From an uncultured Candidatus Saccharibacteria bacterium (GTDB lineage: Bacteria > Patescibacteriota > Minisyncoccia > Portnoybacterales > UBA2143): 48,911 bases of DNA. This document shows positions 1 through 48,911 of the stretch, piece by piece. Position numbers and translations under genes: made by a program. How positions within the stretch are numbered: position 1 is the stretch's first letter; each line of letters begins with the position of its first letter. The notes below the pieces were generated by a model, which saw nothing but the letters and a program-made list of their open reading frames with translations, ran no database searches and was not told the origin of the DNA. The stretch spans positions 5,778 through 54,688 of the forward strand of contig CAYQQO010000001.1 in NCBI GenBank assembly GCA_964420115.1, given 5' to 3'.

Positions 1-126
1 TGTCTCATTTCGTGTCTCAATTATGTCTCATTTCTAAAAAATATGTCTCATTTATTTTTTTATGTCTCATTTCGTGTCTCAATTATGTCTCATTTCTAAA
101 AAATATGTCTCATTTATGTCTCAATT
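1..126. repeat. Iteron-like array: an identical 53-bp unit occurs twice (1-53 and 63-115), and the array carries nine copies of TGTCTCA(T/A)TT
   Basis: The motif starts at 1, 13, 24, 44, 63, 75, 86, 106 and 117. Spacings are 12, 11, 20, 19, 12, 11, 20 and 11 nt. The array touches the window edge and lies upstream of the sigma gene. Confidence 0.85.
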
Positions 127-175
127 ATTTAAAGATAATAAAATAAATTGATTATTATATTATGGGCATGGTTTT

Positions 176-742
176 ATGGTATTGAAGAGAAAGAAAAGGA
201 CCTCTGGGAAATTTAATAAAGATGATTTTGCCGCGTTATATGATAAATACGCTGTGTCAATTTACCGCTTTATTTATTTAAAAATAAATTCAGTGGAAGA
301 TTCTCAAGATATGACTTCTGAGGTTTTTTTTAGATTTTGGCGCAATGTGGCTAACTCTGGTAGAAAAAAGATGGCCCTTGGTAAAAAAAGATCAAAAGTT
401 GATAATCCGCGGGCCCTGCTTTATAAAATAGCAAATAATATAGTTATTGATTTTTACAGAAAAAAGCCGAGGGCCGATTTATTAATTGATTCAAAAAAAG
501 ACGATAAATTCTCTCAAATACCTGATAAAACAGATATAGAAGCAGGAATGGCCCTTTCTTCTGATTTGGAGGACATTAAAAAAGCTCTTAATATGCTAAA
601 AGGCGACCAGCAGAATGTGCTTGTTTGGCGGTATATAGACCAGCTTTCCTACAAAGAAATAAGCCAGATTTTAGACAGGCCCGAAGGGGCTGTTAGGGTA
701 ATGGCTCATCGGGCTCTTATCGCTTTGAAAAAAAAGCTTTAG
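176..742 (+). CDS. ECF-type (sigma-70 family, group 4) RNA polymerase sigma factor, 188 aa
   Basis: Region 2-like segment YDKYAVSIYRFIY...SQDMTSEVFFRFWRNV. Region 4 HTH segment LSYKEISQILDRPEGAVRVMAHRALIALKK. Size is typical of ECF sigmas. Confidence 0.85.
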   Translation: MVLKRKKRTSGKFNKDDFAALYDKYAVSIYRFIYLKINSVEDSQDMTSEVFFRFWRNVANSGRKKMALGKKRSKVDNPRALLYKIANNIVIDFYRKKPRADLLIDSKKDDKFSQIPDKTDIEAGMALSSDLEDIKKALNMLKGDQQNVLVWRYIDQLSYKEISQILDRPEGAVRVMAHRALIALKKKL

Positions 743-805
743 TGGTATTTTTGGTGGTTTTTTTAAATTAAAAAAAATTTCTGTTTGTCCAAATATGGCC
801 TTTTT

Positions 806-831
806 TGTAACATATTTGTCCTTAATTCGTC
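806..831 (+). promoter_or_regulatory. Candidate ECF-sigma-type promoter TGTAAC-N16-CGTC
   Basis: TGTAAC at 806-811, a 16-nt spacer, then CGTC at 828-831. This matches the AAC-N16/17-CGT architecture of many ECF promoters. It lies 75 nt upstream of the ATG at 907. Confidence 0.3.
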
Positions 832-835
832 TTAA

Positions 836-882
836 ATTAGTAAGAACTTAATTAGTAAGAATTAGTAAGTAGAATTAGTAAG
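836..882. repeat. Four direct copies of ATTAGTAAG
   Basis: Copies at 836-844, 851-859, 861-869 and 874-882. They lie between the sigma gene and the next gene. Confidence 0.8.
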
Positions 883-906
883 TAATAATTTGTATTTGTT
901 CAAAAA

Positions 907-1770
907 ATGGCTAATGCTAATAGAAAAGATAACAAAGAAATAATTGGGAAGATTAAGCAATTAGATAAAATCCAGCCCTCTTCAGAGTGGCTTAACTGGG
1001 AGCGTCATAATTTAATGACCCATATAAGCTTGGATGAGGAATTAGATGACGGGGCTGGCTTTTTTAATTGGCTGAAAGCGCCGCAGTCTTTCGCTTTGGT
1101 TGTTTGTTTAATTTTAATTGTTTTTGGCGGCCCATGGCTGATGGTTAAAGCGTCGCAAGCCAGTTTGCCGGGAGATATTCTTTATTCAGTTAAAAAAATA
1201 AGTGAAGATTTGCAAACAACTATTGCTTCTGGAAATAACAAGGCGCAATTGAAAGTTGATTTTGCCAGCCGCCGCTTGGAAGAATTGGTTAAAATCAATG
1301 AATATTCATATAATACTTTAGAAGAAAAAACAAAAAGAACAAAACAGGCGATTGGCGATTTAAGAAATGAGCTGGCTGAAGCAGGCGGTCATATAAAGGG
1401 GGTTTATTCCAAAGAGGAGGTTATCGCTGTGACTAAAAAAACGAAGAAAATAAGGGAAGAATTGACTAAAGCAAAAGAAGAGGCGCCGAATGAAGTCCAG
1501 GCAGACTTAGTTGAAGCAGAAAAAGCTGTTGAAGAAATTAGCCGTCAAATTTTAGCTAGTTTAGTTGAAGGCAGTAAACAAAGAGAGGCGCAGTCAGCCA
1601 CAAACACAGACTCAGCCACAAGCACAGACAAAGAAATATTAATCTTCTTTGATGATTTAGAAATAGAAGACAAAAACATAGAAGCTAAAGCTGGCTTAAA
1701 AATAGAAGATTTAGGAACAAGTACTATTACTACTACGGAAAAAATTATTGAAAAGGCAGAAGAGTTTTAA
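907..1770 (+). CDS. Single-pass membrane protein, DUF5667-like; putative anti-sigma or sigma-associated factor, 287 aa
   Basis: Short cytoplasmic N-terminus, then TM helix FALVVCLILIVFGGPWLMV, then SLPGDILYSVKKISEDLQ and a K/E-rich coiled-coil region. The gene follows the ECF sigma gene. It contains an 18-bp tandem duplication at 1594-1629 (SATNTD/SATSTD). Confidence 0.55.
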   Translation: MANANRKDNKEIIGKIKQLDKIQPSSEWLNWERHNLMTHISLDEELDDGAGFFNWLKAPQSFALVVCLILIVFGGPWLMVKASQASLPGDILYSVKKISEDLQTTIASGNNKAQLKVDFASRRLEELVKINEYSYNTLEEKTKRTKQAIGDLRNELAEAGGHIKGVYSKEEVIAVTKKTKKIREELTKAKEEAPNEVQADLVEAEKAVEEISRQILASLVEGSKQREAQSATNTDSATSTDKEILIFFDDLEIEDKNIEAKAGLKIEDLGTSTITTTEKIIEKAEEF

Positions 1771-1990
1771 TAAAATAAAGGCAGTAGAAGAATTTTAATT
1801 GATAGTATAATTAATAGTAAATAACCGCTTATCCACAGATATTGGCTTGATTGTAAAGTTAATTAAAAATAAAATTAGTTATAAAGAAGCCCGGAAGTTA
1901 AGAATCGGTAGAATTATTTTATTGTCTGCTGTAAAGACAGTAAACAATAAAAATCTTAGCTTATAGGGCGTGGAATTAAAAAAATAGACA

Positions 1991-2014
1991 GAACAGTTAA
2001 AAAGGTCGGTCGTA
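1991..2014 (+). promoter_or_regulatory. Candidate ECF-sigma-type promoter GAAC-N16-CGTA upstream of the giant surface-protein gene
   Basis: GAAC at 1991-1994, a 16-nt spacer, then CGTA at 2011-2014. It would give a 5' UTR of about 195 nt containing hairpins CCCGC-TTGAG-GCGGG (about 2121-2135) and CCGCT-TAA-AGCGG (about 2159-2171). Confidence 0.3.
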
Positions 2015-2214
2015 AATGCTTCTTCCTGTAAGTCCTTAAAATGAAAGGGCAGGGGGATTAAGCAGAAATGGTCGATACGACTGAAGAAAAATAAAGTCGA
2101 ATGGGATTGTCTAATCTTTGCCCGCTTGAGGCGGGTATACCGCTTTTAAAGGGTGGATCCGCTTAAAGCGGACAAATAAATTAGGTAATTCCAGAGATAA
2201 TTAAAAATTAAACA

Positions 2215-5200
2215 ATGAATAAAATTCAAAAACCGATTTCGATTCTAACTTCAATCACAACGACAGTCTGGCTTTCCGGCGCGGCTATGTTGGTGCCAAT
2301 GAGCGCTATGGCGGCTCCGGTTGACGGAGATTTAATCCGAAATCCGAACGCTGAAGGGGCGGCCCAGTTTGACATTTACATTGTTAAGGAAGTTGACGGC
2401 GAAAAGTACAAGAGGTTGATTCTTTCTCCTCATGTCTTTGAAAGCTATGAACACTTTGACAAAAATAGCAACGGCTCTCCCTGGGATGATGTGACGGATG
2501 TCGGTCAGTCTGTTATGGACCAATATGAGACCTCTGATTTAGTCAGAGTGGACGGCGGGACAAAAGTTTATCGTTTGAATGCCGCTGATGGCGCTGACAC
2601 TGGCGACAAATATTGGCTCAATATGACTGCTGATGATTTCTTGGCAGTTTTTGACGCTGACGCCATTTACACCATTAACAGTACCGATTCAGCTGGATAC
2701 ACAGAGGGCAGTCAAATTACTGACCCCAGCGCGATATTTCCTCCTGAAGGAGCCGGCGACGAGGGCGACGAGAGCGACGAGAGTGAAGGAACTCTAACAG
2801 TTTCTTTAGCTGCCGATACTCCAGCGGCGGGGATTGTTGTTGAAAACGCGGCTCGTGTTCCGTTCACTAAGATTAATCTAACAGCTTCCGGCGGCGATGT
2901 TATTATTGACCAGCTTATTGTTGAAAGAACTGGTTTGGGTCAAGACGGCGCCTTTAGCTCCATTGATGTTATTGATGGAAGCACTAATATGCCTATCAAT
3001 AATACTTCCAAAACCTTTAATTCAGTTCATCGGGCAACAGTCAATGACGACCTAACAGTTGAAAGCGGAGAAACAGTGGCTATTAGTTTGGCTGGTAATT
3101 TCGGAGCTGATTTAAGCTCCTATACAGGCGAGACGCCATCACTAACTTTAGCTGAATTAACGCTAAAAGGCGATGCTACTCTAAACGCCGATTTGCCAAT
3201 AACCGGTAATCAAATGAGTATTAATCATACGATTACTATTGGCACAGCAACTGTTCAACGAGGCGCTTACGGCAATGCTAGTTCTACAAGCATTAAGGTT
3301 GGCGAAGAGCAATATACCTTCTTTTCCTTTCAGGTCCAAGCTGGTTCAGCCGAAAAGATTGAATTCAGCCAAGTGAAGATTTATCAGGAAGGGAGCGCTG
3401 CTGTTGGCGTCGACTTAACAAATGTTAAGCTATACAAAGACAACGCAGTTGTAGCTGAAAATCCGACAGTGACAACTAAATACGCTACTTTCGACTTTGA
3501 CCAGATTACCATTGATAAAGGGCAAATTGTCCAATTTCAAGTTAAGGCAGATGTAGCTGACGGTTCAGCCAGAACGGTTGACTTGGGTATTTACAAGGAA
3601 ACTGATTTATTGGTTAAGGGCGTTACTTACAGCTATAATATTACTCCAACATACAGCGGTACTGGTTCCAGCGGCAATAATCCAGTTTTGAGCGACAATG
3701 AATTCACCATTTCTGATGGGACATTGAATGTCACAAGAAGTAATGAAGTAACGGCTCTAAACATTGGCGTTTCTGACGATGAGTGGATAGGCGCCTTTGA
3801 GTTTGACTGCAAGGGTGAAGAAATTGATATTGCCGCTCTTAGCCTAACTATTGTTTCTTCAACCGGTAATGATGTTGGCACCAGCGCTTTGCTTAACCTT
3901 GAATTAGTTGATCCTGACGGTGATGTAGTGGCTGGTCCAAAAGATCCTGATAGTGATGGCCAGACAGTTGCTTGGACAGACACATTCACAGTGCCTGTCG
4001 GTAAGACCGTTTATAAAGTCAGAGGTGACTTGCAGTCCAGCGCCAACTGGGCGAGCAATGATACTGTTTATGTCCAATTTAATCCGTCAGCTATGACCGC
4101 TACTGGGGTTACTACAGGTAATTCAATTACTGCTACTCCATCAAGTAATGTTACTGCTAATACTCAAACAGTTAAAGCGGCGTCTTTAACCGTGGCAAGA
4201 AATAGCACACCGGCTGACCAGACGATTATTGTCGGCAGCAAAGATGTTGTTTTGACGTCTTGGGACTTTGACGCTTCAGCTTCTGGCGAGGATATTAGAA
4301 TAACTTCTGTTGGCTTTACTGCCGCAGCAGCTGGCATGGCAGCAACAAACACCAATGCTTTAACTATTTATGTTGATGGCGTGGCGCAGTCGCCGGTTAA
4401 CGATGCTATCGCTTCTAATGCCGCGGCGGCCAAGTCATCCACTTTTGCTCTTGATGAAGCCCTTGTTATAGAAAAGGGCGCCAGTGTAACAGTTGAATTG
4501 CGTGGTGATAAGACAACAATTGCTTCTGATGATACAGAAAACTGGGGTATCCGCGGTAATTCAATTGTTGCTTATGGAGCTGATACAGGGACATCCTTTG
4601 AGGAAAGTGTTACTGCTGATGACGGACCTACTTTGACTAATGCGGCTAAAGGGATTTTGAGTGTTGATATTGACACTAGGCCAACTTCAGCTATTGTCTT
4701 GACTGGTTCCACTGATAATACATTTGCCGGCGTTGCCTTTAGTTCTCTTTATGAGGACGCGAGGTTGGATAACTTAACTGTCCATATTGAGGATGGCGGT
4801 TATGAATTCAGTTCAAGCTCAAATTACGCTGATGTTAAAGAGGTTTGCCTCTATCACGATGGGGATTACCTGACAGGCGATAGGAGCGGAAGCTGTGGCT
4901 CTATCCCGAGCAGTGGCACTAAAGCTTTCGAGTTTAGTGTTGGCGACTTAGATGTTGCCGCTGGCACAAACGAGATTATTACTATTAAGGCGGATATGCC
5001 TGTCTTAACTACTACTATTAACCAGCCTTCTTATGCGTCAGCTGACATTAAGTTGGGCTTTGGCGGAGCTAACAGCATTCAGTTTACTGGCAAGTCGTCT
5101 AATTCTGAACTCACCGGCGCTAGTTACGAAAGCTATAATGATTCTACCAGCTCCTATATGGTTCTCTATAACAGCAAGCCAACTGTAACAGTTGCTTCTT

Positions 5201-5892
5201 CTGCTGATTCTTTGGACGCGGCTACCACCCTAACCGATGGTGTCCAGCCAATTTTCGCCTTTAAGGTGTCAGCTGATGCTTCCGGCGGCGATGTCTTGCT
5301 TTATAGGGCAACTTTCCATCTAAGCACTTCTTCTGGTTCAGGAATTAACATTAAGAGTTGTTATGTGAAGTATTCAGGGGATGATTATGGCAGCAAGATT
5401 AAAGCTGCAGCTAATCCGTTCTACTATGTTGATGACGACCAGATGCTTTATACAGCTACCTTCGATAATCCGAACTTCGATATTACAGGGGCTACTACCG
5501 ATGAAGCTATTAAGATTGGCGCTGGCAGTTTTGAAACATTCCGTCTCTACTGCACAGTATCTGGCGCGAGCGCTGCAGGCGAAAATGTCAGCACATTCTT
5601 AGTTGGCGATACTGCCAGTACTTCAGCTAATGTTGGTTATACTAACTGTGCTAATAATACTGGCGGGACATGTTCTGGCGGCTTCCATCCGCAGCAAACA
5701 GCAGTTCTTGACGCTCCCGATCTTTCAGCGGCTTCTACTTCCAACTTTATCTGGTCTGACAACTGGTTGGGCAAGAGCATCTCTGCCTCCGGCCAGAGCA
5801 ACGCTACTTCATCTGCGATGTGGTACAACGGCTACTTAGTGCCGGGTATGGAGAAGTCAGTAACAACTACTGCTTACGTCTTGAGCTACTAA
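2215..5892 (+). CDS. Giant secreted cell-surface protein, 1225 aa (S-layer/adhesin-like, repeated beta-sandwich-type modules)
   Basis: Signal peptide MNKIQKPISILTSITTTVWLSGAAMLVPMSAMAAP, then acidic linker GDEGDESDESEG. About six modules of about 110-130 aa share the pattern L-x-V...G...F-x-F/V...A...DV/I-x-I/L. Composition is very S/T/A/G/N-rich with no TM anchor. The opposite-strand and alternative-frame ORFs in the track inside this gene are GC-driven artefacts. Confidence 0.8.
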   Translation: MNKIQKPISILTSITTTVWLSGAAMLVPMSAMAAPVDGDLIRNPNAEGAAQFDIYIVKEVDGEKYKRLILSPHVFESYEHFDKNSNGSPWDDVTDVGQSVMDQYETSDLVRVDGGTKVYRLNAADGADTGDKYWLNMTADDFLAVFDADAIYTINSTDSAGYTEGSQITDPSAIFPPEGAGDEGDESDESEGTLTVSLAADTPAAGIVVENAARVPFTKINLTASGGDVIIDQLIVERTGLGQDGAFSSIDVIDGSTNMPINNTSKTFNSVHRATVNDDLTVESGETVAISLAGNFGADLSSYTGETPSLTLAELTLKGDATLNADLPITGNQMSINHTITIGTATVQRGAYGNASSTSIKVGEEQYTFFSFQVQAGSAEKIEFSQVKIYQEGSAAVGVDLTNVKLYKDNAVVAENPTVTTKYATFDFDQITIDKGQIVQFQVKADVADGSARTVDLGIYKETDLLVKGVTYSYNITPTYSGTGSSGNNPVLSDNEFTISDGTLNVTRSNEVTALNIGVSDDEWIGAFEFDCKGEEIDIAALSLTIVSSTGNDVGTSALLNLELVDPDGDVVAGPKDPDSDGQTVAWTDTFTVPVGKTVYKVRGDLQSSANWASNDTVYVQFNPSAMTATGVTTGNSITATPSSNVTANTQTVKAASLTVARNSTPADQTIIVGSKDVVLTSWDFDASASGEDIRITSVGFTAAAAGMAATNTNALTIYVDGVAQSPVNDAIASNAAAAKSSTFALDEALVIEKGASVTVELRGDKTTIASDDTENWGIRGNSIVAYGADTGTSFEESVTADDGPTLTNAAKGILSVDIDTRPTSAIVLTGSTDNTFAGVAFSSLYEDARLDNLTVHIEDGGYEFSSSSNYADVKEVCLYHDGDYLTGDRSGSCGSIPSSGTKAFEFSVGDLDVAAGTNEIITIKADMPVLTTTINQPSYASADIKLGFGGANSIQFTGKSSNSELTGASYESYNDSTSSYMVLYNSKPTVTVASSADSLDAATTLTDGVQPIFAFKVSADASGGDVLLYRATFHLSTSSGSGINIKSCYVKYSGDDYGSKIKAAANPFYYVDDDQMLYTATFDNPNFDITGATTDEAIKIGAGSFETFRLYCTVSGASAAGENVSTFLVGDTASTSANVGYTNCANNTGGTCSGGFHPQQTAVLDAPDLSAASTSNFIWSDNWLGKSISASGQSNATSSAMWYNGYLVPGMEKSVTTTAYVLSY

Positions 5893-5932
5893 AGAAAGTA
5901 ATTTCTCGAAACTGATACTGAAACGGGTAACA

Positions 5933-5958
5933 AAAGCCCCCTTCCTTGAGGGGGCTTT
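5933..5958 (+). terminator. Hairpin terminator after the surface-protein gene
   Basis: AAAGCCCCC (5933-5941) pairs with GGGGGCTTT (5950-5958) around an 8-nt loop. It starts 41 nt after the stop codon. The T-tract is short. Confidence 0.6.
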
Positions 5959-5998
5959 GGCGTTTAAAAGAAGCTACAGGTGGTTGTAAAAAATGTAT

Positions 5999-6027
5999 TT
6001 GATTTAAATTTTTTGCTGTGTTATATT
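5999..6027 (+). promoter_or_regulatory. Sigma-70-like promoter candidate TTGATT-N17-TATATT
   Basis: -35 at 5999-6004 and -10 at 6022-6027, upstream of the TPR gene. AT-rich DNA makes such matches common. Confidence 0.35.
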
Positions 6028-6073
6028 AAACTGAAGTCGTAACAAATAAATGCATATGGACAAATAAATACAT

Positions 6074-6769
6074 ATGGATAAAAAGAAAAAAAATAATATT
6101 TATATAATTGCTATTGTGATTCTTTTGGCAGTCAGCGCTGGTTATGTTTATTTTTCCGAATTCTATTCCAGCCCCTCCCAATCTAATTTAGATAAAATTT
6201 ATACACCGGAAGATTTCCCTAACGCCTTAGAGACAATGACCAGAGAGATTATGTTATCGCAGGTAGAAAATTTAAATAAGGAATATGTGCTTTTAAGGCA
6301 GGGTGAAAATATTTACCAGCATTGGATTAATATCGGCTTATTTAAGAAAAGATTAGGCGGCATAGAAGGAGCAAAAGAGGCGTGGCTTGAAGCAGTAGAT
6401 GTCAACAAGAATCAGGCACTAGCTTATGGCAATTTAGCTCATATTCATTTTTATGATTTTAAGGATTATGAAAAAGCAGAGGAATATTATTTAAAGGCTT
6501 TAGATTTGAAAAAGGATAATTACAATTATTATGTTGGTTTGGCTGATCTTTATCGTTATAAGATGACGGATAAAAAATATCAGATAGAGGATCTTATATT
6601 AGAAGGGGTTTCTAGTGTTGGCGACAGGACAATTAAAGCTGATTATTACGTTTACTTGGCTAAATATTTTATACGCGAAGGCAATGACGCTGATAAAGCA
6701 AAATATTACGTCAATCAAGCAGTAGAAAAAAACCCTGATATAAGCAATCAGGTTGAGAATTTGTTATGA
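6074..6769 (+). CDS. Membrane-anchored TPR-repeat protein, 231 aa
   Basis: N-terminal TM helix IYIIAIVILLAVSAGYVYF. TPR-like repeats such as AYGNLAHIHFYDFKDYEKAEEYYLKALDLKKDN. ATGA overlap with the next gene. Confidence 0.7.
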   Translation: MDKKKKNNIYIIAIVILLAVSAGYVYFSEFYSSPSQSNLDKIYTPEDFPNALETMTREIMLSQVENLNKEYVLLRQGENIYQHWINIGLFKKRLGGIEGAKEAWLEAVDVNKNQALAYGNLAHIHFYDFKDYEKAEEYYLKALDLKKDNYNYYVGLADLYRYKMTDKKYQIEDLILEGVSSVGDRTIKADYYVYLAKYFIREGNDADKAKYYVNQAVEKNPDISNQVENLL

Positions 6770-9066
6770 CTTTAGAAGAAACATTAAAGTATGTTATCTG
6801 GGCTGGTTTGGCAGCCATAATGTTTACACCCTTAATTATTATTAGGGACTATTTTTTCCCCTTTATTGTCCCTAAGGCCTTGTATTTTAGGGTTATTGTT
6901 GAGGTGATTTTTTTGGCCTGGCTGGCCCTGGCTATAATTAAAAAAGAATATCGGCCGAAACTTAATATATTTATAATTCTGTTTGCCTTGTATTTTGTAG
7001 GTGTTTTTATTTCTTCTTTGTTTGGCGATAATTTTTATTTCAGTTTTTGGAGCAACAATGAAAGAAGCGAAGGTCTTTTGTTGTTAATGCATTTATTCAT
7101 TTTGGCTCTTATATTCAGCTCAATGATTAAAAGCCTGAAGGACTGGCTGACTCTTTTTGATATTTCTTTTTTAAGCAGTATTTTAGTCAGTTTTTTTGCT
7201 TTAAAGCAGTATTTTGAGCCCAGCTGGAAGTTTTTTGGCAATGCAGAAAGATTGTCAGCCACTATTGGCAACGCTGGTTATGTGGCTGGCTATTTAATTT
7301 TCAATATTTTCTTCGGCATCCTTTTATGCTTTTTGAGAAACAATAAATATCTGCGTTGGTATTATCTCGCAGGCATTTTATTCCAAATATTTATTGTTTT
7401 TAATACATTGACTCGAGGGGGAATTATTGCTCTGGTATTCTCCTTGGCGATCTTTGTTGCTTATTTGGTGTTTTTTTACTTTAGAAAAAACAAAATAGTT
7501 AAAAGAAGCGGCATAGTAATTTTGCTTTTGGGGGTTCTTTTTACGGGGCTGGTTTTTGGCAGCCAAGACGCTGATTGGGTTAAAAGCAACAAAGCTCTAA
7601 ACAGGGTCACTAATATTTCTATTGATTCTCCAACTGCTAAAAATCGTTTGATGACGTGGCAGTCTGCCTGGGAGGGGTTTAAAGAGAGGCCGATTTTAGG
7701 CTATGGTTATGAAAATTTTTATCAGGTTTTTGACAAGCATTTTAACCCTAAAATTTATAAGCATGCCGGCTCGGTGACTTGGTTTGATAGGGCCCATAAT
7801 ATTGTTTTTGACAGGCTTATTACCGGCGGCATTATCGGCCTGCTTTTATATTTAGCAATGATTTTTGTTCCTCTTATATTCATTTGGAGGGCTTATAGAA
7901 AAAAAGAAGAAAATACCAATTATTTAATTCCGGTAATTTTTACCCTTATTATTCTTGCTTACTTTGTGCAAAATCTTTTTATATTTGAGGCTTTGGTTAC
8001 TTATATTCCTTTGTTTTTAGTTTTAAGTTTTTTGGGGAATTTTTCTCCAAGCTGGGGCGATAAATTTTCTCAATCAAAAAAACCATACTTGGTTTTGCTG
8101 ACAATTGGCGTTGTTGTCTTTTTCCCAATTTTGTTTAGTGTTAATGTCAAGCCGGTCCAGGCCAATAAATTGCTTGTTGAGGGGATAATTCTTAGAAATT
8201 CAAACAGGCCCTTGGAGGCGTATGATAAATATATAGAAGCCATTGAGATGGAAACTTTTGGTAACGCTGAATATCGCCAACATTTTGGCGAATTTGTCGC
8301 CGCGGCAATCAACAACGAAGAAGTTGACAGAAATTGGCGTTCTCAAGCCGCTTTAAGAGCAGAAAAAGAATTTGACGAACAGTTAGAGCGAAGATCAAAA
8401 AGCGTTAGAATTTACTTAATGACAATTAGGTTTTTGAATAAAAGCTATGTTTTTGATGTGACTCGGTTGGAAAAAGCTTTAACTCTTTTTGAAGAAGCGG
8501 TTGTTTTGAGCCCGACAAGGCAAGCTCTTTATACTGAAGCCGCCTATAGCCAATATTTCCTTGGCAAGTTTTATAAAGACCAGGGAGAGTTGGAAAAAGG
8601 CGAAGAGCTATTTGATAAATCGCTGGCTAATATGCAGAAAGCCATTGATTTAAATGAGACAATTGCTGAATCCTATTCCAACTATATTATGATCCTTCTT
8701 GTAACTGGGAGAAGCGACCAAATCGCTCCCTATTATGAAGAAATGAAAAGAATAAACGAAGCTAATTACTTTTTTAGGGTAGAGGATTTCTTAAGCAGAA
8801 TAGGCAGTTCGGCAATTCATGCAGAAGATTATCAATGGGCGTCTATTATTTACAAAGATCTTTTAACCTATATTAAAAACTGTGAAATTGTTGCTGAAAA
8901 CGAAGCTAATTACCACATTAATTTAGCTTTGGCCTACGCTTATTTGGGCCAAAACGATAAAGCGATTGAAACAATTGAAACAGCAAGGGAGATAAAAAAA
9001 TTCGGCCCTAATTTTGCCGAAGAAGTCGAGAAATTTATCCAGAACGCAATTTATCCAGAACGTTAA
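6766..9066 (+). CDS. Wzy_C-family (O-antigen ligase / O-oligosaccharyltransferase-like) polytopic membrane protein with a C-terminal TPR domain, 766 aa
   Basis: About 12 TM helices. Wzy_C-type motif LTRGGIIALVFSLAIFV, then a periplasmic loop with PILGYGYENFYQVF. C-terminal soluble TPR-like repeats (ALAYAYLGQNDKAIETIETA). Confidence 0.7.
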   Translation: MTLEETLKYVIWAGLAAIMFTPLIIIRDYFFPFIVPKALYFRVIVEVIFLAWLALAIIKKEYRPKLNIFIILFALYFVGVFISSLFGDNFYFSFWSNNERSEGLLLLMHLFILALIFSSMIKSLKDWLTLFDISFLSSILVSFFALKQYFEPSWKFFGNAERLSATIGNAGYVAGYLIFNIFFGILLCFLRNNKYLRWYYLAGILFQIFIVFNTLTRGGIIALVFSLAIFVAYLVFFYFRKNKIVKRSGIVILLLGVLFTGLVFGSQDADWVKSNKALNRVTNISIDSPTAKNRLMTWQSAWEGFKERPILGYGYENFYQVFDKHFNPKIYKHAGSVTWFDRAHNIVFDRLITGGIIGLLLYLAMIFVPLIFIWRAYRKKEENTNYLIPVIFTLIILAYFVQNLFIFEALVTYIPLFLVLSFLGNFSPSWGDKFSQSKKPYLVLLTIGVVVFFPILFSVNVKPVQANKLLVEGIILRNSNRPLEAYDKYIEAIEMETFGNAEYRQHFGEFVAAAINNEEVDRNWRSQAALRAEKEFDEQLERRSKSVRIYLMTIRFLNKSYVFDVTRLEKALTLFEEAVVLSPTRQALYTEAAYSQYFLGKFYKDQGELEKGEELFDKSLANMQKAIDLNETIAESYSNYIMILLVTGRSDQIAPYYEEMKRINEANYFFRVEDFLSRIGSSAIHAEDYQWASIIYKDLLTYIKNCEIVAENEANYHINLALAYAYLGQNDKAIETIETAREIKKFGPNFAEEVEKFIQNAIYPER

Positions 9067-9072
9067 AGATGG

Positions 9073-10326
9073 TTATTTTAGCAATAAATAAATATGCTTT
9101 GTTTTATTTATCATTGTTTCCAAGCTGAATTCTTTTTCCAATTTTTGTTTGGCATTTTTGGTTAATTGCCGCCCTTTTTTTGGGTTATTTAATAAGTAAT
9201 TAATTTTTTCAGCCAATTGTTGGCTGTTTTTTGGTTCTGTCAAAAGACCGCTTTTATTATTTGTTATTATTTCCGGAATGCCGCCGACTTGGCTGGCTAC
9301 AACCGGCGCTCCACCGGCCATCGCCTCTAAGATGGTGTAGGGAAGCCCTTCTTTTAAAGAAGGGAGGACGAATATATCAAAAGCGGTAATATAGGAAGCG
9401 GCGTTATAAGTCCATTCAATTAAATGGATGTTTTTTAATTGTTTTTCTTTGATGTATTTTTTAATCTTCTCTTTATCGGGGTTTTCTCCGCTGCCTATTA
9501 AAACAAAATTAATTTCTTTTTTTGACTGTTTAATTTGAGTTGCCGCTTCTAAGAGATAAATTATCCCTTTGTTTTTTGTCCACTCAGCGATTGTCCCAAC
9601 CACTAGATAGCATCTTTTGCCAATAAGTTTTTTTTGCGCTTTATCGCGCGGCAGAAAGGAAGTTTTTTTAGAATCAATCCCGTTATAAATAGTGGTTAGC
9701 TTGTTAGCTGGCGCTGTTTTATGCCTAAGAGCCATTAAGCGATCATATTCTGAAACGCAAATAATCTTATCATAAAAAAGCGAAGTGATTTTGCTGAAAA
9801 ATCTGATTAAAAAAAGCTGATACTTGGTTCTTTCTTCATTAAAAGCCCAGCCGTGGACAGTGAAAACAAGTGAAAAAGGGCGTCGGCTTATAATTTTATA
9901 AAAAAAGCCGGCCAATCCGACTATGCCGCCAGCTTTAGAGCTGTTGACATGGACGATGCGCGGTTTTGTATTAAGAAGAAGGCGGAAAACATCCCAGCCA
10001 GCTAAAATATCTTTAAAAATATTAACTGATTTCTGGAATCCTTTTATTTCAAAATAAGGAATATTTGCCCCCTTTATTTTTTGAGCTAATTGCCTCTGCC
10101 CGCCGGCTGCCACCATAACTTCAAAGTTATTAGAAAAATTATTAGCTAAATCATAAACATATTTAGCCGCCCCGCCCCAGACAGATTTTGTGATAATATA
10201 AAGAATCCGCTTCTCTTTTTTTGTTTTTGGCGGGAAGTTTTTATCGTTGGAGAAACCGAGTTGGCCTGCCGAGCTTTTCTTTTTATTAGAGCCGTCATTA
10301 GGCAAGTGAGTTGATATTTTAGCCAT
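9073..10326 (-). CDS. GT4-family glycosyltransferase, 417 aa
   Basis: GT-B C-terminal signature EGLPYTILEAMAGGAPVVASQVGGIPEII (E-x7-E). Basic or disordered N-terminal extension. It is the only minus-strand gene in this part of the window. Confidence 0.85.
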   Translation of the reverse strand: MAKISTHLPNDGSNKKKSSAGQLGFSNDKNFPPKTKKEKRILYIITKSVWGGAAKYVYDLANNFSNNFEVMVAAGGQRQLAQKIKGANIPYFEIKGFQKSVNIFKDILAGWDVFRLLLNTKPRIVHVNSSKAGGIVGLAGFFYKIISRRPFSLVFTVHGWAFNEERTKYQLFLIRFFSKITSLFYDKIICVSEYDRLMALRHKTAPANKLTTIYNGIDSKKTSFLPRDKAQKKLIGKRCYLVVGTIAEWTKNKGIIYLLEAATQIKQSKKEINFVLIGSGENPDKEKIKKYIKEKQLKNIHLIEWTYNAASYITAFDIFVLPSLKEGLPYTILEAMAGGAPVVASQVGGIPEIITNNKSGLLTEPKNSQQLAEKINYLLNNPKKGRQLTKNAKQKLEKEFSLETMINKTKHIYLLLK

Positions 10327-10348
10327 TTTTTAGTATATTAAGCTATAT

Positions 10349-11515
10349 ATGGGCAATAATCAAGGGGCAAAGGTCTTGATTTTTTCAATGACATATCTGC
10401 CTTTTATTGGCGGAGCAGAGCTGGCGGTTAAGGAAATTACCGACCGCCTTAATAATTTTAGCTTTGATTTAATTACCGCCCGGCTGGACAGAAAACTGGC
10501 TAAGTTTGAGAGAATAGGCAATATCAATGTTTATCGGGTTGGCTATGGCTGGTTTTTAGACAAATATCTTTTTCCTTGCTTGGCATATTTTAAAGCCGTG
10601 AAATTGCATCAGCAAAATAATTATCAGGTTGTTCAGGCGATTATGGCTTTTTACGCTGGCTTAGCCGCCTTATTCTTTAAGTGGCGCTACAAAAAAGTTA
10701 AGTATCTTTTGACTATGCAAAGCGGTGATTCGGATTTATTTATCTGGCTGCGTACTTGGTTTTGGTATCCAATTTACAAAAAAATTTATACCAACGCCGA
10801 TTACATCCAAGCCATTAGCCGTTTTTTAGAAAAAAGAGCTATAAAATACGGGTACAAAGGAAAGGTTGAAATTGTTCCTAACGGGGTTGATATAGAGAGG
10901 TTTGCGAACAATAATGGCCGGGCCAAAGAGCTAAGGCGGAAACTCGGTATTAAAGAAAACGAAAAGGTTGTTATCACTGTTTCCCGCTTGGTTATGAAAA
11001 ACGGGATAGATGATTTGATTAAAGCAGGAAAATATTTAGATTTCACCTTTAAAATATTAATTATTGGTAAAGGGAAAGATGAAAAAAAATTAAAAAAAAT
11101 GACTCAAAGTTTGGGGCTTGAGAACAAAGTAATTTTTCTTGAGCAGATTATCCATAAAGATTTGCCCCAATATTTATTTTTATCCCATATTTTTGTTAGG
11201 CCTTCTTTGTCTGAGGGATTGGGTAGCGCTTTTTTAGAAGCGATGGCCGCTGGCTTGCCTGTTGTTGCCACGCCTGTGGGAGGAATTCCTGATTTTTTAA
11301 AAGATCCTTCTGAAAATTTAGAAGAGGCGACAGGTGTATTTTGTCGCATTTCAGATCCTAAAAGCGCGGCGGAAAAAATTAAACTATTGGTGGAAAACAA
11401 CCAATTAAGAGAAAAAATTATTAAAAACGGGAAGGAAATGGTTTCAAAAGATTATAACTGGCAAATGGTTTCTAAAAAAATGGAAAATATTTTTAATAAA
11501 TTATGCGCGTCTTAA
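10349..11515 (+). CDS. GT4-family glycosyltransferase, 388 aa
   Basis: SEGLGSAFLEAMAAGLPVVATPVGGIPDFL. N-terminal GGAE motif (FIGGAELAV). Confidence 0.85.
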   Translation: MGNNQGAKVLIFSMTYLPFIGGAELAVKEITDRLNNFSFDLITARLDRKLAKFERIGNINVYRVGYGWFLDKYLFPCLAYFKAVKLHQQNNYQVVQAIMAFYAGLAALFFKWRYKKVKYLLTMQSGDSDLFIWLRTWFWYPIYKKIYTNADYIQAISRFLEKRAIKYGYKGKVEIVPNGVDIERFANNNGRAKELRRKLGIKENEKVVITVSRLVMKNGIDDLIKAGKYLDFTFKILIIGKGKDEKKLKKMTQSLGLENKVIFLEQIIHKDLPQYLFLSHIFVRPSLSEGLGSAFLEAMAAGLPVVATPVGGIPDFLKDPSENLEEATGVFCRISDPKSAAEKIKLLVENNQLREKIIKNGKEMVSKDYNWQMVSKKMENIFNKLCAS

Positions 11516-12618
11516 TTACCACGGGCCTTTTTCCGCCGGAAATTGGCGGACCGGCAACATACAGCAAACTGCTTTTGGATGAATTGCCTAAACATGGTTT
11601 GGAGGTAGATGTTTTACCCTTTTCAAAAGTACGCGATTTACCCAATGGCATTAGGCATTTAGCTTATTTGGGAGAAATTTTAAATATTTCTTTAAAGCCG
11701 GATATTATTTTTGCCCAAGATCCTGTTAGCGTGGGTTTTTCTTCATTCTTAGCCGCTAAAATTATGCGCAAAAAGTTTATTTTAAAAATTGTCGGCGATT
11801 ATGCTTGGGAGCAGGGAAAGCAAAGGTGGCATATCAAAGACGGTTTAGACAAGTTTCAGCAAAAAGAATATGGTTGGCAGGTGGGATTGCTAAAAAAAAT
11901 AGAAAAAATAGTCGCCAAAAGCGCCGACCAAATTATTGTCCCGAGCAATTATTTAAAAAACATTATTTCTGGGTGGGGAGTTGATAAGGATAAAATAAAT
12001 GTCGTCTATAACGCTGTTTCAAAAATGACGGAGATAAAAGTAAGCCGAAAAGAAGCGCAGGATAAAATTGGCATTAAGGGAGATATTTTGCTCTCGGCTG
12101 GCCGCTTGGTGCCTTGGAAAGGGTTTGATGCCTTGGTCGGAATAATACCCTTTTTAATAAAAAAAAATAAAAATATTAAATTAATAATTATTGGCGGAGG
12201 AAATTACAAAGAAACTTTAGAGAGAAAAATTAACCAATTGGGACTAAAAGAAAGCGTCTTTTTAACGGGCCAAGTAGAAAGAAATAAACTTCCTCTTTAT
12301 TTTAAGGCCTCTAAAATATTTATTTTAAACACTCATTATGAGGGTTTGCCTCATTTGGTTTTAGAGGCGATGCAAATGAAAAGGCCTGTTATTACCACTA
12401 ATATTGGCGGCAATCCAGAGGTGATTAAAAATATGGTTAGCGGCATTTTAACAGAACCAGATAATAAAAAAGAAATAATAGAAGCAATAGAAAAAACATT
12501 AAAAGATGAAGAGTTTTATAATAGGTTGGTTAGAAACGCACATAATAATTTGAGTAAGTTTAGTTTTGAAAATATGATTAATAAAACTTTAAAAGTGTTG
12601 TATTTATTTACGCAGTGA
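11503..12618 (+). CDS. GT4-family glycosyltransferase, 371 aa
   Basis: YEGLPHLVLEAMQMKRPVITTNIGGNPEVI. N-terminal PPEIGGPATY. 13-nt overlap with the upstream gene. Confidence 0.85.
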   Translation: MRVLITTGLFPPEIGGPATYSKLLLDELPKHGLEVDVLPFSKVRDLPNGIRHLAYLGEILNISLKPDIIFAQDPVSVGFSSFLAAKIMRKKFILKIVGDYAWEQGKQRWHIKDGLDKFQQKEYGWQVGLLKKIEKIVAKSADQIIVPSNYLKNIISGWGVDKDKINVVYNAVSKMTEIKVSRKEAQDKIGIKGDILLSAGRLVPWKGFDALVGIIPFLIKKNKNIKLIIIGGGNYKETLERKINQLGLKESVFLTGQVERNKLPLYFKASKIFILNTHYEGLPHLVLEAMQMKRPVITTNIGGNPEVIKNMVSGILTEPDNKKEIIEAIEKTLKDEEFYNRLVRNAHNNLSKFSFENMINKTLKVLYLFTQ

Positions 12619-12681
12619 GCAGGTGGAAGACAAAAATTTGTTTTTGTTTTTCCGGGCGAACAAGTAAATACGCGAAGTTAT

Positions 12682-13842
12682 ATGCGCGTCTTAATGATTA
12701 GTTTGGATAAAACTCTTTTGGGTGGAGATTACAGCGGCGATGTGATAGAAAGACATAAAAGATACGGGGAAACGGCGGGCAGTTTGGAAATTATTGTTTT
12801 TTCAAAAGGTCAAGACAAAACAGCAAGCGTTCTCCCCCGCGGCTTGGATAAAAAAAGGATTAGTTCCCATTTAAGCGTTTATTCAACAAATTCTACAAAA
12901 AAGATAAATTATGTTTTTGACGCTTTTAATATTGCCAAAAGCATTTATTGGCCTGATAAGTTTGATTTAGTTGTTGCTCAAGATCCTTTTTTGACGGGTT
13001 TGGCTGGCTGGTTGATTAAAAAAAGATGCGAGGCGCCGCTGTTAGTCCATTTTCATGGCGATTTTTGGCAGAATAAGTGTTGGCTTTGGGAAAAATGGTT
13101 TAACCCTTTTCTTTTAGTTTTAAGCAAGCTATTGGTTGGGGGGGCTGACGGCGTCAGAGTGGTTAGTTCTATTATTAAAAGAAAACTTGTCAAATCAGGA
13201 ATAGATAAAAAGAAAATCAAAATTATTCCTACACCGGTTAATGTAGAAAAGTTTGTTTACTGCGACCCAGACCAATTAAGAGATTTGAGGAAAAATATTT
13301 TTGAGGGGAGAAAAACCGTTATTAATGTTGGCAGAGACGATTTGTCTAAGGATTACTCTACCTTGATTAAAACAATTGAATTGATTAATGATAAATACAG
13401 GAGTTTGGCTTTTTGCCAAATAGGGGCTGATCTTCAATTGGAAAAGAAAGTCAAAGCAGATGAAAACTTAATTTTAGCTTCTTATGGGAAAATGAGCCAA
13501 GAGGAATTGGCTAATTATTATCACGCCGCCCACGTCTATTTGTCAACTTCAAAACATGAAAGCTTTGGCAAGGTTTTGATTGAAGCGATGGCCTCTGGTC
13601 TGCCGGTTGTGGCTACGGCCACTACTGGTTCTAAGGGAATTATTAGAAACGGATATAATGGTTACCTGGTTCCTATTGGCGATAGTCAAGCGTTGGCCAG
13701 AAAAGTTTTATACCTGCTTAATAATCCCCAAAGAGCCAGAGAAATAGGGCAAAGGGGGAGAAAATTAGTAAGGGAAAAATTTGGCCAGGAAGAAAAGGTC
13801 AAAGATATTATTGGTTTTTGGGAATATTTATCACGCCAATAA
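12682..13842 (+). CDS. GT4-family glycosyltransferase, 386 aa
   Basis: HESFGKVLIEAMASGLPVVATATTGSKGII. It starts with the same ATGCGCGTCTTAAT as the gene at 11503, so the two are paralogues. Confidence 0.85.
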   Translation: MRVLMISLDKTLLGGDYSGDVIERHKRYGETAGSLEIIVFSKGQDKTASVLPRGLDKKRISSHLSVYSTNSTKKINYVFDAFNIAKSIYWPDKFDLVVAQDPFLTGLAGWLIKKRCEAPLLVHFHGDFWQNKCWLWEKWFNPFLLVLSKLLVGGADGVRVVSSIIKRKLVKSGIDKKKIKIIPTPVNVEKFVYCDPDQLRDLRKNIFEGRKTVINVGRDDLSKDYSTLIKTIELINDKYRSLAFCQIGADLQLEKKVKADENLILASYGKMSQEELANYYHAAHVYLSTSKHESFGKVLIEAMASGLPVVATATTGSKGIIRNGYNGYLVPIGDSQALARKVLYLLNNPQRAREIGQRGRKLVREKFGQEEKVKDIIGFWEYLSRQ

Positions 13843-13852
13843 AACAAAAATT

Positions 13853-15730
13853 ATGTGCGGCATTAATGGATTTAATTTTAACCAACCGGATTTGATTCGG
13901 CAGATGAATAAGAGGATTGGTCATCGCGGTCCTGACTTTGAAGATGTTTATTTAACTGATGATTTTTCTTTGGGGCATGTTCGTTTATCAATAATTGATT
14001 TGTCGGAAAAAGCTAAACAACCGATGTTTAATGAGGATAAATCGCTAGCTTTGGTTTTCAACGGAGAAATTTACAATTACAGAGAATTAAAAAATGATTT
14101 AGAAAAAAGAGGCCATCGTTTTTTGAGTCAGTCAGATTCAGAAATTATTTTACACCTTTATGAAGATTTAGGCGTTGATTGTCTAAAAAAGTTAAATGGG
14201 ATGTTTGCTTTTGCTGTTTTGAATATTAATAAAGGGGAAGTGTTTTTGGCTCGCGATAGAATAGGTATAAAGCCTCTTTATTATTATTTTAGCCGCTCGG
14301 CGGGAAAAAACGGGGGAGCTAAGTTTATTTTTTCCTCTGAAATAAAAGGAATTTTAGAGCACAATATTGAAAGAGAAATTAGTATGGAGGCCTTTAATCA
14401 TTACTTCCGCCTTCATTATATCCCGCATCCTTATACAATTTTTAAAAATATTTATAAAATCCCCCCAGCCAGTTATTTGCTTTTAAAAAACAACCAGCTA
14501 ATCATTAAGAAATACTGGCGAATAAATGATTACAGCGATTTAGAATCCGAAGACGAGATTATAGAAAAAATACAATACTTAATGGAAGATTCTGTTAGAA
14601 GGCAGCTTATTTCTGATCGGCCATTGGGCCTCTTTTTGTCAGGCGGGGTTGATTCTACCTCTATTTTAGGGACAATGCGCCAGTTGGGGCACCAAAAGAT
14701 AAAGACATTTTCTGTTGGTTTTGATTTTGATTCTGACTATTACAATATTGATTTTAATCTGGCTAAAAAAATAAGCCGGCATTACCAGACAGACCATCAC
14801 GAGTTTTTAGTCAGCGGTCGCGATATGCTGAAAAATATAGAAAAAGTTGTTTACCAGATGGACGAGCCAATAGCCAACGCTACTCAAATTGTTACCTATC
14901 TTTTGTCAAAATACACTCGCCAGGAAGTGGCTGTTGTTTTGGGCGGGGACGGCGGAGACGAGCTTTTCGGCGGCTATAAACGGTATGCTTACAGTCAGCT
15001 GGCCGGCAAATGGCAATTAATCCCCCTGTTTTTGAGAAAAAACATAATTGCTAAAATGCTTATTGATTCATCGGGAAAATATTTAGGGAAAGGAGATTTA
15101 TTGGATAAACTCAATGTGCCGCCCGGGGCAGAAAAGTACTTAATGTTTATGTCGCAGAAAGATAATGTTTTAAAAGAAGTTTTAAAAGAAAATTATTTTG
15201 AAAAAGATTTAACAAAAGAATTTTTCCAAGATAAATATTTTGATAAATTTTCAGGAGATGATTTTGAAAAATATTTTATGCTGGTTGATTTACAAAGCTG
15301 GTTGGTTGATGAATCATTGATGAGAACAGATAAAATGACCATGGCTTTTGGTTTGGAAGAAAGAGTGCCTATTTTGGATCATCGCTTGGTGGAGCTATCA
15401 GCAAAAATCCCAAGCTGTTTAAAGCTCAAAAGCGGCGGAAAGCATATTTTTAAAAAAGCAATGGGAGAACATTTGCCTGATTATGTTGTTAATGCCCCTA
15501 AAAGAGGATGGTTTTCGCCTGTTGCCAAGTGGCTTAGGACTGACTTGAAAGATTTTGCTTACCAAGTTTTGTCTGAAAGCTACTGTCCTAAAACAAATGA
15601 TTATTTTGATTTTAAGGGGATTAGAAATATATTGGATGATCATATAGAGAAGAAGCGCTATAATCTGACTGCTCTTTTAGTTTTAATTACTTGGCAGGTT
15701 TGGGCAAGGCAGTATTTGTCCCGCCAATAG
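13853..15730 (+). CDS. asnB: Asparagine synthase (glutamine-hydrolysing) family amidotransferase, 625 aa
   Basis: The start was moved to the in-frame ATG that gives the obligatory N-terminal Met-Cys (MCGINGF) of Ntn amidotransferases. PP-loop LFLSGGVDSTS. The track ORF begins 72 nt earlier, inside the previous gene. Confidence 0.85.
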   Translation: MCGINGFNFNQPDLIRQMNKRIGHRGPDFEDVYLTDDFSLGHVRLSIIDLSEKAKQPMFNEDKSLALVFNGEIYNYRELKNDLEKRGHRFLSQSDSEIILHLYEDLGVDCLKKLNGMFAFAVLNINKGEVFLARDRIGIKPLYYYFSRSAGKNGGAKFIFSSEIKGILEHNIEREISMEAFNHYFRLHYIPHPYTIFKNIYKIPPASYLLLKNNQLIIKKYWRINDYSDLESEDEIIEKIQYLMEDSVRRQLISDRPLGLFLSGGVDSTSILGTMRQLGHQKIKTFSVGFDFDSDYYNIDFNLAKKISRHYQTDHHEFLVSGRDMLKNIEKVVYQMDEPIANATQIVTYLLSKYTRQEVAVVLGGDGGDELFGGYKRYAYSQLAGKWQLIPLFLRKNIIAKMLIDSSGKYLGKGDLLDKLNVPPGAEKYLMFMSQKDNVLKEVLKENYFEKDLTKEFFQDKYFDKFSGDDFEKYFMLVDLQSWLVDESLMRTDKMTMAFGLEERVPILDHRLVELSAKIPSCLKLKSGGKHIFKKAMGEHLPDYVVNAPKRGWFSPVAKWLRTDLKDFAYQVLSESYCPKTNDYFDFKGIRNILDDHIEKKRYNLTALLVLITWQVWARQYLSRQ

Positions 15731-15754
15731 GAAAAAATTGGTAAAACGAAAAAT

Positions 15755-16798
15755 ATGAAATTATTAATGATTACCAGAAAAATAGATAAAGACGATCCCC
15801 AGGCCGGCTTTGCTTATAACTGGGTTAGAAAGCTGGGCCAGCGGTTGGACCAATTGAAGGTAATTTGTTTGGAAAAAGGAAATGCTTCTGGCTTGTCTAA
15901 TAATATAGAAATTTTTTCTTTAGGCAAAGAAAGGGGCAAAAATCGCTTAGCCGAGTTTATAAACCTCCAAAAAGGGGCAATAAAATTTATCAGGCATGTT
16001 GACGGAGTTTTTTGCCACCAGAACGCTGAATATATAATTTTAATTTCTCCTTATGCTAAAATATTTAGGAAAAAGATAGTTAGTTTTTACGGCCATAAAG
16101 CAGTTAATTGGAAAACAAAATTAATAGCTCTTTTGGCAGATGTAGTTGTCACTTCCAGTAGAGCAGGCTTTAATATAGACACCCCGAAGAAAAAGGTTAT
16201 TGGCCAGGGGGTAGACACAGAGTTATTCAGGCCTGATTTTACTAAAAAAGAAAAAGGCGTTTTAAAAATTATTTCAGTTGGCAGATATTCGCCGATAAAA
16301 GATTACATAACTCTGGTAAGGGCAGTCAGTTTAATAAAAAGACAGAGAGACGATGTTTCTCTCTGTGTCTTTGGCAATATTACTGCCGATGAACAGGAAA
16401 AATATTATAATAAGATTAAAGGGCTGGTAAGGGAATTGGGCCTTGAAAATAATGTTCTTTTAAGCCGCGGCATTTCGCAGAAAGAACTGGCTGGAATATA
16501 CAGGAGTTTTGACTTGGCTGTTAATTTATGTCCGACTGGCGCTCCGGATAAAGCCGGCTTTGAAGCGATGGCCTCGGGCCTGCCTCTTTTTACTTCTAAT
16601 AAAAGCTTTGAGAAAGATTTCGGCCCCTATGTCAATCAGCTTGTTTTTAAAGAAAAAGATGAAAGAGATTTAGCTGATAAAATTATTAATTTATCTGAAA
16701 AGCGCAAAATGGAAGAAATGGGATTATTTTTAAGAAAACAAGTTATTAAAAAACATAATTTGGATAATTTATTGGATAAAATATTACAATGCTTTTGA
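15755..16798 (+). CDS. GT-B (GT4-like) glycosyltransferase, 347 aa
   Basis: C-terminal PDKAGFEAMASGLPLFTSN. The length and layout fit a GT-B fold. Confidence 0.65.
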   Translation: MKLLMITRKIDKDDPQAGFAYNWVRKLGQRLDQLKVICLEKGNASGLSNNIEIFSLGKERGKNRLAEFINLQKGAIKFIRHVDGVFCHQNAEYIILISPYAKIFRKKIVSFYGHKAVNWKTKLIALLADVVVTSSRAGFNIDTPKKKVIGQGVDTELFRPDFTKKEKGVLKIISVGRYSPIKDYITLVRAVSLIKRQRDDVSLCVFGNITADEQEKYYNKIKGLVRELGLENNVLLSRGISQKELAGIYRSFDLAVNLCPTGAPDKAGFEAMASGLPLFTSNKSFEKDFGPYVNQLVFKEKDERDLADKIINLSEKRKMEEMGLFLRKQVIKKHNLDNLLDKILQCF

Positions 16799-17517
16799 AA
16801 AGGTATACTAAAAATATGATAGCTATGGCCAGTCCTTCCAAAAAGGGGGTTTCTGTTTTAATGTATCATTCAGTTGATAATAATAATGTTTTTTTTACAG
16901 TCAGCCCTGAAAACTTTAAAAAACAAATGAACCGCCTTTTTAAAAGTCACTATCGCGTTATCCGTTTAGATGAGTTGATAGATGTTTTAGAAAAAGGGGA
17001 AAAGATGCCTAAAAAAACAGTTGTTTTAACATTTGACGACGGCTACAAGGATAATTATACAAATGCTTGGCCGATTTTAAGGAAATATAATTTCCCGGCA
17101 ATAATTTTTTTGACAGTTGATTTAGTGGGCCGAGAGATAAGCAATTCGCAAAATAGTTCCTTACCGGCTTTAAATTGGCAGGAGGCAAAAGAAATGAGCA
17201 ATTCGGGGTTGATTGAATTTGGCTCTCACAGCTTAACTCATCCCAAGCTTGATAAAATGGATATTTTAAAGGCAGAAAAAGAAATAATTATATCAAAGAA
17301 AATAATTGAAGATAAGATGGGCAAAGAATGTCTTTATTTTAGTTCTCCTAAGGGGCGCTATACTCCAGAAATTATAGAAGTTGTTAAGGAAAGCGGATAT
17401 AGAGCCTGCTTGGGCATCTCGGGAGGTTTTGTTAAAAAGGGGGATAATCTTTATCCGCTAAAAAGGAATTCTATTAATTCGACAACAACACTCATCCAAT
17501 TTAAGTCAAAAATATAA
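16789..17517 (+). CDS. Polysaccharide deacetylase (CE4 / NodB-homology; ArnD-like deacetylase or deformylase), 242 aa
   Basis: Motif 1 LTFDDGYKDNY and motif 2 GSHSLTHP, which together give the Asp-His-His metal triad. Confidence 0.8.
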   Translation: MLLKRYTKNMIAMASPSKKGVSVLMYHSVDNNNVFFTVSPENFKKQMNRLFKSHYRVIRLDELIDVLEKGEKMPKKTVVLTFDDGYKDNYTNAWPILRKYNFPAIIFLTVDLVGREISNSQNSSLPALNWQEAKEMSNSGLIEFGSHSLTHPKLDKMDILKAEKEIIISKKIIEDKMGKECLYFSSPKGRYTPEIIEVVKESGYRACLGISGGFVKKGDNLYPLKRNSINSTTTLIQFKSKI

Positions 17518-17540
17518 TTTTTTGGCGAGCGCAAGAAATC

Positions 17541-17594
17541 TCTCGGGCTGGGTATTTTTCTCGGACTAAGGGGCCTTCTCGGGCTAAAGAACGA
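17541..17594. repeat. Three tandem 18-bp units built around TCTCGGRCT
   Basis: TCTCGGGCT at 17541, TCTCGGACT at 17559 and TCTCGGGCT at 17577. The segment is GC-richer than its flanks and lies in the 83-bp gap before the methyltransferase gene. Confidence 0.7.
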
Positions 17595-17600
17595 AGGTTA

Positions 17601-18260
17601 ATGTATATGAAAAAATTTTTTGATTACACCAAACAAATATTTAGGGGGAAAAGCATTTATCGGATATTATTTAACTGGCAGGTGGAAAAACACTGCCGTG
17701 ATCTTGACGGCCTTTGCCTTGATTTGGCTGCTGGCGGGGAACCAAGTTATTACAATTATTTGTCTTTTTCAAAAGAAGCTAAATTAATTAAAGCTGATAA
17801 CAGCGAATTAAAAATATCCGATATGCGTTTGGACTTTAACCAGCCGCTGGCTTTAAAGGATAATTCTTTTGACAATGTTCTTTTTTTTAACGCAGTTTAT
17901 ATTGTCAGAAAGCCCGAAGCTCTTTTTAGAGAAATGCACCGCGTTTTAAAAGAAAACGGCCGCCTTTTTGTTTCTTCTCCTTATATTCTTAATGAAGCAA
18001 AGGAGCCGGATGATTTCAGGCGTTTAACTTCTCAAGGATTAGAGGAGGTTTTGAAAAACAGCGGCTTCCAAAAATTTGAAATAATCCCCTTTGGCAACAG
18101 GTTTACTGCCGCCGCTTTTCTGCTTAATTGTTTTTTTCTTTTTAATGTTGTTCGTTTTTTTGCTTGCGGTTTGGCTATTCTTTTGGATTATTTAGTCCCT
18201 AAAAACATTAAGAGGCGGCATCCTTGCCCTTTGGGGTACTTTATCATTGCTAAAAAATGA
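17601..18260 (+). CDS. Class I SAM-dependent methyltransferase with a hydrophobic C-terminus, 219 aa
   Basis: Motif I LCLDLAAGGE. Post-II segment VLFFNAVYIVRKPEALFREMHRVLKENGRLFVSSP. C-terminal TM-like segment AAAFLLNCFFLFNVVRFFACGLAILL. Confidence 0.7.
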   Translation: MYMKKFFDYTKQIFRGKSIYRILFNWQVEKHCRDLDGLCLDLAAGGEPSYYNYLSFSKEAKLIKADNSELKISDMRLDFNQPLALKDNSFDNVLFFNAVYIVRKPEALFREMHRVLKENGRLFVSSPYILNEAKEPDDFRRLTSQGLEEVLKNSGFQKFEIIPFGNRFTAAAFLLNCFFLFNVVRFFACGLAILLDYLVPKNIKRRHPCPLGYFIIAKK

Positions 18261-19402
18261 AAATATACTATATAAACAATACTCGTTTGCCGACAGAGAG
18301 GGCTCATGGCTTGCAAATTATGAAAACGTGCCAGGCGCTGGCTGACAAAGGCGTTTTTTTGGAATTAATTATTCCCCGGCGCTTTAATAAAATTAAAGAA
18401 AACCCCTTTGATTATTACGGAATTAAAAGTAGTTTCAAAATAAAAAAAATATTTTCTTTAGATATAACTTTCTTGGGCAAGTTATTGGGTAAAACTGCTT
18501 TTTTAAGTCAATCTGCTTCTTTTGCCAAAATTGCTTTTCTTTTTGTTTTTTTAAAAGTAAAAAAAAGCGATATTATTTATTCGCGCCACTTTTTTACATT
18601 GCTTTTTGTCAGTTTTTTGGATAGAAAATTTATTTATGAAATGCACACTTTCCCAAAAAAATACTTTTGGCACAAAAGAGTTTTTAAAAAATCATTCGGC
18701 ATAGTGGCAATTACTAACGGGCTTAAAAATAAATTAGTTGAGAAGGGGATTCCAGAGAATAAAATATTGGTTTTGCCCGATGGTGTAGATTTAAATCATT
18801 TTAATATTAATTTATCAAAAGCAGACTGCCGTCAGAAAGTCAATCTTCCAATTGATAAAAAAGTAATTTTGTACAGCGGGCATTTGTATAACTGGAAAGG
18901 CGGACAAACACTGGCTAAGGCGGCAGGATTTTTTGGCAATGACTATCTTTTTGTTTTTGTCGGCGGGACAAAAGAAGATATTAAAAGGTTTAAAAAAAGA
19001 ATATCAGCTTTTAAAAATATTATGCTCGTTGGCCATCAGCTGCACAAAAGTATCCCCTATTGGTTAAAGGCGGCTGATCTTCTTGTTTTGCCTAATTCCG
19101 GCAAAATGAATATTTCTAAATACTGGACATCGCCAATGAAGATGTTTGAATATATGGTCAGCAAAAGGCCGATTACAGCTTCTGATTTGCCTTCAATTAG
19201 AGAGGTCCTTAACGAAAACAACGCTTTTTTGGTTAAGCCAGACAACGAGAAATCATTGGCCGAAGGGATTAAATATTGTTTAAACAATTTGGATTTTTCC
19301 GAAAAAATATCAGAACAGGCCTTTAAAGACGTACAAAAATACAGTTGGGATAAAAGAGCAGAAAAATTTTTAAGTTTTATTAAAAAGGAAACAAAAAAAT
19401 GA
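18257..19402 (+). CDS. GT4-like glycosyltransferase, 381 aa
   Basis: GHLYNWKGGQTL and SPMKMFEYMVSKRPITASDLPSIREVL, a variant of the E-x7-E region. Confidence 0.7.
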   Translation: MKIYYINNTRLPTERAHGLQIMKTCQALADKGVFLELIIPRRFNKIKENPFDYYGIKSSFKIKKIFSLDITFLGKLLGKTAFLSQSASFAKIAFLFVFLKVKKSDIIYSRHFFTLLFVSFLDRKFIYEMHTFPKKYFWHKRVFKKSFGIVAITNGLKNKLVEKGIPENKILVLPDGVDLNHFNINLSKADCRQKVNLPIDKKVILYSGHLYNWKGGQTLAKAAGFFGNDYLFVFVGGTKEDIKRFKKRISAFKNIMLVGHQLHKSIPYWLKAADLLVLPNSGKMNISKYWTSPMKMFEYMVSKRPITASDLPSIREVLNENNAFLVKPDNEKSLAEGIKYCLNNLDFSEKISEQAFKDVQKYSWDKRAEKFLSFIKKETKK

Positions 19403-20490
19403 GAAAAAGCTTAGTTATTAATCAGGAGCAAATCGCTGATGTTAAAAACATTCTCAACCGGGCATATTACCCTTTAGACGGCTTTTTAAGAAAAAAGGAC
19501 TTTATAAGCGTTGTTTCTAATATGCGCTTGTCAGGCGGGCAGGTTTGGCCTATTCCTATTGTTTTAGATGCAGGGAGAGGTCAGGCGATTGATTCTAAAA
19601 AAGAAAAAGAATTAAATTTAATTGGTCCTGATAAAAAGCCCGTTGCCTTGTTAAAAGAAATAGAAATATACAAGTATAATAAAAGATTTTTAGCAGAGAA
19701 TGTCTTTGGCACATTAGATGAGAATCATCCCGGGGTGGAAAATATTTTTAAAATGAACAACTACTTAATTGGCGGCCGCATTGAAAAAGCAAAAGATTTA
19801 ATGGGAAAGAATAAGAGGGTTTCTCTTTTTGACAAATATAATTTGACTCCTTCCCAGACAAGGGATATCTTTAAAAGAAGGGGGTGGCGGAAAATAGTTG
19901 CTTTTCAGACAAGAAATATTCCTCATCGCTCACACGAAGCGCTTCAGAAATTAGCCTTAAGGCAAGTTGATGGTCTGTTTGTTCAGCCAGTTATCGGCTG
20001 GAAAAAAACAGGCGATTTTTTAGATGATGTTATAATCAAGAGTTACGAAATTTTGGTTGACAGATATTATCCGAAGGGAAAAGTTCAATTAGGTATTTTG
20101 CCCCTTAAAATGAGATACGCCGGACCAAGAGAAGCGATTTTTCACGCTTTAATAAGAAAAAACTATGGTTGCACCCATATGATTGTTGGAAGAGATCATG
20201 CCGGCATAGGTAATTATTATTCTTCATTTGCCGCCCAGGAAATTTTTAGTAATTTTCTGCCGGAGGAAATCGGTATTGATATAGTTAAGTTTGATAATTT
20301 TGTTTATTGCCAGATGTGTAAAAAATTTATTTCTCAAAGCAAATGTTCTCATTTAGATAAGGATAAATTATTTTTAAGCGGGACAAAAATAAGAGAATTG
20401 ATTAAAGAAGGACAGCCACTGCCTAAAAGATTAATTAGGAAGGAAATTAGCGATTTACTGCTTAATTACCCTAGCCCATTTGTTGATTAA
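19399..20490 (+). CDS. sat: Sulfate adenylyltransferase (ATP sulfurylase), 363 aa
   Basis: FQTRNIPHRSHEALQ (QxRNPxHxxH-type) and IVGRDHAGIG motifs. N-terminal PUA-like region. Confidence 0.9.
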   Translation: MRKSLVINQEQIADVKNILNRAYYPLDGFLRKKDFISVVSNMRLSGGQVWPIPIVLDAGRGQAIDSKKEKELNLIGPDKKPVALLKEIEIYKYNKRFLAENVFGTLDENHPGVENIFKMNNYLIGGRIEKAKDLMGKNKRVSLFDKYNLTPSQTRDIFKRRGWRKIVAFQTRNIPHRSHEALQKLALRQVDGLFVQPVIGWKKTGDFLDDVIIKSYEILVDRYYPKGKVQLGILPLKMRYAGPREAIFHALIRKNYGCTHMIVGRDHAGIGNYYSSFAAQEIFSNFLPEEIGIDIVKFDNFVYCQMCKKFISQSKCSHLDKDKLFLSGTKIRELIKEGQPLPKRLIRKEISDLLLNYPSPFVD

Positions 20491-20543
20491 CTTATAAAAT
20501 TGCGTCAGTGGCTTTATTTTATAAAAAGATTGCGAGGTAATAT

Positions 20544-21083
20544 ATGTGTAAAAATAAAGGATTTGTTTTGTGGTTTACCGGTCTTTCTATGGCCGGCAAA
20601 ACTACGGTAGCTAATAAGGTTTACAAAAAATTAAAAGAAAGGGGGTTGCGTGTAGAGAAGCTGGACGGCGATGTTGTCCGCCGCGGCCTGACAAGAGATT
20701 TAGGTTTTTCTCCAAAAGACAGGGATATGAATATAGAGAGAGTCGCTTTTGTGGCTAAAATACTAAGCAGAAATAATATTGGCGTTGTTTCCTCTTTTAT
20801 TTCTCCCTACAGAAAGCACAGACAGATGGTAAAAAGAAGTTCTCTTAATTTTATTGAGGTTTATGTTAACGCTCCTTTGGAAGTTTGTGAAAAAAGAGAT
20901 AAAAGAGGATTGTATAAAAAAGCTCGTTTGGGTCAAGTTAAATATTTTACTGGGATTTCCGATCCCTATCAGCCTCCTCTTGGGCCAGATATAGAACTTT
21001 TAACCGACAAAGAGACAGTTAATCAGAGCGCTGATAAGGTAATTAGTTATCTCTGCGCTAAAAAATTAGCGCCAAAAATTTAG
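20544..21083 (+). CDS. cysC: Adenylyl-sulfate (APS) kinase, 179 aa
   Basis: P-loop WFTGLSMAGKTTVA, then LDGDVVRRGL and SFISPYRKHR. GAGG Shine-Dalgarno 7 nt upstream of the start. Confidence 0.9.
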   Translation: MCKNKGFVLWFTGLSMAGKTTVANKVYKKLKERGLRVEKLDGDVVRRGLTRDLGFSPKDRDMNIERVAFVAKILSRNNIGVVSSFISPYRKHRQMVKRSSLNFIEVYVNAPLEVCEKRDKRGLYKKARLGQVKYFTGISDPYQPPLGPDIELLTDKETVNQSADKVISYLCAKKLAPKI

Positions 21084-21917
21084 ATTGAGACCAATTAATT
21101 TTTCCAGTTTCTTAATATCTTGCTGGTAAACTTTTAACAGCCTTTTTCTTGTTGACGGGTCAATTTGCGGATATTTGCCAATGGGGCTTGATATGATTTT
21201 ATCTATTAGTTCTATTATTTTTTTAAAACCTATTTTTTTGAAAAAATTAGCGACAATAACCCCGAATTTATATGAATTTATTTTTTTTATCGCTTTCCCC
21301 ATAGTTTTTTTAGCTAAAGCCGCGCGATAGTTTTTTGATGGGTTTTTAGTTTTCAACAAAGATGGAGGAATAAATTGGTCATTAACATTTAAAAACTGAT
21401 AGACCTTTTTGATAAAAGCTTTTGGGTCCCTGTTGATTTCTTCGTAAATTAAGATTAATATATTTTGGCGGGGGAATAATTTGAAATAGTTTGAGAGATA
21501 AGAATAATAAAACCCTCTTTTAGTTATTTCTGGATGTTTTTCAAGATATTCCTCAAAGGATTTGTTTTTGAATTCAAAGCTGGCGACTGACAGATAATTG
21601 GAAAAAGCTCTTTCTATCGGGTTTCTTAAACAAATAATCAGCTTTGTATCTGGGAAATGTTTTTTTATTTGTTTGGCGGTCGGAAAGGAGCTGTAATAGC
21701 CGGCATCGTATTCGCCCACTATTTGTTCTTTTTGGCAAAGGAAATGTTTGCTGTACCAATTGAGTCCGTAGTTATATGAGGGAGTGCCGAAAAAATGGAC
21801 TTCCTTTGGGGAAGACAAGCAAATTTGAGGGTGCTCTTTCAGGCAGTTGGCGATCCATGTGGTCCCTGCCCTTTGCACTCCGATGCCTATAAAATCAATT
21901 TTAAAACTATTTTTCAT
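21066..21917 (-). CDS. PAPS-dependent sulfotransferase, 283 aa
   Basis: 5'-PSB loop FIGIGVQRAGTTWI and 3'-PB motif LRNPIERAFSNY. Its 3' end overlaps the cysC 3' end by 18 nt. Confidence 0.8.
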   Translation of the reverse strand: MKNSFKIDFIGIGVQRAGTTWIANCLKEHPQICLSSPKEVHFFGTPSYNYGLNWYSKHFLCQKEQIVGEYDAGYYSSFPTAKQIKKHFPDTKLIICLRNPIERAFSNYLSVASFEFKNKSFEEYLEKHPEITKRGFYYSYLSNYFKLFPRQNILILIYEEINRDPKAFIKKVYQFLNVNDQFIPPSLLKTKNPSKNYRAALAKKTMGKAIKKINSYKFGVIVANFFKKIGFKKIIELIDKIISSPIGKYPQIDPSTRKRLLKVYQQDIKKLEKLIGLNLNFWR

Positions 21918-22107
21918 ATTCGCCTATATTTATTTATATCAACTTGTTTTTCCGGGGGTGGAAACAAGTTTTCATTCTTGCGCGCATTGTTATGTGAGTA
22001 AGCTCGTTTTCAAAGCCTTACAGACAGCTCTCTCATTTATTGCGTTAATCAAAGCATAAATAAGACATTTGGTAAAGTTCGCATTGAGAATATAGTAGTG
22101 TAATTTT

Positions 22108-23490
22108 ATGAAAATTTTATTCATTTTACCTAAAATTAATTCACCGACCAAATGGATAGTTGGCTTGGCGTACATGTCAGCAATTTTGAAAAAAGCCGGT
22201 TATCAAGTTGAATTATTGGAAGTTAACAAAAAAGAAGAGATTAAAAAAGTTGTCCCTTTAGTAAAATTGTGCCAACCAGCAATAATTGGCTTATCGGCAA
22301 ATTCTCATCAATACACATATGCTAAAGAAATAGCCAAGCAGATTAAATTAAACTTTAATATCCCTGTATTTTTAGGGGGCGTTCATGCTGCCTTAACGCC
22401 TGATCAGATTATTAAAGATGAAATTTTTGATGGAGTTTGTGTTGGAGAGGGCGAGAAGCCCTTTTTGGATTTAGTAAAAAGAATTGAAGAAGGCGAGGAT
22501 TACAGTGATGTATCTAATTTTTGGTTTTATTCGTCTGGTGGTTTTGTTAAAAACGATGTTGGCCCTCTAGTTTCTGATTTAGACGATTTGCCTTTACCTG
22601 ATATTTCTATTTTTAAATTTTACAACCAAGCTGGTCAAAGTGAAATCGTTCCCAGGTTTATTTTTTCTCGCGGCTGTCCCTTTAATTGCACTTATTGCTG
22701 TAATCACGTTTTCAAAAAAATTTATGCCGGTCATGGCAGATACCTAAGATTTAGAAGCGTTGACAAGGCCTTGGATGAAATTAGTTCGGTCAGAGAAAAA
22801 TATAATTTTAGTCATTTTAAAATTGATGATGACACCTTTTCTTTAAATAAAGATTGGTTGATTGAGTTTTGTAATAAATATAAAAAAAAGTTTGATATGA
22901 GCTTTGAGTGTAATATTAGGCCCGGTTCAGTAGATGAAGAAATATTACTCGCCTTAAAAGAAGCGGGTTGTAGTTTAATAAAAATTGGCCTGGAAACAGG
23001 CAATGAAGCCTTGAGAAAAGAAATACTTGGGCGTTCTATTACTAACCAAAATATTGTTGGGCTCTTCCAGTCAGCTAAAAAAGTTGGCTTAGATACTTTT
23101 TCTTTTAATATGATTGGAGTGCCCGGCGAGACAAAAGAAACTATAAAAGAAACCATTAATTTAAACGCCCAAGTTAAGCCAACTTTTATGCAGGTAACTG
23201 CCTTTTATCCTTATCTCGGGACTTTACTTGGCCAAAAATGCATTGACGAAGGGCTTATTGGTTCTTATCGGGTTGATTCATATATGGAAGAATCAATTCT
23301 AAGCTTGCCGAATTTGAGCGCTAAAGATATAAAAAGGGCGGTTAAAAATTTCCAGTTTAATGTCTATAAGAGCTATAGTATAGGGCGGGCCCTATTGGAA
23401 AAAAAGAGACATTTGAAAGGTTTTATTACCTCAAAGCCCTTTTTGGTAAAAATAATTAAGCCGGTTTATAAATTGATAAAATTTTCATGA
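22108..23490 (+). CDS. Cobalamin-binding (class B) radical SAM enzyme, 460 aa
   Basis: N-terminal B12-binding-type Rossmann region (IIGLSANSH...PVFLGGVHA). Cluster motif SRGCPFNCTYC (CX3CX2C). Confidence 0.8.
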   Translation: MKILFILPKINSPTKWIVGLAYMSAILKKAGYQVELLEVNKKEEIKKVVPLVKLCQPAIIGLSANSHQYTYAKEIAKQIKLNFNIPVFLGGVHAALTPDQIIKDEIFDGVCVGEGEKPFLDLVKRIEEGEDYSDVSNFWFYSSGGFVKNDVGPLVSDLDDLPLPDISIFKFYNQAGQSEIVPRFIFSRGCPFNCTYCCNHVFKKIYAGHGRYLRFRSVDKALDEISSVREKYNFSHFKIDDDTFSLNKDWLIEFCNKYKKKFDMSFECNIRPGSVDEEILLALKEAGCSLIKIGLETGNEALRKEILGRSITNQNIVGLFQSAKKVGLDTFSFNMIGVPGETKETIKETINLNAQVKPTFMQVTAFYPYLGTLLGQKCIDEGLIGSYRVDSYMEESILSLPNLSAKDIKRAVKNFQFNVYKSYSIGRALLEKKRHLKGFITSKPFLVKIIKPVYKLIKFS

Positions 23491-24914
23491 AAGTGGTTTT
23501 AGCGACAGCTCCCCGCGCTTTGGGAGAAATAGAAATGGCTGGTCTGCCCTTTTTGGGGGTGGGTTATTTAGCGTCTTATTTAGAAGAGGCCGGTCATAAA
23601 GCAGTAATTGTTGATTCCCACAGCGATAATTTAAGCGTGGAAAAAGCGGCAAAAAAAATTATTTCTTTTAATCCTGAAGTGGTTGGTGTGACAGCCACTA
23701 CTCACAACCGTCTGCAAGCTATCGCTTTAATAAAAACTTTAAAAAAAGAACAGCCTAATTTGTTAATTGTTGTTGGCGGCCCTCATTTTTCTTTAAGCGA
23801 CAAAGATGCGCTGAGTTCTGTTCCGGAAATTGATTGTGTTGTCAGGTATGAGGGGGAAATAACATTAAAAAAATTGTTGGATGTCTGGCCTGATGAAAAT
23901 AAATTAAAAAATGTTTTAGGGATTACTTACCGTAATAAAAAAGGTTCTGTTGTTTTTACTCCTGACAGGCCTTTTATAGAAAACTGGTCTAATTTGCCTT
24001 TTCCTGCTTGGCATCTTTACGATTTGGATAAATACCAAAAAAAAATTTATCAGACCGATTTCAGAACAATCGGCGTAATCTCGGCCCGCGGATGTCCTAA
24101 TGTTTGCACTTATTGCGCCAATGCCGCTTTTTGTAAATCAAAACTTCGCTTGCGCGATCCTAAAAATTTTGTTGATCAGTTGGAATTTCTAAAGAAAGAA
24201 TACGGCTTTGAAGGTTTTAATTTTTGGGACGATACTTTGACTGTTGTTAAAAGCCATGTTAAAGAGATTTGCCGTCAGATACTTAAAAGAAATCTAAATA
24301 TTAAATGGTATGCCCGGGCTCGGGTTAATACGGTTGATAAAGAAATTATTGAGTTAATGAGAAAGGCCGGCTGTATTAGGATAAGTTACGGCATAGAATC
24401 AGGCAGTCCGAGAATATTAAAGGTGATAAAGAAAAACATTACATTAGAGCAAGCCAGAGAAGCAATCGGTTTTTCTTCTCGGGCGGGCATGATTGTCAGT
24501 TTGAATTTTATTGTTAATTTGCCGACAGAAACAATGGATGATTTAAAAATGACAGCTGAATTAATAAAAGAGTTTAATCAAATGGAGCGGGTTAAGGCCA
24601 GTTATGGGTTTTTGCTTATTTATCCCGGAACAGAAGTGGAAAGATTTGCCAAGGAAAACGGCATTTTACCCAAAAATTTTTCTTGGAACAGCTCTCATCA
24701 AACAGAGAAATACAAGCTTATTAGCGAAGATCCCAGCGTTCCTTATATGGAATGGGAAGGCAAGAAAATAGAAACAGTTAAGGCCTTTATGGTTAAAAAT
24801 TTAAACACTAAAAGCGGCCTGATTAAAAAGGGGTATAAGAAATTAAAGCGGGTTAAATCATTAAAAGAGTTAAAAACCTTATCAAAGGCGGGAATTAAAT
24901 ATTTAAAAGGATAA
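23487..24914 (+). CDS. Cobalamin-binding (class B) radical SAM enzyme, 475 aa
   Basis: VVGVTATTHN...IVVGGPHFS, then ARGCPNVCTYC. ATGA overlap with the upstream gene. Confidence 0.8.
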   Translation: MKVVLATAPRALGEIEMAGLPFLGVGYLASYLEEAGHKAVIVDSHSDNLSVEKAAKKIISFNPEVVGVTATTHNRLQAIALIKTLKKEQPNLLIVVGGPHFSLSDKDALSSVPEIDCVVRYEGEITLKKLLDVWPDENKLKNVLGITYRNKKGSVVFTPDRPFIENWSNLPFPAWHLYDLDKYQKKIYQTDFRTIGVISARGCPNVCTYCANAAFCKSKLRLRDPKNFVDQLEFLKKEYGFEGFNFWDDTLTVVKSHVKEICRQILKRNLNIKWYARARVNTVDKEIIELMRKAGCIRISYGIESGSPRILKVIKKNITLEQAREAIGFSSRAGMIVSLNFIVNLPTETMDDLKMTAELIKEFNQMERVKASYGFLLIYPGTEVERFAKENGILPKNFSWNSSHQTEKYKLISEDPSVPYMEWEGKKIETVKAFMVKNLNTKSGLIKKGYKKLKRVKSLKELKTLSKAGIKYLKG

Positions 24915-25789
24915 TGAGCAAAGAATTCAAAATTGATTTTATCGGCATCGGCGCGCCAAGATGCGCTACTGGCTGGGTTTTTAATATTTTAAAAGAGCAC
25001 AAAGAGGTTTGTTTTTCTTTTGTTAAAGAAACACAATTTTTTAATATGGATTATAATTACGAAAAAGGATTGGCTTATTATGAAAACTTTTTTAAAGGTT
25101 GTCCAGAAGGGCAAATAAAAGGGGAGTTTACCCCTGCTTATTATTTGCAGGAGAAAACAGCTCAACGCATTAAAAATAATTTTCCTCGGGTTAAATTATT
25201 AATAGTTTTAAGAAATCCGATGCAAAGAGCATATTCTCATTACCTTTTTAACAAAACAAGAGGCGTCCCGGTTAAATCTACCTTTGAAAAAGAGATAGAG
25301 AGAAATCCCCAATATATAAATGATGGATTTTACTATAGGCATTTATCTAAATTTTTAAAATATTTTAATTCTAATCAAGTATTGGTTGTTATTTATGAAG
25401 ATATAATTTTAAAGCCGGAAAAAACAGCTGAAAAAATCTATAAGTTTTTAAATATAGATTATAAATTTATTCCTTCCTCTCTTAATAAAATAATTAATTC
25501 TTACAACAGTAGTTATTTGAAAATCCCCCTAATTAACCAGATAATGCAAAAAATTTGGAGAAAAACACGAGGATATCAATTAGGGAGAAAAGCGCTTATT
25601 TTTTTTAAATTGTTGGGGCTTAATAAAGTTGCTAAGTTTGTTTTAGAGGTAAACCGGGCTGAAAAAAAATCAGGTTCTGCTAAAGAGCAGATTAGATCGG
25701 GGACTAATAAAAAGCTAAAAGAAATATTTGAAAGCGATATTAAAAAATTAGAAAATTTTATAGGGAGAGATTTAAGTTTTTGGCAATAA
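24914..25789 (+). CDS. PAPS-dependent sulfotransferase, paralogue of 21066-21917, 291 aa
   Basis: FIGIGAPRCATGWV (variant 5'-PSB loop) and LRNPMQRAYSHY (3'-PB). The N- and C-termini align with the minus-strand paralogue (KIDFIGIG..., DIKKLE.FIG..L.FW). Confidence 0.75.
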   Translation: MSKEFKIDFIGIGAPRCATGWVFNILKEHKEVCFSFVKETQFFNMDYNYEKGLAYYENFFKGCPEGQIKGEFTPAYYLQEKTAQRIKNNFPRVKLLIVLRNPMQRAYSHYLFNKTRGVPVKSTFEKEIERNPQYINDGFYYRHLSKFLKYFNSNQVLVVIYEDIILKPEKTAEKIYKFLNIDYKFIPSSLNKIINSYNSSYLKIPLINQIMQKIWRKTRGYQLGRKALIFFKLLGLNKVAKFVLEVNRAEKKSGSAKEQIRSGTNKKLKEIFESDIKKLENFIGRDLSFWQ

Positions 25790-25791
25790 AT

Positions 25792-27621
25792 ATGTGCGGA
25801 ATCGCTGGGTTTACAGGGAGAAAAAATGATGTTCGCCTAGCCATTATGGTCAGGCGGTTGATTCATCGGGGCCCTGACGATGAAGGTTTTTATAGTGATG
25901 AAAATGTTTCTTTGGGGATGAGAAGATTGAGTATTATTGATTTGTCGACCGGGCGCCAGCCAATTTTCAGCGAAAATGAAAATGTTGTTACTGTTTTTAA
26001 CGGGGAGATATATAATTTCTTAAAATTAAGAAATGATTTGGTTAAAAAGGGGCATAGGTTTTCTACTAATTCTGATACAGAGATAATCGTCCATCTTTAT
26101 CAGGAATTAGGAAATAAGTTTGTTGACCAATTAGATGGCATGTTTGGTATTGCTCTTTGGGATAAGAAAAAAAAGAAATTAATTTTAACCCGCGATCGCT
26201 TTGGTAAAAAGCCATTGTATTATACTCAAATCGGCCGACAGCTTGTTTTCGCTTCGGAGATTAAGTCCATTCTGGAATACGGCGTTAAAAAAGAAATAAA
26301 TTTTGAAGCTCTTCATCATTATTTTTCTCTCAAACACATTCCTGATCCTTTGACAATTTACAAGAATGTTTATTCCTTGCCTGCTGGCAGTTGTTTGGTT
26401 TTCCAAAAAGAAAAAATAAAAATAAAAAAATATTGGCAGCTTGATTACAACACTATAAATCCCAGAAGCGAGTTAAAAATAATTGATAAATTGGATTATT
26501 TATTAAACCAAGCAGTCGCTAAAAGATTAGTCAGCGATGTGCCCATCGGCGCTTATTTGAGCGGTGGCTTGGATTCCAGTTTAGTGGTGGCTCTTTTTAG
26601 CCGATTAGCCCAAGGAAGAATTAAGACATTTTTCATGACTTATCAAGGCGATTTTTCAGGCAAAGAAAATGATCGGAAATTTGCCGGACAAATCGCTAAA
26701 AAGTATAAAACCGACCATTATGAGTATGTCATGAAATATCAAGAGCTGGCTGATTCTTTGGAAGGTGTTTTATCTGCTTTTGATCAGCCTTTTGCCGGAG
26801 TTATTTCCACTTATTTTATTTCACAATTAATTAAAAAGCATGTTAAGGTAGCAATTTCCGGAGATGGCGCAGATGAGTTGTTTGCCAGTTATTTAGTAGC
26901 CCGTTTAGCTTTCCCTATAGATAATTATTTAAAAAATAACGGGAAAGACATAGAAGCGCTAAAGCCATTTAATGAGCAAATAGATTTTTTAAAGAGTATC
27001 GCTGATAAGCCAGAATGGCGCTGGCGCTCTAAATTAGTTGTTTTTAACGAGAAAGAAAAAAGAGAGTTGTATCAGAATAAATTATTAGAACAGCTTGATA
27101 AATGCAGTACGGTGAAGTTATACCGGAATTATTTTAGATCCTCTACAGCCACGGATCCTTTAAACAGAGTTTTGGATGTTGACTGCAAAACCGTTTTGAC
27201 GGATCAGGTTTTGCCTTTTGTTGACCGTTTATCTATGGCTCATTCTATTGAAGTGCGTTGTCCTTTTTTGGATTATCAGTTGGCTGAATATGCGGCGGGC
27301 CTCCCGGGTCAATGGAAAATAAGGCAAGGGGAGACAAAATATATTCTTAAGAAATTAGGCGAGAGATATTTACCCCAAAAATTAGTTTATCGGCCCAAAG
27401 AGGGTTTTATTATGCCAATAAATGACTGGTTGATGAATAAAATGGAAAAGCAAGTAAAAAATATTTTATCAGTCAGGCGTTTGGAAAAACATAATCTCTT
27501 TAATCAAGATATTGTCAAAAATTTAGTTGAGTGTTATTATTCTAAGCGGCTCATTAACAATTCAAATAAAATCTGGAGTCTGCTTATGTTCCAGCTTTGG
27601 TGGGAAAACAATATTAAATAG
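25792..27621 (+). CDS. asnB: Asparagine synthase family glutamine amidotransferase, 609 aa
   Basis: Start set to MCGIAGF (Met-Cys). PP-loop AYLSGGLDSS. The track ORF starts 12 nt earlier. Confidence 0.85.
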   Translation: MCGIAGFTGRKNDVRLAIMVRRLIHRGPDDEGFYSDENVSLGMRRLSIIDLSTGRQPIFSENENVVTVFNGEIYNFLKLRNDLVKKGHRFSTNSDTEIIVHLYQELGNKFVDQLDGMFGIALWDKKKKKLILTRDRFGKKPLYYTQIGRQLVFASEIKSILEYGVKKEINFEALHHYFSLKHIPDPLTIYKNVYSLPAGSCLVFQKEKIKIKKYWQLDYNTINPRSELKIIDKLDYLLNQAVAKRLVSDVPIGAYLSGGLDSSLVVALFSRLAQGRIKTFFMTYQGDFSGKENDRKFAGQIAKKYKTDHYEYVMKYQELADSLEGVLSAFDQPFAGVISTYFISQLIKKHVKVAISGDGADELFASYLVARLAFPIDNYLKNNGKDIEALKPFNEQIDFLKSIADKPEWRWRSKLVVFNEKEKRELYQNKLLEQLDKCSTVKLYRNYFRSSTATDPLNRVLDVDCKTVLTDQVLPFVDRLSMAHSIEVRCPFLDYQLAEYAAGLPGQWKIRQGETKYILKKLGERYLPQKLVYRPKEGFIMPINDWLMNKMEKQVKNILSVRRLEKHNLFNQDIVKNLVECYYSKRLINNSNKIWSLLMFQLWWENNIK

Positions 27622-27633
27622 GAGGATAATAAT

Positions 27634-28725
27634 ATGAAAGTAGTTCTTTTTGCTTTAACTGGTTTTGGCAACGGGGTTTTAGATGTTTTGTTGGAAAGCG
27701 GATGCCAAGTAGGAGCTGTTTTTACCAGAGTTGAGAAGGGTTCTTTCCCTTATTACAGAGAAAAAAACATTTTCCGCTATGCCAAAGAAAGGGGCGTTCC
27801 CGTCTACGCTGAAATAAACTGGACTGATATTTATAGAATTATCAACGGCATTTCGCCCGATCTTCTTTTGGTGGCGACATATTATCGGATAATCCCCCAA
27901 CAAATAATTACCATGACTCCCTTGGCTGTTAATCTGCATCCTTCCCTTTTGCCTAAATATAGGGGAGCTACCCCTTGTTTTTGGGCACTTTTTAACAAAG
28001 AGAAGGAAACAGGGGTAACAGCCCATTTTCTTACAGAAAAGCCTGATGCCGGAGATATGCTGATTCAAAGAAAGTTGGCAATAAGAGCAGATGAGGACGA
28101 GCGCTCTTTAAGAAAAAGATTATCTCAATTGAGCGCAGATGTCGCGCGGGAGCTAATATGGCAAATTAGAGAAGATCAGCTTAGTCCCGTACCTCAAGAA
28201 GAAGCCAAGGCAACTTATTGCTCAAAATTTAATAAAGAGTCGGTAAGAAAAAGAAAGGGGGTTGTGGTCGTTAATCTTAAAAAAAACCAGCAATGGCTGA
28301 CGGATTATGTTTTTCTTCGCAATAAGCACCTCCAAGCTCTGCTTAGCGAAAAAGTTGATTTGGCTGCAACAAAAGAGTGGCTAAGGCAAAATGATGTTGA
28401 GTTGTACGGAATAATTGATGGCGGAATTTTCCAAGGGGCTGTTGTTATATACATTAAGGAAAATAAAGGGGAGGGGGAGGTGGCTTTTTTTACTTCTAAT
28501 ATTGGTTGTGGCTATGGAGGCAGACTGTTGAAAATAACTGATGTTGTAGCAGTGGAGCGAAGGCTTTCGAAGCTTTGCGCCTGGACTAGGGATAATAATG
28601 TGCCAGCTATCAATGTTTTTCGACGAAACAGATATTTTTTGGTTAAGAAAACAGAAAAAACTTATCGAGGCGAAAAGATAAAAGGATATCTTTTTGAGAA
28701 ATACAAGAAAGGAGACAGAAAATGA
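27634..28725 (+). CDS. Bifunctional-looking formyltransferase (N-terminal) fused to a GNAT acyltransferase-like domain (C-terminal), 363 aa
   Basis: Formyltransferase core VNLHPSLLPKYRGATPCFWAL plus KPDAGDM, giving an Asn/His/Asp triad pattern. C-terminal about 130 aa carry the GNAT motif A-like NIGCGYGGRLL and NNVPAINVFRRNRYFLV. Strong AGGAGG Shine-Dalgarno upstream. Confidence 0.7.
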   Translation: MKVVLFALTGFGNGVLDVLLESGCQVGAVFTRVEKGSFPYYREKNIFRYAKERGVPVYAEINWTDIYRIINGISPDLLLVATYYRIIPQQIITMTPLAVNLHPSLLPKYRGATPCFWALFNKEKETGVTAHFLTEKPDAGDMLIQRKLAIRADEDERSLRKRLSQLSADVARELIWQIREDQLSPVPQEEAKATYCSKFNKESVRKRKGVVVVNLKKNQQWLTDYVFLRNKHLQALLSEKVDLAATKEWLRQNDVELYGIIDGGIFQGAVVIYIKENKGEGEVAFFTSNIGCGYGGRLLKITDVVAVERRLSKLCAWTRDNNVPAINVFRRNRYFLVKKTEKTYRGEKIKGYLFEKYKKGDRK

Positions 28726-29636
28726 GTAAAGCTGTTTCAAGTGATAAGGAAGCTGAAAGACTGGAAGATGCCGGATGTTTCCCCAGGGTGGTTCTTATTG
28801 ATACAATCAACTTTTGCAATCTGCGCTGTTCTATGTGCGGCCGTCAGGAAATGGCAAGGAAAGGCGGTATTATGAAAACACCGCTTTACCAGAAAATCAT
28901 TAACGAGATAACCGCCAAAGACAAAAGCGTCAGGGTTTGGCTTGTCTTTTTCGGCGATCCCTTTATGTTGAAAGGGAAATTCCGCGGCTACATGGGATAT
29001 GCTAAAGAGAAGGGGCTGACTGACGTGGTGGTTAACACCAATGGCAATCTGATGAATGAAGAGCGCTCTCGGGAAATGATTGATGCCGGCTTAGACGCTG
29101 TTTATATCGGTATTGACGCTGTAAGCGCGCCTGTTTACAGTAAACTGCGGATAGGCGGTAATTTACCTAAAGTTGTCGCTAACGTCAAGCGGTTGATTGA
29201 GTTAAAAAAAGAAACAGGAGCGGATAAGCCCGAGGTTTTTGTCCAGTTTGTTGAAATGAGGGAAAACAGCCATGAAAAACAGAAGTTCATTGACTTCTGG
29301 ACAGGCCAGGGGGCGATTGTCAAGGTCCGGCCAAAAGTAAGCTGGGCAGGGACAGTAGCGGCTGACAATCTGAAGGCGGGTGAAGAAAGACACCCCTGCT
29401 ACTGGGCCATGCGGACAATGAATATCCTTTTTGACGGCCGGGTTTGCCTCTGCGCTGTTGACTACGACGGCAGGTTTATTGCCGGCGACATCAGCAAGGA
29501 ATCGCTGGAAAATGTCTGGCTTAACGGGCTGGGGCAAATCCGCAAGATGCAAAGAGAGGGAGAGTATTCTTCTCTGCCGTCTATTTGCCGCTATTGTTTG
29601 GACTGGCAGGCGGCCAAGGCGCAATTCCGTCAATAA
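28722..29636 (+). CDS. Radical SAM enzyme with a truncated SPASM/twitch-type C-terminal domain, 304 aa
   Basis: NFCNLRCSMCG (CX3CX2C). C-terminal C-x12-G-x4-C (CYWAMRTMNILFDGRVCLC) followed only by CRYC. Confidence 0.8.
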   Translation: MSKAVSSDKEAERLEDAGCFPRVVLIDTINFCNLRCSMCGRQEMARKGGIMKTPLYQKIINEITAKDKSVRVWLVFFGDPFMLKGKFRGYMGYAKEKGLTDVVVNTNGNLMNEERSREMIDAGLDAVYIGIDAVSAPVYSKLRIGGNLPKVVANVKRLIELKKETGADKPEVFVQFVEMRENSHEKQKFIDFWTGQGAIVKVRPKVSWAGTVAADNLKAGEERHPCYWAMRTMNILFDGRVCLCAVDYDGRFIAGDISKESLENVWLNGLGQIRKMQREGEYSSLPSICRYCLDWQAAKAQFRQ

Positions 29637-29674
29637 GTTTTGCGGCGGGATGAGCCAAGTTTGGCGGGAAGAGA

Positions 29675-29709
29675 GGGCTTTCTTGTTGACAAGAAGAGAA
29701 AGCCCTTTT
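29675..29709 (+). terminator. Hairpin plus T-run between the two SPASM genes
   Basis: GGGCTTTCT (29675-29683) pairs with AGAAAGCCC (29697-29705) and is followed by TTTT. Confidence 0.5.
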
Positions 29710-29714
29710 ATATT
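29686..29714 (+). promoter_or_regulatory. Consensus-like sigma-70 promoter TTGACA-N17-TATATT, overlapping the hairpin
   Basis: TTGACA at 29686-29691 sits in the hairpin loop. TATATT is at 29709-29714. Confidence 0.45.
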
Positions 29715-29787
29715 TGTATAAAAATACAAGTTGTTCCTTGAATAAAAAAACTATGCCGATAAATTTCCAATGGAGAAGGAGAAAGCT

Positions 29788-30753
29788 ATGCGAATAAATC
29801 ATTTGCCAGAAGAGTTTAAGATTAAAGAAGGCGCTGAAGAATTCCCATTAATGGTTGTTCTTTCCTTCGTTTATATTTGCAACGCCAGGTGTCCACAATG
29901 TCCTTATACGCAAACCAATATCAGAGCTGACTATAAAGATGCTCTTTATATGCCGGAGGAGCTTTTTAAAAAAATCGCTGATGAATGCGGCCAGTATCAG
30001 GCATATATTCGTCTTTCTGGAGGAGGCGAGCCTCTTCTTCATCCTAAAGCGCTTGATTTGGTTGAGTACGCCAAGGAAAAAAGGGCTAAGATCGGGCTTA
30101 TCACCAACGGCTCCTTAATAGATGGAAAGAAAGCTGGTCGACTGCTGGCTTGCGGGACTGATATGATTGAATTTAGTGTTGATGCGGCTGATAAAGAGAC
30201 ATATAGCCAGTTGCGCAAGGGGCTTAGTTTCGGCAAATTGGTTGAAAATGTCAGATATATTGTTCAAAAAAGAGATCAGTTAAATAGCCCGAGCAGGATA
30301 ATCGCCAGCATTATCAATCAAAAAGCTGTTGAGGGAAAGCTTGATTCTGTTGTTAGTTTTTGGGGAGAAATTGTTGATGATGTTCAGGTTAGAAAGTATC
30401 TGACCTGGGGTTATCTTAACGATCACTCGGCCGATTCAAGGCCATATTTGCCGCCAGAGCAGAGAATTCCCTGTCCTTGGCTGTTTGAAAGATTAAATAT
30501 TGACAGCAGGGGGGATGTCACTCTTTGCGGAGAGGACATCGCCTTTAAAGAAAAGTTCGCTAATGTCTATAAGCAGCCAATCAAGGAAATATGGCGCGGC
30601 CCTGTTTTTGAGAAAGCGCGTCGTCTGCATCTGAGATGTCAAGGCGACCAAATCCCGCTTTGTCGGAATTGCCCTGACTGGCAGTATCGGTCTTGGACGC
30701 ACAACTATTGGAAGCTGGAGGCTGAGAGAAAGGCTGATATCAACAAAAAGTAA
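29788..30753 (+). CDS. Radical SAM enzyme with a truncated SPASM/twitch-type domain, paralogue of 28722-29636, 321 aa
   Basis: ICNARCPQCPY (CX3CX2C). CPWLFERLNIDSRGDVTLC (C-x12-G-x4-C), then CRNCPDW. I prefer the ATG at 29788 because AGGAG lies 6 nt upstream; the track start at 29770 is the alternative. Confidence 0.8.
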   Translation: MRINHLPEEFKIKEGAEEFPLMVVLSFVYICNARCPQCPYTQTNIRADYKDALYMPEELFKKIADECGQYQAYIRLSGGGEPLLHPKALDLVEYAKEKRAKIGLITNGSLIDGKKAGRLLACGTDMIEFSVDAADKETYSQLRKGLSFGKLVENVRYIVQKRDQLNSPSRIIASIINQKAVEGKLDSVVSFWGEIVDDVQVRKYLTWGYLNDHSADSRPYLPPEQRIPCPWLFERLNIDSRGDVTLCGEDIAFKEKFANVYKQPIKEIWRGPVFEKARRLHLRCQGDQIPLCRNCPDWQYRSWTHNYWKLEAERKADINKK

Positions 30754-30787
30754 TGTTTATCGGCTTAAATACCTGCCTAAGACAGGC

Positions 30788-30826
30788 AAAATCCTCGTTG
30801 ACAAAAACGGGGATTTTTCTTATCAT
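30788..30826 (+). promoter_or_regulatory. Second hairpin with an embedded promoter: TTGACA-N17-TATCAT
   Basis: Stem AAAATCCTCG (30788-30797) pairs with CGGGGATTTT (30808-30817), with one G-U pair. The loop contains TTGACA (30798-30803). TATCAT is at 30821-30826. Confidence 0.4.
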
Positions 30827-30848
30827 AAAAGAAATAGTTGTTTGAGTT

Positions 30849-31553
30849 ATGAAGCAAAAGAAAAAAGTGGCAGTTATTCTTCAGCCTGGATATTTGCCTT
30901 GGTTAGGGTTTTTTGAGCAGATGTATAGAAGCGATGTTTTTATTTTTTATGATGATGTCCAGTATGATAAAAACGGCTGGCGCAACAGAAATAGGATAAA
31001 AACACCTCAAGGAGAACAATGGCTGACAGCGCCTGTTTTAATTAGCGGGCAGAACAGGCCGCTGATAAAAGATGTTTTAATTGACAATAAAACCGACTGG
31101 GCTAAAAAACATTTAAAAGCTATTTCTCAAAATTACAGCAAGGCTCCTTTTTTAAATAAATATTTTGGTTTTTTTGAAGAAATTTTATTGAAAAAATGGG
31201 AGCGTTTAATTGATTTGGACGTTTCCTTAATAGAAAAGATAAATGAAATTTTGAACATTAAAAGAGAGATAAAATTTTCTTCGCAATTAGGAATTTCTGG
31301 GGGGAAGACGGGGAGATTGATAAATATTTGCAGAAAATTAGAAGGAACTCATTTCTACGAAGGTGCGACTGGGAAAGATTACATAGACGAAAAAGAATTT
31401 GAATCAGCCGGAGTGATTGTTGAATACCAGGACTACAAGCATCCAATATATCAACAGCTTTACGGCCAATTTATCCCTTATTTATCTGTTATAGATTTAA
31501 TATTCAATCAAGGAGAAAGGAGCTTGGATATAATTCTGAATAAAAATGGCTAG
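30849..31553 (+). CDS. WbqC-family protein (function not established; found in O-antigen and amino-sugar clusters), 234 aa
   Basis: N-terminal VAVILQPGYLPWLGFFEQMYRSDVFIFYDDVQY is the pattern I recognise for the WbqC-like family. Confidence 0.65.
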   Translation: MKQKKKVAVILQPGYLPWLGFFEQMYRSDVFIFYDDVQYDKNGWRNRNRIKTPQGEQWLTAPVLISGQNRPLIKDVLIDNKTDWAKKHLKAISQNYSKAPFLNKYFGFFEEILLKKWERLIDLDVSLIEKINEILNIKREIKFSSQLGISGGKTGRLINICRKLEGTHFYEGATGKDYIDEKEFESAGVIVEYQDYKHPIYQQLYGQFIPYLSVIDLIFNQGERSLDIILNKNG

Positions 31554-32592
31554 TAGAAAAACAACAAAGACAATATTAATTACTGGCGGGGCCGGGTTTA
31601 TGGGCAGTAACTTGGTTTCTTTTTTATTTTCTAAATATCCTAATTACAAGTTAATAGTTTTAGACGCCTTGACTTATGCCGGCAATACAGATAATTTTTC
31701 AAGAAGTGTTTGGGATTCTCCTCGTTTTAAATTTCATTACGGTGATATTAGAAATGCTAATTTAGTTGACGCTTTGATTTCTCAAGCAGATATTGTTGTC
31801 CATTTGGCTGCAGAAACTCATGTTACCCGTTCTATTAATGATAATTTAGCTTTTTTTGAGACAGATGTTTTGGGGACCCATACTATTGCGAACGCGGTTT
31901 TAAGGAATAAAAATAAAATAGAACGTTTTATACATATTTCTACTTCAGAAGTTTATGGGACAGCGGTCAGCCGTCTTATGCGCGAAGAGCACCCTCTTTC
32001 GCCGATGAGTCCTTATGCCAGCGCTAAAGCCGGGGCTGACAGATTAGTTTGGTCTTACTGGGCAACATACCAAATTCCGACTATTATTATTCGCCCTTTT
32101 AATAATTATGGGCCTCATCAGCATTTAGAAAAACTAATTCCCCGTTTTATTACCAGCTGCCTTCTGGATGAACCCTTGACCGTTCACGGCGATGGTAAAA
32201 GCAAGCGCGACTGGCTCTTTGTCGGGGACTTTTGCCGGGGGGTTGATAGGGCGGTTCACGGGGATATAAATAAATTGCGGGGAGAGGTAATAAATATTGG
32301 CACTAGTAAAAGTTATGATATTAATACTATTGCCCAAATGGTTTTAAAACTAGCGAAAAAGCCTTCTGATATGGTCACATATATTGACAATCGGCCCGGT
32401 CAAGTATTCCGCCATACTGCTTCTATCAAAAAAGCGAAAGAATTATTAAATTGGAAGCCGATGGTTGATTTTTCTGATGGGATAGAAAAAACAATAGCTT
32501 GGTATAAAGCTCATCCTGGTTGGTGGAAAAAGCGGGTTTGGTTGAAAAAAATTACTATTTTAACTCCAGAGGGCAAAGAAATTTTGCATTAA
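31546..32592 (+). CDS. rfbB: dTDP-glucose 4,6-dehydratase (extended SDR), 348 aa
   Basis: ILITGGAGFMGSN, STSEVYG, YASAKAGADRLV (YxxxK) and RPFNNYGPHQHLEKLIPRFI. Confidence 0.8.
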   Translation: MASRKTTKTILITGGAGFMGSNLVSFLFSKYPNYKLIVLDALTYAGNTDNFSRSVWDSPRFKFHYGDIRNANLVDALISQADIVVHLAAETHVTRSINDNLAFFETDVLGTHTIANAVLRNKNKIERFIHISTSEVYGTAVSRLMREEHPLSPMSPYASAKAGADRLVWSYWATYQIPTIIIRPFNNYGPHQHLEKLIPRFITSCLLDEPLTVHGDGKSKRDWLFVGDFCRGVDRAVHGDINKLRGEVINIGTSKSYDINTIAQMVLKLAKKPSDMVTYIDNRPGQVFRHTASIKKAKELLNWKPMVDFSDGIEKTIAWYKAHPGWWKKRVWLKKITILTPEGKEILH

Positions 32593-33713
32593 TGAAGGTT
32601 GAGTTTTTTAAGCATAATATTGGATCTCGTGAGATTAGAGAGGTTAATAAAATTTTAACTTCATATTTTTTGACCACTGGGCAAGAGGTGGACAAATTTG
32701 AAGATTTATTTTCAAAATATTTAAAGTGTAAATACACAATTGGTTTGACTAGTTGCACTGCAGGCCTTCAATTAGCTTTGGAGGCCTTTGATATTGGGCG
32801 GGGCGATGAGGTGATCACCACTCCGCTTTCTTTTATCGCGACATCTAACGCTGTTATCCAAGCCGGAGCAAAGCCGATTTTTGTTGATGTTAAAGAAGAC
32901 AGCGGCAACATTAACGAAGATCTGATAGAAGGAGCAATTTCTAAAAGAACTAAGGCAATTATGCCGGTTCATTTATACGGGAGGATGTGCGATATGGAGA
33001 AAATAAGAAAGATTGCTGATAAGTATAAACTAAAAGTTATTGAGGACGCCGCTCATTGTATTGAGGGAGAACTAAACAATGTCCGTCCGGCTATGTTAAG
33101 CGATGCCGCTTGTTTTAGTTTTTACGCGACAAAAAGCATCACTTGTGGAGAAGGCGGAGCTCTTTCAACAAATAATAAAAATTTGGCAGAGAAAATAAGA
33201 AAGATGCGCCTACACGGGCTGACTAAAAGCGCGGCCCAAAGGTATGAAAAAAAATTCAGCCATTGGGATATGGAGGAGTTTGGCTGGAAATACAATATGG
33301 ACAATATCCAGGCGGCTCTTTTAATAAATCAGGTTAAAAATTTGGGGAAATATTGGGAGCGGCGGGACAGAATTTGGCGGAAATATGAATCTGCTTTTAG
33401 GGGTATTGATGGGATTGAATTTTTTGAAGTTCCAGATAGTATTAAGCATGCCCGCCATTTATTCACTATCTGTGTCTCTCCTGATAAAAGAGATAATTTG
33501 ATTAAAAAGTTAAATAGTCAAGGAGTCGGCGCTGTGGTTAATTATCGGCCTATTCATTTGATGAAGTATTATAAAAACAAATTCGGTTATAAGAAAGGCG
33601 ATTTCCCTGTGACTGAACAAATAGGCCGGCGGACTATTTCCTTGCCCCTTTATCCAAAGCTAAAAGACAAAGAGGTTGATTATATAATTAAGGCTGTTAA
33701 AAAATATGTATAG
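32592..33713 (+). CDS. DegT/DnrJ/EryC1/StrS-family PLP-dependent sugar aminotransferase, 373 aa
   Basis: The start at ATG 32592 forms a TAATG junction with rfbB; the track ORF extension upstream overlaps rfbB. FSFYATKSITCGEGGAL (PLP lysine region) and IEDAAHC. Confidence 0.85.
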   Translation: MKVEFFKHNIGSREIREVNKILTSYFLTTGQEVDKFEDLFSKYLKCKYTIGLTSCTAGLQLALEAFDIGRGDEVITTPLSFIATSNAVIQAGAKPIFVDVKEDSGNINEDLIEGAISKRTKAIMPVHLYGRMCDMEKIRKIADKYKLKVIEDAAHCIEGELNNVRPAMLSDAACFSFYATKSITCGEGGALSTNNKNLAEKIRKMRLHGLTKSAAQRYEKKFSHWDMEEFGWKYNMDNIQAALLINQVKNLGKYWERRDRIWRKYESAFRGIDGIEFFEVPDSIKHARHLFTICVSPDKRDNLIKKLNSQGVGAVVNYRPIHLMKYYKNKFGYKKGDFPVTEQIGRRTISLPLYPKLKDKEVDYIIKAVKKYV

Positions 33714-34410
33714 TTTATCAATGGTTGTTACTGCTTATAACGAAGAAGAATTAATTGAATCTTTTATTAGGAATTCAGTTGCTAAGTTATCCAAGGTGAC
33801 TGATGATTTTGAGATTGTTTTAGTCAATGATGGTTCAACCGACCAAACGCTGCCTATTTTAAGAAAACTTTCTCCAGAATTATCTCAGTTGAAAATTGTA
33901 GATTTAAAAGAAAATTTAGGAACTGGCAAAAATTATATCCCCGGCTTTCAGGCCGCTTCCAAAGAAATTGTTTTTAATAATACTGTTGACGCCTTCTTTA
34001 ATTTGGATGATTTGTCTAAAATGGTTAAATATTTAGACAATTATGATGTTGTTAGCGGCTATCGTACTGATTTATCAGCCAATAACTTTTATCAAAAAAT
34101 ATTGACTTTAGGCAATTATTGGCTGATTAGATTATTTTTTCCTTTGAAGCTGAAGGCCTATCAGACGGTCCAATTCCACCGTAATGAATTTTTAAAAAAT
34201 GTTAAAATTGAAGCGGCTAGTTCTTTTATCTCTCCAGAGCTGCTTTTAAAAGCTTATTGGCAGGGCAAGAGCATCAAAGAAGTGCCTATAAAATTTCATC
34301 CCAGGACTGCTGGTCAACCGAAAGGAGGTAAATTAAAACATGTAATGAGGACTTTTAATAATATAAGCAGGTTTTGGTTTAAGTGGGTTATTCTCAAAAA
34401 TTATAAATAA
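33706..34410 (+). CDS. GT2-family glycosyltransferase (soluble, DPM1/GtrB-like), 234 aa
   Basis: SMVVTAYNEEELI and VLVNDGSTDQT. The usual DAD/DXD position reads VDAFFNLDD, which is divergent. Confidence 0.7.
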   Translation: MYSLSMVVTAYNEEELIESFIRNSVAKLSKVTDDFEIVLVNDGSTDQTLPILRKLSPELSQLKIVDLKENLGTGKNYIPGFQAASKEIVFNNTVDAFFNLDDLSKMVKYLDNYDVVSGYRTDLSANNFYQKILTLGNYWLIRLFFPLKLKAYQTVQFHRNEFLKNVKIEAASSFISPELLLKAYWQGKSIKEVPIKFHPRTAGQPKGGKLKHVMRTFNNISRFWFKWVILKNYK

Positions 34411-34450
34411 ATAATCTTGCCCTGGACGCGGAGGGCGGCCAAATAAAAAA

Positions 34451-36460
34451 ATGGTGACGGTTGTTTTACTCTTTATTTTTTTGTCTCTATTAATTTTTTA
34501 CGGCTGGCAGTTAGCTAAGCTTATTTTGGATGAACACAGAATTGAAGCCCTTATCCCTTTATCTGTTGTTATTGGAGCGGCAAGCTATATTTTTTTATTA
34601 AATCTTACTTCTTATTTTATTAATATTGAGGTTAATTTTTATTTAACAGCCTTGTTTTTGTTTTTTATTGGATTATTAATTTATTTGAAAACAGAAAACA
34701 AGAAGATCCCTTTAGCGTGGGGGCTAAATAAAAAGGAAACTTTTATTATTTTTGGCACAGTTCTTTTAATAATGTTTTTAAATGGATTTTTATCTCTCCG
34801 TTCTGTGGAAATTGACGAATTAGCCGGCCACCACCTGCCATTAGCAAGAACTATAGCCGAGGGCAATTTCCCGGTTAGGGGATTGAATCTTCCGCAAGAG
34901 CCAGTGGTCTATCATTACGGCTATAATCTTCTTTTAGCGGCTTTTTTTAAAATTTCTGGATTAAGTGTCTGGTTTGGTCAAGATTTCAATGTTTTTCTTT
35001 TTTCCGGAGCAACGTTTCTCTTAATTTTTGCAATAGCTAAATTCTTTATTAGTCATAATTTGAAAGCATATTTTGTAGCCTTGATAGCTTATTTTGGCGG
35101 GGGGTTTAAATTTATCCATCTTTTTGAGGGCATATCTCCTTTGTATAAAAAAATTATTTTAGGGCAGGAGGTTTCTCATCCATTTAAATTTTTATCTCTG
35201 GTTTGGGAAAGCCCTCCTCTTTCTTTGGGGCCATTGGTTAAGTATATGCAATTTTTGTGGGGCCCTTTGGGATGGGCGTTGGTTTTTTGCTTAATTTATG
35301 TAATTTTTAAATTTATCAATAATCCTAAAAACAAAACTCAATTGTCTCTTTTGATAATTGTCTTGTTGTCTTCCTTGGCTTTGCTTATTGAAAATTCTTT
35401 TTTGGTCATAGCGGCTGCTTTGTTTTTTTATCCTTTTATTGAATATCTTTTCAAGAAAAATAAAGAAGAATTTAAACAAAAATTTTATTATATATTTTGG
35501 ATATTGGTTATTTCGGGATTAATCGTTTTATTTGCTGGCGGGTCAATCTCTGGTATTTTCCAATTATTCTTTCAAGAAAAATTGCCTTTAGGCAAGCCAA
35601 TTGAATATACTTTTTTTGATTCTCCTTTCTCTTTTTACAGGGGCGGGGATTATCCTGCGGTGCCTTTTTACGGGGAAGCTTTTGTTTTTAATTGGGGCTT
35701 TCTTTATTTCCTAATTGTCCCCGCTATTATTTATCTTTTAAGAAAGCATTTTGACAAGGGATTGTTTTTAACAATAATTAGCTTTTTTTCATTTATCCCG
35801 CCTTTTTTAATGAATTTTAATAATCCTTGGCAGGATACAGTCGCCAGATTTTATTTTTTGGTCAATCCTCTGTGGGGTATTATTGTTGGTTTATTTTTGT
35901 TTTTTCTCTTTAATTATTTTAAAGATAGGAAAATATTGAAGTATTTATTGGGTTTTTTAATAGTTTTAATATTGTTAGACGGCCTTGCTTTCCAATTCAC
36001 CAGGCCTTTCTATATGTCCCGCGCTCCGGGGGTAGAAAAAGAAGGATTTATCGGCCGTCCTTTTTCTGTTAGCTCCTTGGAGTCAGGCGCTTATAAATGG
36101 GTGGATAAAAATACGAATTTTAATGATTATTTTTTGTTTTTTAAAGACGAAAGCCAGCCAATAGTGGGAGTTCAAAATTACAAATTTATTTTAGGGGCTG
36201 GGAGGTTGGCGCCTATTTATTCAGAGTGCAATAACATAGAACAATGCCCTGACCCTGATCATCCTGCTTTCTCTTTGTACCAAAAATTGATTGCTGATTG
36301 CGACAGTCAAATTTTGGAAAAATTAGAATATAACTATTTATTTGTTGATAATAATTGGCCAAAAGGGTTAGAGGAAAAATGTCTGGCTAAGAATAATTTA
36401 GAACTAAAATTTAACAAGTCAGAAAATAGCCAATTTATTAATATCTATTCAGTTAATTAA
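34451..36460 (+). CDS. Large polytopic membrane protein with a C-terminal soluble domain; putative GT-C-type glycosyl or oligosaccharyl transferase, 669 aa
   Basis: More than 12 predicted TM helices. An early extracytoplasmic loop carries the acidic motif VEIDELAGHHLPLARTIAEGNFP. It sits directly downstream of a GT2 gene. Confidence 0.4.
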   Translation: MVTVVLLFIFLSLLIFYGWQLAKLILDEHRIEALIPLSVVIGAASYIFLLNLTSYFINIEVNFYLTALFLFFIGLLIYLKTENKKIPLAWGLNKKETFIIFGTVLLIMFLNGFLSLRSVEIDELAGHHLPLARTIAEGNFPVRGLNLPQEPVVYHYGYNLLLAAFFKISGLSVWFGQDFNVFLFSGATFLLIFAIAKFFISHNLKAYFVALIAYFGGGFKFIHLFEGISPLYKKIILGQEVSHPFKFLSLVWESPPLSLGPLVKYMQFLWGPLGWALVFCLIYVIFKFINNPKNKTQLSLLIIVLLSSLALLIENSFLVIAAALFFYPFIEYLFKKNKEEFKQKFYYIFWILVISGLIVLFAGGSISGIFQLFFQEKLPLGKPIEYTFFDSPFSFYRGGDYPAVPFYGEAFVFNWGFLYFLIVPAIIYLLRKHFDKGLFLTIISFFSFIPPFLMNFNNPWQDTVARFYFLVNPLWGIIVGLFLFFLFNYFKDRKILKYLLGFLIVLILLDGLAFQFTRPFYMSRAPGVEKEGFIGRPFSVSSLESGAYKWVDKNTNFNDYFLFFKDESQPIVGVQNYKFILGAGRLAPIYSECNNIEQCPDPDHPAFSLYQKLIADCDSQILEKLEYNYLFVDNNWPKGLEEKCLAKNNLELKFNKSENSQFINIYSVN

Positions 36461-36462
36461 TT

Positions 36463-37569
36463 ATGCGCGTTTCTTTTTTTGTTAATCAATTGTCATCAAA
36501 AGACGGCTGGGGGAGATATTCTGTTAACCTAATAAAACAGGCGATATCTTCTGGTGTTGATTGTCATGTTTTAGCATCGGTTGATGCTAAAAAGGGGGAG
36601 TTGTCTGATGTTAGAGTTGATAAAGTTTTACCTCCTTTGTTTGCTAAAAGATCGGTTAAGCTTTTTCAATTAGGCCAAAGTTATTCCCAGATTAAAAGCT
36701 TAATAAAAAAAGCTGATATCTTGCATTGCTTAACAGAGCCCTATGCTCCGGTGGTTCATTTAGTAAAAGGGCAAAAACCGATGCTTGTGACGCTTCACGG
36801 CACTTATGCCATCAGTCCTTTCGGCAAAAAAATATTAAGGAATGTTTACTCAAAAGTTTACAGCGGTGCCGATAAATTAATTTGCGTTAGTGATTATACC
36901 AAACGCCAAATATTAAAAAAAATTAATTCTAAAAATATTATAGTTATTAATAACGGAGTTGATTGCAGTAAGTTCCAAAGAGAAAATTCCTTTGACCAAA
37001 TTCCCAAAAAGAGTCATATTATAGGTGTGGGAGCGCTGACTCCGCGAAAGGGGTATCATGTTGCTCTTTCAGCTCTTGCTATTGTTAAAAAGAAATATCC
37101 GGCAGTTAAATATTTAATAGTGGGCAGTCAAAAAAACGGTTCTTATTACCAGAAACTAAGAGAAATTATCAAAAAACATAAACTGGAGAATAATGTGGGT
37201 TTTTTGGAGGGGATTTCTGATAAAGAATTAATTGATTTATATTATCGCTCTAAATTGTTTTTATTAACGCCAACAAATGTTGGTGATAGTTTTGAGGGAT
37301 TTGGCTTTGTTTATTTAGAGGCCAATGCTTGCGGCAAGGCAGTTGTCGGCAGTAATAACTGCGGGGCAGAAGGGGCGATTAAAAATAACTATAACGGCCT
37401 TTTGGTTCCCCAAGATAATATACAAAAAACTGCCGAAGCTGTTTTAAAAATTTTAGACAACCCCGGCTTGGCCGCCCAAATGGGCGAGAATGGGAAAGCT
37501 TGGGCTAAAAATCATGATTGGAAACAAGTTTTTTCAAAATATTTAGATGTTTACAAGGAATTAATATGA
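36463..37569 (+). CDS. GT4-family glycosyltransferase, 368 aa
   Basis: FEGFGFVYLEANACGKAVVGSNNCGAEGAI, and GALTPRKGYH. Confidence 0.8.
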   Translation: MRVSFFVNQLSSKDGWGRYSVNLIKQAISSGVDCHVLASVDAKKGELSDVRVDKVLPPLFAKRSVKLFQLGQSYSQIKSLIKKADILHCLTEPYAPVVHLVKGQKPMLVTLHGTYAISPFGKKILRNVYSKVYSGADKLICVSDYTKRQILKKINSKNIIVINNGVDCSKFQRENSFDQIPKKSHIIGVGALTPRKGYHVALSALAIVKKKYPAVKYLIVGSQKNGSYYQKLREIIKKHKLENNVGFLEGISDKELIDLYYRSKLFLLTPTNVGDSFEGFGFVYLEANACGKAVVGSNNCGAEGAIKNNYNGLLVPQDNIQKTAEAVLKILDNPGLAAQMGENGKAWAKNHDWKQVFSKYLDVYKELI

Positions 37570-38507
37570 AATTATCAATTATTTTGCCAATTTACAATGA
37601 AAAAGAGAGTATTGAAGAGTTATATAAAGAGCTTATTGGTGTTTTGAATAAGCTTTCTTTGGATTATGAAATTATTGCCATAAATGATGGTTCTTCTGAT
37701 GGAAGCTGGCAAATAATGGAAAAGATTGCTAAAGAAGATAAAAATTTTAAGGCAATCAATTTTAGAAGAAACTTTGGCCAAACAGCGGCTATTTCAGCCG
37801 GGATTGATTTGTCAGCTGGCGATATTATTATCCCAATGGATGCTGACCTGCAGAATGACCCTAAAGATATACCTCTTTTTTTGGAAAATATAAACAAGGA
37901 TTTGGATGTGGTTTCTGGCTGGCGCAAAGAGAGACGCGATAAAATGATTTCCAGAATAATGCCTTCCTATATTGCTAATTATTTTATTTCTTTTATTACT
38001 AAAGTTAAGCTCCACGACTATGGTTGCACAATGAAGGCCTATCGCAGAGAATTTGTTAAAAGTGTCAGGTTTTATGGAGAAATGCATCGTTTTATCCCGG
38101 CTTATGCCGCTTGGCAGGGAGCCAAGGTTGGCGAGATAGTTGTTAACCACAGACCGAGAAAGTACGGAAAAACAAAATATGGTATTTCCAGAACTCCTCG
38201 GGTGATTTTAGATCTTTTGACAGTAAAGTTTTTGACCAATTTTTTAACAAAACCAATGCATTTTTTTGGCAAAATTGGCTACTGGTCTCTTTTTTTGGGG
38301 TTTTTATCCGGGTTGTTGGCTGCAGTTTTGAGATTGTTTTTTAGTATTTCTTTTATCTTAACCCCTCTGCCTCTTTTGACCGTTTTTCTTATCCTTGTCG
38401 GCTTGCAGTTTATTTTGATGGGGTTGTTAGCCGAGATAATTATTAGGATTTATTATGAGCCAGAAAAGAAATTTATTTATTCGGTTAGAGAAAAGATTAA
38501 TTTATAA
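37566..38507 (+). CDS. Polyprenyl-phosphate glycosyltransferase (GT2, ArnC/GtrB/DPM1-like) with C-terminal TM helices, 313 aa
   Basis: Start at ATG 37566, forming an ATGA junction. LSIILPIYNEKESI, INDGSSDGS and PMDADLQNDP. Two C-terminal TM helices. Confidence 0.8.
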   Translation: MKLSIILPIYNEKESIEELYKELIGVLNKLSLDYEIIAINDGSSDGSWQIMEKIAKEDKNFKAINFRRNFGQTAAISAGIDLSAGDIIIPMDADLQNDPKDIPLFLENINKDLDVVSGWRKERRDKMISRIMPSYIANYFISFITKVKLHDYGCTMKAYRREFVKSVRFYGEMHRFIPAYAAWQGAKVGEIVVNHRPRKYGKTKYGISRTPRVILDLLTVKFLTNFLTKPMHFFGKIGYWSLFLGFLSGLLAAVLRLFFSISFILTPLPLLTVFLILVGLQFILMGLLAEIIIRIYYEPEKKFIYSVREKINL

Positions 38508-38546
38508 TTTTGCTTTAGTTCTTTTGCAAAGGCAAGATTAAATTTT

Positions 38547-40400
38547 ATGTGCGGTATTGTTGGTTTTTATGGCCAAGGAGACAAACAGATTTTAGAAAAA
38601 ATGGCCAAGTCGTTGGACTATCGCGGCCCTGATGACGAGGGCTTTTTTATTGATAATACAGTTGGCTTGGGGCATCAAAGATTGACTATTATTGATTTGT
38701 CTTCTTCTGGCAGGCAGCCAATGGCAAACGAAGACGGTAAAATACAACTTGTTTTTAACGGTGAAATATACAACTATAAAGAATTAAAAAAGGATTTGAC
38801 TAAAAAGGGGCATTCTTTTAAAAGCCAGACTGACAGCGAGGTGGTTGTCCATCAGTACGAAGAAGACGGGCTTAAATGTTTTTCTAAGTTAAATGGCATG
38901 TTTGCTTTAGCAATTTGGGATAGCAGGGAAAAGAAATTGATTTTATCCCGGGATCGCTATGGCCAAAAGCCGCTCTACTGGACGGAAAATAAAAATAGCC
39001 TAATTTTTTCTTCTGAATTAAAAGCTTTGTTTTTTCATCCGTTGGTTAAAAAAGAAATAGATCCTTTGGCTTGCTTTCAATATTTTTCATTTGATTATGT
39101 TCCTCAACCAAGAACAATTTTTAAAAATATTAATAAATTAGAAAATGGACAAATTTTAGTTTTTCATCAAGAAAAAGTTGAATTAGAAAAATATTACCAA
39201 TTTAATCTTGAAGAATCAGATACTAATTTTAATTCTGCTCTGAACGAATTTGAAAAAATAATTGCTGATTCAGTTAAAAAACGCTTAATAGCTGACGTGC
39301 CGGTAGGGGTATTTTTGTCTGGCGGGATTGATTCTTCAACTGTTGCCTATTTTGCCAAAAAACAAAAAAAAGAGATTGAGACATTTTCTATTGGTTTTTC
39401 TCAAAAAAGTTTTGATGAATCTTATTACGCGCTAAAGGCGGCAAATTTTTTAAAAACCAAACATTATCATTATAAATTCCAGCCGGACGATTTAATAAAA
39501 GTTATTCCTGAAATTATTGATAAACTGGACGAACCCTTTGGCGATTCTTCTATATTGCCGACATATCTTTTGTCTGGCTTTACTTGTAAAAAAGTTAAGG
39601 TAGCTTTGGCTGGCGATGGCGGCGACGAGCTTTTAATGGGCTATCCCAACCACCAAGTCCAAAAAATTATATCTCTTTTTAGGCTGGATAAGTTTAAGAC
39701 AAATATTAATATAGCCGAAGTTTTAGAAAATATTTTGCCTGTTTCCAGTAAAAATTTAACTCTTTTTTATAAGGCGAAAAGATACAGTCACAGCTTAGCT
39801 TTTAACGGTTTGTGGCGTGATTTTTTAAGTATTGGAGGTTATTTGAATAATATAGACGGCTTATTTAATTTTAAAATAGATAAAAGTGAGTTGTTTAACT
39901 TTTCTAATAATTTTTTAGAGGATTTTCAAGATGCCTCCTATCTTAAAAAAATTAATCTGCTTTTACTTAAATATTATTTAACAGATAATATTCTTTTTAA
40001 GGCTGATCGGGCCAGTATGTATCATGGCTTAGAAGTGCGGGCGCCTTTTTTAGATTATCGTTTAGCTGATTTTTCAAATTCGCTTCCTTTACATTGGAAG
40101 CTGAAAGGACTTAAAAGTAAATATATTTTAAAATGTTTAATGAAAGATAAACTGCCTAAAGAAATTGTTTATCGCAAGAAGAAAGGCTTTGGCGTTCCTT
40201 TAACCCTATGGTTTAGAAAAGAATTAAAGAATTTTTTAATTGATAATTTAAGTAAAAAAGAAATAAATAAATTCGGCCTGATAAATTATCAAGAAACAAA
40301 AAAATTAATTAATCAGCATTTAAAAAAAGAAAGAGACAACAGAAAAGTGCTTTGGAATTTAATTATTTTCCAAAATTGGTTAAAAAGATACTATGTCTGA
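38547..40400 (+). CDS. asnB: Asparagine synthase family glutamine amidotransferase, 617 aa
   Basis: MCGIVGF N-terminus. PP-loop VFLSGGIDSST. Confidence 0.85.
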   Translation: MCGIVGFYGQGDKQILEKMAKSLDYRGPDDEGFFIDNTVGLGHQRLTIIDLSSSGRQPMANEDGKIQLVFNGEIYNYKELKKDLTKKGHSFKSQTDSEVVVHQYEEDGLKCFSKLNGMFALAIWDSREKKLILSRDRYGQKPLYWTENKNSLIFSSELKALFFHPLVKKEIDPLACFQYFSFDYVPQPRTIFKNINKLENGQILVFHQEKVELEKYYQFNLEESDTNFNSALNEFEKIIADSVKKRLIADVPVGVFLSGGIDSSTVAYFAKKQKKEIETFSIGFSQKSFDESYYALKAANFLKTKHYHYKFQPDDLIKVIPEIIDKLDEPFGDSSILPTYLLSGFTCKKVKVALAGDGGDELLMGYPNHQVQKIISLFRLDKFKTNINIAEVLENILPVSSKNLTLFYKAKRYSHSLAFNGLWRDFLSIGGYLNNIDGLFNFKIDKSELFNFSNNFLEDFQDASYLKKINLLLLKYYLTDNILFKADRASMYHGLEVRAPFLDYRLADFSNSLPLHWKLKGLKSKYILKCLMKDKLPKEIVYRKKKGFGVPLTLWFRKELKNFLIDNLSKKEINKFGLINYQETKKLINQHLKKERDNRKVLWNLIIFQNWLKRYYV

Positions 40401-41085
40401 TAAAAATAATAATTTTGAGGCCTGGAATGAAGAAATGGCCAAAAAATATAATCCTGACAAATACCACAGGAGCGCTAATTTAATTGTTCGTTTTATTGAA
40501 AAAAAAAGAACGAAGTGGATTATAAAATTCTTAAATTTTAGAAAAGATGATTTAGTAATTGAGCTTGGTTGTGGAGCTGGCAATATTATGGAAGAAATTG
40601 GTTCTGTTAAAGAATTATGGGGGGTTGATCTATCTGATTATTTGTTAGAAATAGCTGGGGAAAAAAGTTATCAATCTTCGGTTAAATTTATAAAGGGAGA
40701 CATAGAAAATTTGCCAGAGAGCGTTGCAGAAAATAAGTTTGATAAAATTTATTGCAGCGAGGTTTTAGAACATGTTCAAAATCCTCCAAAAGCTCTTTTG
40801 GAAATTAAAAAAATTACTAAAAAAAACAGCATTATTGTTGTTTCTGTTCCCAATGAAGAATTGATTAATAAAATAAAAAGAGGACTGCAGAAAATAAAGA
40901 TATTTAATTTGTTGTTCCCCGGCTTATCAAAAAAGATGGATGATGAATGGCATTTGCACAGTTTTGATTTAAGAAAGCTTTCTCATTTAACTGAAGATAA
41001 ATTTATAACTGAAAAAGTTAAGGGAATCCCCTATAATTGGCTGCCAATAAGATATATCGTTAAATTAAGAGTCAAAAATGATTAA
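40393..41085 (+). CDS. Class I SAM-dependent methyltransferase, 230 aa
   Basis: VIELGCGAGN (motif I). IYCSEVLEHVQNP...SIIVVSVPN. Confidence 0.8.
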   Translation: MSDKNNNFEAWNEEMAKKYNPDKYHRSANLIVRFIEKKRTKWIIKFLNFRKDDLVIELGCGAGNIMEEIGSVKELWGVDLSDYLLEIAGEKSYQSSVKFIKGDIENLPESVAENKFDKIYCSEVLEHVQNPPKALLEIKKITKKNSIIVVSVPNEELINKIKRGLQKIKIFNLLFPGLSKKMDDEWHLHSFDLRKLSHLTEDKFITEKVKGIPYNWLPIRYIVKLRVKND

Positions 41086-41938
41086 TCAGAAATTATACTC
41101 CAACTTAATTTGTCTTGATTGTGGTGGCGCTTTAAAAATGGTTAAGGACATCAAGTTAGTCTGTGGGGAGTGTTCGAGAAGTTATCCGATAAAGAACGGC
41201 GCGCCATATATAGTTGATAAGCAAGGTAGAGGGTATTACAAATCAAACCCTGATAGTTTTATTAATCAATTAAAAGTATTGTTTAAAAAATATCCCTTTC
41301 TTTTTTCCTTTTTTTATTATGCCTTTGGCTCTTCTTTTGTTGGTAAAAGCGCGAAAGAGGCGGTTGATAAATTGGGGGATGAAAAGCTAATTATTAATTT
41401 AGGTTCTGGTATTAAAAAAATTAGAGATGGTGTTATTAATGTTGATTTTTATCCTTTTAAGCAAGTTGGTTTGGTTGCTGATATTAGCCGCCTGCCCTTA
41501 AAAAATAATTCGGTTGATGCAGTTATCAATGAATTTGTTTTAGAGCACGTCAAAGATCCTAAAAAAATAGTTGATGAAATTTACAGAGTTTTAAAGCCAA
41601 AAGGAGTTGTTTATGTCTGCGTTCCCTTTGTGGCCAGTTTTCATTCTTCGCCGGATGATTATTATCGCTGGTCAAAAGAGGGTCTGCGCCAGTTAATGTC
41701 TGATTTTGAAGAAAAAGATTTTGGTGTTCGTTGCGGGCCGACTTCGGCTCTTTTGTCAGTTTTAAACGAATGGTTAGCAATAATATTTAGTTTTGGTTCC
41801 CGGAAACTGGAACAAATATTATTAATAGGGTTAATGGTGATAACAAGCCCGGTTAAATTATTTGATTATCTAATTTATAAGCTTCCTAACGCAGAAAATA
41901 TTGCCTATGGCTTTTATTATATTGGCAGAAAAAAATAA
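41078..41938 (+). CDS. SAM-dependent methyltransferase with an N-terminal Trm112-like zinc ribbon, 286 aa
   Basis: CLDCGGAL...CGECSRSYPIKNGAPYIV, then INLGSG and NEFVLEHVKDPKKIVDEIYRVLKPKGVVYV. Confidence 0.75.
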   Translation: MINQKLYSNLICLDCGGALKMVKDIKLVCGECSRSYPIKNGAPYIVDKQGRGYYKSNPDSFINQLKVLFKKYPFLFSFFYYAFGSSFVGKSAKEAVDKLGDEKLIINLGSGIKKIRDGVINVDFYPFKQVGLVADISRLPLKNNSVDAVINEFVLEHVKDPKKIVDEIYRVLKPKGVVYVCVPFVASFHSSPDDYYRWSKEGLRQLMSDFEEKDFGVRCGPTSALLSVLNEWLAIIFSFGSRKLEQILLIGLMVITSPVKLFDYLIYKLPNAENIAYGFYYIGRKK

Positions 41939-43353
41939 TGAAAATATTACTTCTTACTCCACCATTTGATTTAATGAAAAAAGGTTATGGCTCAAAAAGA
42001 AAAGTAAGAGCCGGCTTTTTCCCGCCTTTGGCTTTGGGTTACTTAGCCGCTCCTTTGGTCAAAAAAGGATATGTGGTAAAAATTATTGATTCTGCTCCGA
42101 TGAATTACCAGAATTCAGATATATTAGAAGAGGTTAAACAATTTGCGCCGGATTTAATCGGCTTATCGACGGTTACTGCCGATGCTGAAGAAGCGTATAG
42201 TTTAATTAATAATTTAAAAGATAACTATCCGCAAATTCCTGTTGTTTTTGGCGGGCCGCACGCTAATTGTTTTCCGGAATTGGTTTTTAAAAATGCGCCA
42301 AAATTAGAGGTGCTTGTTCATGGCGAAGGCGAAAAAATATTTGAGGAGATCGTTGATTATTATAGGCAGACTGGGGGAATGCCCAAGAATGTTTTAGGTA
42401 CTTGGGTTAATTTGACTGGCGGGAGTGTTAAAAAAAACCAGCCCGCTCAGCCAATAATGGATTTGGATAAAATTTTGCCGCCCACTCACCAACTTTATAA
42501 TTACAAACTGTATCGCCCTTTGCCTTTGCAATATAAAAGATTGCCAGTGGCAAATTTGATTACTTCTCGGGGGTGCCCCTATGGACGTTGTACTTTCTGC
42601 TTTGAATCAGGCCGCGCCTCTCAAAGGTATCGCCGTCATTCTCCAAAAAGGATGATTGAAGAAATAAAGTTTTTAATCAAAACTCACAATATTAGAGAAG
42701 TGGCTTTTTGGGATGATAACTTTTTGATAAATGAGAACTGGACTAGTGATTTCTGCAATCTATTAGACAAAGAAGGAGTCAAAATCCCATGGAGCGCTTG
42801 CGCCCGGGTTAATACAGTCACTGAAAAAATGCTTAAAAGGGCATCTCGTTCGGGTTTGTGGAATATTTTTTATGGAGTGGAAAGCGGCAATCAGGATTTA
42901 TTAGAAAGAATAAAAAAGGGAATTACCTTAGAGCAGGTTGAAAAAGCGGTTGGTTGGGCCAATAAACATAATATTGATACGCGCGGCTCCTTTATGTTGG
43001 CTTTGCCGGGAGAAACTCCTCAAAAGGCGAAAAAAACAATTGATTTTGCTTGTCAAATTGAGTTAACTTATGCTCAATTCTTGCCGACTCATCCAGAATG
43101 GGGAACGGAATTGTATGACGACGCTGTCTTAAGCGGGCGGGTGGTGCCGATGTACCAAGGGAGAACTACGCCGACGTATGTTCCCGACGGCTATAGAGAC
43201 GAAGAAGAAGTCAGGAGAATGCTTAAATTGGCTTATAGAAAATTTTATTTCAGACCGAGCTACATTATAAAGCATATTAAGCGCTTAAAGGATATTGATA
43301 AAATTAAGCAATATTTTGACGCTTTAATGTATATTATTGGAGTAAGCACTTAA
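41938..43353 (+). CDS. Cobalamin-binding (class B) radical SAM enzyme, 471 aa
   Basis: LIGLSTVTADAEE...PVVFGGPHA. The cluster motif SRGCPYGRCTFC is CX4CX2C, not CX3CX2C. Confidence 0.75.
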   Translation: MKILLLTPPFDLMKKGYGSKRKVRAGFFPPLALGYLAAPLVKKGYVVKIIDSAPMNYQNSDILEEVKQFAPDLIGLSTVTADAEEAYSLINNLKDNYPQIPVVFGGPHANCFPELVFKNAPKLEVLVHGEGEKIFEEIVDYYRQTGGMPKNVLGTWVNLTGGSVKKNQPAQPIMDLDKILPPTHQLYNYKLYRPLPLQYKRLPVANLITSRGCPYGRCTFCFESGRASQRYRRHSPKRMIEEIKFLIKTHNIREVAFWDDNFLINENWTSDFCNLLDKEGVKIPWSACARVNTVTEKMLKRASRSGLWNIFYGVESGNQDLLERIKKGITLEQVEKAVGWANKHNIDTRGSFMLALPGETPQKAKKTIDFACQIELTYAQFLPTHPEWGTELYDDAVLSGRVVPMYQGRTTPTYVPDGYRDEEEVRRMLKLAYRKFYFRPSYIIKHIKRLKDIDKIKQYFDALMYIIGVST

Positions 43354-43363
43354 TGGGGTTCGT

Positions 43364-43383
43364 GCCAGCCTCTAGCGGCTGGC
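43364..43383 (+). other. GC-rich hairpin without a T-tract
   Basis: GCCAGCC-TCTAGC-GGCTGGC, starting 11 nt after the radical SAM stop codon. Confidence 0.3.
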
Positions 43384-43407
43384 CTTGGGATGCATTAAGA
43401 CTTGACT

Positions 43408-45099
43408 ATGAAAATTTTTTTTAGAAAAAACTGGGTTTTAATATCAATTCTATTATTTGCTTTCTTGATTAGGGTTGTTGGTATTTTTTATGGTTTTCCC
43501 TTGGGTGGTGTTTTTAGTGACGAAGTACCGACTGTTTTAGCTGTTTTAAAAATGATTGGCCAACAGTCCTGGCGGCCTGATTTTGCCGGTTATTATTACC
43601 CGGCTCTTTTAAGCTATATTTATCTCCCCTTTTTTGTTCTTTTTTTAGCAATTGGCTTGTTCATGGGGTTATTCCCCAGCATTGAGTCGTTGAAAGAATT
43701 AGTGATTTTAACCCCTGGTTATTTTCTGCCCTTGGCCAGGTTTATAAATATTATTTTAGCAGTAGGGACTATTTTTCTTGTTTATAAAATTGCTTTTAAG
43801 CTATTTAATAATAAAACCACTGGGTTGATTGCTGGTTGGTTGCTGTCGGTTAGTTTTTTTTATTCACATCAGTCTCATTTTGCCACCACTTGGATTGGGC
43901 AGACATTTTTTGTTGTTTTAGCAGCTTATTGGGCGGTTTTGATGTGGAATAAAAGGGAATTAGCAATTAAAGATTATTTAATTGGCGGATTGTTGGTCGG
44001 AGTCGCTTTTGGTATTAATTTTGTCGGCGTTCTAAGTTATTTGTTTTTTTTGGTAGTTCATTTCTATAAGAATAAAGAAAAAACTTTTTTTAAAAAATTT
44101 ATTATCAATAACAAATTCTGGGTATTAAATTCAACAATTCTTCTTTTAGTTATTGTTGTTTATATTTTAAATCCGCACGGATTAAATAATTATATAAATC
44201 GCTTGACAATCGTAGAGGGGCCCTCTAGTCATTATCAAATATTCGGGCGTGATATACATCATGGCAATGCCAGTTTTTTTGATCGTTTTAATTACTACCT
44301 TTCTTCTTTGTGGTACTTGGATACAGTTTATGCCATTTTGTTTCTTCCTGCTTTAACTTTGTTATTTATTAAAAAAAGACATATCTTTGTTTTTCTTTTT
44401 TTCTTTATTTTTTTATACTTATTTTTTCTTTCCCCTTTGACGGGATTAATGCAGAGATATCTTTTGCCGGCGCTCCCTTTTGTAATTGTTGTTTTAGCTT
44501 ATTTTGCCTATTGGCTGGTAAGCGGCTTTAAGAGAAATTATATAAAAATATTTTTGATTATTTTAATTACTGCTCCTTCTCTTTACTTTTCTCTTCTTTT
44601 CGACACAAAAATAATTCAAGGAGACACAAGAACAGAAGCTCGTTTATGGATTTATAATAATATAGACAGCGGTAGCGCTATTAACAATATAAGCTGGCCG
44701 AAGTTGTACCTTAACGAAAGCAAAGAGATAGTCTCCTTGTTTGAAGAAAAAAAGCCAGCTCTTTTTTCAACAAAAAGAAATTATTTGAAAAATCTTTCAA
44801 AAGAGAATTACCCAGAGCCAAATTATTTTATTGTCACCAATAAAGATATATTAGAAGACCTAAATGTTGAATTTAATTATTTTATACTTGCTGATTACAA
44901 TTATCTGCAATTAGAAGAAAGAAGAAAAATACTTCCAAAAGGAGCTGGGATTATTAAACGCTTTTATCCTGTAAGCGGAGATGATAAGAAAAACATTAAC
45001 GGAGAATTAGATGGAATTTTTTTAGATTATCCATGCCAGTTAAAGAAAATTGAAAAAGGCGGGCCATATATTGAGATATATAAAGTGGATAAGATATGA
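43408..45099 (+). CDS. GT-C-fold membrane glycosyltransferase (ArnT/PMT, GT39/GT83-like), 563 aa
   Basis: First-loop acidic motif GGVFSDEVPTVLAV. More than 10 TM helices plus a C-terminal soluble domain. The track start at 43402 is TTG; the ATG at 43408 is preferred. Confidence 0.6.
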   Translation: MKIFFRKNWVLISILLFAFLIRVVGIFYGFPLGGVFSDEVPTVLAVLKMIGQQSWRPDFAGYYYPALLSYIYLPFFVLFLAIGLFMGLFPSIESLKELVILTPGYFLPLARFINIILAVGTIFLVYKIAFKLFNNKTTGLIAGWLLSVSFFYSHQSHFATTWIGQTFFVVLAAYWAVLMWNKRELAIKDYLIGGLLVGVAFGINFVGVLSYLFFLVVHFYKNKEKTFFKKFIINNKFWVLNSTILLLVIVVYILNPHGLNNYINRLTIVEGPSSHYQIFGRDIHHGNASFFDRFNYYLSSLWYLDTVYAILFLPALTLLFIKKRHIFVFLFFFIFLYLFFLSPLTGLMQRYLLPALPFVIVVLAYFAYWLVSGFKRNYIKIFLIILITAPSLYFSLLFDTKIIQGDTRTEARLWIYNNIDSGSAINNISWPKLYLNESKEIVSLFEEKKPALFSTKRNYLKNLSKENYPEPNYFIVTNKDILEDLNVEFNYFILADYNYLQLEERRKILPKGAGIIKRFYPVSGDDKKNINGELDGIFLDYPCQLKKIEKGGPYIEIYKVDKI

Positions 45100-46058
45100 A
45101 GCGCTATACAGTTTTTTTAGCTAAAGCATTAATAACTCTTGCTGTTTTATACTTAATTTTTTTGAAGGTTGACTTGAAAAGCGCTGTTATGCATATTAAA
45201 ACAGCCAGTTTTGCTTTAATTTTTTTGGCTGTTTTGGCTAATTGCGCTTCGGTTATTGTTAATTCAAAAAAATGGCAGGTTTTAATGCGCTCGGTTAGTG
45301 TTGATATTGATTTAAAACCCTTAATTTATTTGACCTTTTCAAGTTTGTTTTATTCTTCTTTTTTGCCCGGCGGGATGCTTACCGGCGAAACTATCAAATG
45401 TTACAAGGCGGCCCGCGGCAGAGCGAATAAAGGGAGGATTATAATATCTGTCTTTATAGACAGATTGACTAATTTTGCCGCTTATATTTTAATGGGTTTG
45501 TTATTTTTACTGATTGTTTATAAGAAGGAAATGTTAGAGTACCAAGTTTTGTTAAGTTTTACTCTTTTAGCTTCTTTAGTGACTATTTTGGCTGTTTTAA
45601 TTATTTTTAGTTCCAGATTGATAAGTTTTTTCTTTAAAATAATTGATAAAATTTTATCAAAAATAAGGCAAATTCGGCTGACGCGTTTAAGCAAGTTATT
45701 AAAAGAAAATATTTTGTTTTTTAGCAAAGAAAAGAAAACGTTTTTTGTGATTTTTGTTTATAGTATAGCCGGTTATTTTCTTAATGTTTTAATTGTTTGG
45801 CTGGTTGGCATTGGTCTGGGTTTGGATATTAACGCAGCTCATTATTTTTGGATGACTTCTTGGGTGACTATTCTTATTTTATTGCCAATAACTGTTTTGG
45901 GTCTTGGAATACGCGAAGGATCATTTATATATTTTTTAGGTTTGCTTGGGGTAAATTCTGAATTAGCCTTGAGTTTGTCGATTTTAGTTTTTGTGGCTAA
46001 TATTTCCGCAGCTCTCGTTGGAGGCGCTTGGGAAATGATTATTTTTTTTAAAAGGTAG
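45096..46058 (+). CDS. UPF0104 / LPG-synthase-TM 'flippase-like' membrane protein, 320 aa
   Basis: About 8 TM helices. N-terminal KALITLAVLYLIFLKVDL...NSKKWQVLM is the pattern typical of this family. ATGA junction with the GT-C gene. Confidence 0.6.
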   Translation: MKRYTVFLAKALITLAVLYLIFLKVDLKSAVMHIKTASFALIFLAVLANCASVIVNSKKWQVLMRSVSVDIDLKPLIYLTFSSLFYSSFLPGGMLTGETIKCYKAARGRANKGRIIISVFIDRLTNFAAYILMGLLFLLIVYKKEMLEYQVLLSFTLLASLVTILAVLIIFSSRLISFFFKIIDKILSKIRQIRLTRLSKLLKENILFFSKEKKTFFVIFVYSIAGYFLNVLIVWLVGIGLGLDINAAHYFWMTSWVTILILLPITVLGLGIREGSFIYFLGLLGVNSELALSLSILVFVANISAALVGGAWEMIIFFKR

Positions 46059-46119
46059 GGCTAATAACTTGTTTTATTTTAATAACAAGGCAAAGGCTCT
46101 GTGAATTTTTTATAGGATT

Positions 46120-47343
46120 ATGAAGATTTTATTCTTGATAGATTATTTTCCTCCCGAGCATTTAGGCGGCGCTGAAATGGTTGCTTTTCGTTTGGCAAAA
46201 GAAATGAAAAGATTAGGCCATCGGCTCTGTGTTATAACGACAACAAGAGAAAGGAAAAAAGCGGGAGTAGAAAATTTAGAAGGGATAAAGGTTTATCGGA
46301 TTTACGCGGATTATCACCCCAGATGGCGTTCTTATCTTTCTTTGCATAATTTTCGTATAATTAGTCAAATTGAAAAAATTATAAAAGAATTTCAGCCAGA
46401 TATTTCGCATTTCCATAATATTCATTGGTATATATCATATTATTCTATTAAATTGGCTAAAAAATATTCTAAAAAAGTTTTTTTAACAGCTCATGACGCA
46501 ATGATTGTCCATTATGGCAAGTGGCTGCCGAAAGAAAAAAATGATTATAAAATAACGCTTTTTGACCAAATAAAAACAGCTAAAAAAAGATATAATCCTT
46601 TTAGGAATTTATTTATTGGTTATTGCTTGAAATCTACTGATAAAATTTTTGCTGTTAGCAATTCATTAAAGCGCCTTTTGGTTTTAAACGGCGTTAAAAA
46701 CACAGCTGTCATATACAATGGGATAAATATAAGAAAATGGCAGAAAAAAGAGAAGGCAGTTGGGCAATTTATAAAAAAGCATCGGTTAGAAGACAAGAAA
46801 GTTATCCTTTTTGCCGGCCGTTTGAATAAGGCGCGGGGAGGCGAAGTGATTTTAAAAAGTTTAAGAGAAATCCTTAAAAAAGAACCAAATACTATTCTTT
46901 TGGTTATTGGCAAAAAAGACGCCTATGCTTCTCTTATGGTGGATTTGTGCAAAAAATATAAGTTGGGAGATAATGTTGTTTTTACCGGCTGGATAACAGG
47001 CCAAGAGTTGAAAGCGGCCTATTGGAGCAGTGATTTGGTTGTTTTTCCTTCTCTTTGTTTTGAGAGTTTTGGTTTAGTTTGCTTGGAAGCAATGGCGGCG
47101 AAAAAGCCGGTTGTGGCCAGCTATTTTGGCGGACCGAGCGAAATAGTTTTAGACAAGCAGAGTGGTTATCTGGTCAATCCTTATAATATAAGCCAATTGT
47201 CAGAAAAAAGCTTAGAATTATTAACCAACAAACAGAGAAAGGAAGAGTTCGGCCAAGTTGGCTTTAAAAGAGCTAAGCAATTGTTCACTTTAGAAAAACA
47301 AGTTGATGCTTATTTAAAGTGGTATAAAGGCAATTATGAATAG
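46120..47343 (+). CDS. GT4-family glycosyltransferase, 407 aa
   Basis: PPEHLGGAEMVA and FESFGLVCLEAMAAKKPVVASYFGGPSEIV. Confidence 0.85.
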   Translation: MKILFLIDYFPPEHLGGAEMVAFRLAKEMKRLGHRLCVITTTRERKKAGVENLEGIKVYRIYADYHPRWRSYLSLHNFRIISQIEKIIKEFQPDISHFHNIHWYISYYSIKLAKKYSKKVFLTAHDAMIVHYGKWLPKEKNDYKITLFDQIKTAKKRYNPFRNLFIGYCLKSTDKIFAVSNSLKRLLVLNGVKNTAVIYNGINIRKWQKKEKAVGQFIKKHRLEDKKVILFAGRLNKARGGEVILKSLREILKKEPNTILLVIGKKDAYASLMVDLCKKYKLGDNVVFTGWITGQELKAAYWSSDLVVFPSLCFESFGLVCLEAMAAKKPVVASYFGGPSEIVLDKQSGYLVNPYNISQLSEKSLELLTNKQRKEEFGQVGFKRAKQLFTLEKQVDAYLKWYKGNYE

Positions 47344-48790
47344 TATTGTTTTGTTTTTTCCTAAATTTACTCCCCAAGACATAGAGTCTCGGCTTACGCC
47401 GGCGAGCTTGCTAATGGTGGCTGCGCCTTTAATCAAAGCGGGGTATCAGGTTAAAATTATAGATCAAAGAATTGATAAAAATTGGCAAAATAGTCTGTTA
47501 GGAGAACTAAAAAAAGAACCTTTATTGGTTGGCTTCTCGGCTATAACTGGAGAACAGCTACTTTATGCTGTAGAAGTTAGCAAATTAGTCAAAGAAAAGA
47601 GTTCCTCTTATGTTGTTTGGGGAGGCATTCATGCTTCCTTGCTGTCTGAGCAAACCTTAGCTAATCCTTATATAGATTTTATTGTTGTTGGCGAAGGTGA
47701 AAAAACTTTTTTAGAGCTAGTCCAGTCTCTTAGCGGAAAACAATCTTATCATTTAATTAAGGGGTTGGGATTTAAAAAGGGGGACGAGTTATATATTAAT
47801 CAGCAGGATGAATTTTTAGATTTGGATAATCTTTTGCCAATGCCTTATCACTTAATTGATTTTGACAAGTATGTTACTCCTAAATCATTTGCCAGCGGCA
47901 AACCGGGCAGAGGCATTGATTTCTATACCAGCCGGGGTTGTCCTCATCGTTGCGGTTTTTGCTATAATCAAGTTTTTAATAAAAGAAAATGGCGGGGCCG
48001 TTCAGCTGAAAAAGTTGTTGAAGACATTGAAGGATTAGTTAGGGATTATCACATTACGTCTTTGGACATTGAAGACGATGAATTTTTTGTTGACAGAAAA
48101 AGGGCGGGCCGGATTGCAGAGCTGATAATTGAAAGAGGAATCAATATTGATATATTTACAGCTTGCCGTGTTAATTACGTGGTTCATATGGATATTGATT
48201 ATTTGAAATTATTAAAAAGAGCCGGTTTTGCAACTCTGGCTTTTGGAGTAGAATCAGGCTCGCCTCGCATTTTAGAACTGATGAAAAAAGATATAGCTAT
48301 TGAACAAGTTTTTGAAACAATCAAAAAATTAAAAGAAGCCGGCATTAATTCAAAATACTATTTTATGGCCGGTTTTCCCACAGAAACTATTAAAGATTTG
48401 TATTTAACCACTGATTTAATCCAAAAAATGAAGCAATTAGATCCGGGGATTAGAATACCTGCTTGGCGTGTTTATACGCCTTATCCCGGAACTAATCTGT
48501 ACCAATTAAGTATTGATAACGGTTTTGTCCCTCCCAAGGATCTTGAAGAATGGGTTAATTATGATTTTAATACAATAAAAATGCCCTGGGTTAAGGGCAG
48601 AAGAAAGAAGATTATAGAGAGTGTTTCTTTTCTTAATGCCTATTTGGGGTTGAAGTGGATAAAAAGCAAAGGGATTATCCCAACATTAAAAAGATTTTTT
48701 GGCTATATGGTAAATTGGCAATGGCAATCTCATTTGTTTTTTACATGGCCAGAAGAAATAATTGTCAATTTAGTCAAAAAAATGAGATAA
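47336..48790 (+). CDS. Cobalamin-binding (class B) radical SAM enzyme, 484 aa
   Basis: LVGFSAITGEQ...VVWGGIHAS and SRGCPHRCGFC. Confidence 0.8.
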   Translation: MNSIVLFFPKFTPQDIESRLTPASLLMVAAPLIKAGYQVKIIDQRIDKNWQNSLLGELKKEPLLVGFSAITGEQLLYAVEVSKLVKEKSSSYVVWGGIHASLLSEQTLANPYIDFIVVGEGEKTFLELVQSLSGKQSYHLIKGLGFKKGDELYINQQDEFLDLDNLLPMPYHLIDFDKYVTPKSFASGKPGRGIDFYTSRGCPHRCGFCYNQVFNKRKWRGRSAEKVVEDIEGLVRDYHITSLDIEDDEFFVDRKRAGRIAELIIERGINIDIFTACRVNYVVHMDIDYLKLLKRAGFATLAFGVESGSPRILELMKKDIAIEQVFETIKKLKEAGINSKYYFMAGFPTETIKDLYLTTDLIQKMKQLDPGIRIPAWRVYTPYPGTNLYQLSIDNGFVPPKDLEEWVNYDFNTIKMPWVKGRRKKIIESVSFLNAYLGLKWIKSKGIIPTLKRFFGYMVNWQWQSHLFFTWPEEIIVNLVKKMR

Positions 48791-48911
48791 TTTATATATG
48801 TTTTTAAATATTTACAGGAGAATAATGTCAAAATACAGTTTATCCAATTATGAACAAGAAGAAATAATTGTCAATTTAGTCAAAAAAATGAGATAATTTA
48901 TATATGTTTTT
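48751..48911. repeat. 55-bp perfect direct repeat (48751-48805 and 48857-48911) duplicating the 3' end of the radical SAM gene
   Basis: AGAAGAAATAATTGTCAATTTAGTCAAAAAAATGAGATAATTTATATATGTTTTT occurs twice, 106 nt apart. The second copy runs to the window edge. Confidence 0.9.
48825..48896 (+). CDS. Possible 23-aa micro-ORF MSKYSLSNYEQEEIIVNLVKKMR created by the duplication
   Basis: AGGAG lies 4 nt upstream of the ATG. The last 12 residues are identical to the C-terminus of the 47336-48790 product. There is no other support. Confidence 0.2.
   Translation: MSKYSLSNYEQEEIIVNLVKKMR

Follow-up and report, generated by a model that had tools for sequence, protein, structure and literature searches.

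Gram-positive clusters for S-layer protein O-glycosylation (slg), described in Geobacillus stearothermophilus NRS 2004/3a and Paenibacillus alvei, can adjoin S-layer genes, and one of them includes an asparagine synthase homologue (PMC2943079). The S-layer O-OTases WsaB and WsfB carry a Wzy_C domain, a C-terminal TPR region is found in WsfB and in PglL, and WsaA is a TPR protein encoded just upstream of WsaB (PMC2943079). The locus studied here lies in a 48,911-nt stretch of DNA (GCA_964420115.1 CAYQQO010000001.1:5778-54688; hereafter the window) and shares with these slg loci a surface-protein gene beside a glycan cluster, a small TPR protein encoded directly upstream of a Wzy_C transferase (g5) that resembles WsfB and PglL in bearing a TPR region at its own C-terminus, consecutive glycosyltransferase (GT) genes with overlapping ORFs, an asparagine-synthase homologue, nucleotide-sugar genes and the encoding of some functions elsewhere in the genome. 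However, the window lacks both a priming transferase of the WsaP type and a Wzm/Wzt ABC exporter, its host is a CPR bacterium, neither SLH nor any other known S-layer domain occurs in its surface protein (g3), and it is far richer in tailoring (PAPS sulfation, six radical SAM enzymes and three amidotransferases), with additional GT2/GT-C routes.

Another part of the window resembles the Arn pathway (PmrHFIJKLM), which places L-Ara4N onto lipid A. Common to both are an ArnB/DegT-type aminotransferase (g27), an N-formyltransferase (g22) closest to the ArnA FT domain, an ArnC-like polyprenyl-phosphate GT2 (g31), a CE4 deacylase of the ArnD-type family (g12) and a GT-C (g29) predicted to act outside the membrane; ArnT is among the fold matches of g29, whose fold score is nearer to STT3, PglB and DPY19. 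In contrast to Arn, the sugar precursor would be made by a dTDP-glucose-4,6-dehydratase-like enzyme and not by UDP-GlcA decarboxylation, the flippase-like LPG_synthase_TM protein g37 stands in the window instead of ArnE/F, and all matches fall well under the equivalog cut-offs. As Patescibacteria are considered monoderm and devoid of lipid A, the acceptor must differ from that of Arn.

Three-component systems of extracytoplasmic glycosylation (GtrA/B/V, CsbB-GtcA-YfhO and C. youngae GT136; PMC11127046) likewise encode together a GT-A/GT2 enzyme that makes polyprenyl-phosphate sugars, a flippase and a GT-C, and streptococcal GtrB/PgfS plus GT-C O-glycosylation of Ser/Thr-rich regions (PMC12041528) is paralleled by two enzymes that match the PgfS model (g28 and g31) and by a Ser/Thr-rich extracytoplasmic protein encoded close by. 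Yet the window contains no GtrA- or MATE-family flippase, its GT-Cs are not YfhO, GT136 or PMT (the family of g29 has no name, and g36 resembles PMT at a sub-threshold score), and its version sits inside a much larger Leloir-GT cluster. The original prediction of an undescribed system is therefore too strong, because the architecture parallels S-layer loci (PMC2943079) and the lipid-phosphate/GT-C part parallels Arn, three-component (PMC11127046) and Pgf/GtrB (PMC12041528) systems. The combination on which it was based is nevertheless present: judged by family assignments, the locus has several radical SAM enzymes of the cobalamin type alongside sulfation from PAPS and a polyprenyl-phosphate/GT-C route that resembles Arn, a union for which literature keyword searches found no description.

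Gene content and integrity of the locus

Family assignments were made with Pfam and NCBIfam profiles over the 39 ORFs of the window (Table 1). ORF listing and profile scans reproduced the inventory originally given for positions 9073-48790, and so directly established a cluster of 34 closely packed genes with eight GT4, two GT2, three AsnB, three class-I methyltransferase, four B12-binding and two SPASM radical SAM proteins, together with the sulfation, CE4, formyltransferase, WbqC, RfbB, DegT and flippase-like genes. Genes meet at -1, -4 or -8 nt in many places, giving way to a coding fraction of approximately 0.96 overall, and only g6 and g17 within the cluster lie on the minus strand. With corrected starts, each AsnB homologue opens with MCGI, which provides the Ntn catalytic Cys. 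The host is, judging from sequence matches, an ultra-small Patescibacteria (CPR) bacterium whose nearest relatives are Portnoybacteria-like Parcubacteria, since the best GTDB matches of g39 (57-61%) are Patescibacteria, as are all the named members among at least 344 clusters homologous to g3.

Table 1 Features of the window, with positions counted from its first nucleotide.
Feature	Position	Strand	Basis or detail
g1, ECF-type sigma-70 factor	176-742	+	Pfam
g2, DUF5667 single-pass membrane protein	907-1770	+	Pfam; one TM segment
g3, 1225-aa secreted protein	2215-5892	+	N-terminal signal peptide, composition
g4, TPR membrane protein	6074-6769	+	4-nt ATGA-type overlap with g5
g5, Wzy_C + C-terminal TPR	6766-9066	+	Pfam Wzy_C 77.4 bits; 13 predicted TM segments
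g6-g14, backbone block	9073-19402	mixed	Pfam/NCBIfam
g6, GT4	9073-10326	-	Pfam
g7, g8, g9, g11, g14, GT4	within 9073-19402		
g10, AsnB	start 13853		
g12, CE4 deacetylase; g13, methyltransferase	within 9073-19402		
g15-g21, sulfation/tailoring block	19399-27621	mixed	Pfam/NCBIfam
g15, sat	within 19399-27621		436 bits; curated cut-off 387
g16, cysC	within 19399-27621		225.7 bits; cut-off 138.7
g17, Sulfotransfer_1	within 19399-27621	-	5'-PSB-like motif GVQRAGTTW
g18, g19, B12-binding + Radical_SAM	within 19399-27621		
g20, Sulfotransfer_1	within 19399-27621		
g21, AsnB	start 25792		
g22-g28, amino-dideoxyhexose block	27634-34410	+	Pfam/NCBIfam
g22, ArnA-like N-formyltransferase, additional C-terminal domain	within 27634-34410		
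g23, g24, Radical_SAM + SPASM	within 27634-34410	+	
g25, WbqC; g26, RfbB-like 4,6-dehydratase	within 27634-34410	+	
g27, DegT aminotransferase	start 32592	+	
g28, short soluble GT2	33706-34410	+	
g29, GT-C-fold glycosyltransferase, 669 aa	34451-36460	+	12 predicted TM segments; AlphaFold/Foldseek
g30-g39, second lipid-phosphate/GT-C and tailoring block	36463-48790	+	Pfam/NCBIfam
g30, GT4; g32, AsnB; g33, g34, methyltransferases; g35, B12-binding + Radical_SAM	within 36463-48790	+	
g31, ArnC/PgfS-like GT2	37566-38507	+	two C-terminal TM helices
g36, probable GT-C	start 43408	+	9 hydropathy-predicted TM segments
g37, LPG_synthase_TM, flippase-like	within 36463-48790	+	
g38, GT4; g39, B12-binding + Radical_SAM (pair)	within 36463-48790	+	

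The integrity of the locus, for which breaks at 21.9-22.1 or 28.7-30.8 kb had originally been named as possible signs of a chimera, was also established directly. In run SRR7048227, four Logan contigs match the sequence at 100% identity, over 94-10742, 20556-25932 (L002), 25904-38195 (L016) and 45766-48780 (L015); L002 and L016, which overlap by 29 nt, cross the first and the second suspected break, respectively. These independent contigs all come from one sequencing run and hence test the assembler, not the sample. Repeat-driven misjoins are not expected, as all paralogue pairs are only 22-40% identical, and the modules of the locus recur together in other Patescibacteria. A rise in GC at 28-31 kb (0.41-0.46) and a 55-bp direct repeat at the extreme end of the window could speak for an assembly of unrelated loci; however, the genes on either side of the GC rise are also neighbours in the Parcubacteria genome L011, and composition is uniform, with a tetranucleotide correlation of at least 0.92 across the whole cluster. 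A chimera is accordingly scarcely credible, and the claim of a coherent glycoconjugate locus of single origin holds.

Upstream cassette, candidate acceptor and missing genes

The cluster boundary drawn at 9073 was too narrow: the conserved portion of the locus is g1-g5, upstream of that position, including the overlooked g5, from which 6 nt separate the cluster. The cassette is headed by a putative sigma/anti-sigma pair, g1 and g2. The g3 homologues of L017, L019/L020 and L023 are preceded by a pair of this type, interrupted in L023 by a 648-aa Sulfatase-family gene; L024 lacks the pair. The g3-TPR-Wzy_C triad was observed in all five contexts examined, from Portnoybacteria-like genomes through Falkowbacteria and Doudnabacteria, with glycan genes downstream that vary or are missing between contexts. 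Homologues of g6, g7 and g8 remain beside the Wzy_C gene in L017, and those of g6 and g7 in L019; in L023 a PMT-family GT-C separates the TPR gene from the g3 homologue, and the triad is retained though no large glycan cluster follows.

Ser and Thr make up 21.5% of g3, in which Ala, Gly and Asp are also abundant; no Pfam family and no known S-layer or anchoring domain was detected in it, and its residues 36-170 are also present in a second secreted protein of relatives. Only its composition, signal peptide, many homologues and synteny make g3 a candidate for the major, S-layer-like surface glycoprotein that would accept the glycan. Its presumed partner g5 is a candidate O-oligosaccharyltransferase/ligase, with a sole PDB sequence match to the WaaL-type 'polysaccharide polymerase/ligase' 7tpg (E=1.5e-5). 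Because the Wzy_C family also holds WaaL ligases and some polymerases, g5 could instead act in ligation to a lipid or wall polymer, or in polymerization.

An initiating phosphoglycosyltransferase, a Wzx or ABC exporter and RmlA had been reported missing, and correctly so for the window: Bac_transf, Glycos_transf_4, Polysacc_synt, ABC and NTP_transferase profiles matched none of its 39 ORFs. In L003, L004 and L005 a minus-strand gene of 416-417 aa directly follows the g39 homologue; profile scanning assigns the one in L003 to the Wzx flippases (Polysacc_synt). A Bac_transf initiating transferase is further present in L005, and a PMT_2 gene is likewise supplied in related loci. Since related loci carry these genes and the window stops 121 bases past the g39 stop, inside a 121-kb contig, the absences are probably edge effects, with the genes just beyond the window or elsewhere in the genome. 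The non-canonical assembly logic read from them is thus unsupported or overstated, given also that a Wzy_C+TPR gene abuts the cluster.

Tailoring and lipid-monophosphate modules

Only position ties the sulfation module to the same product as its neighbours: it was not found in any related CPR locus examined, and a metagenome scan for the sulfotransferase returned just two distant relatives (31%). None of the six radical SAM proteins reached a curated equivalog cut-off. The nearest solved structures to g39 are the dehydratase AprD4, ahead of the methylase TokK, and also OxsB; those to g24 are BlsE, BtrN and DesII. With class B (cobalamin-dependent) enzymes, which act on sugars or other unactivated carbons (TokK and GenK-type methylases; AprD4), g39 has in common a B12-binding domain at the N-terminus, ahead of a radical SAM core with CxxxCxxC, at a distant similarity (E=1e-14 to 1e-5). 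C-methylation is the most likely activity of the B12-radical SAM enzymes, as a family-level guess. Here the context is a surface-glycan locus in which g39 has a translationally coupled GT4 partner, g38, a pair kept in seven GTDB loci; no characterised example of such a pairing in a surface-glycan locus was found.

In the amino-dideoxyhexose block, the formyltransferase-GNAT fusion proposed for g22 stood in its N-terminal half, which resembles the ArnA formyltransferase domain (E=1.7e-28), whereas the GNAT half is weak (Acetyltransf_1 E=0.009; no PDB sequence match). GC3 in g23 and g24 deviates (0.54 and 0.43 versus approximately 0.33), which suggests that they were inserted later. The order SPASM-SPASM-FT-WbqC-RfbB also occurs in L011, and in L004 WbqC-RfbB-DegT is followed directly by a homologue of g29. 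In the window, g29 has no Pfam or NCBIfam match and belongs to a family of 475 representative clusters with an invariant H155 and nearly invariant D122 and E314. Its AF2 model (pLDDT 93.8, pTM 0.95) gave GT-Cs as the best 13 Foldseek matches in the PDB (STT3, DPY19, PglB, AftA and ArnT), each at probability 1.00 and 11 of the 13 at E<=0.001, confirming by predicted structure a GT-C-fold enzyme of an uncharacterised family. The second GT-C-like transferase originally proposed, g36, is probably a GT-C, with a PMT match below threshold (19.4 versus 22.7 bits) and an N-terminal loop containing 'SDE'. Profile scores of g31 were 207 bits for ArnC and 161 bits for PgfS.

Proposed pathway and alternative readings

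With moderate confidence, we favour the reading of the window as a surface-glycoprotein O-glycosylation island in which en-bloc assembly would go together with Arn-like additions through lipid monophosphates and GT-Cs and with unusually extensive tailoring. Family assignments and gene order lead us to infer that the eight cytoplasmic GT4 enzymes would assemble an oligosaccharide or polymer on a polyprenyl-diphosphate carrier, primed by a transferase encoded outside the window. Tailoring of the glycan or its nucleotide-sugar precursors would take place in the cytoplasm before flipping: the two sulfotransferases would use PAPS from the dedicated sat/cysC pair, the three glutamine-dependent AsnB-type amidotransferases would convert carboxylates into amides or amidines, g12 would N-deacetylate or deformylate, the three SAM methyltransferases would attach O- or N-methyl groups, and the four cobalamin-type radical SAM enzymes, one of them translationally coupled to a GT4, would most likely methylate unactivated carbons. 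The finished glycan would be flipped, probably by a Wzx encoded just past the window, and moved to Ser/Thr of g3 by g5, aided by g4. In a parallel Arn-like branch, g26 and g27 would yield an NDP-4-amino-4,6-dideoxyhexose, which may be N-acylated or further modified by g22 together with g25 (WbqC) and the SPASM proteins g23 and g24; the GT2s g28 and g31 would charge polyprenyl monophosphate with sugars, g37 would translocate them, and on its outer side g29 and g36 would attach them either to the glycan or to the protein itself.

An unlikely but serious contender is a free-standing envelope polysaccharide (capsule/EPS, secondary cell-wall polymer or lipoglycan) as the product, a reading in which g5 is a Wzy-type polymerase or WaaL-like ligase, as its domain and lone PDB match would allow, and g3 an unrelated neighbour or a lectin/anchor, not the acceptor. 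The number of GT4s, eight, points to a repeat unit that is long or complex, the top-scoring model for the AsnB homologues is that of the XrtA/PEP-CTERM EPS amidotransferase, though its cut-off is not reached, the best sub-threshold matches of g6 and g7 are EPS and teichuronic acid transferases, and known sulfated bacterial glycans are mostly polysaccharides or lipids. However, retention of the triad across distant CPR classes, even where the large cluster is missing, fits an enzyme-substrate pair better than chance adjacency, g3 is secreted and Ser/Thr-rich, and a TPR protein followed by a Wzy_C-TPR protein is the layout reported for protein O-OTases (PMC2943079).

A distinctly more doubtful reading holds that at least two independent pathways share only their location (an en-bloc O-glycan from g5-g14, a second glycan tailored by sulfation and radical SAM enzymes, and an Arn-like monosaccharide on another acceptor), so that the union of chemistries in one product would be illusory. 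It draws on the two GT2/GT-C pairs, the divergent gene pair with a 190-nt gap at 21917-22108, the deviant GC3 of g23 and g24, the lack of sulfation genes in related loci and the recurrence elsewhere of single sub-modules (g38-g39, SPASM-SPASM-FT-WbqC-RfbB and WbqC-RfbB-DegT-GT-C), a synteny that was observed directly; near-continuous packing on one strand, stop/start overlaps across module borders and uniform composition argue against it, and O-antigen and slg loci with a single product, too, typically evolve as modular mosaics (PMC2943079). This reading is compatible with O-glycosylation of a surface glycoprotein and partly nested in it. A secondary-metabolite cluster, aminoglycoside- or glycolipid-like, is very improbable: the solved relatives of g39 and g24 come from antibiotic pathways, and DegT, 4,6-dehydratase, formyltransferase and AsnB-like enzymes are also found in such clusters, but eight GT4s, a Wzy_C enzyme, polyprenyl-phosphate GT2s, GT-Cs and a flippase-like protein are present, profile scans of the window detected no cyclitol synthase, PKS/NRPS, resistance or export gene, and the locus is tied to a surface-protein cassette that is conserved among CPR bacteria, whose genomes are reduced.

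The 40-kb block, which may specify more than one product, is an elaborate form of a known locus type, not a new type of system, and its product is most likely a heavily decorated (sulfated, methylated and amidated) glycan for the large surface protein encoded just upstream.

Gene content and continuity of the cluster

We took 39 window ORFs, each 100 aa or longer, as genes (g1–g39, in order), with starts shortened for five over-long calls, and scanned all of them with Pfam and NCBIfam models. This listing reproduced the inventory of the original prediction almost exactly, with 34 genes (g6–g39) inside the cluster. The predicted formyltransferase–GNAT fusion (g22) was borne out in its formyltransferase half, but the GNAT half is unproven (E = 0.009, no PDB match). 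After start correction all three AsnB-type proteins begin with MCGI and so keep the catalytic N-terminal Cys. Gene junctions are often −1, −4 or −8 nt, and approximately 96% of the window is coding. A comparison of all paralogues gave identities of only 22–40% throughout: the copies are old and distinct in function, and did not arise by recent duplication. The window has neither a tRNA nor a match to any Rfam family, cobalamin and SAM riboswitches included, and promoter and terminator pattern counts there were no higher than shuffled expectation. The GT4 genes g6 (minus strand) and g7 (plus strand) diverge across a gap of 22 nt, or 24 nt in the closest relative (L017); this conserved layout can scarcely accommodate two promoters. 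A defence-system reading was set aside, having only weak 'GT4-conflict' co-hits beneath stronger GT4 models.

Gene families of the cluster and coordinates of the features discussed
Feature	Genes or residues	Sequence	Position
Cluster	g6–g39	window	9073–48790
GT4 (8)	g6, g7, g8, g9, g11, g14, g30, g38	window	
GT2 (2)	g28, g31	window	
Sulfotransfer_1 (2)	g17, g20	window	
B12-binding/radical SAM (4)	g18, g19, g35, g39	window	
Radical SAM/SPASM (2)	g23, g24	window	
AsnB-type amidotransferase (3)	g10, g21, g32	window	
Class-I methyltransferase (3)	g13, g33, g34	window	
CE4 deacetylase (1)	g12	window	
Formyltransferase (1)	g22	window	
WbqC (1)	g25	window	
RfbB-like dehydratase (1)	g26	window	
DegT (1)	g27	window	
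LPG_synthase_TM 'flippase-like' protein (1)	g37	window	
Secreted protein	g3	window	2215–5892
Conserved segment of secreted protein	g3 residues 36–170	window	2320–2724
Same segment in second secreted protein		L017	15803–16201
Same segment in second secreted protein		L019	16528–16929
Wzy_C/TPR protein	g5	window	6766–9066
Divergent GT4 gap	g6/g7	window	10326–10349
Divergent GT4 gap	g6/g7 homologues	L017	20701–20726
GC rise	g23, g24	window	28722–30753
B12-radical SAM with variant motif	g35	window	41938–43353
GT4/B12-radical SAM pair	g38, g39	window	46120–48790
Phosphodiest gene		L003	4846–6069
Independent contig, first		window	94–10742
Independent contig, second		window	20556–25932
Independent contig, third		window	25904–38195
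Independent contig, fourth		window	45766–48780
55-bp direct repeat, copies	end of g39 and beyond	window	48751–48805; 48857–48911
Promoter-pattern matches, minus strand		window	20–49; 82–111
Candidate 5′ direct repeat		window	20–111

Breaks at 21.9–22.1 or 28.7–30.8 kb had been named as the sign of a chimaera, in which the window would join unrelated loci. Exact-protein look-ups in Logan's independent assembly of run SRR7048227 retrieved four contigs that match the window at 100% identity; all come from one sequencing run and thus test the assembler, not the sample. The second spans the gap at the first site and the third the GC rise at the second, and the two share a 29-nt overlap, as expected of graph-based contig ends. 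Throughout the cluster, tetranucleotide usage correlates with that of the remaining window at 0.92 or better; the upstream gene g3 is the sole outlier, an effect of its amino-acid make-up. The GC rise is limited to the two SPASM genes, g23 and g24 (GC3 0.54 and 0.43, versus approximately 0.33 elsewhere in the cluster), and a Parcubacteria genome (L011) has the same neighbours in the order SPASM–SPASM–formyltransferase–WbqC–RfbB. Their compositional signature suggests that they were acquired separately and later than the rest; we read the rise as an older acquisition and not a misjoin, and hold a chimaera to be extremely improbable. Records place the proteins of the window on a contig of 121,361 bp, so the window is a slice of that contig, and the best GTDB matches to g39 (57–61% identity) are Patescibacteria MAGs and SAGs, including a complete 626-kb Saccharibacteria chromosome.

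Both ends of the window carry repeats. A perfect 55-bp direct repeat (period 106) at the very end contains the final codons and stop of g39, and a short ORF after g39 shares its tail, ...KKMR followed by the stop; a Logan contig ends inside it. The repeat reflects a small tandem duplication or else arises from the assembly graph. At the extreme 5′ end, a promoter pattern (GAGACA ... CATAAT) matched twice indicates a short direct repeat, and a Logan contig end (position 94) lies nearby.

Conserved genes upstream of the cluster

The boundaries originally drawn enclose the genes of the cluster but overlook a conserved head directly upstream, which encodes, in order, an ECF sigma factor (g1), a DUF5667 single-pass membrane protein (g2), a secreted protein (g3), a TPR membrane protein (g4) and a Wzy_C protein (g5), whose start overlaps g4 by 4 nt. 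The secreted protein, the candidate glycan acceptor, has 1,225 aa, a signal peptide and a Ser+Thr content of 21.5%, and is rich in Ala, Gly and Asp; no known S-layer domain or Pfam domain was detected in it. Its family comprises at least 344 homologous clusters, the closest (56–61%) named Portnoybacteria and further ones Falkowbacteria, Doudnabacteria, Buchananbacteria and Parcubacteria. The g5 protein combines Wzy_C (77.4 bits, cut-off 31.7), C-terminal TPRs and 13 predicted TM segments; a WaaL-type ligase is all that it matches by sequence in the PDB. With g4 it provides a candidate for the Wzy_C oligosaccharyltransferase with TPR motif and partner that marks a locus of the slg (S-layer glycosylation) or PglL type. 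In the described systems Wzy_C is present in WsaB and WsfB, WsfB and PglL have C-terminal TPRs, the small TPR protein WsaA is encoded directly upstream of WsaB, and slg clusters can adjoin S-layer genes, one of them with an asparagine synthase homologue (PMC2943079). The g4–g5 arrangement is like theirs, and the window has three AsnB genes.

The succession of g3 homologue, TPR protein and Wzy_C protein (approximately 755–775 aa) recurred in five of five contexts examined, with one or two extra genes interposed in L017, L019/L020 and L023. What follows the Wzy_C gene varies: homologues of g6, g7 and g8 and then a HAD hydrolase in the close relative L017; a B12-radical SAM and a GT4 gene in L019, a 745-kb contig with a JGI twin (L020); ribosomal and division genes in the Falkowbacteria-like contig L023, where a PMT-family GT-C adjoins the g3 homologue; and scattered GT4, dehydrogenase and epimerase genes in a Doudnabacteria genome (L024). 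A constant head with a variable tail is as expected if genes for an acceptor and its transferase precede a glycan island that diversifies.

Residues 36–170 of g3 recur at 65–67% identity in a second, shorter secreted protein of L017 and L019 (447 and 511 aa, with SH3_3 in the 511-aa copy) and are better conserved than g3 overall (49–60%). Judged by this recurrence, the segment may serve both proteins as a common module for cell-wall anchoring or sorting.

Assembly, carrier and transfer genes

Neither an initiating phosphoglycosyltransferase (PGT) of the WsaP/WbaP/WecA type, nor an exporter (Wzx or Wzm/Wzt ABC), nor RmlA occurs among the 39 window ORFs, so the absences originally reported hold for the window, and the PGT and exporter of an slg/PglL-type locus would lie outside it. 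The non-canonical assembly logic, one of two readings offered for them, does not follow. In three related loci (L003, L004 and L005) a minus-strand gene of 416–417 aa directly follows the g39 homologue, and the copy scanned (L003) is a Polysacc_synt Wzx flippase; the next gene (528–586 aa) is weakly PMT_2-like in L005 and has no Pfam match in L003, and a Bac_transf priming transferase lies within 10 kb in L005. The window ends 121 bases past the g39 stop, inside the 121-kb contig. Because relatives carry Wzx and Bac_transf and the window stops at g39, the absences are most economically read as an edge effect combined with the use of housekeeping genes, a feature that slg loci share; they do not argue for a carrier logic that dispenses with a diphosphate-linked intermediate.

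The proposed Arn-like polyprenyl-phosphate route stands as an analogy but not as Arn membership. Likeness lies in the formyltransferase domain of g22, the DegT aminotransferase g27, the ArnC/PgfS-like g31, the CE4 deacetylase g12 and the GT-C g29. The N-terminal half of g22 finds its best match in the formyltransferase domain of ArnA (E = 1.7e-28 against ArnA structures), but g22 scores 126 bits against the cut-off of 777 of the ArnA model NF005998, and g26, an SDR, is dTDP-glucose-4,6-dehydratase-like (327 bits versus 365) and not a decarboxylase, so that the ArnA combination of formyltransferase and UDP-GlcA oxidative decarboxylase is lacking. Scores of 282.7 bits for g27 against ArnB (cut-off 631) and 207 for g31 against ArnC (cut-off 529) likewise fall far short, the fold match of g29 to ArnT (E = 1.5e-3) ranks behind STT3, DPY19, PglB and AftA, and no small EamA-type flippase ORF (ArnE/F) occurs in the window, which thus holds no ArnB, ArnC or ArnT equivalog. 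In L004, WbqC–RfbB–DegT is directly followed by a g29 homologue. Since every cut-off is widely missed, the sugar would pass through a 4,6-dehydratase, ArnE/F is absent and CPR bacteria (Patescibacteria) to our knowledge have no lipid A, the branch is Arn-like and not Arn: by analogy, it would work like Arn without being a member.

Closer functional parallels than Arn are three-component extracytoplasmic glycosylation (PMC11127046) and the streptococcal GtrB/PgfS plus GT-C system, which O-glycosylates Ser/Thr-rich extracytoplasmic protein regions (PMC12041528). The predicted polyprenyl-phosphate sugar synthase of such a system is g31 (GT2 domain, DAD motif, two C-terminal TM helices, top models ArnC and PgfS), and its GT-C transferase is g29, as identified by AlphaFold2 and Foldseek. 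A GtrA- or MATE-family flippase is missing among the window ORFs; g37 matches LPG_synthase_TM/TIGR00374 'flippase-like' at 72.6 bits (cut-off 43.2).

Two GT-C-like transferases had been proposed, of which the fold of g29 is corroborated and g36 is only probable. The g29 protein is 669 aa long with 12 predicted TM segments, and searches of Pfam, NCBIfam and PDB sequences gave no match for it. Its family numbers 475 representative clusters by exhaustive HMMER search, which was needed because word-index searches gave just three proteins; weak DUF2298 matches occur in 5 of 71 members and PMT_2 in one of 71. A 99-sequence alignment yielded an AlphaFold model with pLDDT 93.8 and pTM 0.95 (a 3-sequence alignment gave pLDDT 41, unusable). 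The best 13 Foldseek matches in the PDB are all GT-Cs (STT3, DPY19, PglB, AftA and ArnT), each with a probability of 1.00 and 11 with E ≤ 0.001; H155 is invariant in the family, and D122 and E314 nearly so. On the modelled fold, g29 is a GT-C of an unnamed family, and that its top fold matches are protein-modifying GT-Cs is suggestive but weak (TM-scores 0.31–0.47). With a sub-threshold PMT score (19.4 bits), nine predicted TM segments and 'SDE' in its first loop, g36 is probably a GT-C; an hhalign profile comparison revealed no relationship to the g29 family, and PDB sequence searches with g36, WbqC and the C-terminal half of g22 gave nothing meaningful. Directly upstream of the g29-type GT-C in L003 lies a Phosphodiest gene (type I phosphodiesterase/alkaline-phosphatase superfamily) with weaker Sulfatase similarity, a hint of possible phospho- or sulfo-ester chemistry in sister loci.

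Tailoring enzymes and the surface of CPR bacteria

The components of PAPS-dependent sulfation are all predicted from sequence in the cluster: ATP sulfurylase (sat, g15, 436 bits versus 387), APS kinase (cysC, g16, 225.7 versus 138.7) and two Sulfotransfer_1 proteins (g17, 76 bits; g20, 70 bits; cut-off 22), of which g17 has a GxxRxGTT 5′-PSB-like loop and g20 a variant of it. None of the related CPR loci examined showed the module, and a shallow metagenome scan seeded with g20 alone found just two loci, distant (31%) and without the other modules; within the reach of this search, sulfation appears to be the rarest ingredient.

All four B12-type proteins have B12-binding and radical SAM Pfam domains above cut-off, the domain content of class B; CxxxCxxC is present in g18, g19 and g39, and in g35 Cx4Cx2C (C213, C218, C221) replaces the canonical Cx3Cx2C. 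The remaining two, g23 and g24, have SPASM Pfam matches (37.6 and 45.4 bits versus 21.5), as expected of radical SAM/SPASM proteins, and five C-terminal Cys each, compatible with one or two auxiliary clusters (twitch or full SPASM). Curated equivalog cut-offs were reached by none of the six; the best sub-threshold models for the B12 type are HpnJ, BchE and ApyD. Among solved structures AprD4 comes nearest to g39, followed by TokK and OxsB, and the weak relatives BlsE, BtrN and DesII come nearest to g24. These enzymes act on sugars or on nucleoside/aminoglycoside scaffolds, BlsE, BtrN and DesII all on sugars; PPR-protein matches to g24 had no passing stretch and were set aside.

The GT4 gene g38 and the B12-radical SAM gene g39 overlap by 8 nt and are translationally coupled. 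The pair recurs in seven GTDB loci (L003–L009), five from Patescibacteria and two on contigs binned as Gammaproteobacteria, at identities of 42–50% for g38 and 50–61% for g39. A g29-type GT-C lies upstream of the pair in L003, L004 and L008, and a small methyltransferase directly upstream of the GT4 gene in L003, L005, L007 and L008; more distant relatives (34–38%) occur in Pirellulales, Desulfobacteraceae and Nanoarchaeia MAGs. Our literature search found no paper on GT4 and B12-radical SAM pairing in glycan loci and no relevant description for WbqC, DUF5667, CPR sulfotransferases or B12-radical SAM with polysaccharide, and a CPR review makes no mention of glycans or S-layers.

With moderate confidence we read the locus as a Patescibacteria surface-glycoprotein glycosylation island, in which canonical en-bloc assembly and Wzy_C-mediated transfer would be joined by lipid-monophosphate/GT-C additions and unusually rich tailoring. 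The main competitor, in which g3 would not be the acceptor and the product would be a free polysaccharide or wall polymer, is to be set against the constant head and seems unlikely to us, if worth keeping in view. That several independent pathways merely stand side by side, in so tightly spaced a gene array, strikes us as decidedly unlikely. A secondary metabolite cluster is in our estimate very improbable. The observation behind the original prediction is confirmed, and its interpretation is partly supported. The locus brings to light no new assembly principle, the one that it follows being familiar. It draws attention to a candidate for a major surface protein of CPR bacteria, to an unnamed GT-C family and to a GT4/B12-radical SAM module that is uncharacterised.

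Tentatively, and with more doubt than belief, we put forward a joint proposal: that g3–g4–g5 are the long-sought surface-lattice glycoprotein of Parcubacteria-type CPR and its O-oligosaccharyltransferase, the hypervariable island after the cassette being a 'serotype' determinant in attachment to hosts or evasion of phages; and that the coupled GT4/B12-radical SAM pairs, across CPR and a few other phyla, define an uncharacterised class of cobalamin-dependent enzymes modifying lipid-linked surface glycans at unactivated carbons. If the latter were true, CPR organisms would make sulfated, C-methyl-branched, amidated sugars.

Patescibacteria are thought to live attached to host cells (PMC11665869). 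A typical CPR genome is approximately 1 Mb, and the related complete Saccharibacteria chromosome has 626 kb; here, on our reading, approximately 40 kb is spent on one surface glycoconjugate, beside a conserved, abundant-looking secreted protein. We know of hardly any described molecule of the CPR surface, and of no characterisation of the chemistry on glycans of the recurrent GT4/B12-radical SAM module, to which this locus brings notice. If the model holds, the g3 family, the g5 transferase and the g29 GT-C family would be concrete CPR envelope targets, with diagnostic mass shifts of +80 Da (sulfate), +14 Da (methyl) and −1 Da (amide). We know of no cobalamin synthesis by CPR organisms themselves, and on this model their surface decoration would depend on scavenged cobalamin.

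Follow-up and report, generated by a model that had tools for sequence, protein, structure and literature searches.

A sugar-chain gene cluster of about 40 kb in an uncultured ultra-small bacterium, Patescibacteria (CPR)-like according to its named best hits, includes genes for sulfate activation together with sulfotransferase genes, and the question raised by this locus is what the activated sulfate is used for. The analysis of the 48.9-kb stretch of DNA that carries the cluster (the window) indicates that these genes probably constitute a dedicated glycan-sulfation module within a very large surface-glycan cluster. With two PAPS-making enzymes and two carbohydrate-type sulfotransferases encoded inside the sugar-chain cluster, a sulfated glycan is the most likely product at the surface of this cell.

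Organization of the locus

The sulfation stretch (positions 19399-25789) consists of six genes, whose Pfam domain E-values are far beyond chance. The features are the following:

19399-20490, plus strand: sat, encoding Sat (363 aa; Pfam PUA_2 and ATP-sulfurylase, E 4e-87)
20544-21083, plus strand: cysC, encoding CysC (179 aa; APS_kinase PF01583, E 1.4e-59)
21066-21917, minus strand: ST1 (283 aa; Sulfotransfer_1 PF00685, E 3.8e-21)
21918-22107, no strand: divergent intergenic region between ST1 and B12A (190 bp)
22108-23490, plus strand: B12A (B12-binding PF02310 and Radical_SAM PF04055)
23487-24914, plus strand: B12B (B12-binding PF02310 and Radical_SAM PF04055)
24914-25789, plus strand: ST2 (291 aa; Sulfotransfer_1 PF00685, E 2.6e-19)
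6766-48790, plus strand: surrounding glycan-assembly cluster (Pfam and NCBIfam scans, TM census)

All the open reading frames and motifs quoted in an earlier note on this DNA for sat, cysC and the two sulfotransferases were located, and the coordinates agree with its description of two sulfotransferase genes on opposite strands that bracket two B12-binding radical SAM genes. ST1, the only minus-strand gene of the stretch, is convergent with cysC (18-nt overlap) and divergent from B12A. The start codon of sat overlaps the stop codon of the upstream GT4 gene (GT4f) as ATGA, and the neighbouring ORFs of B12A-B12B-ST2-AsnB2 overlap by 1-10 nt, forming one tight operon; therefore, the sulfation genes are co-transcribed with the glycan genes. 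The 190-bp divergent region is presumed to be a candidate promoter region for both ST1 and B12A. A promoter-consensus scan yielded 31 sites versus 28.3 expected, which is not above chance.

The surrounding cluster encodes 14 glycosyltransferases (10 GT4, 3 GT2 and a weak PMT-like GT-C) and the membrane proteins include a Wzy_C/TPR protein, a flippase-like LPG_synthase_TM protein and a 12-TM protein without assigned identity. The cluster further encodes a polysaccharide deacetylase, three AsnB-like amidotransferases, three methyltransferases, a formyltransferase, WbqC, an NDP-sugar 4,6-dehydratase and a DegT aminotransferase, and two rSAM-SPASM and two B12-rSAM genes are present in addition to B12A and B12B. 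A recognisable priming phosphoglycosyltransferase or Wzx flippase was not found in the window. A secreted Ser/Thr-rich protein of 1225 aa is encoded upstream, at 2215-5892.

PAPS synthesis and use of the activated sulfate

The sat product is predicted to be a stand-alone ATP sulfurylase of the homo-oligomeric type, which would produce APS from sulfate and ATP. It scores above the cutoffs of NCBIfam NF003166 (436 bits versus 387) and TIGR00339 (349.5 versus 322.95), and contains the motifs QTRNIPHRSH (aa 170-179, nt 19906-19935) and GRDHAG (aa 264-269, nt 20188-20205). The cysC product is a predicted APS kinase that would form PAPS from APS and ATP, with a TIGR00455 score of 225.7 versus a cutoff of 138.7, the P-loop GLSMAGKTT (aa 13-21) and the motifs LDGD (aa 40-43) and FISPY (aa 85-89); its nearest solved structure is 5cb6 (193 bits). 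The TM census found neither TM segments nor signal peptides in Sat, CysC, ST1 and ST2.

Sat and CysC could alternatively catalyze the first steps of assimilatory sulfate reduction for cysteine, their position in the glycan cluster being incidental and the sulfotransferases sharing a housekeeping PAPS pool. In favor of this possibility, among solved structures Sat is closest to the Methanothermococcus thermolithotrophicus ATP sulfurylase, an assimilatory enzyme (8a8d, 335 bits). However, the Pfam scan of all 39 ORFs of at least 100 aa in the window found no cysH, cysI, cysJ or sir domain (PAPS reductase, sulfite reductase), and PAPS/APS reductase and sulfite reductase were also absent from the loci of ten annotated relatives. 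The translational coupling of sat to a glycosyltransferase gene likewise argues against assimilation and, to our knowledge, amino-acid biosynthesis is generally absent from Patescibacteria, which also counts against it.

The comparison with related loci bears on both possibilities. In related Patescibacteria, sat, cysC and a gene for a CysQ-like PAP phosphatase are repeatedly found next to members of this sulfotransferase family in loci that also encode flippases and priming transferases, which counts against assimilation. Locus L083 contains Wzy_C, Bac_transf, APS kinase, Inositol_P (CysQ-like), sulfotransferase, GT2, B12-rSAM, PMT_2, Wzx and a second sulfotransferase; L087 contains CysQ-like, Sat, CysC, Wzx and sulfotransferase genes; L003 shows a tight cysC-cysQ-sulfotransferase run; in L047 a CysQ-sulfotransferase pair is followed by Sat-CysC; L005 has CysC in duplicate and a tandem array of at least five sulfotransferases; and Sat fusions adjoin a sulfotransferase in L085 and L086. 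Glycan clusters also surround each of the three closest Sat homologs examined, one of which (L090) has Bac_transf, a Sat-CysC fusion, a sulfotransferase and Wzx placed consecutively. PAPS genes were found within 10 kb of a sulfotransferase in 4 of 14 Patescibacteria loci versus 1 of 66 other loci (Fisher p = 0.003). On the side of assimilation, about 65 of those 66 loci have no local PAPS genes, the sulfotransferase there evidently using the housekeeping supply, and Sat-CysC occurs in glycan clusters without an ST1/ST2-family sulfotransferase nearby in the syntenic locus L089, at the same junction (16 kb), and in L091 (no ST1-family ORF in 21 kb). Considered together, and on the basis of a window that covers 49 kb of a 121-kb contig, an assimilatory role is unlikely, and PAPS would serve sulfation instead. 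The proposal that PAPS is the donor for sulfation of the cluster glycan gains support from this recurrent Sat/CysC/CysQ-like linkage, as well as from the sulfotransferase models and their conserved PAPS-contact residues described below.

The supply of PAPS had also been described as self-contained, and this holds only for its synthesis. Sustained sulfation flux needs a sulfate transporter and a PAP phosphatase, and neither of them is encoded in the 48.9-kb window.

Sulfotransferases ST1 and ST2

ST1 and ST2 share 40% identity over their full length and are predicted to be cytoplasmic PAPS-dependent sulfotransferases with a heparan-sulfate-sulfotransferase-like fold. The motifs of ST1 are the 5'-PSB GVQRAGTTW, KEVHFF and the 3'-PB LRNPIERAFSNY, and those of ST2 are the 5'-PSB GAPRCATGW, KETQFF and the 3'-PB LRNPMQRAYSHY. 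The PAPS-binding residues are kept in both proteins: across 23 diverse homologs, no variation occurs at the PAPS-contact residues Arg98 and Ser106 of the 3'-PB, and conservation is at least 90% at Thr19 and Glu39. A Glu that aligns with the catalytic base of 3-OST hardly varies.

Orthologs of ST1 with 53-58% identity are present in L082, L083 and L002. ST2 is an orphan lineage, its top database homolog being just 43-44% identical. The earlier note considered its 5'-PSB loop divergent, which raises the possibility that ST2, or both sulfotransferases, may be catalytically dead paralogs. Thr or Ser is found in 122 of 132 family members at the position of the loop Gly of ST2, the homolog search found no ortholog above 44% identity, the GC content is aberrantly low (29%), and the model is poorly defined at residues 190-260. 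Against this, the family census places Arg (68) slightly ahead of Lys (59) at the catalytic position, finds Ala (64) and Gly (65) equally frequent, and reveals a Gly after the loop Thr in three further members; all other loop positions are common states in the family, with GIGAPRCATTW occurring verbatim in the members P0244 and P0027. In addition, ST2 retains Arg100 and Ser108 of the 3'-PB plus Thr19, Trp21 and Glu39, and its ORF is intact and tightly packed in the operon. The loop PRCATGW thus falls inside normal family variation, contrary to the previous description, and loss of activity is very improbable.

The AF2 models of ST1 and ST2 were confident (pLDDT 90.8 and 84.9, respectively). 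In the Foldseek search the top matches of ST1 were 3rnl, 3-OST-1/3/5 and NDST1, and ST2 gave the same heparan-sulfate sulfotransferase neighbours; apart from 3rnl, the best PDB neighbours of both proteins were exclusively heparan-sulfate glycan sulfotransferases, with TMq of 0.64-0.70 (0.58 for one NDST1 chain) and E of about 1e-11 to 1e-12. For sulfotransferases of the cytosolic, tyrosyl-protein and polyketide classes the TMq was only about 0.4, versus about 0.68 for the glycan enzymes, with E of 1e-6 or worse. The models of ST1 and ST2 resemble heparan-sulfate (glycan) sulfotransferases far more than small-molecule, peptide or polyketide ones.

This comparison bears on the acceptor, which could also be a lipid of the membrane, a small metabolite, or a side chain of a peptide or protein, the secreted, Ser/Thr-rich 1225-aa protein being one candidate. 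The closest structure, 3rnl, is uncharacterised, and the sub-threshold matches of the rSAM-SPASM and B12-rSAM proteins of the cluster include the peptide-modifying ApyD and RiPP methyltransferases. Nevertheless, besides the structural distance to the non-glycan enzymes, the cytoplasmic location of the sulfotransferases does not match that of the secreted candidate protein, and in relatives the ST1/ST2 family is constantly accompanied by genes for glycosyltransferases, flippases and enzymes of sugar modification and not by those for precursor peptides or lipids. A non-glycan acceptor is accordingly improbable, and the cluster's own glycan would be the substrate.

B12-binding radical SAM genes

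B12A is a putative class B B12-binding radical SAM enzyme, with the cluster motif CPFNCTYC and every NCBIfam equivalog match far under cutoff; the syntenic locus L082 contains no B12A ortholog. B12B (cluster motif CPNVCTYC) shows the highest conservation of all genes in the neighbourhood and is found together with ST1: in L082 its ortholog (72% identity) directly adjoins the ST1 ortholog (58%), preserving the divergent pair, and both genes are missing in L089. Sat-CysC is absent from the 18 kb of L082; Sat-CysC and ST1-B12B are thus found apart in two syntenic relatives and, therefore, represent independent cassettes. The functional sub-module proposed in the earlier note holds for the ST1-B12B pair in one relative, but does not extend to ST2, which has no ortholog, or to B12A, not conserved there.

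The conserved ST1-B12B pair is also compatible with a transient sulfation, in which sulfate acts as a leaving group that is later eliminated or displaced to make an unusual sugar, perhaps with the adjacent B12-rSAM enzymes, so that the mature glycan is unsulfated. The use of sulfation for activation is well established elsewhere, as in the pathways with CurM and olefin-synthase (OLS) sulfotransferase domains, and in L083, L086 and L002 a B12-rSAM gene lies next to a sulfotransferase gene or almost so. However, the CurM and OLS domains are structurally distant from ST1 and ST2 (TMq 0.42-0.46, E about 1e-5), B12-rSAM genes are frequent (four in the window, three in L082) and their adjacency may be incidental, and among 80 genome loci only L002 and L012 have a B12-rSAM neighbour beside a family sulfotransferase. 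Transient sulfation is therefore quite unlikely, and sulfate would persist in the final product.

Proposed sulfation pathway

In the proposed glycan-sulfation pathway, Sat would adenylate sulfate to APS and CysC would phosphorylate APS to PAPS. Soluble cytoplasmic ST1 and ST2 would then each transfer the sulfo group from PAPS onto a different sugar position, most likely a hydroxyl, although an amine freed by the cytoplasmic deacetylase of the cluster is possible, in a nascent nucleotide-linked or lipid-linked glycan made by the neighbouring GT4/GT2 enzymes. Finally, the membrane proteins of the Wzy_C, PMT-like and flippase-like types would flip the glycan and attach it on the outside of the cell.

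Comparison with known systems

In NodP/NodQ-NodH of rhizobia and RaxP/RaxQ-RaxST of Xanthomonas, a pathway-linked sulfurylase/APS kinase provides PAPS for a specific sulfotransferase and not for cysteine. Those enzymes are of the CysDN/CysC type, and their acceptors, a lipo-chitooligosaccharide and a peptide tyrosine, are unlike the glycan of a 40-kb cluster.

The best characterised structural neighbours of ST1 and ST2, 3-OST-1/3/5 and NDST1, have in common with them the 5'-PSB, the 3'-PB and the aligned catalytic Glu, and modify sugars that are part of a glycan chain. The Foldseek alignments show only 19-25% identity. The animal enzymes are type II membrane proteins of the Golgi lumen, whereas ST1 and ST2 are predicted to be soluble and cytoplasmic, and ST1 and ST2 have Arg in place of the 5'-PSB Lys and an extra helical insertion of about 60 residues (about 190-250). 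The Alicyclobacillus acidocaldarius sulfotransferase 3rnl is the nearest solved structure in sequence (E 2.9e-24 with ST1, 1.1e-16 with ST2) as well as in fold, and aligns over the whole length, C-terminal helix included; as a structural-genomics entry without known substrate, it gives no functional information.

Sulfated bacterial glycans, considered uncommon in the earlier note, are less rare than that, and the combination of PAPS genes and sulfotransferases within one polysaccharide cluster is a published hallmark (PMC11641403). This design is thus already known from other bacteria; no report of it was found in the Patescibacteria-like group. As in the present locus, the polysaccharide cluster of Vibrio sp. 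KMM 8419 has its own PAPS-synthesis genes and several sulfotransferases (PMC11641403), and Cobetia marina KMM 1449 is named alongside it as having a sulfated-polysaccharide cluster (PMC11766843). The Vibrio genes are second copies of the GTPase-coupled CysD/CysN plus CysC, whereas a stand-alone Sat is found here, and that Gram-negative strain uses a Kps ABC-transporter pathway, in contrast to the Wzy_C/PMT-like export and attachment predicted for the Patescibacteria-like host. In Synechocystis PCC 6803, the synechan (xss) cluster, like the present one, has embedded sulfotransferases, in its case within a Wzx/Wzy-type polysaccharide cluster and with genetic proof of a sulfated extracellular polysaccharide (PMC8205485); neither PAPS nor adenylyl-sulfate genes are named in the text of that paper, and the cyanobacterial host has normal sulfate assimilation.

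Of the loci compared, only that of Virgibacillus necropolis WLG-406 (NZ_CP084992.1, L075) comes from a cultured organism. This Firmicute differs in its CapD/E/F/G-type sugar genes and in a CitMHS/Na-sulfate-symporter-type transporter between Sat and CysC, missing from the window, but its capsule-like cluster encodes a member of the ST1/ST2 sulfotransferase family (30% identity) and, within 20 kb, a second sulfotransferase, Wzx, GT4, DegT, Sat and CysC.

PAPS-forming genes and sulfotransferases

Six genes located at 19399-25789, which an earlier note had read as a self-contained PAPS supply with two sulfotransferases, were recovered as ORFs with exactly the boundaries that it gave, and all the motifs quoted in it for Sat, CysC, ST1 and ST2 were located. 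These genes are the following:

19399-20490, plus strand: sat, ATP sulfurylase forming APS (PF01747, E 4e-87; NF003166, 436 bits, cutoff 387)
20544-21083, plus strand: cysC, APS kinase forming PAPS (PF01583, E 1.4e-59; TIGR00455, 225.7, cutoff 138.7)
21066-21917, minus strand: ST1, sulfotransferase (PF00685, E 3.8e-21)
22108-23490, plus strand: B12A, B12-binding and Radical_SAM domains
23487-24914, plus strand: B12B, B12-binding and Radical_SAM domains
24914-25789, plus strand: ST2, sulfotransferase (PF00685, E 2.6e-19)

The Sat protein showed the features of homo-oligomeric ATP sulfurylases (PF01747, 291 bits; PF14306, PUA_2, 123 bits; TIGR00339, 349.5 against a threshold of 322.95). It aligned end-to-end with the Methanothermococcus ATP sulfurylase 8a8d (335 bits), and the active-site motifs QTRNIPHRSH (aa 170-179) and GRDHAG (aa 264-269) are both conserved in this comparison. 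CysC has the P-loop GLSMAGKTT and the LDGD and FISPY motifs of APS kinases, and a full-length alignment with the APS kinase 5cb6 (193 bits) revealed that the active-site motifs are conserved. The stop codon of the upstream glycosyltransferase gene GT4f (18257-19402) overlaps the start of sat (ATGA). Overlaps of 4, 1 and 10 nt were found for B12A/B12B, B12B/ST2 and ST2/AsnB2 (the gene after ST2), respectively, and cysC and ST1 are convergent with an 18-nt overlap. A promoter/terminator consensus scan of 18000-26500 gave no promoter signal beyond chance (31 sites versus a shuffled expectation of 28.3) and has no bearing on the operon structure.

The absence of cysH, cysI and cysJ nearby, pointed out in the earlier note, was borne out by a Pfam analysis, as neither PAPS/APS reductase nor sulfite reductase was detected among the 39 ORFs of the window. 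CysD and CysN domains were also undetectable in the window by Pfam, the sulfurylase being of the Sat type (PF01747). Sat and CysC might instead serve housekeeping assimilation, which is considered improbable; the assimilatory operon type (cysDN/sat-cysC-cysH-cysIJ) was found neither in the window nor in the annotated loci of relatives, and in these loci no PAPS/APS reductase or sulfite reductase was linked to sat-cysC.

Relationship of ST1 and ST2 to heparan-sulfate sulfotransferases

The ST1 and ST2 proteins are 40% identical and matched PF00685 with 76.1 and 70.1 bits, respectively (cutoff 22), and no NCBIfam family was found for either of them. Among the elements that contact PAPS, the 3'-PB Arg and Ser were invariant in an alignment of 23 diverse homologs, in which the 5'-PSB Thr and the glutamate E39 were conserved in at least 90% and Lys and Arg alternated at the basic 5'-PSB position. 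When ST1 was aligned with 3-OST-1, E39 coincided with the Glu of the 3-OST 'E-V-H-F-F' segment, the residue that acts as catalytic base in 3-OST. In the ST1/ST2 family, conservation does not extend to the His of the E-x-H motif of 3-OST.

Structure prediction followed by Foldseek, proposed in the earlier note as a check, gave confident AF2 models (pLDDT 90.8 for ST1 and 84.9 for ST2, the latter weak at residues 190-260), and the PDB matches listed, the 50 best-ranked ones per model, were without exception sulfotransferases. The uncharacterised bacterial protein 3rnl was the first match of both models, followed by about twenty chains of heparan-sulfate sulfotransferases with TMq 0.64-0.70 and E values of about 1e-11 to 1e-12, except for one NDST1 chain with TMq 0.58. 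Cytosolic SULTs, tyrosyl-protein sulfotransferases and CurM/olefin-synthase domains were separated from these by a clear gap (TMq about 0.4, E 1e-6 or worse). By sequence, the nearest proteins to ST1 and ST2 were again 3rnl and then heparan-sulfate 3-O-sulfotransferases and NDST1. ST1 and ST2 resemble 3-OST/NDST and are not members of these families, considering that identity in the Foldseek alignments was just 19-25% and that the best PDB match was the bacterial 3rnl. The sulfotransferases could act on an acceptor other than a glycan, an explanation that is unlikely in view of this ranking, and the ST1/ST2 family includes no characterised member. If a glycan substrate were assigned, a large dark-matter block would be annotated and the family might provide new enzymes for the synthesis of sulfated polysaccharides. 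It comprises 17,516 clusters at 50% identity (E <= 1e-30). Multi-domain members such as P0280 (1235 aa), P0321 (744 aa), P0357 (573 aa) and P0371 (599 aa) were also observed, and the six stretches of P0280 that match the sulfotransferase profile suggest tandem sulfotransferase fusions.

The 5'-PSB loop of ST2 had been described as divergent, which could indicate an inactive enzyme. A census of this loop in 132 members of the sulfotransferase family revealed Arg (68) or Lys (59) as the catalytic basic residue, Gly (65) or Ala (64) at the Gly position, Thr (106) or Ser (23) at the first Thr/Ser position, Thr (91), Ser (31) or Gly (4) at the second one, and Trp in 129 members. The sequence GIGAPRCATTW is present verbatim in two homologs and differs from the ST2 loop in a single residue (Thr to Gly), and the resulting Gly20 is a rare but recurring state shared by ST2 with three other members. 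The loop states of ST2 thus occur within the family and are no evidence of inactivity. An inactive ST2 is the least probable of the explanations considered. ST2 is otherwise an orphan protein, with a best match of 43-44% identity among 5.8 billion proteins, and its gene has a GC content of 29%.

Neither transmembrane segments nor signal peptides were found in Sat, CysC, ST1, ST2, the B12-binding radical SAM enzymes or the polysaccharide deacetylase, and therefore sulfation would have to be cytoplasmic, where PAPS is made, and precede export. The acceptor would be a nucleotide-linked or lipid-linked intermediate. Both sulfotransferases contain a three-helix insertion, Lys-rich and hydrophobic, at aa ~190-250 of ST1 (nt ~21168-21350) and aa ~190-260 of ST2, which was modelled by AF2 at lower confidence, above all in ST2. 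For lipid-linked substrates, this insertion could serve in membrane association or as an acceptor lid.

The surrounding glycan cluster

When all 39 ORFs of at least 100 aa were scanned with Pfam and NCBIfam, the window (48.9 kb, about 35% GC, with nearly all genes on the plus strand) proved to contain one very large glycan cluster extending from ~6.7 kb to the window end. Its components and the genes preceding it are the following:

176-742 and 907-1770: ECF sigma factor and DUF5667 single-TM protein, upstream of the 1225-aa secreted protein
2215-5892, plus strand: 1225-aa secreted protein with signal peptide
From ~6.7 kb, glycosyltransferases: ten GT4, three GT2 and a weak PMT-like GT-C protein
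Membrane proteins: 12-TM Wzy_C/TPR protein, flippase-like LPG_synthase_TM protein and a 12-TM protein without family (669 aa; no PDB, Pfam or NCBIfam match)
Tailoring genes: polysaccharide deacetylase, three AsnB-like amidotransferases, three SAM methyltransferases and a formyltransferase
Further sugar genes: WbqC, NDP-sugar 4,6-dehydratase and DegT aminotransferase
Radical SAM genes: two rSAM-SPASM and four B12-binding radical SAM genes

Glycosyltransferase and sugar-modifying genes lie on either side of sat, cysC, ST1 and ST2, and the cluster thus shows the hallmark of sulfated-polysaccharide clusters, PAPS genes together with sulfotransferases (PMC11641403).

A clear signal peptide (MNKIQKPISILTSITTTVWLSGAAMLVPMSAMA/AP) was recognised in the 1225-aa protein, whose sequence is rich in Thr, Ser, Ala, Gly and Asp and matched neither Pfam nor NCBIfam families; the GC content (0.45) is above that of the cluster. 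This candidate for an S-layer or surface glycoprotein could serve as the carrier of the glycan. The three AsnB-like glutamine amidotransferases, full-length (Asn_synthase plus GATase) and scattered in the cluster (13781-15730, 25780-27621 and 38547-40400), presumably amidate uronic acid carboxylates, and hence the glycan may bear amide and sulfate groups.

The four B12-binding radical SAM genes are located at 22108-24914 (B12A and B12B), 41938-43353 and 47336-48790, and one of the enzymes (B12C) has a CX5CX2C spacing (CPYGRCTFC) versus the usual CX3CX2C. The equivalog matches in NCBIfam (HpnJ, BchE, ApyD and PhpK) were all far below cutoff. The loci of relatives contain 1-3 of these genes, and the host lineage is not expected to make cobalamin. 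The rSAM-SPASM pair (28722-30753, GC 0.44-0.48) adjoins the formyltransferase and WbqC genes, and its best matches were maturase families below threshold.

Linkage of sulfotransferases to PAPS genes in relatives

The best non-self matches of ST1 (58%) and Sat (60%) were metagenomic proteins. The named matches belong to Patescibacteria/CPR (Nealsonbacteria, Paceibacterota, WWE3, Kuenenbacteria, Falkowbacteria and Spechtbacterales), with more distant ones in other phyla and in a few archaea (DPANN and Asgard); the host is accordingly considered Patescibacteria-like. A total of 80 genome loci around ST1 relatives was searched with the window proteins; this genome scan was seeded by a sulfotransferase alignment narrower than that of the 23 diverse sulfotransferases, which contains no conserved stretch of 7-10 residues. 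Of the 14 Patescibacteria-labelled loci, 4 (L003, L004, L005 and L047) have PAPS-cycle genes at a distance of up to 10 kb from the sulfotransferase, versus 1 of the 66 other loci (Fisher p = 0.003), the latter being from Virgibacillus necropolis. No relative closer than 41% was found in a metagenome scan. The gene content of the relevant loci is as follows (ST, sulfotransferase; CysQ-like, Inositol_P-domain putative PAP phosphatase):

L003: cysC-cysQ-ST in a tight run
L004: CysC adjoining the sulfotransferase
L005, 3256-11754: two CysC (one partial) and at least five tandem ST1-family sulfotransferase genes
L047: CysQ-ST, then Sat-CysC
L075: CapD/E/F/G-like genes, two sulfotransferases, Wzx, GT4, DegT, Sat, CitMHS/Na-sulfate-symporter-type transporter, CysC
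L083: Wzy_C/TPR, Bac_transf, APS kinase, Inositol_P (CysQ-like), ST, GT2, B12-binding radical SAM, PMT_2, Wzx, second ST
L085 and L086: Sat fusion, sulfotransferases, CysQ-like gene, PMT, Wzx
L087: CysQ-like, Sat, CysC, Wzx, ST, methyltransferases, GT4
L090: Bac_transf, Sat-CysC fusion, ST and Wzx in a row
L095, L133, L136 and L145 (metagenome): further CysC or CysQ neighbours

The tandem genes of the Patescibacteria contig L005 look like a sulfotransferase expansion, and the fragmentary state of some of the matches suggests pseudogenes or frameshifts. L085 and L086 are Patescibacteria glycan clusters with an ST1-family sulfotransferase, and their ATP sulfurylases (L085:5938-8118 and L086:2651-4819; 722-726 aa) are fused to a full N-terminal pyruvate-kinase barrel (PF00224, 194-199 bits), which might serve for local ATP regeneration or act on APS; no APS kinase was found within 10 kb of these fusions. 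Many of the nearest Sat homologs are Sat-CysC fusions, and the three Sat-homolog contexts examined were all in glycan clusters, with no PAPS reductase in these three loci. The Virgibacillus locus (L075; strain WLG-406, NZ_CP084992.1:1547755-1568645) is a capsule-type locus of a cultured Firmicute, and would be a tractable model for ST1-family sulfotransferases.

Variable gene content after GT4f

Two loci of relatives share with the window the backbone GT4d-GT4e-deacetylase-MT1-GT4f (52-60% protein identity) and diverge from it right after GT4f, where the three loci contain the following:

Window, 19399-37517: Sat-CysC, ST1 (minus strand)-B12A-B12B, and a 12-kb extra block
L082: ST1 ortholog (58%) and B12B ortholog (72%), no Sat-CysC
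L089: Sat-CysC (60% and 68%) at the same junction, then directly GT2b-AsnB3-MT2-MT3, no ST1 or B12B

As in the window, the ST1 ortholog of L082 lies on the opposite strand and has a convergent overlap of 18 nt. The extra block of the window is compositionally uneven, from GC 0.29 (ST2) to 0.48 (SPASM1), which suggests mixed origins. From these contents, the PAPS supply is one cassette and ST1-B12B another, both located at a variable hotspot. The earlier note had proposed a sub-module formed by both sulfotransferases and the two radical SAM genes between them; this holds partially, as ST1 and B12B are present or absent together in the three loci, which points to joint gain and loss, whereas B12A and ST2 are not included. 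A transient activating sulfation coupled to the radical SAM enzymes could be considered from this pairing, and is very unlikely.

The separability of Sat-CysC from the sulfotransferase is the main caveat to the reading of these genes as a sulfation module. In L089 and L091 there is no ST1-family partner within reach of Sat-CysC, and a relaxed Pfam scan and an HMM built from the 23-sequence alignment were negative for hidden sulfotransferases among the ORFs without Pfam match of both loci. N-sulfation coupled to the neighbouring deacetylase, as in NDST, was rejected for want of a specific link between deacetylase and sulfation, as L089 keeps the deacetylase-methyltransferase pair and has no sulfotransferase.

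Proposed function and comparison with known systems

The sulfated glycan predicted in the earlier note as the product of the cluster is supported by the sulfotransferase fold, the intact motifs and the linkage to PAPS genes in relatives. The genes probably constitute a cytoplasmic sulfation module, in which Sat and CysC would make PAPS in the cytoplasm and ST1 and ST2 would each put sulfate on one of two positions of the glycan before export. More tentatively, the surface-glycan clusters of Patescibacteria/CPR may commonly contain, in the manner of a cassette, Sat/CysC/CysQ-like proteins with heparan-sulfate-type sulfotransferases (in some cases 5-6 in tandem), and the cells might have variable sulfated glycosaminoglycan-like polyanion coats, and ST1-B12B could here produce a new sugar both sulfated and modified by radical SAM chemistry. 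If this were true, attachment to the host or evasion of phages could be governed by the polyanion coats of these bacteria, which are ultra-small and largely episymbiotic. Essentially nothing has been characterised of the cell surfaces of CPR bacteria, although attachment to host cells must be mediated by them. If the predicted sulfated glycan is confirmed, metagenome surveys should not count sat-cysC as 'assimilatory sulfate reduction' in reduced genomes of this kind.

A dedicated PAPS supply beside a sulfotransferase is found in NodPQ-NodH and RaxPQ-RaxST. The window follows the same logic with another enzyme family, since its sulfurylase is of the Sat type and not the heterodimeric GTPase-coupled CysD/CysN. 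In Vibrio sp. KMM 8419, second cysNDC copies and three sulfotransferases are located in the cluster of a sulfated capsule proven by NMR (PMC11641403), and similar reports concern Cobetia, Synechocystis synechan, Pontiella and Actinoplanes. The principle that an in-cluster PAPS supply with sulfotransferases implies a sulfated glycan is already established, so that the present case adds breadth rather than a new principle. In full-text literature searches, no paper was found that connects sulfotransferases or PAPS genes to glycans of Patescibacteria/CPR, and the present case points to an unreported, apparently recurrent sulfated surface chemistry in these bacteria. If the prediction holds, sulfated glycans would be extended to the candidate phyla radiation, in a cluster that differs from the known sulfated-polysaccharide clusters by its Sat-type sulfurylase, its host lineage, its machinery and its association with B12-binding radical SAM genes.

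What the first reader, a model, noticed from the sequence alone, without database searches (positions are those of the whole stretch)
22108..24914. Four cobalamin-binding radical SAM paralogues in one sugar cluster (tandem pair here; also 41938-43353 and 47336-48790)
- All four have an N-terminal B12-binding-type Rossmann region followed by a Cys-triad [4Fe-4S] motif.
- Class B radical SAM enzymes typically methylate unactivated carbon or phosphorus centres; GenK and Fom3 are the classic examples. Some catalyse ring contraction or cyclisation.
- Four copies plus three conventional methyltransferases imply unusually heavy, or unusual, C-modification of a glycan or its lipid carrier.
- If the host is a CPR-type organism, de novo cobalamin synthesis is not expected, so these enzymes would imply cofactor scavenging. 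That point is inference.
Basis: partly seen in the sequence, partly recalled or inferred. Interest (0 to 1): 0.75.

Follow-up and report, generated by a model that had tools for sequence, protein, structure and literature searches.

The report
B12-radical-SAM enzymes in CPR glycan island
A large cell-surface sugar-building gene island from an ultra-small (Patescibacteria/CPR) bacterium carries four distantly related vitamin-B12-type radical enzymes of unknown function; three belong to families that recur, each beside its own methyltransferase and glycosyltransferase, across this group, so these organisms, which are not expected to make B12, probably need it to decorate their envelope sugars.

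Summary
ORFs 22108-23490 (R1), 23487-24914 (R2), 41938-43353 (R3) and 47336-48790 (R4) each pass the Pfam thresholds for B12-binding and Radical_SAM. All four keep the Cys triad and the published cobalamin-contact motifs. The R1 and R2 models match solved class B enzymes over their full length.

They are not recent paralogues: they share only 22-27% identity. None reaches the cut-off of any curated family (HpnJ, BchE, ApyD, PhpK, AprD4 and others).

The host is a Patescibacteria (CPR) bacterium. R1, R2 and R3 belong to three orthologous families that recur in CPR glycan loci, in set modules: MT-R2-GT4, MT-R1-GT4, and ArnC-like GT2-AsnB-MT-R3-GT-C-flippase. The R3 module also occurs in DPANN archaea. 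R4 is a rare lineage.

The tandem R1-R2 pair between sulfotransferases is a rearrangement peculiar to this window.

Best reading: these are cobalamin-dependent tailoring enzymes acting on lipid-linked sugar intermediates. C-methylation is the most likely chemistry, but it is only inferred. These are new subfamilies of a known enzyme class. Interest is moderate.

The parts
22108..23490 (+). R1: class B (B12-binding) radical SAM protein, 460 aa. Motifs: CPFNCTYC, GLSAN, GGVH, GEGE.
   Evidence: Pfam. Alignment A1. AF2 model with pLDDT 93.9. Foldseek full-length hits to MgmA, AprD4, TsrM, OxsB, CysS and TokK. At least 60 CPR orthologue clusters at 50% identity or more.
23487..24914 (+). R2: class B radical SAM protein, 475 aa. 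Motifs: CPNVCTYC, GVTAT, GGPH, EGE. Its start overlaps the R1 stop by 4 bp (ATGA).
   Evidence: AF2 model with pLDDT 88.9. Foldseek. Profile alignment to OxsB, TokK, CysS and MgmA covers the Cbl motifs. At least 119 orthologue clusters at 52% identity or more.
41938..43353 (+). R3: class B radical SAM protein, 471 aa, with a CX4CX2C motif (CPYGRCTFC). Other motifs: GLSTV, GGPH, GEGE.
   Evidence: The best NCBIfam match is HpnJ over the full length, at 189 bits against a cut-off of 578.
47336..48790 (+). R4: class B radical SAM protein, 484 aa. Motifs: CPHRCGFC, GFSAI, GGIH, GEGE. A rare lineage. Its start overlaps GT4_h by 8 bp.
   Evidence: Only 2 representatives above 50% identity among 54,339 superfamily representatives. 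A singleton in clustering.
17601..19402 (+). MT1 (17601-18260) and GT4_f (18257-19402). In the closest relatives these flank R2 as MT1-R2-GT4_f.
   Evidence: Pfam. Synteny in L007, L008 and L010, with R2-GT4_f adjacency also in L005, L006, L012, L013, L014 and L015.
19399..21917 (.). Sulfation cassette: ATP sulfurylase (19399-20490, +), APS kinase (20544-21083, +) and sulfotransferase 1 (21066-21917, -). It lies between GT4_f and R1.
   Evidence: Pfam. No sulfotransferase or APS kinase in any locus fetched; one distant archaeal locus (L044) has an ATP sulfurylase homologue.
24914..25789 (+). Sulfotransferase 2. It overlaps the R2 stop (TAATG) and occupies the position where relatives have GT4_f.
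34451..37569 (+). unk669 (a 12-TM protein) and GT4_g. In L169 the order is unk669-MT-R1-GT4_g, so this is the usual slot of R1.
37518..41938 (+). GT2_b (ArnC-like polyprenyl-phosphate glycosyltransferase with 2 C-terminal TM helices), AsnB3 amidotransferase, MT2 and MT3. This is the upstream half of the conserved R3 module.
   Evidence: Conserved with R3 in L003, L170, L172, L173 and L174.
43402..47343 (+). PMT/ArnT-like GT-C (43402-45099, at least 9 TM), flippase-like LPG_synthase_TM protein (45096-46058) and GT4_h (46120-47343). This is the downstream half of the R3 module and the partner of R4.
   Evidence: Orthologues score for PMT/PMT_2 in L001, L169 and L173.
28722..30753 (+). Two SPASM-domain radical SAM genes (28722-29636 and 29770-30753). 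These are the fifth and sixth radical SAM genes of the island and sit inside an amino-sugar cassette.
   Evidence: Conserved block in Planctomycetota locus L078.

Best explanation
The four genes encode four separate lineages of cobalamin-dependent (class B) radical SAM enzymes. They serve as tailoring enzymes of a Patescibacteria cell-surface glycan assembly line.

**How they are organised**
Each enzyme is wired to a particular glycosyltransfer step. The ancestral units are:
- MT1-R2-GT4_f.
- MT-R1-GT4_g.
- ArnC-like GT2 - AsnB - MT - R3 - GT-C - flippase-like protein.

**Proposed mechanism (inferred)**
1. The enzymes are soluble but carry basic amphipathic C-terminal tails, and they work at the cytoplasmic face of the membrane.
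2. Their substrates are polyprenyl-phosphate-linked or polyprenyl-diphosphate-linked sugars.
3. The [4Fe-4S] cluster cleaves SAM to a 5'-deoxyadenosyl radical, which abstracts a hydrogen from an unactivated sugar carbon.
4. Most probably methylcobalamin, regenerated from a second SAM, then delivers a methyl group. This would give C-methyl branched sugars, as GenK, GenD1 and MoeK5 do.
5. The neighbouring class I methyltransferases would add O- or N-methyl groups, and the AsnB homologues would amidate uronic acids.
6. For R3, the modified monosaccharide would then be flipped and transferred outside the cell by the GT-C enzyme. This follows Arn/Gtr logic.

**What is particular to this window**
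R1 and R2 have been moved out of their usual slots. They now form a translationally coupled pair inside a PAPS-synthesis and sulfotransferase cassette.

**Shown versus inferred**
Shown: the architecture, the motifs, the fold, the orthology, the synteny and the CPR host. Inferred: the substrate class and the chemistry.
For: **Enzyme class**
- Both domains pass their thresholds in all four proteins.
- None has a DxHxxG motif. All four carry G-x-S/T-x-X, GG and GE. These are the Cbl-contact motifs defined for OxsB, TsrM and TokK in PMC9204698.
- The R2-family profile aligns these motifs residue by residue to OxsB, TokK, CysS and MgmA. AprD4, which does not use Cbl (from my own knowledge), aligns only from position 160 onward.
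- The AF2 models have pLDDT 93.9 and 88.9 and give full-length Foldseek matches to class B structures at TM 0.64-0.73.

**Conservation and host**
- The R1, R2 and R3 families are large, and all named close homologues are Patescibacteria.

**Glycan coupling**
- Of 58 B12-rSAM genes in 27 CPR loci, 24 have a GT4 immediately downstream on the same strand and 11 have a methyltransferase immediately upstream. Start and stop codons often overlap.

**R3 module**
- GT2_b matches ArnC over its full length (207 bits) and has 2 TM helices. The LPG_TM protein passes the flippase-like model TIGR00374. The GT-C is polytopic.
- The module recurs in L003, L170, L172 and archaeal L173. L174 carries a reduced form (GT2-MT-R3, a 598-aa protein without Pfam hits, and two small EamA proteins resembling ArnE/F).

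**Membrane association**
- The C-terminal 50 residues carry a family-conserved net charge of +8 to +11 on amphipathic helices.

**Precedents**
- Sugar-acting class B enzymes include GenK, GenD1, Fms7, MoeK5, HpnJ and OxsB (PMC9204698).
Against: - No biochemical data exist for any member of these families.
- No sequence signature separates class B methylases from non-methylases.
- The best, sub-threshold, NCBIfam hits are to HpnJ, BchE and ApyD. HpnJ and BchE are described as non-methylases in the review, not C-methyltransferases.
- The adjacency statistics come from loci chosen by homology to R1, R2 and R3, and they were annotated only by similarity to the window's own proteins. They are therefore biased.
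- The GT-C assignment in the window itself is below threshold (19.4 bits against 22.7).
- Cobalamin binding is inferred from motifs and fold only, and AprD4 shows that the fold can persist without the cofactor.
- No cobalamin uptake or salvage gene is present in the 49 kb.
Confidence: 0.55

Rival explanations
1. These are cobalamin-dependent radical SAM enzymes that tailor the glycan by chemistry other than methylation. Candidates are sugar ring contraction or rearrangement (HpnJ/OxsB type), epimerisation, or oxidation and cyclisation (BchE type).
For: - R1 and R3 score best against HpnJ, which contracts a lipid-linked glucosamine ring. R4 scores best against BchE.
- R3 shares the CX4CX2C spacing of OxsB.
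- R1 has Asn at the position of OxsB Asn186.
- Conventional methyltransferases sit next to the rSAM genes and could account for all the methylation.
Against: - All those scores are 3- to 4-fold below the family cut-offs.
- By my reading of the enzymes listed in the review, most characterised class B enzymes, and most of the sugar-acting ones, are methylases (PMC9204698).
- Motif coincidences at single positions are weak evidence.
Confidence: 0.25
2. The enzymes modify a lipid and not a sugar. The target would be the polyprenyl carrier or a membrane lipid, as in hopanoid methylases, archaeal GDGT-modifying enzymes and the proposed ladderane enzymes.
For: - There are sub-threshold hits to the lipid-associated families TIGR04072, HpnR and HpnJ.
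- The basic amphipathic C-termini suggest membrane association.
- Arrays of related genes occur in Bathyarchaeia, whose lipids include methylated backbones. The lipid chemistry is from my own knowledge.
Against: - The immediate, translationally coupled neighbours are glycosyltransferases, sugar amidotransferases and methyltransferases. They are not lipid-synthesis genes.
- CPR bacteria largely lack lipid biosynthesis (my own knowledge).
- Scores to the lipid families are 100-125 bits against cut-offs of 360-650.
Confidence: 0.1
3. The enzymes modify a protein or peptide. The target would be a surface or S-layer protein or a RiPP, as with ApyD, PoyB/C or the MCR methylases MgmA and Mmp10.
For: - The best NCBIfam hit of R2 is ApyD at 223 bits, and all four hit the RiPP C-methyltransferase model.
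- MgmA is the top structural neighbour of R1.
- A 1225-aa secreted Ser/Thr-rich protein lies upstream in the window.
Against: - The scores are far below the cut-offs (223 against 750, and 78-124 against 282).
- No small precursor ORF can fit beside any of the four genes, because the flanking gaps are 0-190 bp.
- The conserved neighbours are glycosyltransferases and not peptide-maturation genes.
Confidence: 0.06
4. The N-terminal domain is a relic and the enzymes do not use cobalamin, as in AprD4. They would perform ordinary radical SAM chemistry such as diol dehydration or deoxygenation of sugars.
For: AprD4, which acts on an aminoglycoside sugar, is the best or second-best sequence match in the PDB for all four. 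It is also among the top structural hits.
Against: - AprD4 aligns only over the radical SAM core. The N-terminal domains instead align with the true Cbl binders OxsB, TokK, CysS and TsrM.
- The GG, GE and G-x-S/T motifs are invariant or nearly so within the families.
- The AprD4 family model scores 59-79 bits against a cut-off of 500.
Confidence: 0.04

Closest known systems
GenK / GenD1 (gentamicin) and MoeK5 (moenomycin): class B radical SAM sugar C-methyltransferases
   Same: - They share the two-domain B12-binding plus radical SAM architecture.
- They act as tailoring enzymes on already assembled glycosides inside clusters that also hold glycosyltransferases and class I methyltransferases.
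- MoeK5 works on a lipid-linked uronic acid that is also amidated by AsnB-like enzymes. This parallels AsnB3-MT-R3. The MoeK5 role is cited in PMC9204698. The pathway details are from my own knowledge.
   Different: - No measurable family membership could be shown. The related curated models (PhpK and KedN5 families) score 56-154 bits against cut-offs of 600-700.
- The window proteins are shorter (460-484 aa) than the TokK, CysS and TsrM chains (575-681 aa).
- The context here is a primary cell-envelope glycan of CPR bacteria and not an antibiotic pathway.
- The chemistry is untested.
HpnJ (hopanoid-linked glucosamine ring contraction), TIGR03471
   Same: - It is the best-scoring curated family for R1 and R3. 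The R3 alignment spans the full length (residues 10-458 against model positions 11-455 of 472).
- Its size is similar, at about 470 aa.
- Its substrate is a lipid-anchored sugar.
   Different: - Scores are 146 and 189 bits against a cut-off of 577.6.
- No hopanoid genes are present.
- The host is CPR and the neighbours are GT, MT and AsnB genes.
Arn (ArnC/ArnD/ArnE-F/ArnT) and Gtr-type polyprenyl-phosphate monosaccharide branches
   Same: - The R3 module holds an ArnC-like GT2 with C-terminal TM helices, cytoplasmic tailoring genes, a flippase-like membrane protein and an ArnT/PMT-like GT-C, in one operon.
- In L174 the flippase-like role appears to be filled by a pair of small EamA proteins like ArnE/F.
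   Different: - The tailoring set is AsnB, class I methyltransferase(s) and a B12-radical SAM enzyme, where Arn has a deformylase.
- GT2_b scores 207 bits against a cut-off of 529, so it is not ArnC itself.
- The acceptor is unknown, and CPR bacteria have no lipid A.
Solved class B structures: TsrM, TokK, OxsB, CysS, MgmA
   Same: - The overall fold matches, at TM 0.64-0.73 over about 430-520 aligned columns.
- They predict base-off, His-off cobalamin binding through the G-x-S/T, GG and GE motifs.
   Different: - Sequence identity is 14-20%.
- The C-terminal substrate domains and the substrates differ.

Membership tests
Class B (cobalamin-dependent) radical SAM superfamily | Radical SAM core with a CX3CX2C (or CX4CX2C) [4Fe-4S] motif | tested here: met
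   PF04055 scores 80-92 bits against a cut-off of 29.5 in all four. The motifs were read directly. They are conserved in 118/118, 119/119 and 115/115 family members.
Class B (cobalamin-dependent) radical SAM superfamily | N-terminal Rossmann-type B12-binding domain | tested here: met
   PF02310 scores 60-78 bits against a cut-off of 32.1 in all four. The AF2 models of R1 and R2 show a beta-alpha Rossmann N-domain. Foldseek matches TsrM, TokK, OxsB, CysS and MgmA over both domains. R3 and R4 were not modelled.
Class B (cobalamin-dependent) radical SAM superfamily | Base-off/His-off Cbl-contact motifs: no DxHxxG, G-x-S/T-x-X on beta3-alpha3, Gly-Gly on beta4, and GE at alpha5 (PMC9204698) | tested here: met
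   - R1 has GLSAN, GGVH and GEGE.
- R2 has GVTAT, GGPH and EGE.
- R3 has GLSTV, GGPH and GEGE.
- R4 has GFSAI, GGIH and GEGE.
- No DxHxxG is present in any of them.
- The motifs align to the same motifs in OxsB, TokK, CysS and MgmA.
Class B (cobalamin-dependent) radical SAM superfamily | Cobalamin is actually bound and required for turnover | not testable with these tools
   This needs purified protein. AprD4 shows that the fold alone is not proof.
HpnJ (TIGR03471) | Score at or above the curated equivalog cut-off of 577.6 bits | tested here: not met
   R1 scores 145.9, R2 180.7, R3 188.8 and R4 123.9 bits.
BchE anaerobic Mg-protoporphyrin cyclase (TIGR02026) | Score at or above 481.35 bits | tested here: not met
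   R1 scores 116.6, R2 221.6, R3 166.6 and R4 185.8 bits. There are no tetrapyrrole genes in the window.
Hopanoid methylase HpnR (TIGR04367) | Score at or above 650 bits | tested here: not met
   Scores are 67-115 bits.
AprD4 radical SAM diol dehydratase (NF033070) | Score at or above 500 bits | tested here: not met
   Scores are 59-79 bits. AprD4 aligns only to the radical SAM core.
RiPP class B enzymes (ApyD NF050148; RiPP C-methyltransferase TIGR03975) | Score above the cut-off (750 and 281.85 bits) and an adjacent precursor peptide gene | tested here: not met
   ApyD scores 119-223 bits and TIGR03975 scores 78-124 bits. The gaps flanking the four genes are 0-190 bp, so no precursor ORF fits.
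Class B sugar or phosphonate C/P-methyltransferases (PhpK family TIGR04479, KedN5 family NF033712; GenK, Fom3 and MoeK5 by analogy) | Family-level score, and methyl transfer producing SAH plus 5'-deoxyadenosine | tested here: not met
   PhpK scores 90-154 bits against 600, and KedN5 scores 41-104 bits against 700. No GenK or MoeK5 model is in the library. Activity cannot be tested here. The claim 'works like' these enzymes remains open.
Arn/Gtr-type polyprenyl-phosphate sugar branch (context of R3) | Polyprenyl-phosphate GT2 with C-terminal TM helices | tested here: inconclusive
   GT2_b aligns to ArnC over its full length at 207 bits, below the cut-off of 529. It also matches PgfS at 161 bits. 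It has two predicted C-terminal TM helices. It is homologous but is not an equivalog.
Arn/Gtr-type polyprenyl-phosphate sugar branch (context of R3) | Flippase-like membrane protein and GT-C transferase in the same operon | tested here: inconclusive
   The LPG_TM protein passes TIGR00374 at 72.6 bits against 43.2. The window's GT-C scores 19.4 bits for PMT against a cut-off of 22.7. Its orthologues in L001, L169 and L173 carry unmarked PMT/PMT_2 hits.

The most novel reading that the evidence does not exclude
CPR bacteria and DPANN archaea share a conserved envelope-glycan pathway that has not been described. In it, cobalamin-dependent radical SAM enzymes make carbon-level modifications (C-methyl branches or ring rearrangements) on polyprenyl-phosphate-linked sugars, before a flippase and a GT-C enzyme place them on the cell surface. 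Building the cell envelope of these ultra-small symbionts would then depend on cobalamin obtained from hosts or neighbours. The many sporadic B12-rSAM lineages (25 clusters among 61 genes) would be a diversification toolkit for surface antigens.
Probability: 0.3. Interest if true: 0.7.

Novelty: new member of a known kind. Interest (0 to 1): 0.5.

Why it matters
Class B radical SAM enzymes are a very large and mostly uncharacterised class. Their known sugar substrates all come from antibiotic, nucleoside or hopanoid pathways.

This window, with its relatives, shows that three such families are standard components of the cell-surface glycan machinery of CPR bacteria. One of them is also found in DPANN archaea.

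If the inference holds:
- Carbon-branched or rearranged sugars would be an ordinary part of these organisms' envelopes.
- There would be a concrete and testable dependency on external cobalamin in organisms not expected to make it.
- Defined enzyme-GT pairs would be available as entry points for assigning function to unknown class B families.

Tried and rejected
**Led nowhere**
- An exact look-up of R4 to extend the window downstream found nothing on record.
It returned almost only distant relatives at 40% identity or less, so it added little R1 context. R1 contexts were taken from direct look-ups instead.
- Literature searches for B12-radical SAM enzymes in CPR or Patescibacteria glycan clusters found nothing relevant.
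- A search for MoeK5 and MoeF5 found no paper in the searchable library. MoeK5 is cited only through the review.
- A proper phylogeny against characterised class B enzymes was not possible, because their sequences are not retrievable here. Scores against curated NCBIfam models were used as a proxy.
- A cobalamin uptake or salvage survey of the source genome was not possible.

**Considered and rejected**
- Recent tandem duplication of R1 and R2. They are 22% identical and each has its own orthologue family.
- A functional R1-R2-sulfotransferase unit. The arrangement is unique to this window.
- A RiPP cluster, an AprD4-like cobalamin-independent enzyme, and membership of the lipid or tetrapyrrole families. 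See the rival explanations and the membership table.


Full report
**1. Observation**

- R1 is 22108-23490, 460 aa.
- R2 is 23487-24914, 475 aa.
- R3 is 41938-43353, 471 aa.
- R4 is 47336-48790, 484 aa.

Each passes the Pfam gathering thresholds for B12-binding (PF02310, 60-78 bits against 32.1) and Radical_SAM (PF04055, 80-92 bits against 29.5).

The cluster-binding cysteines are CPFNCTYC in R1, CPNVCTYC in R2 and CPHRCGFC in R4. R3 reads CPYGRCTFC, a CX4CX2C spacing. That spacing is kept in 109 of 115 R3-family proteins, and it is also the spacing of OxsB (PMC9204698).

The three class I methyltransferases are real: 17601-18260, 40393-41085 and 41078-41938. The island also holds:
- about twelve glycosyltransferase genes (nine GT4/GT1-type, two GT2 and one GT-C-like);
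- three AsnB-type amidotransferases;
- a polysaccharide deacetylase;
- ATP sulfurylase, APS kinase and two sulfotransferases;
- a formyltransferase, WbqC, 4,6-dehydratase and DegT amino-sugar set;
- a Wzy_C/TPR protein;
- two further SPASM-type radical SAM genes.

**2. Are they cobalamin enzymes?**

That test fails to refute.

AlphaFold models of R1 (pLDDT 93.9, pTM 0.90) and R2 (pLDDT 88.9, pTM 0.87) show a Rossmann N-domain followed by a partial barrel. Foldseek matches them over both domains to MgmA, TsrM, OxsB, CysS, TokK and AprD4, at TM 0.64-0.73.

Fold alone is not enough, because AprD4 has this fold but does not use cobalamin (from my own knowledge). I therefore checked the contact motifs defined from the OxsB, TsrM and TokK structures (PMC9204698):
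- No DxHxxG motif. None of the four has one.
- G-x-S/T-x-X on beta3-alpha3. R1 has GLSAN, R2 GVTAT, R3 GLSTV and R4 GFSAI.
- Gly-Gly on beta4. This is GGxH in all four.
- GE at alpha5. This is (G)EGE in all four.

A profile of the R2 family aligns these motifs residue by residue onto the same motifs in OxsB, TokK, CysS and MgmA. AprD4 aligns only from profile position 160, which is the radical SAM core. Single-sequence searches show the same split.

Cobalamin binding is therefore well supported by sequence and model. It remains unproven biochemically. R3 and R4 were not modelled.

**3. They are not a paralogue set**

The four proteins share only 22-27% identity. Each has its own relatives:
- R1 has at least 60 clusters at 50% identity or more.
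- R2 has at least 119 clusters at 52% identity or more.
- R3 has about 80 clusters at 50% identity or more.
- R4 has only two representatives above 50% identity, out of 54,339 superfamily representatives.

None reaches the curated cut-off of any NCBIfam family. The best partial scores are:

| Protein | Best family | Score (bits) | Cut-off (bits) |
|---|---|---|---|
| R1 | HpnJ | 146 | 578 |
| R3 | HpnJ | 189 | 578 |
| R2 | ApyD | 223 | 750 |
| R2 | BchE | 222 | 481 |
| R4 | BchE | 186 | 481 |

They do not belong to any characterised family either.

**4. Host**

All named close homologues are Patescibacteria: Portnoybacteria, Nealsonbacteria, Pacebacteria and 'Patescibacteria group'. The closest R2 orthologue, at 73% identity, is in Candidatus Portnoybacteria RIFCSPHIGHO2_02_FULL_39_12 (L007). 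The CPR guess is supported.

**5. What the neighbourhoods say**

I fetched about 30 CPR loci around orthologues and annotated them by similarity to the window's own proteins. Three recurrent units emerge.

(a) MT1-R2-GT4_f.
- It is found in L007, L008 and L010, which are collinear with window 12.7-19.4 kb.
- R2-GT4_f adjacency is also seen in L005, L006, L012, L013, L014 and L015.

(b) MT-R1-GT4_g.
- It is found in L001, L168 and L169.
- R1-GT4_g adjacency without the methyltransferase is seen in L002 and L003.
- L170 has MT-R1 without the GT4. L167 has an MT and a small GIY-YIG gene upstream of R1 and a GT2 downstream.
- In L169 the order is unk669-MT-R1-GT4_g.

(c) GT2_b-AsnB3-MT-R3-GT-C, usually with a flippase-like protein.
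- It is found in the window and in L003, L170 and L172.

Across 58 B12-rSAM genes in 27 CPR loci, 24 have a GT4 immediately downstream on the same strand and 11 have a methyltransferase immediately upstream. In non-CPR loci only 21 of 212 have any adjacent glycosyltransferase. Start and stop codons often overlap. These counts are biased by how the loci were chosen, but the pattern is consistent.

CPR loci average 2.9 B12-rSAM genes per 20 kb. The 61 genes fall into 25 clusters at 40% identity or more. R1, R2 and R3 are the recurrent families and R4 is a singleton. Another family sits between GT4_c and GT4_d in L007 and L008, and directly upstream of GT4_d in L010, but it is absent from that slot in the window.

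**6. The highlighted tandem pair is a local rearrangement**

In the window, MT1 is followed directly by GT4_f, and unk669 is followed directly by GT4_g. Both R2 and R1 have therefore left their usual slots.

They now sit together with a 4-bp ATGA overlap. Upstream of them are ATP sulfurylase, APS kinase and a divergent sulfotransferase. Downstream, a second sulfotransferase overlaps the R2 stop.

No sulfotransferase or APS kinase appears in any of the loci fetched, and only one distant archaeal locus (L044) has an ATP sulfurylase homologue. The tandem arrangement therefore should not be read as a conserved functional pair.

**7. The R3 module looks like an Arn/Gtr-type lipid-carrier branch**

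- GT2_b aligns over its full length to ArnC, the undecaprenyl-phosphate Ara4FN transferase (207 bits, below the cut-off). It also matches PgfS, and it has two C-terminal TM helices.
- The LPG_synthase_TM protein passes the 'flippase-like domain' model.
- The 565-aa protein is polytopic. Its orthologues score for PMT/PMT_2, which is the GT-C type.

The same module occurs in a Woesearchaeota genome (L173), next to A-type ATPase genes. The order there is GT2 (47% identity), MT (33%), AsnB (41%), an unknown gene, R3 (48%), PMT, GT4, LPG_TM and another B12-rSAM. This nearly mirrors window 37.5-48.8 kb.

In L174, beside an archaeal-type ribosomal protein operon, the order is GT2, MT, R3 (53% identity), a 598-aa protein with no Pfam hit, and two small EamA proteins resembling ArnE/F.

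By analogy with Arn, the tailoring enzymes (AsnB3, MT2, MT3 and R3) would act on the polyprenyl-phosphate-linked monosaccharide before it is flipped and transferred. This step is inferred.

One weak support is that the last 50 residues of the R1, R2 and R3 families carry a conserved net charge of +8 to +11 on amphipathic helices. This fits peripheral membrane binding.

**8. Mechanism**

Shown:
- The class B architecture, with cluster and cobalamin motifs.
- Tight operon coupling to specific glycosyltransferases and methyltransferases.
- Conservation across CPR, and across DPANN for R3.

Inferred:
- Radical hydrogen abstraction from an unactivated carbon of a lipid-linked sugar.
- This is most probably followed by methyl transfer from methylcobalamin, as in GenK, GenD1, Fms7 and MoeK5 (PMC9204698).

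The main rival is non-methylating chemistry of the HpnJ/OxsB type, because HpnJ is the nearest curated family of R1 and R3. Lipid, peptide and cobalamin-independent readings are less likely, for the reasons given under the rival explanations.

**9. Cobalamin supply**

No cobalamin synthesis, uptake or salvage gene lies in the 49 kb, and the rest of the genome could not be examined. So the scavenging idea remains an inference.

It has a published precedent. A Parcubacterium genome encodes a B12-dependent mutase without B12 synthesis, and the authors concluded that the cofactor must be acquired from elsewhere (PMC5220378).

**10. Novelty and verdict**

The enzyme class is well known, so these are new and uncharacterised subfamilies of a known kind.

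I could not find two things described in the searchable literature. One is the systematic, modular presence of these enzymes in CPR envelope-glycan clusters. The other is the sharing of the R3 module with DPANN archaea.

Interest is moderate. The finding is real and it generalises. It gives defined enzyme-GT pairs to test, but the chemistry and substrates are still inferred.

Noticed in passing
window 19399-21917 and 24914-25789: A complete sulfate-activation set (ATP sulfurylase and APS kinase) plus two sulfotransferases lies inside the glycan island, implying a sulfated glycan. No sulfotransferase or APS kinase was seen in any of the roughly 30 related CPR loci or in any other locus fetched. 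One distant archaeal locus (L044) has an ATP sulfurylase homologue.
   Followed up: partly
window 25780-34410; L078 705-17314: The block AsnB2-formyltransferase-SPASM rSAM-SPASM rSAM-WbqC-4,6-dehydratase-DegT-GT2 is conserved as a unit in a Planctomycetota chromosome (OY763323.1) at 34-57% identity. There it has a B12-rSAM embedded in it. In the window the block has higher G+C (0.385-0.437 against about 0.35), which suggests horizontal acquisition. The role of the two SPASM enzymes in an amino-sugar pathway is unknown.
   Followed up: partly
window 176-5892: An ECF-like sigma factor and a DUF5667 membrane protein are followed by a 1225-aa secreted protein. That protein has a signal peptide, is Thr/Ser/Ala/Asp-rich, has 0.6% Cys, gives no Pfam hit even at E<=1, and has G+C of 0.44-0.46. 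It is a candidate S-layer or surface glycoprotein and a possible acceptor of the glycan. L005 also has a 1231-aa ORF just upstream of its cluster.
   Followed up: partly
window 41938-43353 (R3); P0241-P0360: The R3 family uses a CX4CX2C cluster motif (109 of 115 homologues) where most radical SAM enzymes use CX3CX2C. OxsB shares this spacing.
   Followed up: yes
L173 (Woesearchaeota GCA_030651135.1), L174: The R3 module (GT2, MT, AsnB, R3, PMT-like GT-C and flippase-like protein) is shared between CPR bacteria and DPANN archaea at 33-53% identity per protein. This suggests inter-domain transfer among ultra-small symbionts.
   Followed up: partly
L026, L027, L031, L036, L046, L049, L055: Arrays of four to six B12-radical SAM genes per 20 kb also occur in Bathyarchaeia, Nanoarchaeia and a Betaproteobacterium, in most of the Bathyarchaeia arrays (L026, L027, L046, L055) next to GT2 or GT4 genes. 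Their function is unknown.
   Followed up: no
window 12618-12682; L007 3283-4758, L008 4464-5903: Close relatives carry a further B12-rSAM family (33-35% identical to R4) between GT4_c and GT4_d. The window has only a 63-bp gap there. B12-rSAM genes therefore come and go between otherwise collinear clusters.
   Followed up: partly
window 13781-15730, 25780-27621, 38547-40400: Three AsnB-type glutamine amidotransferases lie in one island. AsnB2 and AsnB3, the two scanned against NCBIfam, pass the asparagine synthase model (cut-off 267) and also score 514-544 bits against the exopolysaccharide-associated XrtA/PEP-CTERM amidotransferase model (cut-off 817). They probably amidate uronic acids or make amidino sugars.
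   Followed up: no
window 6766-9066: A 766-aa protein has 12 predicted TM helices, a Wzy_C (O-antigen ligase/polymerase-type) domain and C-terminal TPR repeats. A similar protein lies in L167. It could be the polymerase or an O-oligosaccharyltransferase for the glycan.
   Followed up: no

Follow-up and report, generated by a model that had tools for sequence, protein, structure and literature searches.

Predicted twitch-type radical SAM paralogues of anomalous base composition in a conserved sugar cassette of an uncultured patescibacterium

The window analysed here, a stretch of 48,911 nucleotides from an uncultured bacterium of the Patescibacteriota, contains two neighboring genes, rSAM-A (28722..29636) and rSAM-B (29788..30753), whose products appear from their sequences to be paralogues of ancient divergence, both of them radical SAM enzymes of the twitch subclass. 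The two are co-inherited and are core components of a conserved and widely transferred cassette. Besides the pair itself, the cassette comprises an AsnB-like amidotransferase, a GNAT or a formyltransferase or both, WbqC, an RmlB-like SDR, and a DegT aminotransferase. The account that I consider reasonably probable as a whole is that these twitch enzymes perform BtrN-like sugar chemistry within the cassette and that they came to replace resident alleles of different composition.

All features located below lie on the + strand unless marked otherwise. The rSAM-A protein has 304 amino acids, and rSAM-B has 321 from its probable start, as in the gene call of the protein collection (the longest ORF, starting at 29770, gives 327). 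The two align over their full length with 25% identity (E 5e-27), and both score above the Pfam gathering thresholds for Radical_SAM and SPASM. An earlier note on this DNA described the ORFs correctly as paralogues sharing the motifs CX3CX2C, C-x12-G-x4-C, and CxxC. These are, in rSAM-A, C32/C36/C39, C226-x12-G239-x4-C244, and C289-x2-C292 (CX3CX2C at 28815-28838, auxiliary Cys codons at 29397, 29451, 29586, and 29595) and, in rSAM-B, C37/C41/C44, C235-x12-G-x4-C253, and C298-x2-C301 by the 327-aa numbering (CX3CX2C at 29878-29901, auxiliary Cys codons at 30472, 30526, 30661, and 30670). The same seven cysteines are invariant in 25 homologues of rSAM-A and 24 of rSAM-B (52-68% identity). Further cysteines (C19 and C242 of rSAM-A, C128 and C290 of rSAM-B) are not conserved, with the exception of C73 of rSAM-B, kept in at least 90% of homologues and placed by the model where helix alpha1 ends, ahead of the GGE strand and on the far side of the barrel. 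The four conserved auxiliary cysteines are the first four of the seven-cysteine SPASM motif, which is what defines a twitch domain (PMC6231123). Neither family reaches any equivalog cut-off in NCBIfam. Three alternative-frame ORFs overlap the pair (29202-29729 on the - strand, 29431-29721, and 29855-30118); a family search with them gave no match, and they look like by-products of GC content.

The nearest solved relative of both proteins by profile search is BtrN (E 1e-14 for rSAM-A, 2e-13 for rSAM-B, with the CxxC aligned), at a low identity of 15-18%. Both AF2 models (pLDDT 92 for rSAM-A, 89.7 for rSAM-B) have a beta-hairpin between the first two auxiliary cysteines, followed by helices and then the CxxC. 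Foldseek also places BtrN at the top for rSAM-A (E 4e-14, TM 0.77 on BtrN, about 17% identity), so that the likeness to BtrN asserted earlier holds by both routes for this protein; for rSAM-B, by contrast, BtrN is not preferred over SuiB, DesII, and BlsE. All four rank near the top there, and BtrN, DesII, and BlsE are radical SAM enzymes that modify sugars. DesII and BlsE match the rSAM-B fold at 1e-11 to 1e-12, and BlsE is the second-best PDB family of rSAM-B by profile (8e-9; by fold 7e-11, TM 0.64/0.63). SuiB, CteB, SkfB, the peptide epimerase EpeE, and sactisynthases are also among the fold matches of the models. A published caution holds that similarity within this subfamily does not reveal function (PMC6231123).

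Upstream of the pair lie the AsnB-like glutamine amidotransferase (25780..27621; Pfam GATase_7 and Asn_synthase) and a fusion of an N-terminal formyltransferase with a C-terminal GNAT-like part (FT-GNAT, 27634..28725), whose stop overlaps the start of rSAM-A (ATGA). Pfam Formyl_trans_N covers residues 68-167 of the fusion, and its best NCBIfam matches, fmt and ArnA, are both under the cut-off. Its C-terminal part is 34-39% identical to the standalone GNAT genes of two related loci, L001 and L003; L001 has separate GNAT and then FT genes, an order that is inverted in the fusion. The gap between rSAM-A and rSAM-B (29637..29787; fold energy -20.8 kcal/mol, z -3.2) contains, at 29671-29709, a terminator-like hairpin with a U-run after it; at 29686-29714, a promoter-like site, TTGACA-17-TATATT (11/12 in the promoter scan); and, at 29772-29782 upstream of rSAM-B, the Shine-Dalgarno sequence GGAGAAGGAGA. 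In L001 the equivalent gap measures just 54 nt. The gap between rSAM-B and WbqC (30754..30848; -20.0 kcal/mol, z -4.9) contains hairpins at 30774-30788 and 30789-30816, then a U-run, and a site, TTGACA-17-TATCAT (30798-30826), that the promoter scan likewise scored as promoter-like.

Downstream comes a member of the WbqC family (30849..31553; Pfam WbqC 9.6e-81), a family called uncharacterised in the literature and one for which sequence and profile searches found no relative in the PDB. The next gene encodes the RmlB-like SDR (dehydrogenase/dehydratase; 31546..32592), which scores 327 bits against TIGR01181, under the cut-off of 365. Its motif, STSEVYG, which 38 of 41 cassette orthologues share, aligns with the STDEVYG of solved RmlBs, with T-S-E in place of T-D-E. 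The SDR therefore lacks the catalytic Asp of RmlB, and the earlier identification of this neighbor as RfbB, with dTDP-4-keto-6-deoxyglucose as the substrate to be considered, is not safe. The DegT/DnrJ/EryC1-family sugar aminotransferase (32592..33713; Pfam 1.7e-120) probably starts at ATG 32592, overlapping the SDR stop (TAATG), as judged from the sequence and from the 373-aa orthologue in L001, while its longest ORF starts at TTG 32520; its nearest NCBIfam matches (PseC, ArnB, and WecE-type) all fall short of their cut-offs. A small GT2 resembling polyprenyl-phosphate glycosyltransferases (33706..34410; Pfam Glycos_transf_2) has orthologues of 63-66% identity in L003 and a further locus, L004, and weak NCBIfam matches to PgfS, ArnC, and dolichyl-P hexose transferase. 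It matches ArnC, DPMS, and GtrB in the PDB at about 1e-8, a likeness that lends support to the delivery route proposed below. Last comes a polytopic membrane protein of 669 aa (34451..36460), with no match in Pfam, NCBIfam, or the PDB, whose 672-aa counterparts in L001 and L003 (36-42% identity) occupy the same position after the cassette.

The cassette is present in genomes of about 20 bacterial phyla, mostly anaerobic, and I found no published description of it or its chemistry in the literature. One of its carriers, Fundidesulfovibrio agrisoli SG106, is in culture. Counts were made over 45 genome loci with full flanks (at least 6 kb on each side). Among these, rSAM-B is present in 31, AsnB in 33 (42-64% identity, adjoining rSAM-A and usually directly 3' of it), WbqC in 32 (43-61% identity), the SDR in 30, and DegT in 26; rSAM-B, AsnB, WbqC, and SDR all occur together in 26. 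In most genomes AsnB and GNAT sit between the two rSAM genes, rSAM-A nearly always adjoining AsnB and rSAM-B adjoining GNAT/FT. The trees of rSAM-A and rSAM-B have subclades in common, and the conserved neighbors of the pair are all sugar enzymes. The proposed role in an amino-sugar module is strengthened by this co-inheritance with AsnB, GNAT/FT, WbqC, SDR, and DegT across many phyla; the pair is GC-rich, as claimed, but is part of the core of the cassette rather than a free-standing island. There are also homologues of rSAM-A (about 50-55% identity) at loci free of the cassette, nine with full flanks and eleven overall, and the two examined have genes for Nramp, phosphoketolase, and cytochrome c or for NnrS and P450. 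Because such homologues exist, the substrate of rSAM-A need not be specific to the cassette.

The composition of the pair sets it apart from its surroundings, although less starkly than hand counts had indicated. Lines of 60 nt within 28722-30753 average 45.6% GC (range 30-58%), against 33.7% and 36.6% in the flanking genes (range 17-57%; Mann-Whitney p = 4e-8). The gene values are 0.484 for rSAM-A and 0.437 for rSAM-B, as compared to 0.361 for the window, and other 2-kb stretches of at least 43% GC are found only in 2-6 kb, within the large gene 2215-5892. GC3 is 0.544 in rSAM-A (z 6.7) and 0.430 in rSAM-B (z 3.2), against 0.327 ± 0.032 in the other 37 ORFs, and the synonymous-codon log-likelihood deviates in the same two genes (z = -4.1 and -2.4). 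Codons ending in C and in G are both raised, for nearly all amino acids (e.g., CTG 0.43 vs. 0.07). The region is not an assembly join, since an independent Logan contig of 12,292 nt (run X1, from a microbial-mat metagenome) spans 25904-35000 with zero differences.

What this composition says about origin is a separate matter. The GARP-minus-FYMINK measure predicts host GC contents of 0.52 and 0.49 from the pair, against 0.30-0.42 from the four flanking cassette genes, so the composition is that expected of a higher-GC donor, with a host of about 50% GC. Yet the closest relatives of rSAM-A, of rSAM-B, and of those four genes are all in the low-GC, Patescibacteria-type loci L001 and L003, even when the halves of rSAM-A are taken separately. 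Terminal branches are similar for pair and flanks (0.33-0.43), and AU tests do not separate their histories. No relative with more than 68% identity to either protein exists among 5.8 billion proteins, the best having 65-68%. No donor is therefore identified, and an origin in another phylum is not indicated. The horizontal acquisition suggested earlier is only partly supported: GC3, codons, and amino acids speak for it, and the relatives that the pair shares with its flanks speak against it. The best reading is that the resident copies gave way to an allele whose previous carrier had the same cassette lineage but a higher GC content; import from another phylum is less favored. The source allele most likely evolved at about 50% GC, and the rearranged FT-GNAT gene upstream was perhaps part of the same replacement. 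The inverted FT-GNAT order and the terminator/promoter-like gaps bracketing rSAM-B, which are unusual, support replacement. It is possible, although I think it doubtful, that the genes were inherited vertically with the cassette and became GC-rich by chance or by selection acting locally on mRNA structure or expression level: the trees give the pair the relatives and branch lengths of its flanks, no donor is known, GC3 peaks in the 3', twitch-coding part of each gene, and rSAM-A of L001 also has a slightly raised GC3 (0.38 vs. 0.28-0.35 in its neighbors). Such causes accord poorly, however, with the rise across nearly all amino acids, with the shifted amino-acid composition, and with the cassette genes of other genomes, which are compositionally uniform, the orthologues matching their hosts in about 50 genomes.

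From these data I infer what the enzymes act on, which kind of reaction they perform, and how the sugar is delivered. By analogy, the pair most likely oxidises a sugar intermediate by BtrN-like radical chemistry and thereby feeds the aminotransferase, in a cassette that would tailor an amino sugar. Each enzyme is predicted to hold a SAM-cleaving [4Fe-4S] cluster on CX3CX2C and one more cluster for which four cysteines supply all the ligands. In BtrN and anSME, a fully Cys-ligated auxiliary cluster serves as electron acceptor in two-electron oxidations (PMC6231123). If the analogy with BtrN and BtrS holds, the 5'-deoxyadenosyl radical would take a hydrogen atom from a carbinol carbon in the sugar intermediate, the auxiliary cluster would accept the second electron, and the resulting keto group would be transaminated or otherwise processed. 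rSAM-A and rSAM-B would either target separate positions or work on one intermediate after another. GT2 and the large membrane protein would then probably pass the sugar to the cell surface via a polyprenyl-phosphate carrier.

Other chemistries deserve consideration. Redox-neutral radical reactions on sugars, such as 1,2-diol dehydration or deamination (DesII, BlsE, AprD4) or the removal of CO2 from a uronic acid, are unlikely but carry some weight, given that the fold search with rSAM-B places DesII and BlsE near the top, with BlsE second by profile. DesII naturally acts on what a 4,6-dehydratase and a DegT-type 4-aminotransferase produce (desosamine pathway), and the cassette holds both kinds of gene; UDP-glucuronate decarboxylases also carry the T-S-E motif of the SDR. 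On the other side, DesII is not known to have an auxiliary cluster, and BtrN is the best relative by sequence for both families. The association of a fully Cys-ligated cluster with two-electron oxidations (PMC6231123) points the same way. A poorer prospect is that one or both enzymes modify a non-sugar acyl part, amino-acid-derived or other, on the 4-amino group, by epimerisation, hydroxylation-equivalent oxidation, or C-C bond formation, the group being attached, amidated, and capped by WbqC, AsnB, and GNAT/FT. The usual neighbors of rSAM-A (AsnB) and rSAM-B (GNAT/FT), the activation of carboxylates by AsnB-type enzymes, the solitary rSAM-A homologues in non-glycan contexts, and the fold matches to EpeE and sactisynthases would fit such a role, but the pair has no RRE or peptide-binding domain, its closest relatives by sequence act on sugars or cyclitols, and no gene for a carrier protein, ATP-grasp, or adenylation enzyme occurs among the Pfam-annotated genes at three relatives' loci.

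Sugar epimerases of the NeoN/HygY type, twitch enzymes that return hydrogen to the opposite face of the sugar, share the subclass of the pair and could supply the unusual stereochemistry often needed in surface sugars. In NeoN and HygY, however, a conserved cysteine is the H-atom donor; the rSAM-A family has no conserved cysteine beyond the seven cluster ligands, and the rSAM-B family has only C73, on the far side of the modelled barrel, which makes epimerisation improbable. More improbable by far is the maturation of a peptide (RiPP) encoded nearby, for which a 23-codon micro-ORF in the gap (29650-29721) would be the candidate precursor. Maturases are frequent among SPASM/twitch enzymes, and SuiB, CteB, and SkfB are among the fold matches; but the radical SAM core begins at residue 25-35 of proteins of 304-327 aa and therefore leaves no room for an RRE, the micro-ORF coincides with the terminator/promoter-like hairpin, the short gap of L001 and the AsnB and GNAT genes lying between the pair in most genomes do not accord with a precursor there, and the conserved neighbors belong to sugar metabolism.

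BtrN itself (2-deoxy-scyllo-inosamine dehydrogenase of butirosin synthesis; PDB 4M7S/4M7T) combines a radical SAM core with a twitch domain whose four cysteines, including the aligned CxxC, fully ligate one auxiliary [4Fe-4S] cluster, and its ketone product goes to BtrS, of the DegT family that the cassette also contains. It differs in having about 250 aa and in acting on a free aminocyclitol in a Bacillus antibiotic pathway, whereas the genes here encode two larger paralogues in a predicted surface-glycan cassette with AsnB, GNAT/FT, WbqC, and SDR. DesII (TDP-4-amino-4,6-dideoxy-D-glucose deaminase; PDB 8HZV), a radical SAM enzyme of about 480 aa whose substrate is a nucleotide sugar, ranks high in the fold searches with both models but is absent from the sequence-profile matches of both families. 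BlsE (cytosylglucuronate radical SAM enzyme of blasticidin S synthesis; PDB 7VOB) is sugar-modifying, similar in size, and precedes an aminotransferase, but its substrate is a nucleoside antibiotic intermediate and the NCBIfam model for BlsE gives 40 bits where its cut-off is 400. SpeY (PDB 7WZV), HygY, and NeoN are twitch enzymes that oxidise or epimerise carbinol centers of sugars or cyclitols in aminoglycoside pathways. SpeY appears in the profile and fold lists, with weak matches (E 3e-5; TM 0.44), but all three belong to actinomycete secondary metabolism and none is known as a paralogous pair in a surface-glycan cassette. The Arn pathway (the formyltransferase/decarboxylase ArnA, with ArnB, ArnC, and ArnT) has no radical SAM, AsnB, or WbqC component; no score comes near the Arn equivalog cut-offs, overall the SDR resembles RmlB rather than ArnA, and the 669-aa membrane protein has no detectable similarity to ArnT or PMT_2. 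Nonetheless, the locus shares with it a formyltransferase (ArnA among its best NCBIfam matches), an SDR with T-S-E, a DegT aminotransferase (283 bits to ArnB), an ArnC-like GT2, and a large polytopic membrane protein, and these parts, side by side, suggest a 4-amino sugar that is moved from nucleotide to polyprenyl phosphate and then transferred outside the membrane.

The segment from 28722 to 30753 contains two open reading frames in the same direction. The first, rSAM-A (28722-29636, forward strand, 304 amino acids), begins with an ATG that overlaps the stop codon of the upstream formyltransferase-GNAT gene. The longest open reading frame of the second, rSAM-B, extends from 29770 to 30753 on the same strand (327 amino acids), and its start is probably the ATG at 29788, since this codon follows a strong Shine-Dalgarno sequence (GGAGAAGGAGA, 29772-29782) and is also where the gene begins in a public collection (321 amino acids). 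The two proteins align from end to end with 25% identity (E = 5e-27) and, judged by this alignment, are old but genuine paralogues. Both score above the thresholds of the Pfam families Radical_SAM and SPASM (for PF04055, 60 bits for rSAM-A and 62 bits for rSAM-B vs a cut-off of 29.5), and the motif that binds the SAM cluster, CX3CX2C, is invariant among homologues (CNLRCSMC in rSAM-A, CNARCPQC in rSAM-B). These features, together with the alternating beta/alpha elements of their AlphaFold (AF2) models (pLDDT 92 and 90, respectively), make both proteins members of the radical SAM superfamily. A search of 5.8 billion proteins yielded 456 relatives of rSAM-A and 1577 of rSAM-B; the matches listed share 51-68% identity, and none among them exceeds 68%.

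Cysteine conservation was assessed in alignments of 25 (rSAM-A) and 24 (rSAM-B) diverse members. Exactly seven cysteines are invariant in each family, those of CX3CX2C, of C-x12-G-x4-C, and of a C-terminal CxxC. The remaining cysteines of the window's proteins are unconserved, except C73 of rSAM-B, which in the AF2 model is remote from the barrel end that bears the active site. Beyond the CxxC, rSAM-A stops within 12 residues and rSAM-B within 26, with no conserved cysteine. The twitch domain is defined as having the first four cysteines only of the seven-cysteine SPASM motif (CX9-15GX4C ... CX2C) and one auxiliary cluster (PMC6231123). By their cysteine pattern, both proteins belong to this subclass, and an auxiliary Fe-S cluster is predicted in each. 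The full SPASM motif (with CX2CX5CX3C and a final cysteine, and two auxiliary clusters, as in anSME, PqqE, and the sactisynthases) is absent from both. The models agree with the assignment. In that of rSAM-A, C226 and C244 enclose strands 232-235 and 240-242, and helices at 262-278 precede C289 and C292; the model of rSAM-B is analogous, with its first and second auxiliary cysteines on either side of a hairpin, then helices, then the CxxC. Both proteins are thus predicted to have the twitch architecture: a beta-hairpin flanked by the first two cysteines, helix alpha2', and the last cysteine ligands.

For both proteins, all NCBIfam families score below their cut-offs. The highest value, 110 bits vs a cut-off of 380, is that of TIGR04317 (W-cofactor maturase); those for TIGR04321 (spiro-SPASM), TIGR04311, NF033640 (N_Twi_rSAM), and TIGR04466 (BlsE) are 86 vs 250, 81 vs 400, 54 vs 170, and 40 vs 400, respectively. 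In a profile search of the PDB, the top match to both families is BtrN, the 2-deoxy-scyllo-inosamine dehydrogenase of the butirosin pathway (1e-14 for rSAM-A, 2e-13 for rSAM-B), and the alignment spans the core and the twitch domain, including the CxxC. Foldseek also ranks BtrN first for rSAM-A (E = 4e-14, TM 0.77 on BtrN). For rSAM-B, the fold search places SuiB, DesII, BlsE, and BtrN within two orders of magnitude of one another, and the modelled fold alone does not discriminate among them. The description in the earlier note of CX3CX2C accompanied by four auxiliary cysteines, in twitch-like enzymes that resemble BtrN more than full SPASM proteins, therefore holds by conservation and by profile for both; the comparison of predicted structures that it proposed leads to BtrN for rSAM-A and gives no clear winner for rSAM-B.

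The nearest relatives of rSAM-A and rSAM-B share contigs. Three of these contexts were read directly: L001, a metagenome contig of low GC that shares synteny with the window; L003, a metagenome-assembled genome (MAG) from Patescibacteria; and L004, a MAG from Armatimonadota. All three contain the rSAM pair, an AsnB-like amidotransferase, a GNAT protein and/or a formyltransferase (FT), a WbqC protein, and a DegT aminotransferase, while an RmlB-like SDR is present in L001 and L003 and was not found in L004. A scan with one genome per species produced 80 loci, which span Thermodesulfobacteriota, Nitrospirota, Planctomycetota, Elusimicrobiota, Riflebacteria, Bacillota, Chloroflexota, Armatimonadota, Melainabacteria, and others, and which include one Patescibacteria genome and one cultured organism, Fundidesulfovibrio agrisoli SG106. 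By tblastn with the window's proteins, orthologues of all seven cassette genes were found, at 42-67% identity. Where at least 6 kb is available on both sides (45 loci), rSAM-B is present in 31, AsnB in 33, WbqC in 32, the SDR in 30, DegT in 26, and GNAT or FT in 24; rSAM-B, AsnB, WbqC, and the SDR occur jointly in 26 of the 45. The commonest order is rSAM-A, AsnB, GNAT/FT, rSAM-B, WbqC, SDR, DegT. The order in the window, with rSAM-A immediately 5' of rSAM-B, is also that of L001 and of a Desulfovibrio-type clade. The trees of rSAM-A and rSAM-B have subclades in common, from which it follows that the pair is inherited together.

The whole cassette appears to move between phyla, with mis-binning as the alternative, since the source genomes are MAGs. 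On very short branches, one MAG of an alphaproteobacterium is sister to one of Candidatus Scalindua (L028, L034), and one from Nitrospiraceae to two from Geobacter (L009, L012, L013). In a plasmid collection the radical SAM genes found are only 24-31% identical, so there is no evidence of the cassette travelling on known plasmids. Homologues of rSAM-A also occur without the other cassette genes, at nine full-flank loci and eleven in all (L016, L017, L019, L020, L042, L044, L045, L051, L055, L056, L057). These share about 50-55% identity, cluster in the tree, have no cassette gene within 10 kb, and come from high-GC hosts (Eremiobacterota/Vulcanimicrobiota, UBP9, Burkholderiales, Selenomonadaceae). 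Two of them are annotated (L045 and L051), and their unrelated neighbours (Nramp, phosphoketolase, and cytochrome c at one; NnrS and P450 at the other) provide no functional lead. A full-text literature search found no paper on the cassette or on the function of WbqC, which is either stated to be uncharacterised or listed beside DegT and for which neither a sequence search nor a 12-sequence profile turns up a solved relative. The two enzymes are of a known kind; the families to which they belong are new and uncharacterised, and their cassette is a widespread orphan. L001, L003, and L004 each have a third radical SAM/SPASM gene of 343-353 amino acids, adjoining a GT4 or GT2 gene (2157-3200, 4841-5902, and 1687-2718, respectively), and no counterpart was seen among the open reading frames of the window.

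Several neighbours require comment. The glycan island of the window has three AsnB-like amidotransferase paralogues (13781-15730, 25780-27621, and 38547-40400), only the second of which belongs to the cassette. The SDR (31546-32592) had been called RfbB, with dTDP-4-keto-6-deoxyglucose suggested as a substrate to try, and this was too trusting. It falls just below the cut-off of TIGR01181 (327 vs 365 bits) and reads STSEVYG at the STDEVYG of solved RmlB enzymes, the catalytic aspartate being replaced by serine, with YASAK kept; STSEVYG is found in 38 of 41 SDR orthologues from the cassette. Neither the equivalog score nor the T-D-E motif, then, would make it a dTDP-glucose 4,6-dehydratase (RmlB/RfbB). 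T-S-E is also the motif of GDP-mannose dehydratase and UDP-glucuronate decarboxylases, and hence three types of product are conceivable: 4-keto-6-deoxy sugars, plain 4-keto sugars, and 4-keto pentoses. The start of DegT is most likely the ATG at 32592, which overlaps the stop codon of the SDR (TAATG), rather than the alternative TTG at 32520. Downstream of DegT is a GT2 glycosyltransferase of 234 amino acids, whose best matches, all weak, are the polyprenyl-phosphate glycosyltransferases PgfS, ArnC, DPMS, and GtrB. It is followed by a polytopic membrane protein of 669 amino acids, with no match in Pfam, NCBIfam, or the PDB, for which I therefore claim no GT-C or ArnT assignment. The position of these two genes is conserved in L001 and/or L003.

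The composition of the rSAM pair is atypical, as expected of an acquired island, when judged against the 49-kb window, the sole reference for the composition of the host. The GC content is 0.484 for rSAM-A and 0.437 for rSAM-B, vs 0.361 for the window. Counted in 60-nt lines, the pair averages 45.6% GC vs 34-37% in the flanks (p = 4e-8), with overlapping ranges. GC3 is 0.544 and 0.430, respectively, vs 0.327 ± 0.032 for the other 37 open reading frames (z = 6.7 and 3.2), and codon log-likelihoods deviate as well (z = -4.1 and -2.4). The distinct composition reported in the earlier note therefore survives proper computation, and the sliding GC and codon-usage analyses that it called for do not give a uniform profile, but the contrast is milder than had been thought. 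The signal sits at synonymous sites. C- and G-ending codons are both raised, over most amino acids, which looks like a different mutational background and not translational selection. Amino acid content was considered protein by protein, through a regression of GARP-minus-FYMINK against host GC over the orthologues of each cassette member (37-81 orthologues; r = 0.74-0.95). The predicted host GC is 0.52 from rSAM-A and 0.49 from rSAM-B (z = 2.7 and 2.1 above expectation), vs 0.38 from WbqC, 0.42 from the SDR, 0.37 from AsnB, and 0.30 from DegT. In other genomes, local GC3 is common to all cassette genes. An assembly artefact is ruled out by an independent contig from a microbial-mat metagenome assembly, albeit of the same sample, that covers the region with zero differences. 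The overlapping antisense and alternative-frame open reading frames were rejected as genes: they have no family matches, and their counterparts in L001 are much shorter. The sole other GC-rich stretch of the window (2215-5892) is an open reading frame of 1225 amino acids with GC 0.453 and no Pfam match, driven by second positions (GC2 0.469).

How the pair came by this composition is best considered along with its relatives. The earlier note, which read the island as horizontally acquired, had suggested looking for best matches from a different phylum than those of the flanking genes. This is not what was found. For rSAM-A, rSAM-B, the SDR, AsnB, DegT, and WbqC of the window alike, the nearest relatives are those of L001 and/or L003, both low-GC and of the Patescibacteria type, with similar terminal branches, and the matches listed for the pair reach no more than 68% identity. 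A chimeric gene is ruled out, since the N-terminal half of rSAM-A and its C-terminal half both have their closest relatives in L001 and L003. Mobility hallmarks are also absent around the pair (no tRNA in the window, no flanking repeats, no mobility genes), the surroundings consisting only of glycan genes. Acquisition of the pair from another phylum is thus not supported, though the atypical composition stands. Within the trio of the window, L001, and L003 (the Patescibacteria-type clade), AU tests do not separate the placement of the pair for either rSAM gene, and the composition may have a cause other than transfer. Two local oddities match a recombination event. One is the FT-GNAT gene (27634-28725), a single fusion with FT first, inverted relative to L001, where GNAT and FT are separate genes in the opposite order (8905-9974); in most other genomes, AsnB and rSAM-B are separated by either GNAT or FT alone. 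The other is the pair of gaps that bracket rSAM-B, 29637-29787 (151 nt) and 30754-30848 (95 nt), whose equivalents in L001 are 54 and 22 nt. In each gap a U-run comes after a stable hairpin, and each has one of the two best sigma-70-like promoter matches (11/12) between 27 and 32 kb, with TTGACA in the hairpin loop. I consider it rather likely that alleles from a carrier of this cassette lineage with higher GC took the place of the resident rSAM-A and rSAM-B. If so, the compositional signal offers a concrete case of two genes replaced within an operon, in a cassette that is otherwise resident.

As for the reaction, the fully ligated auxiliary cluster of BtrN and anSME has been assigned the role of electron acceptor, and the single [4Fe-4S] cluster of BtrN, fully ligated by four such cysteines, is credited with oxidising the substrate radical (PMC6231123). 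Because a fully cysteine-ligated cluster is unable to bind substrate and is assigned that role in those two enzymes, dehydrogenation is favoured here. Each enzyme would abstract a hydrogen from a carbinol carbon of a sugar intermediate, one-electron oxidation would then give a ketone, and the ketone would be aminated by DegT, just as BtrS, the DegT-family aminotransferase partner of BtrN, acts after BtrN. AsnB, GNAT/FT, and WbqC would supply amide and acyl features. Since there are two paralogues, they would act on two positions or on two successive intermediates.

Other chemistries can be weighed against dehydrogenation. Epimerisation of the NeoN/HygY type is argued against by the cysteines, since family A has no conserved spare cysteine and family B none that the model places to donate a hydrogen atom. 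The pair may instead perform redox-neutral chemistry of the DesII/BlsE type, or may act on an acyl or amino-acid appendage. The role of a RiPP maturase, of the sactisynthase or streptide type, is very unlikely. There is no RRE or PqqD-like domain, the radical SAM core beginning at residue 25-35, and no conserved small open reading frame that might be the adjacent precursor gene by which the earlier note would have recognized a peptide maturase; L001 leaves just 54 nt between the rSAM genes, and elsewhere the genes that separate them are AsnB and GNAT. A role on a sugar shared with the neighbouring genes, as that note had supposed, is supported by the co-inheritance of the pair and by its conserved neighbours, all of them sugar enzymes, the substrate itself being putative.

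It is possible, and I propose it tentatively, that the cassette constitutes an undescribed radical-SAM-dependent route to a new surface amino sugar, with two BtrN-like, oxygen-independent oxidations, and is exchanged horizontally among some 20 phyla, most of them anaerobic. One conceivable product is a deoxy sugar that is poly-aminated and/or bears a carboxamide; the oxidations would be ones that conventional pathways do not perform, and export in this ultra-small bacterium would be through the polyprenyl-phosphate GT2 and the unclassified 669-amino acid membrane transferase. Sugar-tailoring radical SAM enzymes are known almost exclusively from antibiotic pathways (BtrN, DesII, BlsE, AprD4, NeoN, HygY, SpeY). 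The present cassette, which concerns a cell-surface glycan, has as constant members two uncharacterised families from this structural subclass. It is found in hundreds to thousands of metagenomic proteins and in the genomes of about 20 phyla, and it includes the WbqC family, still without a function. Solving its chemistry would give functions to at least three orphan families together, would probably reveal a new bacterial sugar, and would make clear how surfaces are diversified in anaerobes and in ultra-small episymbionts.

Of the known systems, BtrN is closest to the enzymes themselves. It is only 15-18% identical to rSAM-A and rSAM-B, so these resemble BtrN but are not its orthologues, and its context is a 2-deoxystreptamine pathway, whereas the pair lies in a glycan cassette and not in an aminoglycoside cluster. 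The formyltransferase, aminotransferase, GT2, and membrane protein of the window recall the Arn pathway, by analogy and not by membership: in the Arn scheme, a 4-amino sugar is made on a nucleotide and passed to a lipid carrier, and its transfer takes place outside the membrane.
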